Part shown: one piece after another, positions 1 to 32,000 of the stretch
Position numbering within the stretch: position 1 is the first letter of the stretch
Layout of the letters: every line of letters starts with the position of its first letter
Origin: Candidatus Saccharimonadota bacterium
GTDB taxonomy: Bacteria > Pseudomonadota > Gammaproteobacteria > Johnevansiales > Johnevansiaceae
Length of the DNA: 32,000 nucleotides
NCBI RefSeq assembly: GCF_000300075.1
Contig: NC_018677.1
Location: 150,001-182,000, forward strand
Reading direction: 5' to 3'
The notes under the pieces: model-generated
Told to the model about the DNA's origin: nothing
Databases searched by the model: none
Seen by the model: only the letters and a program-made list of their open reading frames with translations
Position numbers and translations under genes: made by a program

Positions 1-1
1 C

Positions 2-1588
2 GTATTGATGGTAGAAACGGAAGCAAAACAAAAAACAGAGGCAATAATTATAGGTGCTATTAGTTTTGCACATCGAGAATTGCAAGTCGTTATAAAAAAT
101 ATAAAGGAATTTAGTAAAGATTATAAAACTAAAAACATTAATAACAAATTAAAATCAAATAAACTAAAAGTTCATATATCTTCTTTTAAAGATTACTTAT
201 TTAAAAAATTTAATCATAGTATTAATGATACTTTTTATATAGTTGATAAAATCAAAAGAAAAGAGGCATTGATAATTATAACTAACCAAGTGTTTGAAAC
301 ATTTATAAATCACTTTTTAACACTTTTTTATATTTATGAAAATTTGAACTTAATAATTAAAAAAATCTTTATAAACTTTTTGTTTTCCATAAAAAAAAGA
401 ATTGATGGTCGTGATTTTAAAACCATTCGTTCATTATCCATTGAATTATGTTGTTTACCTTGTACTCATGGCTCTGCTTTGTTTTGCAGGGGTGATACTC
501 AAGCCATAGTTGCTCTAACTCTGGGAAGTTTACGTGATGCTCAATTTATTGAAGGATTAGAAGAAGACCGTTATGATAATATAATGTTTCATTATAATTT
601 TACCCCTTATAGTGTCTGTGAAATAGGTTTTATAGGTATGCCAAAACGGCGTGAAATTGGCCATGGTAATCTTGCAAAAAGAGCAATACTTGGTGTTGTA
701 TCTAAAGACGAGTTTCCATACTCAATAAGAATTGTTTCAGAAATTACTGAATCAAATGGCTCTAGTTCTATGGCGTCTGTATGTGGTGCTTCATTAGCAT
801 TGATGCATGCAGGAGTACCATTAAGAACAACAGTAGCAGGTGTTTCTATGGGTTTGATAACAAAAAAAGAACACTTTTTCGTACTTACAGATATTGTAGA
901 TGAGGAAGATAAATTTGGTGATATGGATCTAAAAATTGCTGCTACATTTAAAGGTATAACAGCCTTACAAATGGATATAAAGCAACAAGGCAGTAAAACG
1001 GATCAGAAAGAGATTTTACAAAGGACTTTGAATCAAGCTTTAGAGGCTATAAAACAGATTAGTGCGAAAATGAATGTAGTAATAAGTCAAAGTAGAAAAA
1101 GTATATCTATAAACGCACCTAGTTATGTTGTATTAAAAATAGAAACAGAAAAATTACGTGATGTAATTGGTAAAGGTGGTACTACTATAAAAAAAATATG
1201 TGAGTTTACCAATTCTGCTATAGAAATTCAAGATGATGGCAATATACATATTTATGCCAAGACTAAATTAAATTTACAAAAGGCAATAGAAGCTATAAAG
1301 TTGATTACTGAAGAAACAAAACTAAACAAGTTATATAGAGGTAAAGTTATACGCATCATGGAATTTGGTGCTTTTATTAATTTATTGCCTGGTATTGATG
1401 GTTTAGTTCATGTTTCACAAATTAGTTCTTGTCATGTTACAAATATAAGAGAATTTATTAGTGAAGGAGATATTGTGACGGTAAAAGTGTTAGAAAAAGA
1501 TCATAAAGGAAAACTTAAATTATCCATAAAAGAAATAGATCCTATTGAAAAATCAATATTTGAAGCTAAAATACAATCATTTATATAA
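2..1588 (+). CDS. pnp: polyribonucleotide nucleotidyltransferase (PNPase), 5' end cut by the window edge
   Basis: The ORF is open from the window start. The translation aligns along its length with E. coli PNPase: second RNase PH domain (RIDGRDFKTIRSL, HGSALF, FHYNFTPYSV, PKRREIGHG, VSEITESNGSSSMASVCG, LQMDIK), KH domain (VIGKGGTTIKKI) and S1 domain (YRGKVIRIMEFGAFINLLPGIDGLVHVSQIS). Confidence 0.95.
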   Translation, partial: VLMVETEAKQKTEAIIIGAISFAHRELQVVIKNIKEFSKDYKTKNINNKLKSNKLKVHISSFKDYLFKKFNHSINDTFYIVDKIKRKEALIIITNQVFETFINHFLTLFYIYENLNLIIKKIFINFLFSIKKRIDGRDFKTIRSLSIELCCLPCTHGSALFCRGDTQAIVALTLGSLRDAQFIEGLEEDRYDNIMFHYNFTPYSVCEIGFIGMPKRREIGHGNLAKRAILGVVSKDEFPYSIRIVSEITESNGSSSMASVCGASLALMHAGVPLRTTVAGVSMGLITKKEHFFVLTDIVDEEDKFGDMDLKIAATFKGITALQMDIKQQGSKTDQKEILQRTLNQALEAIKQISAKMNVVISQSRKSISINAPSYVVLKIETEKLRDVIGKGGTTIKKICEFTNSAIEIQDDGNIHIYAKTKLNLQKAIEAIKLITEETKLNKLYRGKVIRIMEFGAFINLLPGIDGLVHVSQISSCHVTNIREFISEGDIVTVKVLEKDHKGKLKLSIKEIDPIEKSIFEAKIQSFI

Positions 1589-1946
1589 TACACTTCTTTG
1601 CAATTTACATCAATTAAAAGTTACTGTCTTGATTATTGTAGTTATGTTTGTTAAATAAAAAAATGTTGTATAAAGTGTAAAAGGCTCTTATAAAAGTTTG
1701 TTAAGTTAAATTAAGTCATGTTGAATTTATATAATATATTAATTATTAAAAATTAATGGATTTTTAAGTTACTAGATGGTTCATTTCTATATTTTTTTTG
1801 TTAGATAATTTTCGTTTTTATGCTGTTAGAGACTTTGTGTTAGTTGTGATTTTTATGTTGTTATTTATTAAAATCTGTTTTAAATTTTAGAGTTTTGAGT
1901 TTAGAGGTTTGTTTTAAAGCTTTTAGAGGTTAGTTTTTAAAAGATA

Positions 1947-2136
1947 AAAGATTAAAGATTAAAGATTTTAGAGTTTGTAGTTTGTAGTTAGAGGTTAGAG
2001 GTTAGAGGTTAGAGTTGTTAGGTTAGTGGTTCTTGGTTCTTGGTTAGTGTTTAGTGTTTAGTGGTTAGTGGTTGTGGTTGTGGTTGTGGTTGTGGTTGGT
2101 GTTGTGGTTGGTGTTAGTGTTAGTGTTAGTGTTAGA
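1947..2136. repeat. compound microsatellite tract of 6-7-nt units
   Basis: Read directly: (AAAGATT)3, (GTTTGTA)2, (GAGGTTA)3, (TGGTTCT)2, (AGTGTTT)2, (GTGGTT) about 5 copies interleaved with GGTGTT, then (AGTGTT)3-4. Confidence 0.9.
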
Positions 2137-2634
2137 GTATTGCTGGAAAAAAAAGAAGAGATGGTGTATTAAAACTATATGTAAAAAAATAATACATTGG
2201 TAAGAAACAAAAAAGTTATATGTTGTAATAGTTAGATGCGAGAATTGTTATGTTAAATGGTGTGTAAATGGTTTGTTTAAGAGTTGAAACAAAATTGTTT
2301 TTTTTCGCTAAAGAATTAAAAGACTTGTTCTTATACGGTTGTATGTATTAATATGTAATATTATATAGTTATTTCAGGTAATGTTAATTAATGTTATGTT
2401 AAAAAATGTATAATTTAGTATTTGAGGTAAGGTATGTTATATATAGAAAGGTAATAGAAGTGTTTGAGGTTATATGTCTTATGTAAAAAAGTTTGTGCTT
2501 TTAAATTAGGTTTAATGCTGTAGGTTAAGAATATGATTAAAAGTTGTATTTATATAAAGTTGAAGAAAAGAAGTGTGTGGTGTAAAAAGAAAGGAGAGGT
2601 ATAAGAAGAAAAGAAGTGTGTTGGTTATGTGTTA

Positions 2635-2723
2635 AGTTTGGTTGTAGGATGTGAGAAATAAAAAACAAAAGAGTTTGGTTGTAGGATGTGAGAAATAAAA
2701 AACAAAAGAGTTTGGTTGTAGGA
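2635..2723. repeat. 37-bp tandem repeat, 2.4 copies
   Basis: AGTTTGGTTGTAGGATGTGAGAAATAAAAAACAAAAG is identical at 2635-2671 and 2672-2708. A partial third copy lies at 2709-2723. Confidence 0.95.
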
Positions 2724-2865
2724 AAAAGGTTTTGTGGAAAGCTGTGATAGGAGTGGAGAAGAAGCAAAAGTGTTAAAAGTTATTATTTGTTATAGGCAAT
2801 TAATTAATTTAAAGTTGAAATTTGTTAAAGGCTAAGTCTTTTGATAGCAAACATTGTATAAAATT

Positions 2866-2951
2866 GCCGAGCTGGTGAAAATGGTATACACGCAGGTTTT
2901 AGATGCCTGTGTCATAAGAATGACTTGGGGGTTCAAATCCCTCGCTCGGTA
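2866..2951 (+). tRNA. tRNA-Leu (anticodon UAG), class II with long variable arm
   Basis: Hand-folded cloverleaf. Acceptor GCCGAGC/GCTCGGT with G1-U72. Anticodon stem CAGGT/GCCTG with loop TTTAGAT. Variable-arm hairpin GTCAT-AAGA-ATGAC. T arm GGGGG-TTCAAAT-CCCTC. Discriminator A. No encoded CCA. Confidence 0.85.
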
Positions 2952-2990
2952 AAATATTGGTATAGGAAAAATAATATTAAAAATAATAGA

Positions 2991-3476
2991 TTGATTGAAG
3001 TGGATTGTGAAGGTTTTTTAAAAAGTATAAAGAATTGGAGTCCTTATGTGGGATACATAATAGCAAATAAAGAAGGCCGTAAACTTCATAAACCGCACTG
3101 GGAAATAATATTGTTATTACGTAAATTTTACGAAACATATAAAATAGCACCTAATATGGTAACTTTAATAAACGAACTTAAATTTATAAATTATAAAAAG
3201 GGAAATTCGATATATTTACTTAAAGTTTTTAGATCATATAAAAAAACAATGATAAAGAAAACCACTAGCACAAATAAAAAAGATTATAAAACAAAATATA
3301 AGATGACAGTAAAAGCAAAAACCACAAAAAAAACACGTTTGTTTACATACGTGCATAAAAACACAAACATTACAAAAAAGAAAGAATATATGCTTAAACT
3401 CTATATAAATGCAGAAAGTCCTGCTCGTATTGCAGCTAGAATAGCAGGATTGCCGAAACCCAATAATTGTATGTAA
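2991..3476 (+). CDS. tusE: sulfurtransferase TusE / DsrC-family protein with a large internal Lys/Thr/Asn-rich insertion; start codon uncertain
   Basis: Matches E. coli TusE: IEVDCEGFL, HWEIILLLRKFYETYKIAPNM, KGNSIYLLKVF, and the C-terminal PARIAARIAGLPKPNNCM with the conserved penultimate Cys. The ORF-track start (2925) lies inside tRNA-Leu. There is no in-frame ATG before the conserved core. Candidate starts are ATT 2976, TTG 2991 and GTG 3000. Confidence 0.75.
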   Translation: MIEVDCEGFLKSIKNWSPYVGYIIANKEGRKLHKPHWEIILLLRKFYETYKIAPNMVTLINELKFINYKKGNSIYLLKVFRSYKKTMIKKTTSTNKKDYKTKYKMTVKAKTTKKTRLFTYVHKNTNITKKKEYMLKLYINAESPARIAARIAGLPKPNNCM

Positions 3477-3485
3477 GTATATTAA

Positions 3486-4061
3486 ATGAAGAATATGAAC
3501 AAATCAAAGATTATTATTACTAAAAGCGCACAAAAATATTTAGCTAATCTTTTATATAATCATAATATGGCAACTGGTGTTAGAATTTTTATAAACAAAC
3601 AATATGCGGAGCCTAGTATAGAATTTTGTTATAAATTAACAGATAAGGACATAAAAATAAACTTAACAAAAATAAATGTATTCTTAGAGAAAGACAGTTT
3701 GCCTTTTATAAAAAATGCTGTAATAGATTATATTATTGATAGATTGGGTGGTAAATTAACAATTCAAATACCTAAAATTGAAACAAACTGGAACTTGGAA
3801 CATAAAGTTAATTTTATAATTGATAAGGAAATTAATCCTATTTTAGCTACTCATGGTGGCTTTATTAGATTAATAAAAGTTACAAAAGAAAACCTTGCTA
3901 TATTTCAATTTGAGGGAGGATGTAAAGGATGTGTTTCAGTTGATTTTACTTTAAAAAAGCATGTTAAAAGAATTTTGTTAGAGCGTATACCAGAATTAAC
4001 AGAAATTCTTGATTTAACAGATCATACGGACAACATTAAAGCATATTACAAAAAAATATGA
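3486..4061 (+). CDS. nfuA: Fe/S biogenesis protein NfuA
   Basis: 191 aa, the same length as E. coli NfuA, and collinear with it. It has an N-terminal IscA-like half and a C-terminal Nfu domain with INPILATHGG and FQFEGGCKGC (CxxC). Confidence 0.9.
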   Translation: MKNMNKSKIIITKSAQKYLANLLYNHNMATGVRIFINKQYAEPSIEFCYKLTDKDIKINLTKINVFLEKDSLPFIKNAVIDYIIDRLGGKLTIQIPKIETNWNLEHKVNFIIDKEINPILATHGGFIRLIKVTKENLAIFQFEGGCKGCVSVDFTLKKHVKRILLERIPELTEILDLTDHTDNIKAYYKKI

Positions 4062-4477
4062 GTAACATTAAAGCTGTTCAAAAAAAAATTATAAAGGAAT
4101 TAAAGTTTTTTGATAACTGGATAGACCGTTATAAATATATACTTGATTTAGGTAAAAAATTGCCTTCAATGCCCGCTAAATGGAAAAAACCTAAATATCT
4201 TATTTCTGGTTGTCAATCTAATGTATGGATTCATCATAAATTTATTGATAATAAAGTTCATTTTATTGCTACTTCAGATGCATCAATAGTTTTAGGATTA
4301 ATTGCTATCATATTAAGAATTTATAATTATAGAAATCCAAGAGAAATTTTATCTACACCATTAGATATTGAAATGTTTGTAGATTTAGAACAACATTTAT
4401 CTATGACAAGACATAATGGATTGAAGGTTATGTTGTCACATATTTATTATATAGCATCTATCTATATAAGAACTTAG
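4058..4477 (+). CDS. sufE: cysteine desulfuration protein SufE/CsdE family
   Basis: 139 aa. It carries the SufE signature around the active Cys (ISGCQSNVWIHH versus E. coli IQGCQSQVWIV), plus SDASIVLGLIAI and HLSMTRHNGL. The start overlaps the nfuA stop (ATGA). Confidence 0.85.
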   Translation: MSNIKAVQKKIIKELKFFDNWIDRYKYILDLGKKLPSMPAKWKKPKYLISGCQSNVWIHHKFIDNKVHFIATSDASIVLGLIAIILRIYNYRNPREILSTPLDIEMFVDLEQHLSMTRHNGLKVMLSHIYYIASIYIRT

Positions 4478-4898
4478 GTGATATTATTGCTTTTTTTGCT
4501 ATGTTATTAGAATTGTTTAATAATTTGTTATAAAAACAACTAATACGTCCAGAATGACAAGAAGGGCCATATTGATCTACTTTAAATAAAAGAGTATCTC
4601 CATCACAGTCTAAATATATTTCTTTTAATAATTGTATATTTCCTGATTGTTCTCCTTTTAGCCAAGTTTTACATCTTGATCTAGACCAATAACAAACATA
4701 AATTCCAAGTTGTGTATCTAATAAAATAAATTTATTTATCCAAGCTAACATTAAGACTTCACCACTATCATATTGTTGAGTAATTACAGGTATTAACCCT
4801 TCTTGATTCCAATTTATAGATTCAATAACAATATCATTTAAATAGTTATCATCAACAATATAAAAGTCTATTGATTGAAATAAAATTCGTTGTTTCAT
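4458..4898 (-). CDS. hisI: phosphoribosyl-AMP cyclohydrolase (monofunctional HisI)
   Basis: 146 aa with GLIPVITQQYDSGEVLMLAWIN, YWSRSRCKTWLKGEQSGNIQ, LDCDGDTLLFKVDQ and PSCHSGRISCFY, all typical HisI motifs. It overlaps the sufE 3' end convergently by 20 nt. Confidence 0.9.
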   Translation of the reverse strand: MKQRILFQSIDFYIVDDNYLNDIVIESINWNQEGLIPVITQQYDSGEVLMLAWINKFILLDTQLGIYVCYWSRSRCKTWLKGEQSGNIQLLKEIYLDCDGDTLLFKVDQYGPSCHSGRISCFYNKLLNNSNNIAKKAIISPKFLYR

Positions 4899-5878
4899 AC
4901 TTTTAAAAATTTTTTAATAGATTTTTTTATAAATTCAAAATTTTTTGCTTTTGTTGTTAACAGATTCTTTACTATATTTTGCTTTTGTTAAACCGTTTTC
5001 TCAAACTTTTTCACTTTTAATACTTTTATCTATTACTTATTCACTTTTAACTTGTTTAGTACAACACTTTGTTTCTCATTTTGCCATTTATACTTTCTTT
5101 TTGTTATGTTCTGTTAAACTTTTACTTAAATTGGTCTTTATAACATAATCTTTTTTTTATTTCTTGATTTGAATTTAGTTTTTTTATAAATTTTACCTTA
5201 TTTTACTTTTTATTGGGTTTTATATACGTGTCTATTTGCCTGATGTTAACATATCTACATTGTTGTTTATTTTATTGTTTTACAATATACACCACTTTTC
5301 ATCATACAATATAAGTTTTATTCAACTTGATAACTCATACAATATAAGTTTTATTTTATACCTATTACAAAACCTATATTACACATCATTTCATTTAACA
5401 ATTTTTCAACACTTTTCTTATAACTCATACCATCATATACAACATATTCTTTTTTCCATTCCTATGAATACATCCGTTTATATAATAACCTATTTAACAA
5501 ATCAACCTTTTATCCACTAATACCTACCTTATAACACATATATTATACAATACATTACTTATAACACATCTACTTTTCTTTTCACTTTTTATATAACATC
5601 TAATTTTAAATTTAACGAAGTTACCAGCATAACAACTATTTTAAAAAACATATAAAATAAATAAAAGATCAACAATTATCAAATACACAACTATTTCTTA
5701 ACAAATAAACCTTTTACATAAACCATTTTTTCATATAGCATTTGCCTATTAAACACAAACCTTTTACACACAACAAAAAAATTTACTATTTAAAACTAAC
5801 CCACAACCTCATAAAAACATAAACAAACTACTACTAAACCCTAAACTACAAATCAAAACCTTTACATCAAACCAACAC

Positions 5879-5955
5879 CTCTAATTTTTATTGTTGTACT
5901 ACTTTAACACTTAACAACTCTAAAATTTATTGTTGTACTACTTTAACACTTAACA
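5879..5955. repeat. 39-bp tandem duplication (2 copies, 2 mismatches)
   Basis: CTCTAA(TT/AA)TTTATTGTTGTACTACTTTAACACTTAACA occurs at 5879-5917 and at 5918-5955. Confidence 0.9.
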
Positions 5956-6003
5956 CCAGAACTTAAAATCATACAAATCATTTTCCTAACACACAACTTT
6001 ATA

Positions 6004-6066
6004 AACTTCAAACTTCAAACTTCACAATTCACAATTCACAATTCACAACACACAACACACAACACA
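6004..6066. repeat. compound heptamer microsatellite (AACTTCA)3(CAATTCA)3(CAACACA)3
   Basis: Read directly from the sequence: three adjacent blocks of three copies each. Confidence 0.95.
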
Positions 6067-6682
6067 CAATACAAATTCATATCAACCATTACAACACACC
6101 TTTTCATTAGTATAGCATTACTCCTAATACAAGTTCATAATTAGTATTATAACATAAGCCATCAAAATATAAGCATATCACATAATACACAACAATATAA
6201 AATCATTTGTTTTAAAAAAAACAACAACGCCCATATTACACAATATTATTTAAACAACACAAAAAAAAGAACCTAAGAGCATAAAAAGAATAATCAAAAA
6301 ATGACCAAACAACACAATTTTTTACTACACATAATACAACAATGTTACAATCACAACACATTAAGCAAGCTCAAACACAAAGCAAATAATACAAAACACG
6401 ATTACAACGACACATAACAGTACACAAAAACTCACAAAATGCATAACAAATAAACCATCAAGTACAGAAAGCAGAACAACTAAAACATTTAACCTAAGTG
6501 CTAAACACATTTACACAAATAACCAAATAGTTATCATTTAATATTTAAATTGGTAAATACAAAAAACAACGGTATAATGCAAATTTTTAAATTAACTACA
6601 AAACAAATAAATATTAACCCACAAACACTTTTACACAAAATTTTTATTAACGAAATACATATTTTCTAACAAAACAACAATT

Positions 6683-6759
6683 CATAAACCATAAACCATA
6701 AACCACTAACCACTAACCACTAACCACTAAACACTAAACACCAAACACCAAACACCAAA
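6683..6759. repeat. compound heptamer microsatellite (CATAAAC)3(CACTAAC)3(CACTAAA)2(CACCAAA)3
   Basis: Read directly. Eleven contiguous 7-mers, with successive blocks differing by 1-2 substitutions. Confidence 0.95.
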
Positions 6760-6966
6760 CTAACTTCTTTAAACAATCATATAACTACTTTTCCTTTTAT
6801 TTATTTAACAACAAGTATTTATCAACAAGAAGTTTTAACCAAAATCGTAACACATAATACTAAACATAATTTTAAAAACCAGTTAAGTTACACAAATAAG
6901 CTAAAAATAAAAGCTTTTAAAACATACATCTTTAAAGTAAATATGTGAATAAAGATTTAACATAAC

Positions 6967-7040
6967 CGGATCGAACGGGACTTGAACCCGCGACCTTCGG
7001 CGTGACAGGCCGATGTTCTAACCAACTAAACTACCGATCC
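6967..7040 (-). tRNA. tRNA-Asp (anticodon GUC)
   Basis: Reverse complement: GGATCGGTAGTTTAGTTGGTTAGAACATCGGCCTGTCACGCCGAAGGTCGCGGGTTCAAGTCCCGTTCGATCCG. It folds as a cloverleaf, has anticodon loop CTGTCAC, and is close to E. coli tRNA-Asp. No encoded CCA. Confidence 0.9.
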
Positions 7041-7219
7041 TATTCATACCTTGTATAATTATTATAGTTATATGTGTCTGCTCTTACGGTTACATAATAG
7101 AATAGCTTGTGTTTCTTAAAGTTAAAGATAAATGCATTTGCGTACTTATAATATTGTTGCGTGATACTTTTTTGATTGATGCATTTTTGTTGTTATGGTT
7201 TTACTTTTATATATATTTT

Positions 7220-7265
7220 TTTTATGTTTTATGTTTTATGTTTTATGTTGTTGTTGTTGTTGTTG
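7220..7265. repeat. microsatellites (TTTTATG)4(TTG)6
   Basis: Read directly from the sequence. Confidence 0.95.
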
Positions 7266-7626
7266 ATATATGTATTTTGTTTTTTATTTTTGATTTAGGT
7301 TGTTATCTTATGTGTATGTTTTATTTATGGTATATGTATTTTGATATTTGCTTTAGATATTGATTTATTTTGTTTACTTTGATATGTTGTATATTTACTG
7401 TTCTTCTTTATGTTATATTTATTTTTCTTTTTTTGTATATATTTTAAATATATGTTTTTTAAAAGTTTTTGTTATTTTTAAACCATTGATGTTCGTTAGT
7501 ATTTGTTTCTCTTGTTTACTGTTACTGTATTGTGCTTTTAGTTTTTGTTTTAAACCTGCTTTTATTTGTTGCTGTATGTGCCTTTTTCGCTTTATTTTTT
7601 TTATCTTTGTATTCCTGCTTATGTAT

Positions 7627-7684
7627 GCTGTTGCTGTTGCTGTTGCTGTTTGATGTTTGATGTGTGTTTTGTGTTTTGTGTTTT
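7627..7684. repeat. compound microsatellite (GCTGTT)4(TGATGTK)2(GTGTTTT)3
   Basis: Read directly. GCTGTT is the same hexamer family (phase-shifted GTTGCT) as the array at 23585-23704. Confidence 0.9.
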
Positions 7685-7995
7685 GTATTCCTTCTTGTGT
7701 GTGTTATGTATGCTGTTTGTGTTTTGTAATATGTTTGTATTTCTCATCGTTATGTACGTTGTTTTATGTTACGATTTTTGTTGAAATTTGTTTTGTTTTT
7801 CTTTTATTAATTTAGAGTAAAGTTGTATATTGATTACAAAAAAAAATGTATAACGTGAAATATAAAAAATAGTATGTTTAAGATGTGTATGGTGTAGATT
7901 GTTGTTGTTAAATTGATTATAGCAGTAGCAGTAGCAGTATTTGCAAAAAAAAAATAGCGAAAAATGTAAGTATAAGCAAAAATATGTTATATGGT

Positions 7996-8068
7996 TGGGT
8001 GGTGCAAGATTCGAACTTGCGACATTCAGTTTGTAATACTGAAGCTCTACCAACTGAGCTAACCACCC
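7996..8068 (-). tRNA. tRNA-Val (anticodon UAC)
   Basis: Reverse complement: GGGTGGTTAGCTCAGTTGGTAGAGCTTCAGTATTACAAACTGAATGTCGCAAGTTCGAATCTTGCACCACCCA. It folds as a cloverleaf, has anticodon loop ATTACAA, and is similar to E. coli tRNA-Val(UAC). Confidence 0.9.
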
Positions 8069-8075
8069 TAGAAGG

Positions 8076-8720
8076 CTAAAAAAAATAGAAAGATAAACGA
8101 AGAAGATAAATAGAATCTGGTATACGTTCTGGATCAAAAAAAGTTGGTTTAAAACAAAGATCTCTATTAATATATAAAAAGCCTTTTCCTGTATATAAAA
8201 ATTGATTTAAAGTAAAAATATGTCTATGTGCACTATAAAACAGTGGATTTTTAATGGTTATTTTTCTTTCTTTAATTAAAGACGTAGGTATGTGCAAAAA
8301 TTGTCCTTTATTTACAAAATGGAAAATTCCTATATTATAGAGAGTTTTACTAATTTTAATACAACTAAGTATATAAGAATAGTTATAATCAAACCAAGCA
8401 CCTAAAGCTAATGCTTTTAACTTTGAAAGAAGTAAAATAGGGATATTAAAAATACATGAAATACCTTTACAAATACATTTTATTTTTTTTATATTAGTTC
8501 TATCTCCTATAGTTGTACCACAACTAATATAATTTATTTCTGATAAATCAATTTGTGTTTTATTTAAAATGCTTTTTAAAAATAAAAAAAACAAAACATT
8601 GTTTGTAGAAATATTCTTCTTATAAAAACATAGCTTGTTTATAAGAATCTTGTTTTTTAATGTATATAAAGACATAGAAAAATACGTATAAGATATATCT
8701 AATGATAAAAAATTTTTCAT
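8076..8720 (-). CDS. tsaB: probable tRNA t6A biosynthesis protein TsaB (YeaZ)-like, highly diverged
   Basis: 214 aa. Collinear weak similarity to E. coli TsaB: FLSLDISYTYFSMSL versus ILAIDTATEACSVAL, and DLSEINYISCGTTIGDRTNIKKIKCICKGIS...LKALALGAW versus [31 protein letters not shown]...LMTMAQGAW. The GPGSFTG motif is degraded. Confidence 0.5.
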   Translation of the reverse strand: MKNFLSLDISYTYFSMSLYTLKNKILINKLCFYKKNISTNNVLFFLFLKSILNKTQIDLSEINYISCGTTIGDRTNIKKIKCICKGISCIFNIPILLLSKLKALALGAWFDYNYSYILSCIKISKTLYNIGIFHFVNKGQFLHIPTSLIKERKITIKNPLFYSAHRHIFTLNQFLYTGKGFLYINRDLCFKPTFFDPERIPDSIYLLRLSFYFF

Positions 8721-8740
8721 TTGTTTATGTTAGTGATTAT

Positions 8741-9853
8741 TTAACAAACAATCCAATTACGAATATCAGTTAATAACTTAATTATAAATTTAATAAACTT
8801 TGCTGCATAAACGCCATTTATAAATCTATGATCATACGAGAGACAAATTGGTAACATTGTTGTTGGTTTAAATTGTTTACCAGTCCAAATAGGTTTAATG
8901 TTTGTTTTGCCAATGCCTAAAATTCCTATTTCTGGACTGTTAATGATTGGAGTAAAACCTTTACCACCTATTATTCCTAAATTAGATATTGTAAAACAGC
9001 CACCCATCATATCATCTAGTTTATTTTTACCTATTAATGTTCTTTTAGTTATTTCTTTTAATTCTAAAGCAATATCAATGATATTTTTTTTATCAACATG
9101 TTTTATTACGGGCACTAACAAACCTTTTGATGTATTTATAGCAATGCTAATGTTATTATGGCTTGATTTGTGAAAATTACGTTTATTTGTTTTTAAATCC
9201 AACAACATATTAAACTTAGAAAATTTTTGTAATGCACAAGAACATACTTTTATAAAAAAAGATAATAATGTTATTTTAATACCTAATTCATATTTTATTG
9301 TTTTTCTAAACTTTTCTACTTTTGTTATATCTAATTCATCAAAATGAGTTACATGAGGTATATTTCTCCAACTATTATGTAACTTTTTAGCACTTACACT
9401 TAATATATTCTTTACGTTTTGATCAGTGTTGTCTTCTGAACTCTCTATTCTCTTATCTTTTATATAACTTTTTAAATCTTCTTTTAAAATACAATTTTTC
9501 TTTCCACTTCCGATTATTTTGTCTGTTTCTAAATCAATACCTAATTTTCTTGCCATTAATTTTGCAGCAGGACCCGCCTGTGCAATACTTTTTTCTTTAT
9601 TTAAAATAACTTTTTTGTTTATAATGTCTTCTAATTCCATTATTGACTTACCCGAATATATGTTTTCACCTTCTTTAATTAAAATTTTAGTTATTGTTCC
9701 TTCGTTTGGTGAAGGTAAATCAATAGTAGCTTTTTCTGACTCTAAAACAACTATAGTGTCATCTTTTTTTATAAATTCTCCTACTTTTACGGGTATTTCT
9801 ATAACTTCAACTTTTTTATTTATATCACCTATTTCAGGTAGCTTTATTATCAC
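8741..9853 (-). CDS. aceF: dihydrolipoamide acetyltransferase, E2 component of pyruvate dehydrogenase (single lipoyl domain)
   Basis: 370 aa. It has a lipoyl domain with the lipoyl-lysine context VLESEKATIDLPSP, an E3-binding domain (AGPAAKLMARKLGIDL), and a catalytic domain with the SYDHRFINGVYAAKF (DHRxxDG-type) motif. It lies directly downstream of aceE. Confidence 0.9.
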   Translation of the reverse strand: MIIKLPEIGDINKKVEVIEIPVKVGEFIKKDDTIVVLESEKATIDLPSPNEGTITKILIKEGENIYSGKSIMELEDIINKKVILNKEKSIAQAGPAAKLMARKLGIDLETDKIIGSGKKNCILKEDLKSYIKDKRIESSEDNTDQNVKNILSVSAKKLHNSWRNIPHVTHFDELDITKVEKFRKTIKYELGIKITLLSFFIKVCSCALQKFSKFNMLLDLKTNKRNFHKSSHNNISIAINTSKGLLVPVIKHVDKKNIIDIALELKEITKRTLIGKNKLDDMMGGCFTISNLGIIGGKGFTPIINSPEIGILGIGKTNIKPIWTGKQFKPTTMLPICLSYDHRFINGVYAAKFIKFIIKLLTDIRNWIVC

Positions 9854-9868
9854 TCAAAACCTTTCCTT

Positions 9869-12595
9869 TTATAAAGTTAATGGATTAATTTTTTTAGTAT
9901 TTATATCATATTTTGTTAAAGCTTTTTTTATAATAGACATATCTATTATTCCTTGGTTATGTAATGATTTTAAAGAAATTATTGTTATAAAATAACGATC
10001 TACTTCAAAAAAATAGCGTAATTTTTTCCGAGTATCTGATCTGCCATATCCATCTGTACCCAAAACATAATAATCATTTGGTACCCAAGCACGTACTTGA
10101 TCTGCATAAAGTTTTATATAATCTGTGCTTGCTATAACAGGGCTATTATATTTTTCTAAACATTTTGTTATCCATGGTTTTAGTGGAATTTGTGTTTCAC
10201 ACCTTAAAATGTTTTTTCTATCAAGTTCTACTGCTTCTCTTCTTAACTCATTAAAACTTGTCACACTCCACACATTAGATTCAATATTAAATTCATTTTT
10301 TAAAATATCAGATGCGTATTCTACTTCACGCAAAATGCTACCTGAGCCTAATAATTGTACTTGCAATTTTCTATTATTGTGTTTTATTTTAGTATATTTT
10401 TTTTGTGATGTATTTTTATACAACTTACTTTTGTTGTTTTTTTTGTTTGTTTGATGTAGTAAATACATTCCACGTATAATACCTTCTTTACAGTTGTTTT
10501 GTTTTTTTTGATGTAAATACTTTTCATTCATTAAACTTATATAATAATAACACTTTTCTTTATTTACATACATTTTTTTAAGACCATATTGCAATATAAC
10601 AGCTAATTCATAAGAATATGTTGGATCATAAGAACGACAACTTGGTATGATTGATGCTAAAACTTGACCTTGCCCGTCTTGATGTTGTAAACCTTCTCCG
10701 TTTAATGTTGTTCTCCCTGATGTACCTCCTAATAAAAATCCTCTTGATTGCAAATCACCGGCTGCCCAAGCTAAATCCCCTACTCTTTGAAAACCAAACA
10801 TTGAATAATAAATATAAAACGGTATTAATGTGTAACTATGATTTGCATAAGATGTTGCTGCGGCAATCCAACACGACATAGATCCAACTTCATTTATACC
10901 CTCTTCAATAAGTTGACCTTGTTTATCTTCTTTATAGTAAATCAATTTTTCTTTATCCATTGGTAAATACTTTTGTCCTTCTATTGAATAAATTCCTACT
11001 TTGCTAAACATAGTTTCCATTCCAAAAGTTCTAGCTTCATCTGGCAAAATAGGTACTATTCTTTTCCCTATATTTTTATTTTGCATTAAACTATTAATTA
11101 TACGCACACAAACCATTGTGGTAGAAACTTTTCTATTTCCTATATTATTTACAATTTTTTCAAAAATTGTCTTTTCCAAAGACTTAATATTCAATACAAA
11201 CAAACTTTCATTCCGTTTCGGTAAATATCCATTAAGGTTTTTTCGGCATTTGTGAATATATTTTATTTCTGGTGAATCTTCATCTGGTTTATAAAAAGGT
11301 ATATTATTTGTTTTTATCTTTTCATTTGTTATAGGAATTTCAAATTTATCTCTAAACCTTTTTAAGGCATTATAATCCATAGTCTTTACATTATGAGTTT
11401 CCATGCTTGATTCAAATTTATAAATACCATAACCTTTTATTGTGTGTGCTAATATAACTGTGGGTTTTCTATATGAATTATTCACAGCTTCATAATAAGC
11501 TGCATATATCTTTTGAGGATCGTGTCCACCTCTATTAAGATTTGAAATTTCTTTATATGATAAATTTTTCACCAAACTTGCTGTGTCTTTATATTTTCCA
11601 AACAACTGTTCTTTTGTATATTTGCCCCCTAAAGCTTGATACCTTTGATAATCCCCATCTACTGTATCATTTATACATTTCTGTAAAATTCCTTTCTTAT
11701 CGTGTTCGAATAACATATCCCAGTCACCTCCCCACACAACTTTAATTACATTCCAATTCGCTCCTTTAAATATTTGTTCTAATTCATCAATTATTTTACC
11801 GTTTCCACGCACTGGCCCATCTAATCTTTGTAGGTTACAATTTATCACAAATATCAAATTATCTAGTTTTTCTCTGCTTGCAACGTTAATTGCTCCTATT
11901 GTTTCTACCTCGTCACATTCCCCATCTCCTACAAAAGCCCATACTTTTCTATCTTTCATATTTTGTATACAACGGCAATCCATATATTTCATCAATCTAG
12001 CTTGATATATAGCCTGTAAAGGCCCGAGTCCCATAGAAACAGTGGGAAACTGCCAATACTTTGGCATTAAATATGGGTGGGGATATGCAGAAAGGCCTTG
12101 TCCTTTTATTTCTTTTCTAAAATTATTTAACTGATTTTCGGTTAAACGACTTTCTAGATAAGAACGTGCATATATTCCTGGAGCTACATGTCCTTGAAAA
12201 TATATTAAATCTCCTTCAAACTTATTATTTTTTCCTCTAAAAAAATGATTAAATCCTACTTCGTATAAAGTACAACTTGACATATAACTGGATATATGTC
12301 CCCCTAAATTGTTTTTTGTATTCGCTCTTATTATTAATGCTATCGTGTTCCACCTAACGGCAGACCTGATTTTTCTTTCCAAATATTTATTTCCTGGATT
12401 TCGTTTTTCACAACTTTTTGGTATTGTATTTTTATAATCATTATAATCTTTATTTAAAATATTGTTTTTAATTATATATTTCTTCTTTACATAATTTTTC
12501 ACTAAACTTTTTACCCTATACATACCCTCTCGATCCATGACCCTCTGTCTATTCTCCTTTTCTGTTCTCTGCTTTCTTATATATGATTGCTTCAT
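9869..12595 (-). CDS. aceE: pyruvate dehydrogenase E1 component
   Basis: 908 aa, collinear with E. coli AceE (887 aa): RSAVRWNTIALI, GGHISSYMS, YFQGHVAPGIYARSYLE, FVGDGECDE, NLQRLDGPVRGNGKII and VQLLGSGSILREV. It carries one extra Lys/Asn-rich segment. Confidence 0.95.
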   Translation of the reverse strand: MKQSYIRKQRTEKENRQRVMDREGMYRVKSLVKNYVKKKYIIKNNILNKDYNDYKNTIPKSCEKRNPGNKYLERKIRSAVRWNTIALIIRANTKNNLGGHISSYMSSCTLYEVGFNHFFRGKNNKFEGDLIYFQGHVAPGIYARSYLESRLTENQLNNFRKEIKGQGLSAYPHPYLMPKYWQFPTVSMGLGPLQAIYQARLMKYMDCRCIQNMKDRKVWAFVGDGECDEVETIGAINVASREKLDNLIFVINCNLQRLDGPVRGNGKIIDELEQIFKGANWNVIKVVWGGDWDMLFEHDKKGILQKCINDTVDGDYQRYQALGGKYTKEQLFGKYKDTASLVKNLSYKEISNLNRGGHDPQKIYAAYYEAVNNSYRKPTVILAHTIKGYGIYKFESSMETHNVKTMDYNALKRFRDKFEIPITNEKIKTNNIPFYKPDEDSPEIKYIHKCRKNLNGYLPKRNESLFVLNIKSLEKTIFEKIVNNIGNRKVSTTMVCVRIINSLMQNKNIGKRIVPILPDEARTFGMETMFSKVGIYSIEGQKYLPMDKEKLIYYKEDKQGQLIEEGINEVGSMSCWIAAATSYANHSYTLIPFYIYYSMFGFQRVGDLAWAAGDLQSRGFLLGGTSGRTTLNGEGLQHQDGQGQVLASIIPSCRSYDPTYSYELAVILQYGLKKMYVNKEKCYYYISLMNEKYLHQKKQNNCKEGIIRGMYLLHQTNKKNNKSKLYKNTSQKKYTKIKHNNRKLQVQLLGSGSILREVEYASDILKNEFNIESNVWSVTSFNELRREAVELDRKNILRCETQIPLKPWITKCLEKYNSPVIASTDYIKLYADQVRAWVPNDYYVLGTDGYGRSDTRKKLRYFFEVDRYFITIISLKSLHNQGIIDMSIIKKALTKYDINTKKINPLTL

Positions 12596-12604
12596 TTTTC
12601 CTTC

Positions 12605-13480
12605 TTATATTACTTCTAACGATTTTAATGTTTTTAATAACGGTTTCTTATACTTTGTTGCTAACCATGTTAACGGTAATCGTATTCCTTTTTTTACTAA
12701 CCCCATTTTTTTTAATGCCCATTTTACTGGTATAGGATTTGATTCAAGACTTAAAGCATAATGTAATGGCATTAATTCTTTGTTTAGTTTATATGCTAAT
12801 TCTATCTTGCCTTTACTTGATGCTATACATAATTCATGCATCAGTTTAGGTACTATATTTGATGTTACAGAAATTACTCCATGCCCACCTGCTAATATAA
12901 ATTCACAAGCGGTACTATCATCACCTGACAACAAATAAAAATCTTGTTTTTTATATTTTTCAATTAATTCTAATGCTCTTGCTAAATTTCCTGATGATTC
13001 TTTAATTCCTACTATGTTTTTTATCAAAGATAACTTTAAAATTGTTTCATTATTTATATCTACACCTGTTCTTTTTGGAACATTATAAACGATAATAGGT
13101 AACCCTACCGTTGCTACTTCTTTAAAATGGTTATACATCCCATATTGAGTTGGCTTGTTGTAATATGGCGTTACTGATAATCCATATTCAGCGCCTGCAT
13201 CTTTAGCCATTTTTGTTAACTTTACGGCCTCTATTGTAGAATTTGCTCCAATTCCCGCTATTACAGAAATTTTTTTATTAACTTCCTTAACTACTGTACG
13301 TATAACTTTTCCATGTTCTTCTAATGTCATTGTAGTGTTTTCACCTGTAGTTCCAGCTGCTAATATTGCATCTGTTTTATTTTCTAAATGAAACTTTACT
13401 AAATTTCTTAATGAAGCCCAATCTATTACACCATTTTTTTTCATTGGTGTAACAATTGCTACGATACTTCCCCTAATCAT
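12605..13480 (-). CDS. dapA: 4-hydroxy-tetrahydrodipicolinate synthase
   Basis: 291 aa, collinear with E. coli DapA: [55 protein letters not shown] and NPIPVKWA. Confidence 0.95.
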
Positions 13481-14650
13481 ATATTAACCTCTTTATTTAA
13501 AATATTATTTGTCAATTACAAGCCTACTTTTCTTTTTCGAGCAAATAACTAACATATTTTAACTTTTTGTAAATATTATTTATGCCGTATACATACAGCC
13601 ACTTTATTAGAATATACAATTGCCTTTTGTATTAATTTTTGATTCTTTTAACCTTTATTTTTAATTGTTGTATAACAACTAATTTTTGTATATAAATAGG
13701 TTCTTTTTTATTTAGTGGTATGTTATTTCTTCTGTGTTTTATGATATCTGTTTAATCTTTTCATCTGTATGATTTTTGCTTTCTGTTTTATATGTTTTTC
13801 TTTTTACTTTTTATCTGTTAGATGTTTATTTCTTTGATGTTTGATGTTTGATGTTTGATATTCTCTTTTTTCTTTGCCGTTTGTTGTTTTTTGTTTTGAG
13901 GTTAGTTATTAGAGGTTTGTTTTTTTTGATGTTGTTTGTAAGCTGTTAGAGGTAAGTTTAACTATGTTGTATCTTTTGTTAAATAGTTATTAGATGTTGT
14001 AGGATTGTTGTTAATTTATTAGATGTAAGAATTTAGATGTTGTAGGTTTGAGGTTTGATTTATTAGATGTTAAAATGTTAAATTAGTTGCTTTTTATGTT
14101 TGTTAGTTGTTAGAGGTTTGTTGAATTAGAGTTTATATGGTTTAAAAGAGTATTGTTTTTAGAAGTTTGCTTTCTTATTAGTTTTAGATATTGTTAGTTA
14201 TTGTGTTATATTAAAGAGTTTTGAAATTAATTTATTAGATGATGATGTTTGAGCTTTGCTTTATTGTTTGTTAACTGTGTATTATTAAACTAAATATACA
14301 ACATTTAAATCAATATTGTGTGGTTAGAGGAAAAACATTTGAAATTAAGAATAAAGGTATTAGAGGAAAGTTAAAAAGAAATTGTTTAAGGAATGTATTT
14401 TGTGTTTAAAGTTAGCCGTTTATAAGTTTTGTGTTTTGTGGTTAGTGTTAGAAGTTAGATAATTTGTGTTTATGTGATAGCTGTTATAATTCTAGAGATC
14501 TTGTTGTTATGTTTTGATATTTTTTGTGCTTACAATTTAGTTTTTGAGGTGTTGTTTGAGCTTAATTTTAATAATTTGTATTTTTTTTGTATTTCTTCTT
14601 TTATCTTTGTACAACTCTTTAATTTTCTTTTTAATTACTACAAACTTACA
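13481..14650. other. non-coding spacer arm, C-depleted (G/T/A-rich) on the + strand
   Basis: Hand count finds no C in 13974-14089. The motifs TTAGATGTT and TTAGAGGTT recur. There is no credible ORF. Confidence 0.85.
13835..13855. repeat. microsatellite (TGATGTT)3
   Basis: Read directly from the sequence. Confidence 0.9.
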
Positions 14651-16517
14651 AACAACAAGAAACAAATCAACCTCTAACAACTAACAACTAACAACTAACA
14701 ACTAACTACTAACTTCTAAATCCTAAATCCTAAATCCTAAATCCTAAATCCTCTACTAACTAACAACTAATAAAAGCAAACCTTTTAACCCTTTTAACAA
14801 CTTTTACTCTAAACTCTAACAATCCAACATCTAAACCATCTAAACTAGCTAACTTCTAATAATTAATAAAACAACCTCTTTTTTACCACCTCTCATCAAC
14901 AAACCTACAATTTTTCTTTTTTTTTATCAACATCTACTTAACCACTTTCAAACTATTTACCTACAACTCTTTCTACTATCCTCTAACCTTTTGCTACAAC
15001 CAATTACCTCTAATTAATTACACTCTATTCCTTTCTTTTCTTACAACACTACTTTTTTTTTTCAAAACTTCCCTATTATAACTTTTATACAACATCATTT
15101 TTTATATCTTACCTCTAACATTATTTGTTACTAATACAACATATAACTTAGTCTCAAAATAAATAAACAAACCTCTAATTTAAATAACAAATAACAGATA
15201 AGAAAACAAACCTCTAACCGTTAATAAATAAACTACAAATAAAACATCTATTTAATATACAATTTTATACAAATTATGCTTTATATATACAAACTACAAA
15301 CTCAAATTAAACAGCATCTAAATTAACTGTTTTTAATACAACTTATAGGGATATATATGAACTAATAAGAAAAACCATAATATAATACAACAACTAACAA
15401 AAAAGAATAATAAACCTCCACTATACAATATATAAATTAGAGCAACAACAATAAACAACTCCATAACATATAAACTCAAACAAGCAAAAAAAACAAGGCT
15501 ATAACATACACCATCAACTGAATAGAATAACATTATACAACACATTATTTAATAAGGCATACAAAAGTTATAAAAGTATATAACATAAAAGCAGAAGAGC
15601 AGAAAAGCAGAAGAAAAAAAGCAAGAAAAACCATCAAACTCTTAAAAAACATCAGAACTCAAACATACAAAATAAAAAGTAAAAAACATATAAAAACTCA
15701 AACATACAAACTAAAAAAAATAAACGACATCTAAATTCTAATTTCTAAACTCTAAAAGCTTAACAACATATTAAAATACATATATTAAGCATAAAAAAAA
15801 AGAAACAGAAAACTTAAACGCATAAGCGGAAAACATATTCTAATATAAGATTTAATACAAACCAAAAGAAAGAAATCATATTTAAATACTAACAACAAAG
15901 CACGTAAAGTGTACATACTAGCAAATATAATCAATAAAACAAAAAACCAACTAATTATAAACCTACATAACTAATAATCCTAACTATTATGTATATAAAT
16001 AAAACAACAATAATTCATAAAACACCTATCACTTATAACCTAACATAATATAAATACCAACATATACATAATAAAACAAAAACCTCAAAAACATAATGCT
16101 CAAACTATAACTTATATAAACAAAGAAATAACAAAATAAATAACAATCTAAACTAACAAACAAAATGATAACTTATAAAACACAATCATATAAAGAAAAA
16201 GAAAGTAAAAAAAATCAATCATAAACACCGACCATTTATCCTAACAACAAAACTTTTAACTTAAGCATAATAACAAACCCATTTAACAACATCCATGTAA
16301 ACAAATACATTTAACACAAAATAATAATAATGAAACCTAACTACAAAACCAATATCAAAGTCTTTTAATTACTTTTATTTTATTGAAAATGAACCTTAAT
16401 TAATCATAAAGATAAAAAGCTTAAGCATTAAAAAACTTTCAACAATTTATCTTTCAAACCCAATCCAATGAGAACGTTAGTAAATCTGTTAATTTTTTAA
16501 GCAAAACAGATACTATT
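14651..16517. other. non-coding spacer arm, G-depleted (A/C/T-rich) on the + strand
   Basis: Hand count finds no G in 14660-14775, 14849-14992 or 14994-15126. It carries reverse-complement versions of the motifs seen in the left arm (AACATCTAA, AACCTCTAA). Confidence 0.85.
14674..14750. repeat. compound heptamer microsatellite (CTAACAA)4 CTAACTA CTAACTT (CTAAATC)5
   Basis: Read directly. It lies just right of the polarity switch at about 14650. Confidence 0.95.
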
Positions 16518-18062
16518 TTAACAAACTTCAAACATTGTTATATGTCTATATTTTTGATCTATAGAATTTATATAACATTCAATACGATCATTAAGTTTAT
16601 ATTTTAGATGATAGTAATGGGATTTTGTAACAAAAAGAGTAAAAAACTTAACGAATGTATCAAATTCTGAATTAAAGTCCGTTATGGAGATAATAGTTCC
16701 ATTTAGTAAAGATCCTTTATAATTGAAAAAAGATAGTATTGGATCTTGTTTTAAATGTTTAATACTTAAAGAAATACGCTCTCTCTCTGGGTCAATAGAC
16801 AAAATTCTTGTTTCTATTGTATCGCCTTTACGATAATTCTTACGTATGGATTTTTCATCTAAATCTTTCCATGATATATCTGAAACATGTACCAACCCAT
16901 CAATACCGCCATTTAAACCTACAAAAATACCAAAATCAGTAATAGATTTAACAATACCATTAACACGATCATTTTTCTTGTATTTTAAACTAAAATTCTC
17001 CCATGGATTTAGTCGACATTGTTTTATACCTAAAGAAATTCTTCGTCGTAATTCATCTATTTCTAAAATCATTACTTCTACTCTTTCACCTATACTTACG
17101 AGCTTAGACGGATTTATGTTTTTATTAGTCCAATCTAATTCTGAAACGTGCACCAAACCTTCTATTCCATCTTCTATTTCAGCAAAACAACCATATTCTG
17201 TAATGTTTGTTATACACGCTTTTACTTTTATACCAACAGGATAACAAGTTTTAACCTTTTTCCAAGGGTCGTCACTTAATTGTTTAAGGCCTAAAGAAAC
17301 ACGATTGCGGTCAATATCGATTCTTAAAATCTTAACTTCAATCTCATCACCTAAAGAAACAATTTCAGATGGATGTTTAACACGCTTCCAAGCCATATCA
17401 GTGATATGAAGCAACCCATCCATACCGCCTAGATCGATAAAAGCACCATAATCTGTTATATTTTTAACTATACCTTTAATGGACTTAGAAATAAATTGAT
17501 CTGAACTTATATTTTGTTTTAAAATATCATTACCTATTTCTAAAACAGCTCTTCTAGAAACTACAATATTTTTTCTTTTTTTATCTATCTTTATTAATTT
17601 AAAATCAATATATTTTTTTTCTATGTGTAATGTATCCCTAATAGTGCGGATATCTACTAATGACCCTGGCAAAAACGCGCGTATAGAGTTAATATCTACA
17701 GTAAAACCACCTTTTACCTTTCCAAGAATTATACCTTTTACCACTTCATTGTTATTAAAAGCTTTTTCTAAATTTTTCCATTTTTCTAATCTGTTAGCTT
17801 TTTCACGAGATAACCGCGTTTCTCCAAAACCATCTTCTAATGTCTCAATTACTACATTTATTCTATCACCTATTTTTAAAAACACGTCATCTTTATCATT
17901 TTTAAATTGATCAATATTAATTTTTACTTCTGATTTTAAACCTGCGTTAACTTTTATCCAATCTTTGTCTATATAAACGATTTTTGCTTTTATTATAGAT
18001 CCTGGCTTTAGATTGATCTTGTTTAGTGACTTTTCGAACAACTCAGCAAAGCTTTCGCTCAT
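16518..18062 (-). CDS. rpsA: 30S ribosomal protein S1
   Basis: 514 aa. The N-terminus MSESFAELFEKSLNKINLKPGSII matches E. coli [24 protein letters not shown]. S1 domains repeat (ITDYGAFIDLGGMDGLLHITDM, ITEYGCFAEIEDGIEGLVHVSEL, ITDFGIFVGLNGGIDGLVHVSDI). The last domain is degenerate and the acidic C-terminal tail is missing. Confidence 0.95.
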   Translation of the reverse strand: MSESFAELFEKSLNKINLKPGSIIKAKIVYIDKDWIKVNAGLKSEVKINIDQFKNDKDDVFLKIGDRINVVIETLEDGFGETRLSREKANRLEKWKNLEKAFNNNEVVKGIILGKVKGGFTVDINSIRAFLPGSLVDIRTIRDTLHIEKKYIDFKLIKIDKKRKNIVVSRRAVLEIGNDILKQNISSDQFISKSIKGIVKNITDYGAFIDLGGMDGLLHITDMAWKRVKHPSEIVSLGDEIEVKILRIDIDRNRVSLGLKQLSDDPWKKVKTCYPVGIKVKACITNITEYGCFAEIEDGIEGLVHVSELDWTNKNINPSKLVSIGERVEVMILEIDELRRRISLGIKQCRLNPWENFSLKYKKNDRVNGIVKSITDFGIFVGLNGGIDGLVHVSDISWKDLDEKSIRKNYRKGDTIETRILSIDPERERISLSIKHLKQDPILSFFNYKGSLLNGTIISITDFNSEFDTFVKFFTLFVTKSHYYHLKYKLNDRIECYINSIDQKYRHITMFEVC

Positions 18063-18170
18063 AATAATCCTACATGATTAACGATTTTATATTTCCGTAC
18101 TATAAGTAAACTTTAAGCACGACCCATATTATATTAAAATATTTTATTCAATTAAGCTACTGATCTTTCC

Positions 18171-19490
18171 TTAATATTTAACTTCTTTTATGTTTATACC
18201 CAAAGTAGTTAATAAGAGGTTAAAATTAGGAAATGAAGTAGAAACATTTGTACAGTCATCAATAACAATAACATCAGTTGCTTTTAAAGCAGCAATAGTA
18301 AAAGACATAGCAATGCGATGATCTCCATAACTATTAATACATCCCCCTTTATAAACTTTAGTACCAAATATATCAATTCCATCTTCGTATACACTCGTTT
18401 TAACCCCAATTGTTTTAAAACCTTTCGCCATTGCACTAATTCTATCGCATTCTTTAACTCTTAATTCTGATGCACCTCGCAACCTAGTAATGCCTTCTGC
18501 ATTAGCAGCTGCTACTAATAGTATAGGTAATTCATCAATAGCTAAAGGTACTTGATTGAGTGGTATGTCTATGCCTTTTAGCTTTGCATATTTTATATTT
18601 ATATCTGCCACTGGTTCATTGCAATAAATCTTTTCATTTAATAAGTTTATATCAGCACCCATTTTACGTAAAATATTAATTACTCCAATACGAGTAGGAT
18701 TTATTCCTACTTTTTTTAATAACAAATCTGAATTAGGTATTATAGAAGCTGCTACTAAAAAAAAAGCAGCTGATGAAATATCCGCTGGTATTTTAATTTT
18801 ACTTGCTTTTAATTTTGAGCCCCCTACTAAAGAAATAGTATTCTCTTTTTGTTTTATCTTATATCCAAAACTTTTTAACATACGTTCTGTATGATCTCTT
18901 GTGCAACCCGGTTCTATTATTTTTGTTTCACCTTTTGCATAAATTCCAGCTAATAATAAACAAGATTTTACTTGTGCGCTTGCTATTGGCATAATATAGT
19001 TTATTCCCGTTAGCCTATTACCAAGTATTTTCACAGGAGGTACACCGTATTTATCAGTTTTAATTTTTGCACCCATTAATCTTAGTGGGATTGCAACTCT
19101 ATTCATAGGTCGTTTATTTAAAGAAAGATCTCCAGTCAATTTAGTATCAAATTTTTGTCCTGCTAACAAACCAGTCAACAACCTCATACTTGTGCCTGAA
19201 TTACCTAAATATATATTTTTTTTTGGATTTTTTAATCCATATATTCCCGCTCCTGAAATACATAATATGTTTTGTTTAGGCCCATAAATTTCAACTCCCA
19301 TTTCTCTAAATGATTGTAATGTTGATAAACTATCATATCCATCTAAAAAACCAGTAATCTTTGTGAGACCAGTAGCTAACGATCCAAACATCAGTGCCCT
19401 ATGAGAAATAGATTTATCACCTGGAACAATTATTATTCCCTTAATTGGTTTAATTGCTCTTTGTACTATATACTTAACTTTGTTTTTCAT
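18171..19490 (-). CDS. aroA: 3-phosphoshikimate 1-carboxyvinyltransferase (EPSP synthase)
   Basis: 439 aa with PGDKSISHRALMF, LGNSGTSMRLLTG, RPMNRV, ASAQVKSCLLLAG, RVKECDRI and YGDHRIAMSF, which are canonical AroA motifs. Confidence 0.95.
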   Translation of the reverse strand: MKNKVKYIVQRAIKPIKGIIIVPGDKSISHRALMFGSLATGLTKITGFLDGYDSLSTLQSFREMGVEIYGPKQNILCISGAGIYGLKNPKKNIYLGNSGTSMRLLTGLLAGQKFDTKLTGDLSLNKRPMNRVAIPLRLMGAKIKTDKYGVPPVKILGNRLTGINYIMPIASAQVKSCLLLAGIYAKGETKIIEPGCTRDHTERMLKSFGYKIKQKENTISLVGGSKLKASKIKIPADISSAAFFLVAASIIPNSDLLLKKVGINPTRIGVINILRKMGADINLLNEKIYCNEPVADINIKYAKLKGIDIPLNQVPLAIDELPILLVAAANAEGITRLRGASELRVKECDRISAMAKGFKTIGVKTSVYEDGIDIFGTKVYKGGCINSYGDHRIAMSFTIAALKATDVIVIDDCTNVSTSFPNFNLLLTTLGINIKEVKY

Positions 19491-19495
19491 ATTAC

Positions 19496-20575
19496 TTATA
19501 TTCTCTTAGTTAATTGTTCTGGAAATGAACCTAATATTTTAAGTTCTGCACCACGCAGATAAATTTCTTCTAAAGTTTTTTCTACTAATTTAGATTTACG
19601 ATGTCCTTTTATTTCTAAAAAAATTATGTAGTTCCAAACTCCTTTATTCTCTGGTGCAGGTCTAGTTGTTAAGCGTAAGATATTTATGTTATAACGATAA
19701 AAGGGTTCTATTAACAAATAAAAAGAACCTATTTGATTGTTTATATATATCATCAAATAAGTCTTATCATAACCTGTTGGTGCAACATCTTTATCAGACA
19801 ATATTAAAAATCTTGTATAATTATTTATACGATCTTCTATATTTTTAGCAAGTTTAATTAAAGAATAATAACTAGCAGCAAGATCTCCAGCAATTGCCGC
19901 ACTATTTTTTTTATATTGTGTTAAATTTGAAGCTTCTGCATTAGAAGCCACTGCAATTTTTTTTGCATTTGGATAGTTATTTTTCAACCAATCTCTACAC
20001 TGAGAAAATGATTGTTGATGCGAATAAATCTTGTCTATGTTTTTATTTATATTCTGTTTATCAATCAACAAATGATGATGTATAGATAATATTATTTCAC
20101 CACATATTTTTAAGTTTGAACTAATAAATGAATCAAAAGTATTATTCACTATGCCTTCTGTTGAATTTTCTACTGGTACAACCCCATAATTATATATTTT
20201 GTTTTCTATTGTTCTAAACACATCTTTAACGGGTATACTTTTTATTGATTTACCAAAATATTTTAATACTGCTTGTTGGGTAAAAGTGCCCTCTGGACCT
20301 AAATATGCTACTTGACTTTTTTTTTTAAACTTTAAACAAGCCGATACAATAGATTTAAAAATTTTAGATAATACTTTATTAGACAGTGGTCCTTTATTAC
20401 TTGTTTTAATACTATAAAAATACCGGTCTTCATGACCATTGTTATAACTACAATTTTGTTTATCGTCTGCCAATTGAATTTGTGAAACCAATTTAGCACG
20501 GTGACTAATTAACTTTAATATTTGATAGTCAATATTACCAATGTATTTTATATAGGGTTTAAATTTTTTGTTCAT
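19496..20575 (-). CDS. pheA: bifunctional chorismate mutase / prephenate dehydratase (P-protein)
   Basis: It has an N-terminal chorismate-mutase helix region (IDYQILKLISHRAKLVSQI), a prephenate dehydratase domain (VAYLGPEGTFTQQA, GVVPVENSTEGIV, YSHQQSFSQCRDWL, NYTRFLIL) and a C-terminal ACT-like domain. I place the start at ATG 20575 (MNKKFKPY), because the longer ORF to 20665 would overlap the gyrA 3' end. Confidence 0.9.
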   Translation of the reverse strand: MNKKFKPYIKYIGNIDYQILKLISHRAKLVSQIQLADDKQNCSYNNGHEDRYFYSIKTSNKGPLSNKVLSKIFKSIVSACLKFKKKSQVAYLGPEGTFTQQAVLKYFGKSIKSIPVKDVFRTIENKIYNYGVVPVENSTEGIVNNTFDSFISSNLKICGEIILSIHHHLLIDKQNINKNIDKIYSHQQSFSQCRDWLKNNYPNAKKIAVASNAEASNLTQYKKNSAAIAGDLAASYYSLIKLAKNIEDRINNYTRFLILSDKDVAPTGYDKTYLMIYINNQIGSFYLLIEPFYRYNINILRLTTRPAPENKGVWNYIIFLEIKGHRKSKLVEKTLEEIYLRGAELKILGSFPEQLTKRI

Positions 20576-20579
20576 TTTT

Positions 20580-23105
20580 TTATACCTTGTCCTTTGTTTT
20601 ATTTTCTTTATAAGAGTATACTTTTCTGTTATTCGTAAAACTGATAAATTTATCGTTATTAACACGTATAAATGTTAGTCCTTGAGCAATACGTGATCTA
20701 CAAGATATCTCTTTAACTGTAGTACGTATTAATTTTCCCCGATTTGTTATTAAAATAATTTCATCCGTATCTTTTACTTTTATTGCAGATACTAAATTAC
20801 CATAACGATTGTTATAACACTTTGCTATAATACAATGCCCACCACGGTTCATTAAATGAAAAGCTTCTATCTTTCTACGTTTTACATATCCGTTTTCTGA
20901 AACTGTTAAAATATAATAGATGTGTGAATCTTTGTTGTTATTTATAACTATTAAACTAATGACTTTATTGTTTGAAAACAACCGCATGCCCAGTACACCC
21001 ATAGCTTTGCGTCCCATTGTTCGTACTTCACTTTGTTTAAAGAAAATAGATTTTCCATTTGAATCAAGTAACATAATTAAATTATCTTGTCCATAAGTAA
21101 TAGCAGCACAAATTAAACTATCTCCTCTTTCTAAAATAAGTGCAATTATTCCACAATTACGTTGTCTATTAAATCGTTTTATATGAGTTCTTTTTACTTT
21201 ACCTAAAGCAGTTGCAAAAAATATATAATTATTTGTTTTTTGAATTTCATCATTAATTGCAAGTATTGCAGTAATTTTTTCATTTACATCTAAACAAAGT
21301 AATTTCCCTAAATGTCTGCCTCTAGCGTATCTACTAATATTATGAATGTCATAAAGATTTAGCCAATACACTTTACCTTTATCAGAAAATAATAAAATTG
21401 TATCATGATTTGAAGCAAACAATAAATGTTCTATCACATCTTCATCTTTTTCAGTTATTGTAATTAACTTACCTCTACCACCTCTTTTTTGTGTTTGATA
21501 CACTGAATTTTTCTGTATTTTAGCAAATCCTGCTTTAGAAACGGTAACAACAATTTGTTCTTCATTTATTATATCAACCGTACTTATTTTTTTTTGAATA
21601 GCGGTGATTTTTGTTTTACGCTTATCTCCATACTTATAACTTATTTCAATTAACTCTTTTCGTATCCAATCCATAAAATAGTCAAATGAAGACAATATTT
21701 TTTTTAACTTAGTTATTTTTTTTAAAGTGGTTTTGTAATCATCAAGAACAAATTTACTTTCTAAGCTAGTTAAACGATATAATCTTAAGTCCATAATTGC
21801 CTTTAGCTGAAATTCAGTTAACAACGATGAATCAATAAAATAAGTGTTAAATAACTTTAACTTTTTCCATTTAACATTTTGTAATTTTGTTTTAGCATCT
21901 TTAAAAGAAGAAGCAGATTTAATTATTTCTATGACACTATCTATATTTGAACTTGCAATTATTAAACCTTCAATAATCTGTTTTTGTTTTGTAATTTGTT
22001 TTAATTTATATAATGTACGTCTTTTTAATACTTCTTGCCGTTGATTTATAAACGCTTCAATTATTTCTTTTAGATTGAATGTTTTAGGTTTTCCTTTCTC
22101 AACAGCAACCATGTTTACACTATAAATTACCTCCATTTGAGTGTGTGCCAAAATATTGTTTAATATAAATTTACTTGATTCGTAACGATTTATTTCCACA
22201 ACAACTCTTAACCCATCTTTATCTGATTCATCTCTAAGCTCTTTTATTCCAGATATTTTTTTTGTTTTTACTAATTCTACTATTTTTTCTATTAACCTAG
22301 CTTTATTTACGTGATATGGTATTTCTGTAAAAATTAACTTTTCAGTTCCATTCAATTTGTTTTTTTTTATTATATGTTTTGCGCGTATATTTAAACTACC
22401 TTTTCCTGTTTTATAAGCTTCTACAATCCCAGCAGTCCCATAAATTATACCTGAAGTAGGAAAATCTGGACCCTTTATATATGTCATTAATTGTTCTATG
22501 GAAATATTTTTATCTTCAATAAAAGCTAAACATGCATTTATAACTTCTTTTATATTGTGAGGAGGTACATTCGTTGCCATACCAACAGCAATACCACTTG
22601 TGCCATTTAGTAATAAATTAGGTATACGACTGGGTAAAACTTCCGGTATTTTTTCAGTACCATCATAATTATCAACCCAATTTACTGTATCGTTTTCAAG
22701 ATCATATAAAAACTCACTTGTTATTCGAGATAATCTTACTTCTGTGTATCTCATTGCTGCTGCATTATCACCATCAATTGATCCAAAATTTCCTTGACCA
22801 TCAATCAATACATATCGCATAGAAAACGCTTGGGACATTCTGACAATTGCATCATAAACAGCACTATCTCCATGAGGATGATATTTACCAATTACATCAC
22901 CTACTACACGAGCAGATTTTAAATGCTTTTTATTACATGTATTTTTTAATTCATGCATAGCAAACACTACACGGCGATGCACAGGTTTTAAACCATCACG
23001 TATGTCTGGAATTGCACGGCCAATAATTACACTCAATGCATAATCCAAATATGACTGTTTTACTTCATCTTCAATTGATAAAAATTTTTTATATTTTTCA
23101 AGCAT
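20580..23105 (-). CDS. gyrA: DNA gyrase subunit A
   Basis: [46 protein letters not shown], with the catalytic-Tyr context [10 protein letters not shown], and C-terminal beta-pinwheel repeats. The start is ATG 23105 (preferred) or the upstream in-frame TTG 23135. Confidence 0.95.
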
Positions 23106-23135
23106 ATATTTTGTTTTATTTTTTGTTAACTTCAA

Positions 23136-23731
23136 TTAGCTATGTTTAAATACATCTGTATAACTAAGTTAATAACTGTTGAAAATGTAGTGATTTGTTA
23201 TTGATGTACATAGTATTTTGTATACATTATTAATATTTGTATTTGTTTTACTTATTATTTTTGTTAAACTGTTTTAGTACTTGGCAGTTATCAGTTATAT
23301 ATACTTATTTAATAAATGATTTCGGTTTAAAAATCTATATATATCTTTAATTTTTATATAGTATTGCCTTTTCTTGTTCATTTCTTATTGTTTACTATTC
23401 TTTAACTTTTTTTTTTATGTTAAGTTACAGAAATTCTTGTTTTTTTTATTTTAAGCTGGTATTTATTTGTTTTTTACGGTTTATATTAGTATTAGTATTA
23501 GTTAGGTATCGCTGTGAACTTTACCCGGTAATAAGATAGAATAGTTGCTATTAAGGTATTATGGTATGTTTTAGTAGTTACACAGTTACAGTTACAGTTG
23601 CCGTTGCCGTTGCCGTTGCAGTTGCCGTTGCCGTTACAGTTGCAGTTGCAGTTGCAGTTGCCGTTGCAGTTGCAGTTGCCGTTGCCGTTGCCGTTGCCGT
23701 TGCTAAAATATTATTAAAAGTATAATATAAA
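23136..23731. other. non-coding spacer, T/G-rich on the + strand (asymmetry less extreme than other spacers)
   Basis: No credible ORF. It contains (ATTAGT)3 at 23485-23502 and the 20-unit hexamer array. Confidence 0.75.
23585..23704. repeat. 20-unit hexanucleotide array GTTRCN (GTTACA, GTTGCC, GTTGCA, GTTGCT interleaved)
   Basis: Unit order read directly: ACA ACA GCC GCC GCC GCA GCC GCC ACA GCA GCA GCA GCC GCA GCA GCC GCC GCC GCC GCT, each preceded by GTT. It is locally about 50% GC in an AT-rich context. Confidence 0.95.
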
Positions 23732-26146
23732 TTATACATTCTTATACTGACTAATTATGCTAATTATAAAAACCTTAAGATTAATATTAAAAGCTTTAAA
23801 CAAGCTTAATGCTTCTTTTTTATATTCTTCTATAGGTTTTTTTTGGATATAATATCGAAGATGAATACTATTCATTATATAATCCATATTTTGCAGATGT
23901 TCTTTCCATTTTATATCAATTATTTGTAATATGGTATTTTTTTCAAAAAGTTTGATTCTTTGTTTACCAAATTTTTTACAATTATATATATAATTCGTTG
24001 TATACTTATCTTTTAGTTTTTTTTTAACGAAAATATACCCTGTATCTGATGAGAGCATATATTTATTTTTTTTAATCCATTTATAGATATTTAAATTTAA
24101 AATTGTTTTTATATTATCTTCAAATTTATCTATATTCGAATTGTTTTTATAATCACATATAATTTTACAAATTACTTCTTTAATAGTTGTTGTTATATAT
24201 TCAGCAAAATTCTGATTAAATAAAATGGCATCTCTTTGATGATATACAATTTTTCTATGGTAACTTGAAATCTTTTCATATTTTAATAGTTGTTTACGTA
24301 TGGCAAACTTATGACTTTCTATATTATTTTGAGCCTGTTCTAAAGCCTTATTAACTATTTTGTGTGATATAGATTCACCATAAGCTAAGCCTAAAATCTG
24401 AATCATTTTTTTAAGTCTATTCGAACAAACAACTCTCATTAACGTGTCTTCTAGAGCTACAAAAAACCTATTAGAACCTGGTTCTCCTTGCCGACCTGCC
24501 CGTCCTTTAAATTGATTATCAATTCTTCTTGATTCATGGTGTTCTGTTCCTATAACATGTAAACCGCCAGAAAGTTTAACCAAGTGTTTGTTAAATAGGT
24601 TTTGTTTGGTTCCACCTAAACTTATGTCAGTGCCTCTGCCTGCCATTTTTGTTGCTATAGTAATTGTGCTATATCGACCAGCTTTTGAAAGAATATTAGC
24701 TTCATAAGAATGATTGTTTGCATTAAGTACATTATGTGATATTTTGTGAAAATTTAATATACAAGACAAATATTCTGAAAAAATTATTGAAGTAGTACCC
24801 ACTACTAATGGACGGCCTTTATAAAGTTTATTTTTTATATCTTTAACAATAGCTTCAAATTTTTCTTTAAAAGAAAAAAATATTAGATCATTCATATCTT
24901 TACGGATTATAGGCTTGTTAGTTGGAATAACTAATACATCTAGTTTATAAACTTTCTTAAATTCGTACGCTTCAGTGAGTGCTGTTCCTGTCATTCCTGT
25001 GATTTTTGAATAAAGTCTAAAAAAATATTGTAAAGTAATATATGCCAAAACATTACCGTCTTGTTTTATCTTTACTCCTTCTTTTGCTTCTATAGCTTGA
25101 TGTAATCCGTCTGACCATCTTTTACCTGGAATAACACGTCCTGTATTTTCATCTACTATAATTATTTCTTTATTAATAATAAGATAATCAACATTTTTTT
25201 TAAATAAATATAGTGCTAATAAAGCTGCTTTTATCTTTTTTACAAAATCTATATTATTAACTGAATAAAGCGAATCAGAGCTTTTTATTATTTGTTTTGA
25301 TTTTAAAATAAATTCTATATATTTGTGTCCTTGTTCAGTTAAATAAACTTGTTTTTGTTTTTCATCTAAAACAAAATCGCATTGTTGATGTTTATATATA
25401 TTTTTTTTATTTATTATTAATTTTTCTGCTATATTTTTAATTAAATAATATATTTGAGTACCTGAATCTAATTGTCCTGAAATTATTAATGGGGTACGAG
25501 ATTCATCTATTAAAATAGAATCTATTTCATCAAGTAAAGCAAAATTAAGTTTTCTTTGAAATTTTTCTTTTATTTCATAAGCCAAATTATTGCGTAAATA
25601 ATCAAAACCATAGTCATTGTTAGTACCAAAAGTTATATCCGCTTTATAAGCAGATATTTTTTCTTGTAATATTTGTTCAGCATATATTGTTTTTCTACTT
25701 AAACCAAGAAATTCATATAATGGACGCAGATTCTTTGAATCTCTTTTTGATAAATATTCATTTGTTGTTATTACATGGACACCATGACCTGGCAATGCAT
25801 TTAAATATGTAGGTAAAGTCCCTACAAAAGTTTTACCTTCTCCAGTTTTCATTTCAGCAACTAAACCCTTATGTAAAACAATTCCACCTATGATTTGAAC
25901 ATCAAAATGCCGTATTCCCAATATACGTTTACTAGCTTCTCGAATAGTACAAAAAGCCTCAGGCAATAACATATCAAGTAAATCACCTTTAATTATTCGT
26001 TTACGATATTCTAATGTTTTATAACGTAACAAACTATTATCAATTGAAACAAAATGATTTTCTAAATCATTTATGATATATACGATATTACATATTCGTT
26101 TTATTTCACGATCATTTTTCTTTAAAACTAACGTACTTATTAACAT
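23732..26146 (-). CDS. secA: preprotein translocase ATPase SecA (short C-terminus)
   Basis: 804 aa. PEAFCTIREASKRILGIRHFDVQIIGGIVLHKGLVAEMKTGEGKT (Walker A), LDEIDSILIDESRTPLIISG, ITLQYFFRLYSKITGMTGTA, TKMAGRGTDI and GRAGRQGEPG. It is about 100 aa shorter than E. coli SecA at the C-terminus. Confidence 0.95.
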   Translation of the reverse strand: MLISTLVLKKNDREIKRICNIVYIINDLENHFVSIDNSLLRYKTLEYRKRIIKGDLLDMLLPEAFCTIREASKRILGIRHFDVQIIGGIVLHKGLVAEMKTGEGKTFVGTLPTYLNALPGHGVHVITTNEYLSKRDSKNLRPLYEFLGLSRKTIYAEQILQEKISAYKADITFGTNNDYGFDYLRNNLAYEIKEKFQRKLNFALLDEIDSILIDESRTPLIISGQLDSGTQIYYLIKNIAEKLIINKKNIYKHQQCDFVLDEKQKQVYLTEQGHKYIEFILKSKQIIKSSDSLYSVNNIDFVKKIKAALLALYLFKKNVDYLIINKEIIIVDENTGRVIPGKRWSDGLHQAIEAKEGVKIKQDGNVLAYITLQYFFRLYSKITGMTGTALTEAYEFKKVYKLDVLVIPTNKPIIRKDMNDLIFFSFKEKFEAIVKDIKNKLYKGRPLVVGTTSIIFSEYLSCILNFHKISHNVLNANNHSYEANILSKAGRYSTITIATKMAGRGTDISLGGTKQNLFNKHLVKLSGGLHVIGTEHHESRRIDNQFKGRAGRQGEPGSNRFFVALEDTLMRVVCSNRLKKMIQILGLAYGESISHKIVNKALEQAQNNIESHKFAIRKQLLKYEKISSYHRKIVYHQRDAILFNQNFAEYITTTIKEVICKIICDYKNNSNIDKFEDNIKTILNLNIYKWIKKNKYMLSSDTGYIFVKKKLKDKYTTNYIYNCKKFGKQRIKLFEKNTILQIIDIKWKEHLQNMDYIMNSIHLRYYIQKKPIEEYKKEALSLFKAFNINLKVFIISIISQYKNV

Positions 26147-26171
26147 TAACTAAATAACCTATAAATTATTT

Positions 26172-26245
26172 TACGTCTGAAGGGATTTGAACCCTTAACC
26201 TTTACCGTCGGAGGGTAAAGCTCTATCCATTTGAGCTACAGACGT
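26172..26245 (-). tRNA. tRNA-Arg (anticodon CCG)
   Basis: Reverse complement: ACGTCTGTAGCTCAAATGGATAGAGCTTTACCCTCCGACGGTAAAGGTTAAGGGTTCAAATCCCTTCAGACGTA. Perfect 7-bp acceptor stem (A1-U72). Anticodon stem TTACC/GGTAA with loop CTCCGAC. No encoded CCA. Confidence 0.85.
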
Positions 26246-26297
26246 ATCTTTTTTCTTTTTATAAAAACACAATCTTGATATTGAGCTACAGACGTAT
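26231..26297. repeat. 17-bp direct repeat duplicating the 5' end of tRNA-Arg
   Basis: TTGAGCTACAGACGTAT occurs at 26231-26247 (inside and just beyond the tRNA) and again at 26281-26297 in the spacer, 50 bp away. Confidence 0.9.
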
Positions 26298-26353
26298 ACT
26301 TATATGAAAAACAATACTGAATATTTTTACTCTGTGTGTTTTATTTCCTTTTT

Positions 26354-27754
26354 CTAACGGACATCAATTAAATGACCAGCTATTGATGCCGCAGCCGCCA
26401 TAGCTGGACTTACTAAATGAGTTCTACCACCATAGCCTTGACGGCTTTCATAATTTCTATTCGATGTGGATGCACACCTATCCCCTAAATCTAGTTTATC
26501 AGAATTCATAGCTAAACACATTGAACAACCTGGCTCTCGCCATTCAAATCCAGCAGAAATAAATACTTCATCCAATCCTTCTAATTCCGCTTGTTTTTTT
26601 ACATAACATGAACCTGGTACAACAATAGCTTCTTTTATAGTAGCAGCAATATGATTATTTTTTAGAAAATTAGCTGCAATACGTAAATCTTCAATGCGTG
26701 AGTTAGTACATGATCCGATAAAAATACGATCAATTTTAATGTCTACTATTTTTTGTTCAGATTTTAAACCCATATATTTAATAGCTAATTCTATGTTCTT
26801 ACGGTCAGGTTTTGGATAATCTTTAGGATTAGGTATTTTTCCATTAACTCCAACCACCATATCAGGTTGCGTTCCCCAGCTTACCTGAGGTTCAATATTT
26901 TTTGCATTTATTTTTATATATTCATCAAACTTAGCATCATAATCAGAAAACAAGTTTTTCCATTTTATTATTGCTTTATTCCAAATAATGTTAGGTACTA
27001 ATGCACGCCCATGCAGATAATTACTTGCATTTTGATCAACTGAAATTAACCCAACTTTTGCTCCTGCTTCAATTGCCATATTACATATGGTCATTCTACC
27101 TTCCATAGACAATGTTTTAATTGTACTACCTGTAAATTCTACTGCATATCCTGTGCCTCCATCTGTACTAATAATGTTTATGATTGACAAGATTAAATCT
27201 TTTGCAGTTACTTTTACTGATAACTCTCCATTAATACAAACTTTCATATTTTTTAATTTACGTTGTAACAAACATTGTGTTGCTAATACATGTTCTACTT
27301 CTGAGGTTCCAATACCATAGGCTAAAGCCGCAAAAGCACCATGTGTAGATGTATGAGAATCGCCACAAACAACAGTCATTCCTGGTAAAGTTGCACCAAT
27401 TTCTGGTCCTATAACATGTACAATACCTTGTCTAACATCTTTTATGTTAAAAAACTTATTTATTAAAAAATCTTTACAATTTTTTTTTAACAAATTTATT
27501 TGAATACGAGAAAGTTCATCTTTTATACCATGTATACGTTCTTCTACGTTTGTTGGTACGTTATGATCAACAGTAGCAATGTTTGTATCAACCCTCCAAA
27601 TTTTACGCTTATTTAAACGTAAACCGTCAAATGCTTGAGGCGAGGTTACTTCGTGTAGTAAATGACGATCTATATATATTAATGCCGTTCCATCTTCACG
27701 ACTTTTTATAAGATGAGCAGACCAAATTTTCTCATATAGCGTCTGTCCTGTCAT
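26354..27754 (-). CDS. leuC: 3-isopropylmalate dehydratase large subunit
   Basis: 466 aa, collinear with E. coli LeuC: [61 protein letters not shown], and the Cys ligands in GCSMCLAMN. Confidence 0.95.
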
Positions 27755-27755
27755 T

Positions 27756-28844
27756 TTAGTTAACTCCTATTTTATTTTTTACATTTACATCAATATTTTG
27801 AGCACGATTTCTTAAGAAATGATCCATTAATGTTAATGCAACCATTGCTTCAGCAATTGGTATGGCTCTAAGACCTACACAAGGATCATGGCGCCCTTTT
27901 GTAATTACTTTAATTGAATTTCCATACATATCTATAGTGTTGCCAGGTATAGTAATACTCGAAGTAGGTTTAAGGCTTAAGTTTAAAACTAATGATTGCC
28001 CATTAGAAATACCTCCTAATATACCTCCAGAATTGTTAGAAATAATTTTTTTATTTTTAATTTCGTCTCTGTGTTCACTACCTCTTTGATTTACAGATAA
28101 AAACCCAGAACCTATTTCTATGCCTTTCACTGCGTTTATACTCATTAAAGCGTGAGCTAATTCTGCATCTAATTTATCAAATACTGGTTCACCTAAGCCT
28201 ATAGGTACTCCATATGCAATTAATGTAAGTTTTGCTCCAATAGAATCTTCTTCACGTTGTAATTTTTTCATATATTTTTCTAAATAATTTATTTTATTTG
28301 GATCAGCACAAAAAAACGGATTTGTGTATACTATCTTCCAAGTTACAAAAGGTAACTTTATAGATCCTATTTGACTTATATAGCCACGTATAAACACATT
28401 TAATTTACTAAGATATTTTTTTGCTATTGCTCCAGAAGCAACTCGCATTACAGTCTCTCTTGCACTAGACCTACCTCCTCCTCTATAATCTCTAATGCCA
28501 TACTTTTGATAATATGTATAATCTGCATGAGAAGGACGAAATTGTTTTTTTATTGTTTTATAATCTTTTGAACGTTGATCTATATTTTCTATCAACAATC
28601 CAATTGGTGTTCCTGTAGTAATTCCTTTTAAAAGACCTGATAATATCTTTACTTTGTCTGGTTCTCGCCGTTGAGTAGTATATTTTGAACTACCTGGTTT
28701 TCTTCTATTTAATTGTTTTTGAATATATTTTTCACTTATTTCTATTCCTGGAGGACAACCATCTATAATAGCACCTAAAGCAAATCCATGACTTTCACCA
28801 AATGTAGTTACTGTAAACAATTTACCAAATGTATTACCTGACAT
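27756..28844 (-). CDS. aroC: chorismate synthase
   Basis: 362 aa. [20 protein letters not shown] matches E. coli [20 protein letters not shown]. Also [24 protein letters not shown] and GRHDPCVG. Confidence 0.95.
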
Positions 28845-29918
28845 ATTTTTTTACCTTTTTAACAAATTTTATTTTTTATCACAACTTACCCATACCTTTA
28901 CTCATTCCTTTCAGATTTTAGCAACTTTAACAACAAGCCTTTTTAACTGCTTTAATAACTATTTTTTATAACTACAATTCCTATTACATAGTTTTTGTTT
29001 TATTTATTTCATATAACATAAAGTTTACAAATCATTACCACATATTACTTTTTTCAGATCTTATAAAAATAACCTTACAACTGTTTAAGTTATTACAACA
29101 AACTAACACATTATCTAGTTCTCTTTTTATTATCATAATAAAAAACTACCGTTTTACAACAAACTAAACTAACACATATTACTTTTTCCTTTTATACTTT
29201 CATAACGGCCTTTATTCAAATGTTCCTTTTTTTAGAACATATCTTACACTTATCACAAACTACGCCTCACTTCCTTTAAACTCGCATAACAACTTTTACC
29301 TATACTCATATTTTTTTCGTTTATCATATTGTATTTTAACTCTATGTCTTAACAAAAAACTTTTGGCATAAATAAACTACCACTTAACCTTTAACAACAA
29401 CCAAATACTATCTTTTAACATCAATTTAATCTATCGCATAAACACTACACCATTTCCTTTTTGTTATATACAAACTTTTACTTTATTTTAGCATTTACCT
29501 ATTAAACACCTTTACTACAAACTATACTTCTAATACCAATCCTCTTACATACTTCTTTACGCTTCAACTACCCTTTTTAACCATTTATACATGCCGTTAA
29601 TAACACAATACAACTAGTTTTACTATATACTAACAAACACCACACCGTTTAACACAAATCAAACTACACTGCCCATCAAACATCAAAATCTACTTGTTAC
29701 CAGCTTACATACATATTACACAAAAACACAAAACATAAATGCTTGCACAAAAACACCTTTACCTATCACCTCTTTTATTTTTCATAAAAACAAGTTATAT
29801 AAACAACTTTAGCTGTTAACATTTAACCATTTAACTATACATTAATATAACCAATATACCGTATAAAACAAAGATAAAACATAAACACATCAAAAACCAA
29901 ACATAAATTATAAATTAT

Positions 29919-29974
29919 CTAACTGCTAACTGCTAACTGCTAACATCTAACATCTAACATCTAACATCTAAAAA
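29919..29974. repeat. compound heptamer microsatellite (CTAACTG)3(CTAACAT)4 CTAAAAA
   Basis: Read directly from the sequence. Confidence 0.95.
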
Positions 29975-31262
29975 ATAACCTTTATTATCTAACATCTACC
30001 CTTTTAAACAAAGCATCAAACAGCTATTAACAAACACAACACTATCAATCTATCATATTAAAAACAGCTAACACGTTTTATCTTTAACAAATACAACTAC
30101 ATTTCATAATATAAAATCATAAAAATAGATTGTTTTACACAAAAACAGCAAATACAAAATAAAACTATTATGTTGTAATACAACTAACAATACTTCTAAA
30201 AAAAAAACTACATTTTATAGAAACACAATAAACTACAACACAATATTAAATAAGTTTAATACGAAATACCAAATAACTTTGATAGTTTTGTGTACAACTT
30301 TATCTGTTAACAATTAAATTTTAACAAACCACAACACATAATACCAAGCAGCAAAGCCCAAACTGATACTAATGTTTTTTAGCGATAAACTTTTTTAATT
30401 ATAAATATTTTTTTAGCAAACAGCCTAAAATCAAAACAATTTTCATAACTGCTTACACAACTCATCCTACATCCTACCAGCAATACTGCTTGCACTTTTA
30501 CATAACACACTTTTTTTTTAAACAGCTCAGCATGTTTGCTTTTTTTTTTACAATAGCTTCACTTTTAGTCAGTCTAAATTTAAATATAACCTTTTTAAAG
30601 ATCCTACACCATTAAAGATACAACTCTAATAAATTTCATATAACCTTACATTAGTTACAGTACAAAATATAAATTACAAAACTTGTAACCGATTTAAATA
30701 CATTACAAAATTTAAACATAATATGGCATAACTGACTTCACCACATATAACGTAATATAAGTTTTTTAAAAAATAAACAAAAGAACATATTTTATTAAAC
30801 ATTTATACAACAATTTTTAACATATAACCTTAGTCATATACTATAAACTAGTGTGTATAAAAAAAAAACAGTAAAGCACAAATTTTAGAATACAATTTTC
30901 AATTACATTACCTAATACACACCAACATAAACTTTTAAACAAAAAAAATATATATTCCTGCAAAACCTTAATTTCTTGCACAATTTATTTTTTATAATAT
31001 ATATAATATTTACACTTATCTATACCTCATCCATTATGTACCAGCTCGTATAATTTCATACAGACCTATTTTTTTCCCTTAATAACATATACAGCCATAC
31101 TCCTGTATTATACACAATATTTTTATACAACTTCTTTGCTCTCTATACATTATTTAAATAACTATGTTATAAGATACACAACCGTTAACATACATCTAAT
31201 ACCCGTATTATATATAACCTATACCAATTAGCAATTAGCCGTGCTCTTACTAATCCAGCACA

Positions 31263-31316
31263 CAACTAACAACTAACAACCAACAACCGCTAACCGCTAA
31301 CCGCTAACCGCTAATG
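31263..31316. repeat. compound microsatellite (CAACTAA)2 CAACCAA CAACCG (CTAACCG)3 CTAATG
   Basis: Read directly from the sequence. Confidence 0.9.
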
Positions 31317-31508
31317 CATTACATATCCACAAAATTACAACAATTAGCATATTACAGACATAAAAACATAAAATACTATAACTTAACAAAGATGATTCAG
31401 CCTACAACATTATTCTAATTATTTTTTGTTTAACTAGCATAACTTAAATAAACTTTTCATGTAACATACACTTTAACACAATAATAAACTATAAACGCCT
31501 GTATACCA

Positions 31509-31562
31509 ATTTTTTGCATTATCTAATAGTTAGCATACCTATTTTTTGCATTATCTAATAGT
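31509..31562. repeat. 22-bp direct repeat, 32-bp period
   Basis: ATTTTTTGCATTATCTAATAGT occurs at 31509-31530 and at 31541-31562. Confidence 0.9.
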
Positions 31563-32000
31563 CTTGAATCTATTAACCATCATAATTTTTCAATATGTAG
31601 TATGTAATATATGCTTTGAGCTTTATGTATCGCTGTTTGCTGTTTGCTGTTTTTCTTTTAGGTGTACACATTTCCTATTCTTTATATAAAAATTTTTGTG
31701 TTGTTCAAACAACTATTTCTTTCTGTCTTTTATATAATAACTATAAATTAGTAAATAACATACATATAAGCGAATACCATAGCTACTATTTAACCTACCT
31801 ACTTTATTTAACAAATACAACTTATATTACCTACTTTATATAACATATTTAATAGATTTTAAAACTCATAAAACATAAGAATACTTAAATACTTGTGTAT
31901 AATTTTTAGGAATATAAAAGAAAAGAAAACAAAGAAAGTACAAAAGAATAGTAAAAACATATTAGTAACAAACAGTTAAAATGTAATAACAGTAAATAGT

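Follow-up and report, generated by a model that had tools for sequence, protein, structure and literature searches.

Extreme strand asymmetry in the expanded, probably satellite-like spacers of a whitefly endosymbiont

Why does one third of a 32,000-nucleotide stretch of an endosymbiont genome consist of spacer DNA in which one strand is almost free of G or of C? This stretch, referred to as the window (NC_018677.1, positions 150001-182000), derives from Candidatus Portiera aleyrodidarum, symbiont of the whitefly Bemisia tabaci, and shows no mismatch to GenBank CP016304 over 15,959 aligned bases; the protein encoded by its dapA gene is identical across six complete B. tabaci Portiera genomes. 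A preliminary description of the window had held that both the amount and the composition of this DNA need explaining. The amount is already accounted for, as expansion, repeats and gene loss have been published for this lineage: its genome contains about 30% intergenic DNA with a spike of 7-bp tandem repeats and 7-bp indels, dnaQ, dnaN, dnaX, holA, holB, mutL, ruvC and ssb have been lost, and dnaE, dnaB and one mismatch-repair gene are all that remains of the replication and repair set (Sloan and Moran, 2013, PMC3673631), so that the inventory of repair genes which the same description had proposed, with dnaQ and mutL among the losses, is available in print. Expanded microsatellite-rich intergenic regions of B. 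tabaci Portiera, and still larger ones in Portiera of Singhiella simplex, have been reported repeatedly (PMC3673631; Santos-Garcia et al., 2015, PMC5322561; 2020, PMC7821994); they are the same object as the spacers considered here, in which the published features are reproduced. On the other hand, these three papers contain no description of the strand composition of the spacers, 'skew' referring there to the genome-wide pattern only, and the extreme local strand asymmetry seems to be unreported. New here are four features: G and C are segregated almost exclusively, G is coupled with T, the Singhiella spacers have a 5-bp period, and polarity is retained despite sequence turnover. The published statement that B. 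tabaci Portiera has lost its genome-wide skew and shows 'no clear GC skew pattern' becomes understandable, because strong local skews, arbitrary in sign, occupy one third of the genome.

The seven spacer blocks of the window sum up to 10,689 bp or 33.4% of its length, in agreement with the early estimate of one third or about 11 kb, and are indeed non-coding, as four spacer open reading frames match no NCBIfam family and an Rfam scan recovers four tRNAs but no other RNA family. The longest G-free and C-free runs extend over 162 and 147 nt, with 15 runs of at least 100 nt, while resampling the window 200 times with a first-order Markov model gives longest runs of 72 and 55 nt on average and of 108 and 97 nt at most. 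Eight of nine runs previously read by hand are exact (all five G-free and three of four C-free runs, each bounded by the missing base), whereas the C-free run given as 7205-7307 is off by one and ends at 7306, position 7307 being a C; within the nine runs the complementary base occupies 16-41% of positions. In block cores, the rare base amounts to 2.5-7%, near or somewhat below the level at four-fold degenerate sites (6-8%), and its partner to 17-24%, an approximately threefold enrichment. What had been termed extreme single-strand base depletion thus holds as an asymmetry, but consists mostly of the enrichment of one base with a lesser depletion of the other. Flanking genes, as had been claimed, display nothing comparable, with G at 7.6%, C at 6.0% and a skew of +0.11 at the four-fold sites of 16 genes and a skew of +0.22 at third codon positions; G+C is 24-26% in spacers versus 13.6% at four-fold sites. 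In 20 of 20 skewed segments, across lineages with different unit lengths and words, the G-rich strand is also the T-rich strand. As had been proposed, the two orientations amount in composition to a single sequence type, in which a G/T-rich strand faces an A/C-rich one.

The G/T-rich strand is the plus strand in the pnp/tRNA-Leu spacer (block 1, 1589-2865; plus strand C 3.5%, G 22.6%, GC skew +0.73), which harbours 7-bp arrays of TTTAGAG, GTTAGAG and GTTAGTG at 1886-2135 and a 37-bp repeat in 2.4 copies at 2635-2723. It is the minus strand in the hisI/tRNA-Asp spacer (block 2, 4899-6966; plus strand G 4.5%, C 19.3%, skew -0.62), where 7-bp arrays lie at 6003-6079 and 6683-6760 and differ in length among strains by 7, 14, 21, 35, 42 and 59 bp. 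The adjacent tRNA-Asp/tRNA-Val spacer (block 3, 7041-7995; skew +0.42) has its G-rich strand on the plus strand, which is 53% T. The dapA/rpsA spacer is composed of two halves of opposite sign, a dapA-proximal half with the G/T-rich strand on the plus strand (block 4, 13481-14650; skew +0.41), in which about 200 bp adjoining dapA are unskewed and identity at lag 7 is 0.445 versus about 0.36 at other lags, and an rpsA-proximal half with the G/T-rich strand on the minus strand (block 5, 14651-16517; plus strand G 4.4%, C 19.1%, skew -0.63) with CTAACAA and CTAAATC arrays at 14674-14773; the switch in polarity, at about 14640-14660, is abrupt, and no gene separates the two halves. The short gyrA/secA spacer (block 6, 23136-23731, plus) contains a CAGTTG/CCGTTG hexamer array of 20 units at 23583-23703 and is, at +0.19, only mildly skewed, as had been recognized; its ortholog in the Portiera lineage L038 measures 2 kb and has a skew of -0.70 in L038 orientation, which is the same polarity, L038 being reverse-complemented relative to the window. 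Finally, block 7 is the aroC-proximal part of the divergent csp/aroC spacer (28845-32000) with the G-rich strand on the minus strand (G 5.1%, C 20.2% and skew -0.60 over 28845-31600). Its end had been placed wrongly at 31600, since the spacer is 4.78 kb long and extends about 1.6 kb beyond the window. Its polarity reverses beyond the end of the window, near 32.7 kb in window coordinates, so that in both halves the adjacent gene has the G-rich strand as its sense strand.

Polarity does not track a regional mutation bias and appears not to track transcription either. The count of four in seven blocks in which the C-poor strand is the sense strand of the upstream gene was correct, and with three more segments from outside the window the G-rich strand coincides with the sense strand of the flanking gene in five of ten, which upholds the view that no simple rule links polarity to gene direction. 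Since the four-fold sites of adjacent genes, with their sense-strand skew of +0.11, do not follow the polarity of the spacers, and sense-strand agreement is just five in ten, a regional mutation bias is not the cause. A replication-associated skew, with one polarity per replichore that includes neutral sites in genes, does not fit the same four-fold sites and the six to seven flips of polarity within about 52 kb.

Repetition pervades the spacers. Autocorrelation peaks at lags 7, 14 and 21 span every skewed block, and Tandem Repeats Finder detects period-7 arrays in every block except block 6, where the array has a period of 6. These arrays make up just 6-32% of each block, most of each B. tabaci block being no longer recognizably repetitive, while outside of them the large blocks (1, 2, 5 and 7) retain a skew of 0.55-0.63 and a clear lag-7 signal persists in blocks 4 and 5 only. 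Because phase coherence is gone within about 25-40 bp, the spacers amount to mosaics of short arrays. They are also highly unstable: of the 64 indels that distinguish six B. tabaci Portiera genomes, 62 fall into spacers, with an enrichment of lengths of 7 bp (eight events), 14 bp (four), 21 bp (five), 28, 35 and 42 bp, and the inserted or deleted sequences are repeat units.

Other Portiera lineages show how such DNA comes about. Between the tRNA-Val and tRNA-Asp genes lie 7 bp in the compact genome of the Pealius mori symbiont, 12 bp in Singhiella simplex Portiera and 955 bp here; growth took place in situ, and block 3 arose de novo rather than from a pre-existing gene. The periodicity, the indels in multiples of 7 and this spacer between formerly near-adjacent tRNA genes bear out an origin by slippage or duplication, which had been listed among the options as runaway amplification of a few seed motifs. 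The repeats are real, but a few motifs are insufficient on their own, as the strand composition recurs in two further Portiera lineages whose spacers are expanded, of which one has a 7-bp periodicity and the other, Singhiella (lag-5 identity 0.51-0.59), a 5-bp periodicity and other words. B. tabaci Portiera and L038 share genes of 86-88% identity but have spacers that cannot be aligned with each other, although position, period and polarity are conserved at three of three orthologous spacers; place and polarity are thus kept while the sequence has been wholly replaced. That the spacers are ordinary decayed pseudogenes of genes lost by the lineage is highly improbable. Several do sit at sites of gene loss or rearrangement, such as the position upstream of dapA, which is occupied by dnaX in the compact relative and by a 5-kb repeat field in Singhiella, but block 3 formed without gene loss, periodicity is 7 or 5 and not 3, spacer G+C exceeds that of four-fold sites and skews of 0.6-0.9 are far above those of coding DNA. 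Tblastn searches with DnaX, Gnd, RpsF, RplI and an ABC transporter of the compact relative retrieved nothing in spacers at E-values up to 5, nor was a dnaX remnant found in the Singhiella 5-kb field or in the window, which together with the lack of NCBIfam matches in the four reading frames effectively refutes this origin for the blocks examined.

On balance, the spacers are probably satellite-like DNA that has grown by local slippage and duplication and whose polarity is inherited locally. Slippage during replication, together with local duplication, would have extended spacers in place, in a Portiera clade devoid of polymerase proofreading, clamp, clamp loader, MutL and SSB, as mosaics of short, fast-decaying arrays of 7-bp units, or of 5-bp units in the Singhiella lineage. 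A unit of 5-7 nt drawn from an AT-rich genome would possess just one or two G/C bases, so that each array would start with its G and its C on opposite strands, and as new DNA would be a direct-orientation copy of adjacent DNA, polarity, whose local inheritance we infer, would be coherent over kilobases and would flip only where rearrangements join spacer halves of different origin. Pure founding and copying, however, leaves unexplained that the G-bearing strand is always T-rich and that recent substitutions seem to maintain the skew rather than to erode it. It predicts that G should pair at random with the T- or A-rich strand, counter to the 20 of 20 segments with T above A on the G strand; that G should decay to the four-fold level of about 7%, while gains of G on the G strand outnumber losses by 21 to 12 among polarised changes (8 to 3 in the strictly aligned subset); and that G should be lost equally per site from both strands, while the rare G of the C-rich strand was lost at 5 of 301 sites versus 3 of 854 on the G strand (Fisher p = 0.03) and T>G exceeds A>C by 17 to 4.

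These misfits lend some weight to the possible, though doubtful, alternative that a strand-asymmetric process of substitution or fixation intrinsic to spacers, for instance one strand staying exposed as single-stranded DNA for long periods in a cell without SSB, makes and maintains the skew while slippage only supplies length. G and T are coupled as in bacterial leading strands in every segment, three of three comparisons of complementary pairs favour upkeep of the skew (besides T>G versus A>C, C>A is commoner per site than G>T, with p = 0.03 in the clean subset, and A>T is commoner per site than T>A, with p = 0.07), G gains at least match losses although G is about threefold above the four-fold level, and B. 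tabaci Portiera and L038 share polarity throughout full sequence turnover. The same coupling of G with T characterizes the vertebrate mitochondrial heavy strand. Yet no strand-defining process fits the flips and the 50% agreement with sense strands, neighbouring four-fold sites lack the polarity, tests of sequence context (TTT, TCT) and of copying from neighbouring units, evaluated in part by manual reading, found no effect, and the polarised counts are small, with some changes possibly being alignment artefacts of error-prone low-complexity DNA. Strand-specific deamination of cytosine, as considered earlier, is poorly supported, as C>T (1), G>A (2) and A>G (4) are rare among 70 polarised spacer changes, so C>T and G>A transitions, at 3 of 70, do not dominate, just as transitions account for only 10 of 96 differences in genes (about 10% of recent substitutions). 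It is unlikely that the segregation of G/T from A/C is, instead of a by-product of repeats, a signature of asymmetric synthesis or damage by a replisome of DnaE and DnaB without proofreading, clamp, clamp loader, primase and SSB, presumably helped by host factors; if it were, the spacers would record which strand is copied or left exposed as DNA is added, and a polarity map would reveal the mode of genome replication.

Slightly less likely still is differential survival, according to which, in the absence of SSB, arrays that carry G and C together on a strand are deleted because they form hairpins, while strand-segregated ones persist and expand. The loss of ssb in the lineage (PMC3673631) agrees with it, as does the arrival of two lineages at the same composition with different repeat units, and in 150-nt windows with DNA parameters spacer single strands fold at -3.6 kcal/mol compared with -9.1 after strand symmetrisation at the same G+C and -8.0 for genes. 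This low folding energy is, though, purely compositional and not an independent test, as spacers equal their shuffles (-3.57 versus -3.42, p = 0.84); the association of G with T is left unexplained, and arrays with C on the G strand do exist, such as the hexamers of block 6. Very improbable is selection for functional elements, be they insulators free of start codons or rich in stops, Rho loading sites or zones of R-loops or replication priming. As judged from base content, the G-free strand offers no ATG, GTG or TTG and the C-free strand is rich in stop codons, and conservation of place and polarity towards L038 is compatible with a function, but sequence turnover is complete, near-identical strains differ widely in spacer length, substitutions are no less dense than at third codon positions (about 1.5% of strictly aligned spacer sites versus about 1.15% of all third codon positions, with different filters) and polarity contradicts read-through from the upstream gene in half of the cases. 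Conservation of sequence or structure among relatives was not found, with spacers unalignable to L038 and folding as in shuffles, and the structural role once envisaged has no support. G-quadruplex-type structures are unlikely because GG occurs less often than expected, with odds of 0.73 in B. tabaci Portiera and of 0.49 in Singhiella.

Bemisia Portiera is the textbook exception to the compact and stable genomes of ancient insect symbionts, and growth of its spacers has so far been explained only as 'loss of dnaQ'. Any mechanism of growth must reproduce their signature, a strand composition that is uniform, extreme and independent of lineage, with a polarity that is probably inherited locally.

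Among known systems, telomere-type repeats resemble these spacers in G/T-rich units of 5-7 bp with a C-free strand, and short TTAGG runs occur in a Singhiella spacer, but the Portiera units are many and non-uniform and lie internally in a circular genome; with GG under-represented and TTAGG not enriched over dinucleotide expectation, G-quadruplex or telomere-like repeats are unlikely. Bacterial replication skew and vertebrate mitochondrial strands likewise combine a strand rich in G and T with one rich in A and C, whereas the Portiera asymmetry is far larger (0.6-0.98), confined to spacers, absent at adjacent four-fold sites and flipped many times in 52 kb, and recent substitutions are mostly transversions and not transitions of the deamination type. 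Eukaryotic simple-sequence satellites that have a heavy and a light strand, for example the 7-bp ACAAACT satellite of Drosophila virilis and its relatives, share units of 5-7 bp with G on one strand only, amplification by slippage or unequal exchange, fast turnover and strong violation of intrastrand parity. Unlike those, the Portiera spacers lie between essential genes of a 350-kb bacterial endosymbiont genome, in a cell without the usual recombination and repair machinery, and instead of forming long homogeneous blocks are pieced together as mosaics from very short degenerate arrays.

The impression of the preliminary description that the intergenic DNA of the window is strand-lopsided was confirmed overall. 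Seven spacer blocks, 1589-2865, 4899-6966, 7041-7995, 13481-14650, 14651-16517, 23136-23731 and 28845-31600 (blocks 1 to 7), occupy 10,689 bp or 33.4% of the window, about the third that had been estimated, and counting bears out the base frequencies read by eye: in five blocks one base accounts for 3.5-7% and its complement for 16-23% of positions, and GC skew per 400 nt reaches extremes of +0.86 and -0.90. Eight of the nine hand-checked runs said to be free of one base are exact, whereas the ninth, 7205-7307, holds one C, at its last position. Altogether 15 runs of 100 nt or more are free of G or free of C, the longest being 162 and 147 nt, compared with longest runs of on average 72 and 55 nt, and of at most 108 and 97 nt, in 200 first-order Markov resamples. 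The last block does not end at 31600: the 4.78-kb spacer to which it belongs separates aroC from a cold-shock gene and extends past the window end. The blocks indeed lack coding capacity, as their ORFs are without family matches and an Rfam scan returned tRNAs only.

With the four-fold degenerate sites of the 16 genes as neutral reference (G 7.6%, C 6.0%, G+C 13.6%, sense-strand skew +0.11), the proposed extreme depletion of one base stands in part: the rare base, at 2.5-7% in block cores, lies at most moderately below these sites, and it is the common base, at 17-24%, which is raised about threefold. Since spacer G+C amounts to about 24-26% in most blocks, near twice the neutral-site value, the spacers are better described as an excess of G:C pairs segregated by strand than as a loss of bases. 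The G-bearing strand is T-rich in every block, G and T together constituting 60-77% of it, and T exceeds A on the G-rich strand in 20 of 20 skewed segments of Portiera from Bemisia tabaci, from Singhiella and of the further lineage L038.

The window carries pnp, tusE, nfuA, sufE, hisI, aceF, aceE, dapA, rpsA, aroA, pheA, gyrA, secA, leuC, aroC and four tRNAs. Its dapA protein is identical across six complete B. tabaci Candidatus Portiera aleyrodidarum genomes, and CP016304 shows no mismatch over 15,959 aligned bases, the window being the reverse complement of that record and crossing its origin; divergence from other strains is 0.7% to about 2%. The 214-aa ORF at 8076-8720 on the minus strand, which has no family match in NCBIfam or Pfam, is a real gene; it adjoins tRNA-Val in B. 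tabaci, Singhiella and Pealius Portiera, with counterparts of 219 aa in Singhiella (69% identity to the Pealius protein) and 221 aa in Pealius (55% identity to the window protein). The longest tusE ORF (2925-3476), which opens with the TTG at 2925, shares sequence with the 3' end of tRNA-Leu (2865-2952); as other annotations have versions of 142-158 aa, translation probably begins further on, past the tRNA. In L012, another B. tabaci Portiera genome (CM014390, 2881-3959), pheA is called in two pieces of 88 and 241 aa, elsewhere being intact with 359 aa, owing either to a frameshift in this strain or to an error in the assembly. The annotated length of gyrA varies by strain between 841 and 848 aa.

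Sequence identity peaks at lags 7, 14 and 21 in every skewed block and at lag 6 in the mildly skewed one. Recognisable arrays make up only 6-32% of each block, and outside them skew is still 0.55-0.63 in the large blocks, with a clear lag-7 residue in blocks 4 and 5 only. Of the 64 indels found on comparing six B. tabaci Portiera genomes, 62 fall inside spacers, with 7-bp multiples over-represented, in a genome for which a dramatic spike of 7-bp tandem repeats, along with 7-bp indels, and frequent rearrangements with spacers as substrates have been reported (Sloan and Moran, 2013, PMC3673631). The only long homology between blocks, 80-88% over 40-65 nt, links blocks 1 and 2. It corresponds to a GGTTAGT/AACCACT-type 7-bp array variant present at 2009-2073 and 6708-6772, 4.6 kb apart and in opposite orientation, and this pair is a possible substrate for the reported inversions. 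The secA/gyrA gap holds a hexamer array of about 20 CAGTTG/CCGTTG units (23583-23703) which, in contrast to the 7-bp arrays, carries G and C on one strand.

The spacers arose in situ, not by decay of genes. The gap between tRNA-Val and tRNA-Asp measures 7 bp in the compact Pealius mori Portiera, 12 bp in Singhiella Portiera and 955 bp in the window. Immediately upstream of dapA, the compact Pealius mori Portiera carries dnaX (L002 8907-10004), at which site 5-bp repeats form a field of 5 kb in Singhiella Portiera (L001 4957-10000) and the 3-kb dapA/rpsA spacer lies in B. tabaci Portiera (window 13481-16517); tblastn detected no remnants of dnaX or its neighbours there in either of the latter lineages.

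The strand-lopsided pattern is general across the Portiera lineages examined that have expanded spacers. Just beyond the window, two B. tabaci Portiera spacers are skewed by -0.51 and -0.60. L038 (ENA ERZ27294174, contig k141_124100, 58,963 bp), with an aroC 91% identical to that of the window and a matching local gene order in which secA and leuC adjoin as in the Bemisia type, probably derives from a Bemisia other than B. tabaci or from a near relative; its spacers of 2-2.7 kb show skews of -0.60 to -0.70, all with a lag-7 peak, and one switches from -0.9 to +0.9. Genes of B. tabaci Portiera and L038 are 86-88% identical and their spacers unalignable, and spacer position, period and polarity are kept at three of three orthologous sites. 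In Singhiella Portiera, five spacers measuring 1.7-6 kb attain skews per 300 nt of 0.8-1.0, and their periodicity, which is strong, is one of 5 bp (lag-5 identity 0.51-0.59; units including GTTAT and GTAAT). A word family common to the B. tabaci and Singhiella lineages was rejected, 6-mer spectra being no closer than dinucleotide-matched resamples; GTTAG is enriched in B. tabaci Portiera and L038 and not in Singhiella Portiera.

A regional bias, linked to replication or transcription and affecting all DNA, is excluded, because polarity agrees with gene direction in half of the segments, flips often and is not mirrored by the four-fold sites of neighbouring genes. The earlier count, in which the C-poor strand coincides with the sense strand of the upstream neighbour in four of seven blocks, was right, and it forms part of the wider tally, five of 10 B. 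tabaci Portiera segments having the G-rich strand as the adjacent gene's sense strand; six or seven flips occur in about 52 kb, some without a gene at the switch (window about 14,650; the csp/aroC spacer in B. tabaci Portiera and L038). Rho loading sites, R-loops and G-quadruplexes were likewise rejected, given an inconsistent polarity towards upstream genes, depletion of GG and a G-strand transcript that would be U-rich. An inverted duplication at the switch between blocks 4 and 5, where several inverted matches are centred near 14.7 kb, was discarded, as the best local alignment of the two in G-strand orientation scores 74 versus 84 reached by 7-mer-chunk shuffles. Cytosine deamination, which had been suggested as an origin, is disfavoured as present driver, since recent substitutions (about 21 kb aligned from six genomes, polarised by the sister clade) are nearly all transversions: C>T and G>A account for only three of 70 polarised changes in spacers, and transitions for 10 of 96 gene differences. 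Transitions number 12 of 71 in non-genic DNA of two further pairwise comparisons (L020/L021, L030/L033); in these, and in window 2605-23480 aligned with other B. tabaci Portiera genomes (L010-L014), most strain differences are of the types A<>T, G>T/C>A and T>G/A>C. Such a spectrum is unusual for a bacterium and might reflect a replication that lacks proofreading or base-excision repair; no literature report of it was found. The contexts typical of a proofreading-deficient polymerase (TTT for T>G, TCT for C>A) are, with four of 15 and one of five events by manual count, not enriched, and such an origin is rejected on present data. Templating by neighbouring repeat units failed as well, the base at +/-7 matching the derived state in 30 and the ancestral state in 41 cases, with no excess at lags 1, 2, 5, 6 and 14.

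Best supported are satellite-like fields of short repeats, enlarged through slippage and local duplication in a lineage whose replisome is crippled. Short AT-rich units are strand-asymmetric by nature, direct copying of adjoining DNA would hand polarity on locally, and rearrangements would bring spacer halves of opposite polarity together. However, satellite growth leaves the invariable coupling of G with T unaccounted for, and the convergence of two lineages with different units and the apparent upkeep of skew by substitutions fall outside it. A possible addition is a strand-asymmetric substitution process intrinsic to the spacers. On the G-rich strand T>G versus A>C changes number 17 versus 4, C>A versus G>T 6 versus 10 (at 358 C and 1,217 G sites), and gains versus losses of G 21 versus 12; in the strictly aligned subset the latter are 8 versus 3, with C>A at five of 301 and G>T at three of 854 sites (p = 0.03). 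Per site, changes from G:C to A:T in gene third positions are about eightfold more frequent than the reverse, so that a G excess left over from the past should be decaying, and visible decay is absent. Maintenance of skew by substitutions is nevertheless a lead rather than a result, with small counts and low-complexity alignments that can mislead; look-ups of aroC, sufE and leuC for more polarising data returned no outgroup-clade genomes, and that of hisI one, with almost no cleanly aligned spacer substitutions. Another possible addition is that, in a cell without SSB, sequences whose single strands do not self-pair survive preferentially. Spacer single strands fold with -3.6 kcal/mol per 150 nt versus -9.1 when strand-symmetrised and -8.0 for genes, but they equal their own shuffles, so the weak folding follows from composition alone. 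Selection for a sequence-specific function is unlikely, because turnover is complete and length polymorphism rampant.

The amount of spacer DNA and the repair-gene inventory are already published. B. tabaci Portiera is 69% coding with abnormally large intergenic regions and has lost dnaN, dnaQ, dnaX, holA, holB, mutL, ruvC and ssb, retaining for replication and repair only dnaE, dnaB and one mismatch-repair gene (PMC3673631); across its genome no clear pattern of GC skew is seen (Santos-Garcia et al., 2015, PMC5322561), and in Singhiella simplex Portiera dnaQ is a pseudogene and 40% of the DNA is intergenic (Santos-Garcia et al., 2020, PMC7821994). How the bases of the spacers are shared between the strands is not described in these three papers or in the 2023 and 2026 Portiera comparisons, and full-text searches on Portiera for skew, strand asymmetry and transversions gave nothing, which at incomplete coverage is absence of evidence only. 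While spacer amount, repeats and repair-gene losses are thus known, the extreme, uniform strand segregation and the behaviour of its polarity appear to be a trait of this known oddity that had not been described before.

Follow-up and report, generated by a model that had tools for sequence, protein, structure and literature searches.

A lineage-specific in-frame insert in the hinge loop of TusE in Portiera from Bemisia whiteflies

The tusE gene of Portiera from Bemisia whiteflies carries a long in-frame insert directly before the segment that encodes its functional C-terminal arm. We consider it likely that this insert is a lineage-specific, low-complexity expansion of a hinge loop, generated by slippage or duplication, of which the frame-preserving and hydrophilic outcomes were retained, and that it is neutral ballast in a gene that remains functional. 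The window analysed here is a stretch of 32,000 nucleotides (NC_018677.1, positions 150,001 to 182,000). In database comparison its TusE product is 99–100% identical to TusE/DsrC-family proteins of Candidatus Portiera aleyrodidarum from the Bemisia tabaci lineage; judged by this match, the window is from Candidatus Portiera aleyrodidarum of the whitefly Bemisia tabaci.

The preliminary description of this DNA placed 63 extra residues at 3231–3419 within tusE, and both the coordinates and the peptide that it quoted prove to be exact. The 189 nt between F80 and P144 begin and end on codon edges (F80 runs to 3230 and R81 from 3231; S143 runs to 3419 and P144 from 3420), with residues numbered here by taking TTG 2991 as the start. 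The features of the locus are as follows.

2865..2952, + strand: tRNA-Leu(UAG), immediately 5' of tusE (ARAGORN, Rfam)
2991..3476, + strand: tusE coding sequence, a TusE/DsrC/DsvC family sulfur carrier of 161 codons plus stop (Pfam, TIGR03342, Portiera TusE models)
2991..3230, + strand: conserved TusE core, residues 1–80, with GNSIYLLKVF as its last helix (alignment to 1yx3 residues 3–80, AlphaFold, dN/dS)
3231..3419, + strand: in-frame insert of 63 codons, RSYKKT...YINAES (translation, family alignments, composition, AlphaFold)
3347..3419, + strand: 3' part of the insert, TACGTGCAT...CTCTATATAAATGCAGAAAGT, which includes a weakly predicted helix at residues 127–139 (DNA and protein alignments with the L001 lineage described below, AlphaFold)
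3420..3473, + strand: conserved C-terminal helix and flexible arm, PARIAARIAGLPKPNNCM (invariant columns, PDB alignments, AlphaFold)

The choice of start codon is uncertain, with candidates at ATT 2976, TTG 2991 and GTG 3000. Database models of the gene disagree on this point, and one model of 183 aa begins at TTG 2925, inside the tRNA-Leu gene; because that gene occupies 2865..2952, it sets an upstream bound on the start of tusE. At the other end, the penultimate persulfide-carrier residue, Cys160, is encoded at 3468–3470 and the stop codon lies at 3474–3476. The same insert-bearing open reading frame is found on >30 independent contigs (NCBI, Logan, ENA, JGI), and thus the insert is not an assembly artefact.

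The protein matches the Pfam DsrC family (PF04358) at 86.8 bits (cutoff 24.9) and TIGR03342 at 93.5 bits (cutoff 53.5), each match being split in two by the insert. Against the stricter NCBIfam TusE equivalog model, PRK11508, the window protein scores 66.8 bits, under the cutoff of 191. Because this divergent, insert-split protein falls under the equivalog cutoff, we infer the name TusE from family membership, the single-Cys arm and database annotation. Alignments to Pfam DsrC, to TIGR03342 and to DsrC/TusE chains in the PDB all break at about residue 80–85 and restart at about 143. At this site, the aligned TusE proteins of free-living Gammaproteobacteria (n = 32) have 2–3 residues (LFPG-SPAK). 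All 21 columns that are invariant in the family, across 39 aligned sequences, are kept in the window protein, with I151, G153, L154, P155, P157 and C160 among them. The C-terminus, AGLPKPNNCM, fits the GLPKPxxC-x arm with its penultimate Cys. About 11 residues upstream of this Cys, where DsrC (PAKQACRFAGLPKPTGCV) has a second one, the window protein has Ala, and its arm is accordingly of the single-Cys TusE type as opposed to the two-Cys DsrC type. As a separate observation, the insert ends in a look-alike motif, EYMLKLY, which HMMER placed on the DsrC segment that also aligns with YLLKVF.

An AlphaFold2 model, computed with the 39-sequence alignment as input, has pLDDT >90 for residues 1–80 (93–97) and about 141–155, the PARIAARI helix scoring about 90–93. 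Values fall below 50 for insert residues 86–124, and the weak helix at 127–139 scores 50–58. The terminal arm has a pLDDT of 55, a low value that is expected since the arm of DsrC is flexible. In a Foldseek search the top matches to the model were 1yx3 (DsrC) and 7syb (a DsrC-family sulfurtransferase), with probability 1.00 and target-normalised TM of 0.80–0.86; DsrAB-bound DsrC chains were also matched, and target-normalised TM across these structures was 0.72–0.86. In other words, the DsrC/TusE core is confidently predicted, and the insert is probably a disordered loop. Because the two ends of the insert are adjacent and replace a tight turn between the last two helices, such a disordered excursion should spare the core fold.

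The modelled low-confidence loop on a confident DsrC/TusE core bears out the early suggestion that a basic, probably disordered loop is tolerated within a small sulfur-relay protein: the insert has a net charge of +17 and pLDDT <50 over much of its length, the predicted core is intact and the invariant residues are kept. Relative to the canonical TusE/DsrC carriers (E. coli TusE; 1yx3, 7syb and 2v4j chain C), the window protein belongs to the same HMM families and has the same predicted fold and penultimate-Cys arm, but a 63-residue basic loop stands where those proteins have a tight turn of 2–3 residues before the last helix. The literature searched showed no link between Portiera and TusBCD, TusA, IscS or MnmA.

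Comparison with orthologues upholds the view that the insert is lineage-specific, and it is neither ancestral nor widespread in the family. In all seven TusE proteins of Portiera from other whitefly genera (two species of Aleurodicus, Trialeurodes, Pealius and other hosts), which are 104–118 residues long, the site reads YLLKLF-TSKTLES-PARI (LFTSKTLESPARI), with the linker TSKTLES fixed. Relative to this linker, the B. tabaci insert has about 56 additional codons. The Portiera of Singhiella simplex, a basal member of the Aleurolobini, has LFNSLSLESPA at the site, with the linker NSLSLES and no long insert. Its tusE looks degenerate: about 17 conserved N-terminal residues are replaced by a run of MKMKMKMK encoded by (GAAAAT)n, the Cys is followed by five extra residues and so is not penultimate, and the gene is isolated within several kilobases of G-depleted spacer. 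Because this copy is degenerate, the constraint on tusE is not absolute within the tribe, and some of the Aleurolobini Portiera may be able to do without the gene.

A second insert-bearing lineage, L001 (ENA ERZ27294174 / SRR10613586), has the same gene order, tRNA-Leu-tusE-nfuA-sufE-hisI, and its tusE has a 152-codon insert at this site. An ABCD-like ABC transporter of 565 residues is encoded in L001; a transporter of this kind is described as intact only in the Portiera of Bemisia afer (PMC12911140), and on this shared transporter only, L001 is probably a B. afer-like Portiera. The two inserts are homologous at their 5' ends (NSYNKKN... in L001, RSYKKT... in B. tabaci, from 3231 to ~3265) and, in both DNA and protein alignments, at their 3' ends (...YVHQNTNNTNKKQKLYIDAES in L001, ...YVHKNTNITKKKEYMLKLYINAES in B. 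tabaci). Since both ends are homologous, the pattern points to a single ancestral insertion, which would have arisen after the split from Singhiella and before that between B. tabaci and L001. Insert length has diverged 2.4-fold between the two lineages. The linker thus measures 2–3 residues in free-living bacteria, 7 in other Portiera, 63 in Portiera of B. tabaci and 152 in L001. Records from the B. tabaci complex show just two amino-acid variants of TusE and none that differs in length.

The composition of the insert is as first described, A/C-rich with residues that are mostly Lys, Thr and Asn. Its base content is A.571, C.138, G.101 and T.190, against A.41, C.10, G.16 and T.33 for the tusE core. 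The A+C content of 0.709 lies at the 95.6th percentile of all 189-nt windows on the + strand, and among the 16 genes of the window only one other segment, an insertion in aceE, equals this A/C-richness on the coding strand. C exceeds G on the coding strand of the insert; the opposite holds in the tusE core and in the five tabulated coding regions of the + strand. Lys accounts for 18 of the 63 residues, Thr for 12, Tyr for 6 and Asn for 4, and the pI is 10.3. The likeness to G-depleted spacers that had been drawn is only partly sustained: the insert is mildly G-poor, but it contains 10% G against 3–7% in the spacers, and A-richness dominates. An embedded RNA element, promoter or terminator was considered and rejected, as no Rfam family was matched in or near the insert, its RNA folds no better than shuffled sequence (z = 0.39) and promoter-like sites are fewer than in shuffles.

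What process could have produced such a sequence? The Portiera of B. tabaci has long spacers rich in short tandem repeats, with a period of 7 bp the commonest (Sloan and Moran 2013, PMC3673631). Both features have been tied to a loss, 70 Ma ago or earlier, of dnaQ and further genes for replication and repair in the Aleurolobini, the tribe that comprises Singhiella, Aleurolobus and Bemisia (PMC7821994, PMC12911140). The spacers of the window likewise contain short tandem repeats, mostly of 7-bp period. They are strand-biased, with one strand nearly free of G or of C and a polarity that switches between spacers, and the same pattern is seen at the L001 and Singhiella loci.

We trained a third-order Markov classifier to separate the spacers of the window, taken on the strand rich in A and C, from its coding sequences. 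The B. tabaci insert scored +0.012 per nt, higher than each of the 574 coding windows but lower than 99% of the spacer windows; the L001 insert scored +0.104, within the spacer range (mean 0.135, sd 0.061). The L001 insert has 2.9% G. It contains 2.7 copies of a 75-bp unit, with 28-nt stretches copied perfectly, further repeats with periods of 6, 12, 21 and 24, a single weak row of period 10, and 121 repeated 8-mers where 74 are expected (p <1/3000). Most of its periods are divisible by three, in contrast to the spacers, where 7-bp units predominate. In the B. tabaci insert, internal repetition is not significant (repeated 8-mers, p = 0.45; no 7-bp repeats); this insert has a weak period-12 tandem match (score 35) and a weak excess of AAAAC (p ~0.03, uncorrected).

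Two specific sources for the B. tabaci insert were also considered. That it was copied from a spacer is rejected: the best match elsewhere in the window scores 53, and shuffles average 46.8 and reach 58. A tandem duplication of the YLLKVF helix is unsupported: the best DNA alignment between core and insert scores 21, and the shuffle mean is 22.4 (p = 0.72).

The idea that the spacer-generating process also acts inside genes therefore fares differently in the two lineages: it holds well for the L001 insert, which cannot be told from the spacers by composition and is repetitive, and less well for the B. tabaci insert, which is intermediate in composition, with no significant repeats and no similarity to spacers. 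Because the latter is non-repetitive and dissimilar to the spacers of the window, the argument for its origin by slippage is carried by its L001 homologue. Our reading is that the insert in B. tabaci Portiera is old, eroded and by now stable, and that the L001 insert shows more recent growth. The parallels with spacer expansion in B. tabaci Portiera (PMC3673631, PMC7821994) are the same clade, the Aleurolobini without dnaQ, the same A/C-rich versus G/T-rich strand bias and, in L001, tandem repeats and a change of length between lineages. Unlike the spacers, the tusE insert lies inside a coding sequence, its frame kept open by selection, and in its B. tabaci form it is stable and retains no detectable repeats. 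A bolder possibility is that in Portiera without dnaQ the expansion of spacer repeats also builds lasting polypeptide segments in essential genes, the TusE loop perhaps being a co-opted tether. We regard this as unlikely; if true, it would be a case of bacterial protein sequence born from non-genic-type DNA, in segments that have persisted at least since the two Bemisia Portiera lineages split.

On codon-level comparison, tusE is under purifying selection while bearing the insert. Between B. tabaci and L001 the core has a dN/dS of 0.25 (dN 0.091, dS 0.36; about 95 codons, simple Nei-Gojobori count), comparable to the values of 0.21 and 0.11 for nfuA and sufE, which lie next to it. In the alignable part of the insert non-synonymous divergence is 0.285, about three times that of the core, and the middle of the insert is unalignable; the aligned columns have a dN/dS of 0.21, from an unreliable alignment. 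Two B. tabaci strains show 0 changes in the insert against 0.9–4.7 expected, the figure varying with the spacer used, since the rates of the flanking spacers differ five-fold, in part through misalignment around indels.

The frame and the C-terminal Cys are preserved, as had been noted from the outset: there are no in-frame stops, Cys160 is present and no invariant residue has been lost. Each of the five other frames of the insert contains 1–7 stops. Dinucleotide shuffling of the B. tabaci insert leaves just 0.37% of sequences free of stops, and the share is only 1.7% among 63-codon windows drawn from the window's spacers. The L001 insert, also without in-frame stops, has 6–16 in its other frames, and 0 of 20,000 shuffles of it were stop-free. 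We interpret this to indicate that the visibly selected property of the insert is an open frame leading to the essential C-terminal arm.

An alternative reading of the same constraint is that the insert has gained a function, either as a basic tether for tRNA or a partner protein or by lengthening the reach of the Cys arm and so offsetting lost components of the sulfur relay. The insert is in frame in two lineages and does not vary in length within the B. tabaci complex; its charge of +17, the conservation of its 3' third with L001, where the weak helix 127–139 is predicted, and the dN/dS of its columns, for all the unreliability of that alignment, would suit such a role. Counter to this, the two inserts differ 2.4-fold in length (63 vs 152 codons) around a middle of unalignable low-complexity sequence, non-synonymous divergence is about threefold that of the core (0.285 vs 0.091), pLDDT stays below 50 across most of the insert, and its composition tracks the mutational bias seen in the spacers. 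The open frame is fully accounted for by the requirement that translation reach the essential C-terminal Cys, and we consider a gained function unlikely.

It had also been proposed that tusE is decaying without yet being interrupted, in which case its frame would be open by chance. For this lineage we consider that proposal very unlikely. Stop-free runs of 63 and 152 codons would arise by chance with probabilities of 0.4% (p ~0.004) and <1 in 20,000, the dN/dS of 0.25 and the intact invariant residues bespeak constraint on the core, and the sequence is near-identical across the B. tabaci complex. Decay would accord with the degenerate tusE of Singhiella Portiera, with its MKMKMK run and displaced Cys, with the equivalog score of 66.8 against a cutoff of 191, and with the raised substitution rates of the lineage (PMC3673631). 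The hallmarks of a pseudogene are missing from the tusE of the window, which has no stop or frameshift and whose dN/dS is not near 1.

A foreign or self-removing element (intein, intron, mobile element or translational bypass segment) might be suspected from the sharp boundaries within a conserved gene, but this is effectively refuted, as is an assembly artefact: there is no Rfam match in or near the segment and no unusual RNA fold (z = 0.39), DsrC is the sole protein domain detected, terminal repeats and similarity elsewhere in the window are absent, no intein-type splice-junction residues are seen when the sequence is read by eye, to our knowledge all known inteins are longer than 63 residues, and the same sequence recurs on more than 30 independent contigs.

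Returning to the expansion of a hinge loop by slippage or duplication, inserts of this kind appear to be rare within genes. Among about 25 genes whose lengths could be compared, only tusE and one segment of aceE stand out. The latter is:

10382..10450 (approximate), - strand: in-frame Lys/Asn-rich insertion of 20–23 residues in aceE, at about codons 716–738 (composition scan, repeats, comparison)

This segment is A/C-rich on the coding strand and has short tandem repeats; neither E. coli E1p nor Halomonas AceE has it. The products of aroC, leuC, nfuA, sufE and hisI in the window have the same lengths as their orthologues in stable Portiera, and the same is true of about 10 genes of L001. No remnants of sohB or rnt were found in the spacer 3' of hisI (tblastn, all E-values >1).

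In Plasmodium falciparum and other extremely AT-rich genomes, Lys/Asn-rich low-complexity inserts occur in conserved proteins and are attributed to slippage. The tusE insert resembles these in being in frame, lineage-specific, hydrophilic, disordered by prediction, placed in a surface loop and variable in length between close relatives. It differs in its host, a bacterial endosymbiont whose genome measures ~358 kb and in which such inserts are apparently rare. It also differs in the prominence of Thr and Tyr, because the bias here is toward A+C and not simply toward A+T. The mutational background of AT-rich genomes of the Plasmodium type is treated in PMC5389722.

These observations are consistent with the following history. 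The starting point would be the short hinge loop before the C-terminal helix and swinging arm of TusE, where the ancestral linker codons already included AAA and ACT. The insertion would have occurred in the Portiera lineage of Bemisia whiteflies, already without dnaQ and other replication and repair genes and prone to the expansion of short tandem repeats, and replication slippage or tandem duplication, the same process as in spacer expansion, is the likely mechanism. Selection would have purged only those variants that broke the frame, introduced stops or encoded hydrophobic residues. Under this filter just the polarity rich in A and C, whose codons specify hydrophilic residues such as Lys, Asn, Thr and Tyr, would be retained, leaving an A-rich, Lys/Thr/Asn-rich loop. 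That loop is probably disordered and surface-exposed, and its ends would meet at the former tight turn of 2–3 residues; therefore the DsrC-type core and the Cys-bearing arm could still form. TusE presumably still relays persulfide sulfur toward tRNA 2-thiolation, and the insert itself is most likely ballast, neutral in function.

In-frame inserts of low complexity were already well known from AT-rich genomes, and the genome instability of this lineage has been published; the tusE insert itself appears to be unreported. The Portiera genome papers searched mention neither the tusE insert nor in-frame insertions generally, and PMC3673631 and PMC7821994 mention neither tusE nor in-frame insertions.

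The finding leaves the understanding of the sulfur relay and of endosymbiont evolution unchanged. Its interest lies in an intergenic mutational process of an unstable endosymbiont genome that would reach into coding sequence, where the filter imposed by selection becomes visible: a permissive site at the hinge, lengths in multiples of three and a hydrophilic, A/C-rich polarity. The insert may also serve as a length marker among the Portiera lineages of Bemisia. For the protein family, the comparisons and the predicted structure suggest that a TusE of about 100 residues apparently tolerates a loop of 63–152 residues directly before its functional arm.

Intergenic spacers of the window and of two other Portiera loci have a pronounced compositional strand bias, in which one strand is nearly without G or nearly without C (G or C down to 3-7%), and GC skew in the spacer of L001, a related Portiera locus (ENA ERZ27294174 / SRR10613586), is as extreme as -1.00. 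The polarity changes from spacer to spacer and even inside a single spacer. The strand-biased spacers are as follows.

Window 1600-2860, strand-biased spacer
Window 5000-6960, strand-biased spacer
Window 7045-7990, strand-biased spacer
Window 13500-16500, strand-biased spacer with a polarity switch near 14,500
Window 28850-32000, strand-biased spacer
L001 13200-14700, strand-biased spacer
L008 (Portiera of Singhiella simplex) 7600-15200, strand-biased spacer

Because the term 'skew' is absent from the two main Portiera instability papers in a word search of their text, this G- or C-depleted bias may be undescribed so far.

The 2-kb spacer downstream of hisI (window 4899-6960) lies at the position of sohB in L001, and at that of sohB followed by rnt in the comparison loci L004 and L005. 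No remnants of either gene were found in it by tblastn, and it is therefore not a recognisable pseudogene. Elsewhere, a 37-bp unit is perfectly repeated in tandem, 2.4 times, upstream of tRNA-Leu (window 2635-2723), and between gyrA and secA the hexamer CAGTTG recurs about 20 times in an array (window 23583-23703).

Two further features lie inside genes, in aceE and in the tusE of Singhiella simplex Portiera.

Window ~10382-10450, minus strand, in-frame Lys/Asn-rich aceE insertion of 20-23 residues (codons ~716-738)
L008 9965-10279, tusE of Singhiella simplex Portiera

The aceE insertion has an A/C-rich coding strand, coincides with short tandem repeats (window 10429-10452) and has no counterpart in the two proteins compared, E. 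coli E1p and Halomonas AceE. In the Markov comparison of spacers with coding sequences, the most spacer-like coding segment was a stretch of pnp (window ~155-400, codons ~51-130; score ~0), which looks like the PNPase helical domain in a degenerate, low-complexity form.

The Singhiella tusE carries an in-frame (GAAAAT)n repeat, encoding MKMKMKMK, in place of the conserved N-terminus, and ends in ...PKPKYCNAVVM, so that the Cys has lost its penultimate position. The gene stands isolated amid several kilobases of G-depleted spacer, with nfuA, sufE and hisI not adjoining, and is possibly a pseudogene. For tusE in the window, the 183-residue database model starts at a TTG at 2925, within tRNA-Leu (2865-2952), and the product is 158, 170 or 142 residues long in alternative gene calls. 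Its real start probably lies between 2976 and 3000.

Between B. tabaci Portiera and L001, hisI (window 4458-4898, minus strand) has a dN/dS of ~1.5, from a small sample (dN 0.085, dS 0.057); neighbouring genes give 0.1-0.25 in the same comparison. L001 itself also encodes an ABC transporter.

L001 5212-6909, ABCD-like ABC transporter of 565 residues, between infC and proS (PF06472, SbmA_BacA, ABC_tran)

This transporter matches one that is reported to be intact in Bemisia afer Portiera alone (PMC12911140), and the match suggests that the source of L001 is B. afer or a close relative.

Follow-up and report, generated by a model that had tools for sequence, protein, structure and literature searches.

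The intergenic spacer between rpsA and dapA (13481–16517; 3,037 bp) is non-coding DNA composed of 7-nt units whose copy number is still changing among strains, and it was probably formed from two oppositely oriented heptamer tracts, which slippage would have amplified and either rearrangement or a local inversion would have brought together; no function is indicated. Positions refer to the window, by which we mean the whole stretch of 32,000 nt that was analysed. Based on sequence identity, this DNA is assigned to Candidatus Portiera aleyrodidarum, the endosymbiont of the whitefly Bemisia tabaci: the spacer matches CP016304.1 at 100% identity and five further B. tabaci Portiera assemblies at 98.0–99.7%. 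No ORF longer than 70 aa is present in the spacer, a search of it detected no terminator-like site after rpsA, and an Rfam gathering scan of the whole window returned four tRNAs only, leaving the spacer without a match. Thus far the rpsA-dapA spacer bears no sign of function. Its parts, its flanking genes and the related tracts of the window are listed in Table 1.

Table 1. Coordinates of the rpsA-dapA spacer, its neighbours and the other strand-pure spacers of the window
Feature	Positions	Strand	Evidence or remark
Strand-pure, heptamer-rich spacer pnp/tRNA-Leu, G-rich on +	1589..2864	+	TRF, autocorrelation
Strand-pure spacer hisI/tRNA-Asp, C-rich on +	4899..6966	-	TRF, autocorrelation
Spacer tRNA-Asp/tRNA-Val, G-rich on +, grown in place	7041..7995	+	955 bp here vs 7–12 bp in PeMo and SiSi
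dapA (4-hydroxy-tetrahydrodipicolinate synthase), left flank	12605..13480	-	Pfam DHDPS, E 1.2e-95
dapA 5′ flank, mixed composition, outside the repeat tract	13481..13700	-	C 13%, G 8%
Left domain, heptamer-derived tract, + strand G/T/A-rich and C-poor	13701..14589	+	Composition, autocorrelation, cumulative G-C maximum
(TGTTTGA)n array, strain-variable length	13816..13859	+	TRF; indels of 7 bp near 13849 and 13856
Longest perfect inverted repeat (19 nt), left copy, TTGTTAGTTGTTAGAGGTT	14100..14118	+	100% complementary; partner 14669–14687
Junction zone, T/C-rich (pyrimidine) on +; G ends, C begins	14590..14660	.	G and C positions
Right domain, pure proximal part; G/T/A-rich strand is -	14661..15340	-	Composition, lag-7 identity
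19-nt perfect inverted repeat, right copy, AACCTCTAACAACTAACAA	14669..14687	+	550 nt between copies
(CTAACAA)n and (CTAAATC)n, youngest arrays, just right of the junction, strain-variable length	14674..14773	+	TRF period 7, 96–100% matches
Distal part of the right domain, degenerate and less pure, A-rich on +, periodicity weak	15341..16350	-	Composition, autocorrelation
rpsA 3′ flank, mixed composition	16351..16517	-	50-nt composition bins
rpsA (ribosomal protein S1), right flank	16518..18062	-	Pfam S1 x4, E 1.4e-72
First part of the 4.8-kb aroC-upstream spacer, C-rich on +	28845..32000	-	Composition

On the + strand, G and C make up 19.6% and 4.6% of positions 13700–14580 and 1.6% and 23.5% of positions 14660–15340, while 15340–16517 contains 54% A and 5.9% G. 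C-free runs in the left arm reach at most 116 nt and G-free runs in the right arm 144 nt, compared with 45 and 67 nt, respectively, in 12 kb of coding DNA nearby. The cumulative G-C maximum falls at 14589 and is followed only by lone G residues at 14609 and 14659. An earlier sequence-only reading of this DNA was correct in reporting a sharp change of polarity inside a spacer of about 3 kb, but it placed the switch near 14650, ~60 nt too far to the right. Its account of a C-free left arm and a G-free right arm captured a strong purity and overstated it, the left arm having 4.5% C up to 14589 and the right arm 1.6% G to 15340 and 5.9% beyond, with the dapA-proximal end of the spacer mixed in composition. 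Because six independent B. tabaci Portiera assemblies carry the same, colinear sequence across 14520–14700, the assembly misjoin that had been raised as a possible objection to the switch is excluded.

Autocorrelation at lags 7, 14 and 21 was found in both arms. In the left domain the excess identity at these lags is 0.102, 0.059 and 0.047, and at lag 7 it is 0.110 for 14591–15340 and only 0.028 in the distal right domain; TRF reports period 7 throughout the spacer, and the heptamer arrays of the two arms are related. Strains of B. tabaci Portiera differ in these arrays, as shown by indels of 7, 7 and 21 bp at ~14720–14752 in the arrays just right of the junction, and short-read assemblies break near (TGTTTGA)n, where Logan contigs L016–L019 begin 389–404 nt upstream of dapA. 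Spacers hold nearly all between-strain indels; these include sizes of 7, 14 and 21 bp, and 7 bp is the commonest size above 1 bp, in agreement with the 7-bp spike reported for Portiera (PMC3673631). Units that contain both G and C, such as (AACCGCT)4 and (CAGTTG)20 in the TRF output, have also been amplified, and strand purity is therefore not absolutely enforced.

The two arms share more inverted words than their composition accounts for. Relative to dinucleotide-preserving shuffles of each arm, inverted shared k-mers numbered 145 versus 76.8±16.1 for k=10, 81 versus 27.6±8.9 for k=11, 47 versus 9.3±4.8 for k=12 and 29 versus 3.9±3.2 for k=13; direct-orientation matches at the same word lengths numbered 18, 6, 1 and 0. 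The excess that the sequence-only reading had proposed to examine by dot-plot against a shuffle thus survives from k=10 to 13, and the motif coordinates that it quoted are exact, with TTAGAGGTTTGTT at 13909 and 14110 and, reverse-complemented, at 15166 and 15205, and with AGAATTTAGATGT at 14028 matching 15727. One word said to be frequent in the right arm, AACATCTAA, has a single copy there, at 14826; the 7-mer CATCTAA has four. The inverted matches are spread over many antidiagonals, the top bins holding 13–20 matches versus 95th percentiles of 12–19 in permutations, and no palindrome is formed. The earlier view of the arms as two head-to-head domains of one repeat family, connected by short reverse-complement matches and not by a long inverted repeat, is supported by the period-7 autocorrelation and related heptamer arrays of both arms and by the excess of inverted words. 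Overall, the earlier observation was partly confirmed, and the interpretation placed upon it is partly supported.

While the switch is a real feature of the rpsA-dapA spacer, the tracts that compose it are not peculiar to this locus. Five further strand-pure tracts lie in the window (1589–2864, 4899–6966, 7041–7995 and two within 28845–31336), and every other large spacer nearby shows the same motif family and strand purity, in either orientation. The number of shared 11-mers per kb2 is 38 for the left arm versus the reverse complement of the right arm, 40, the highest value, for the left arm versus 7041–7995, and 8–21 for the remaining pairs, and sharing is always in the G-rich-to-G-rich orientation. 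Similar sharing across spacers points to a motif family that is spread over them rather than specific to this locus. Past the end of the window, the cspA-aroC spacer turns G-rich and so provides a divergent (C-to-G) switch, and its mixed-composition middle has stops dense in all six frames.

The adjacency of rpsA and dapA is derived, the ancestral pairs in a gene-order comparison being rpsA-groEL and dnaX-dapA (PMC7821994), and the spacer sits at the join of two ancestral synteny blocks. In PeMo the order is gnd-dnaX-dapA, with dnaX and dapA overlapping, and rpsA and groEL, which lie 48 bp apart in a compact relative, are separated by 2.6 kb in SiSi, the Portiera of Singhiella simplex; the ancestral 48-bp gap and gene overlap contrast with 3,037 bp here. 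The tRNA-Val/tRNA-Asp gap is likewise tiny in PeMo and SiSi (Table 1), and PeMo has 17 bp between rpsF and rpsR, SiSi 2.6 kb. When PeMo dnaX, gnd, ABC-2, rpsF, rplI and dnaB were searched by tblastn in the window and in SiSi, no gene remnants were detected in the spacers, and dnaX left no trace in the window. The tiny gaps of compact Portiera, together with the lack of a dnaX remnant, argue for de novo growth of the spacers rather than gene decay.

Comparison among lineages reveals a common architecture on different sequence. The expanded intergenic regions of SiSi (PMC7821994) are likewise kilobases long and strand-pure, with GC skew of 0.8–0.97, and they grew in gaps that measure 17–48 bp in compact Portiera; its spacers differ in having a period of 5 rather than 7 (excess identity 0.17–0.21 at lag 5), in being of uniform polarity in the four examined, and in sharing no k-mers with B. 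tabaci beyond composition. The polarities at rpsA and dapA in SiSi are both opposite to those of B. tabaci Portiera. In a relative whose rpsA is 86% identical (contigs L020 and L032, which do not join), the polarities beside the two genes are the same as here, and the sequence downstream of rpsA switches from G/T-rich to A/C-rich with inverted matches 56 nt (80%) and 24 nt (92%) long. We rejected orthology of the spacer sequence itself across lineages, as comparison of B. tabaci with this relative or SiSi yielded only short, family-level matches past the 3′ end of rpsA. The strand make-up of the three lineages is nevertheless alike (T 45–59%, G 19–24%, A 19–30%, C 2–4%), while their repeat periods are 7, 5 and about 6–7 and their k-mer sharing does not exceed the compositional expectation.

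We propose that, within a tract, replication slippage would generate new arrays by amplifying mutated units from the arrays next to them. As slippage would copy strand composition faithfully, polarity would be inherited along a tract instead of being set by regional mutation pressure, and the head-to-head arrangement would then mark a structural junction. This junction may have formed when the rpsA and dapA blocks, each with its own tract, were joined by the inversions that scrambled the genome, or afterwards, by local inversion or by inverted duplication between short inverted repeats of such tracts. A single inversion is insufficient, since it cannot yield co-oriented rpsA and dapA from the ancestral orders. 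Among the three origins put forward in the sequence-only reading, the scar of an inversion or of a fusion of spacers fits best, given the derived adjacency. The chief consequence of such tracts would be to supply a substrate for more slippage and rearrangement.

It is possible, although rather unlikely, that the arms originated after rpsA and dapA had become adjacent, by local inverted duplication (fold-back or template switching as DNA is replicated or breaks are repaired), and that slippage then caused them to diverge. The sharing of words between the left arm and the reverse complement of the right arm, 2–4 times as high as in most other pairs of spacers, fits such a duplication better than it fits a fusion of unrelated spacers; the 19-nt perfect inverted repeat spans the junction, and the relative with 86% identical rpsA has the same switch, accompanied by the inverted matches noted above. 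However, the inverted matches of the B. tabaci spacer are colinear about no centre, the left arm is as similar to the spacer at 7041–7995, which has the same orientation and lies 5.5 kb off, and the shared words are present in other spacers too.

Descent from a C-less seed does not explain the shared composition of the three lineages. That one composition is reached with different periods and no shared k-mers hints at a cause in the process of expansion itself, but we consider it unlikely that strand purity, instead of being simply inherited from such a seed, is left by a strand-specific process acting in a replisome crippled by the loss of dnaQ, dnaX, dnaN, holA/B and ssb. Candidates for such a process are slippage or repair synthesis restricted to a single nascent strand and strand-displacement replication that starts at many sites. 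Each tract would then record the direction of its synthesis, and switches such as that at 14589 would be places where two opposed synthesis events met.

A very unlikely possibility is that the switch marks fork convergence, or that tract polarity follows local fork direction, with damage to single-stranded DNA after the loss of ssb and dnaQ driving one strand toward T+G. Leading strands are classically enriched in G+T, a terminus would show the same G-to-C order on the + strand, three lineages reach one composition without sharing sequence, and stable Portiera genomes show a clear GC skew that has been lost in B. tabaci (PMC5322561). As at a bacterial terminus, one strand passes abruptly from G+T-rich to A+C-rich, but here the skew is far more extreme and limited to non-coding tracts. 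Moreover, about five polarity switches occur in ~39 kb, among them origin-like switches at a distance of 7.6 kb, and no dif site was found in the whole window when as many as 3 mismatches to the consensus were allowed. Synonymous positions give a different picture: the sense-strand skew at four-fold sites (GC4) is +0.19 in the dapA block and +0.14 to +0.17 in the rpsA block, whereas the adjoining spacers are opposite in polarity, and in SiSi the genes have a GC4 skew of +0.24 versus -0.8 to -0.9 in the spacers between them. Four-fold sites of adjacent genes thus differ from the tracts in polarity and magnitude, and the tracts have T>A whereas four-fold sites of the dapA block have A>=T. We therefore rejected regional strand-specific mutation pressure as a source of spacer polarity, and the number of switches together with the skew at synonymous sites makes convergence of replication or transcription unlikely. 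Substitutions polarised among six strains comprised 14 gains of G versus 3 gains of C on the G-rich strand, a hint of a lean toward keeping purity in counts too few to separate it from composition, as a binomial estimate gives P about 0.06 at best and strand-symmetric rates are compatible with the data given the composition. Extending the strain comparison through aroC, where no outgroup-clade genomes were available, added no further polarised substitutions.

Convergent transcription, in which read-through from rpsA would meet an opposing transcript and deamination would leave non-template strands C-poor, is more doubtful still. In the right arm it is the sense strand of rpsA that is G/T-rich, rpsA lacks a terminator-like site after it, and several spacers, SiSi rpsF-rpsR and pnp-tRNA-Leu for example, are also G/T-rich on the sense strand. 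However, spacers between co-directional genes are G-rich on the sense strand in 4 cases and on the antisense strand in 5, the left arm is C-rich on the sense strand of dapA, and promoter-like sites are fewer in the spacer than in shuffles (15 versus 26.6±4.8). The earlier suggestion that convergent replication or transcription processes meet at this site consequently finds no support. Virtually no weight attaches to a giant degenerate palindrome or a misjoin at the switch, as the inverted k-mer excess that a palindrome would produce is accompanied by no antidiagonal bin clearly above the permutation null and by no colinearity about one centre, and the junction is unchanged in the six assemblies.

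The geometry of a telomere-repeat fusion was considered because T/G-rich units of 5–7 nt converge on the junction. Human 2q13 is an example of a head-to-head (TTAGGG)n(CCCTAA)n fusion, in which short T/G-rich units on opposite strands likewise converge, and among the units are telomere-like ones, such as CCTAAAT x5 (complement ATTTAGG). Nevertheless, the Portiera genome is circular and bacterial and has no telomerase, many unrelated heptamers are involved, and the model forbids a divergent switch such as that of the cspA-aroC spacer, where no recognisable gene island separates the arms. This candidate was therefore set aside.

Expanded, microsatellite-rich intergenic regions are known from B. 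tabaci Portiera (Sloan & Moran 2013, PMC3673631; Santos-Garcia et al. 2015, 2020, PMC5322561, PMC7821994), in which they have been associated with rearrangement breakpoints and with the loss of dnaQ, dnaX, ssb and mutL, and the genome-wide GC-skew pattern has been reported lost (PMC5322561). These repeat-rich spacers are already published (Sloan & Moran 2013), and so is repeat-driven instability as their general explanation. The present spacer resembles the published ones in belonging to the same organism, in forming a long gap between intact genes, and in its 7-bp repeats and 7-bp indels, whereas a nearly C-less strand, its occurrence in both orientations and within-spacer switches of polarity go unmentioned in the literature searched. 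In that literature we likewise found no mention of strand purity or of its 5-nt counterpart in the Singhiella lineage, and tracts of such near-total strand purity have apparently not been described. The locus exemplifies the repeat-filled, unstable genome of an ancient endosymbiont after loss of replication and repair genes, to which we add the description of kilobase tracts with one nearly C-free strand, in either orientation and with sharp switches, and of the same architecture on a 5-nt unit in a sister lineage. If purity reflects the mechanism of expansion and not descent, these tracts would constitute a natural record of slippage by a minimal replisome, which would be relevant to the evolution of endosymbiont and organelle genomes.

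The sole strong tblastn match in the searches described above, at 6967–7008, corresponds to tRNA-Asp, which is overlapped by a mis-started ORF of PeMo. The dapA protein shows no difference among six B. tabaci Portiera genomes, and in an alignment with the 86% rpsA relative, SiSi and PeMo, the last ~45 nt of the dapA 5′ flank, with AAGAGG before the ATG, are kept across Portiera lineages.

The spacer between rpsA and dapA is best explained as two tracts of slippage-amplified heptamers in opposite orientation. Within a tract, units that had mutated in neighbouring arrays would give rise to each new array, so that polarity and strand composition would be inherited, and the polarity switch at 14589 would be a structural junction from the rearrangements that united the rpsA and dapA blocks or from a local event that came afterwards. 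The source of this DNA is the whitefly primary endosymbiont Candidatus Portiera aleyrodidarum; the window has a G+C of 26-27% and carries pnp, tusE, nfuA, sufE, hisI, sucB, sucA, dapA, rpsA, aroA, pheA, gyrA, secA, leuC, aroC and four tRNA genes. Six complete or near-complete Portiera genomes from Bemisia tabaci have an identical dapA protein, and the spacer is matched at 100% by CP016304.1 and at 98.0-99.7% by five other assemblies (length 3,005-3,063 bp). B. tabaci Portiera stands out in the literature for exceptionally long, repeat-rich intergenic regions, a 7-bp spike in tandem repeats and indels, no fewer than 17 inversions, and the loss of dnaQ, dnaX, dnaN, holA/B, ssb, mutL and ruvC (PMC3673631; PMC7821994), and has lost the clear GC-skew pattern present in other Portiera (PMC5322561). 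The locus and its class are already published; strand purity and the features that go with it are an undescribed descriptive layer, no mention of strand purity, tract polarity or switches having been found in the papers searched.

The G/C composition of both arms confirms the switch described in the sequence-only reading. On the + strand, G and C are 19.6% and 4.6% at 13700-14580, and 1.6% and 23.5% at 14660-15340; at 15340-16517, G is 5.9% and A 54%. The position proposed for the switch, 14650, does not hold, as the cumulative G-C maximum lies at 14589, about 60 nt further left, with just isolated G at 14609 and 14659 beyond it. The longest C-free run is 116 nt and the longest G-free run 144 nt; the corresponding maxima in 12 kb of coding DNA nearby are 45 and 67 nt. 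The motif coordinates reported earlier are exact, while AACATCTAA, said to be frequent in the right arm, occurs there once. In the preset comparison with composition-matched shuffles, which could have refuted the reading, inverted k-mers common to the arms exceeded dinucleotide-preserving shuffles (81 vs 27.6±8.9 at k=11; 29 vs 3.9±3.2 at k=13); direct matches were nearly absent.

Each arm consists of decayed heptanucleotide arrays, in which TRF repeatedly reports period 7. The excess of base-identity autocorrelation at lags 7, 14 and 21 is 0.102, 0.059 and 0.047 at 13700-14590 and 0.110, 0.075 and 0.044 at 14591-15340. The A-rich distal right arm (15341-16350) has a weaker signal (0.028) and lower strand purity, and thus looks older. 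Spacers hold nearly all indels among six strains, the commonest size above 1 bp being 7 bp; the (CTAACAA)n/(CTAAATC)n arrays immediately right of the junction carry indels of 7, 7 and 21 bp. All ORFs in the spacer are 70 aa or shorter, neither Rfam families nor terminator-like sites occur in it, and promoter-like sites are rarer than in shuffles.

The strand-pure repeat feature is not specific to this spacer. Five further strand-pure tracts lie in the window, and TTAGAGGTTTG and GTTAGTTGTTAG are found in other spacers as well as in the arms. When each tract is oriented by its G-rich strand, 11-mers are shared among them, with almost none in the opposite orientation; sharing per kb2 is 40 between the left arm and the tRNA-Asp/tRNA-Val spacer, 38 between the left arm and the reverse-complemented right arm, and 8-21 for the remaining pairs. 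Unlike the heptamer tracts, the (CAGTTG)20 array has G and C together on one strand; since such units can amplify, strand purity is a tendency and no rule.

Repeats and other features, with window positions unless a contig is named (L001 and L024, Singhiella simplex Portiera; L012, another B. tabaci Portiera assembly; L026, contig running past the window end; L032, relative ERZ27294174)
Feature	Position	Description
37-bp tandem duplication	2635-2723	perfect/near-perfect, x2.4; 37/71-bp indels among strains
39-bp tandem duplication	5874-5955	perfect/near-perfect, x2.1; 30/39-bp indels among strains
tRNA-Asp/tRNA-Val spacer	7041-7995	955 bp; strand-pure, G-rich strand opposite tRNA genes
CTGTAT(GT)ATACGGCATAAA	13595-13625; L032:845-875	~130-170 nt upstream of dapA
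(TGTTTGA)n array	13816-13859	
Inverted repeat	14100-14118; 14669-14687	perfect 19-mer
(CAGTTG)20 hexamer array	23583-23703	between gyrA and secA; 18-mer GTTGCAGTTGCCGTTGCC x5.9
cspA-aroC spacer	28845 to ~33620 (L026:5221-10000)	4.8 kb
(AACCGCT)4.3	31285-31314	amplified unit with both G and C (TRF)
S. simplex Portiera spacers	L001:5300-9950; L001:15873-18503; L024:5039-7345; L024:11600-14000	
Split pheA	L012:2881-3959 (CM014390.1)	two ORFs, 88 + 241 aa; intact 359 aa elsewhere

The ancestral neighbours of the two flanking genes differ (gnd-dnaX-dapA on one side, rpsA convergent with groEL on the other; PMC7821994), and the spacer therefore joins two ancestral blocks. A dnaX remnant upstream of dapA was undetectable in both B. 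tabaci and S. simplex Portiera. In polarity the left arm agrees with the tRNA-Asp/tRNA-Val spacer, which is the other one within the dapA block, and the right arm with the tract immediately upstream of aroC. In the relative ERZ27294174 (ENA; rpsA 86%, dapA 91% identical), about 450 nt of G/T-rich DNA past rpsA change abruptly to A/C-rich DNA, which also lies upstream of dapA; the B. tabaci pattern is thus present at both genes, although they are on two unjoined contigs. S. simplex Portiera differs, with polarity reversed at both genes and the switch absent. Alternatively, short inverted repeats of the tracts, such as the 19-mer, could have been the sites of a subsequent local inversion, or of an inverted duplication, that produced the switch.

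Comparison with compact Portiera shows de novo growth of the spacers within tiny gaps. The tRNA-Val to tRNA-Asp gap is 7-12 bp in P. mori and S. simplex Portiera, against 955 bp here, while in S. simplex Portiera the rpsF-rpsR gap is 2.6 kb (17 bp in P. mori Portiera), the gyrA-pheA gap 3 kb (22 bp in a compact relative) and the rpsA-groEL gap 2.6 kb (48 bp in a compact relative). The expanded S. simplex spacers have a 5-nt unit (TGTTA, TGTAA, TTTGA and others), lag-5 excess identity of 0.17-0.21, and one strand with 0.7-2.5% C. Just three tandem repeats are given for that genome (2020 paper, PMC7821994 Table 1), whereas strong 5-nt periodicity runs throughout all four spacers examined. Tract composition is near-equal in B. 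tabaci, S. simplex and ERZ27294174 (T 45-59%, G 19-24%, A 19-30%, C 2-4%), the repeat periods are 7, 5 and ~6-7, respectively, and k-mers common to the three lineages are no more numerous than composition predicts (ratios 0.75-1.25). Inheritance from a single C-less seed leaves this likeness unaccounted for, so a process-level cause of it is possible.

Regional strand-specific mutation, linked to replication or transcription, fails to explain the tracts, and the same evidence speaks against the earlier suggestion that convergent replication or transcription processes meet at the switch. At four-fold degenerate sites the dapA block has a sense-strand GC skew of +0.19 and the rpsA block one of +0.14 to +0.17, yet the adjoining tracts are opposite in polarity; in the dapA block A exceeds T at these sites, whereas T far exceeds A in the tracts. 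Across gyrA-pheA-aroA-rpsA of S. simplex Portiera the four-fold skew is +0.24, as in the compact relative, and on the same strand the spacers among these genes have -0.8 to -0.9. About five switches occur in ~39 kb, including a divergent one in the cspA-aroC spacer (C-rich then G-rich, near L026:6100, just past the window), between whose arms there is no recognisable gene remnant. Of the spacers that separate co-directional genes, four are G-rich on the sense strand and five on the antisense strand; no dif-like site was found.

Substitutions at 5,580 aligned spacer sites, polarised and oriented to the G-rich strand, lean towards keeping purity and prove nothing: A>T 13, T>G 11, G>T 7, T>A 7, A>G 3, C>A 3, A>C 2, G>A 2, T>C 1 and C>T 1, with C gained three times and lost four, and G gained 14 times and lost nine. 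That G<->T exchanges outnumber A<->C exchanges is roughly what tract composition predicts with strand-symmetric rates. Transversions also outnumber transitions in coding DNA (69 vs 10; 4458-23135 aligned with five other B. tabaci Portiera assemblies, L010-L014), A<->T being commonest there and spacers behaving alike. Such dominance is not typical of AT-rich endosymbionts; it may be connected with the missing dnaQ and mutL.

The inverted arm matches are scattered over many antidiagonals, no bin clearly exceeding the permutation null, and there is therefore no giant palindrome. A misjoin is excluded by the identity of 14520-14700 in all six assemblies, the junction being invariant among the sampled strains. 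Given a divergence of 1.7-2% between the clades over the rest of the spacer, about three differences would be expected in these 181 nt, and their invariance may be chance.

Independent Logan short-read assemblies (contigs L016-L019) all end 389-404 nt upstream of dapA (13869-13884), near the (TGTTTGA)n array. The CTGTAT(GT) motif common to B. tabaci Portiera and ERZ27294174, set in otherwise unalignable DNA, may represent a promoter element or else a relic. The split pheA of CM014390.1 reflects a frameshift error, or else decay specific to that strain.
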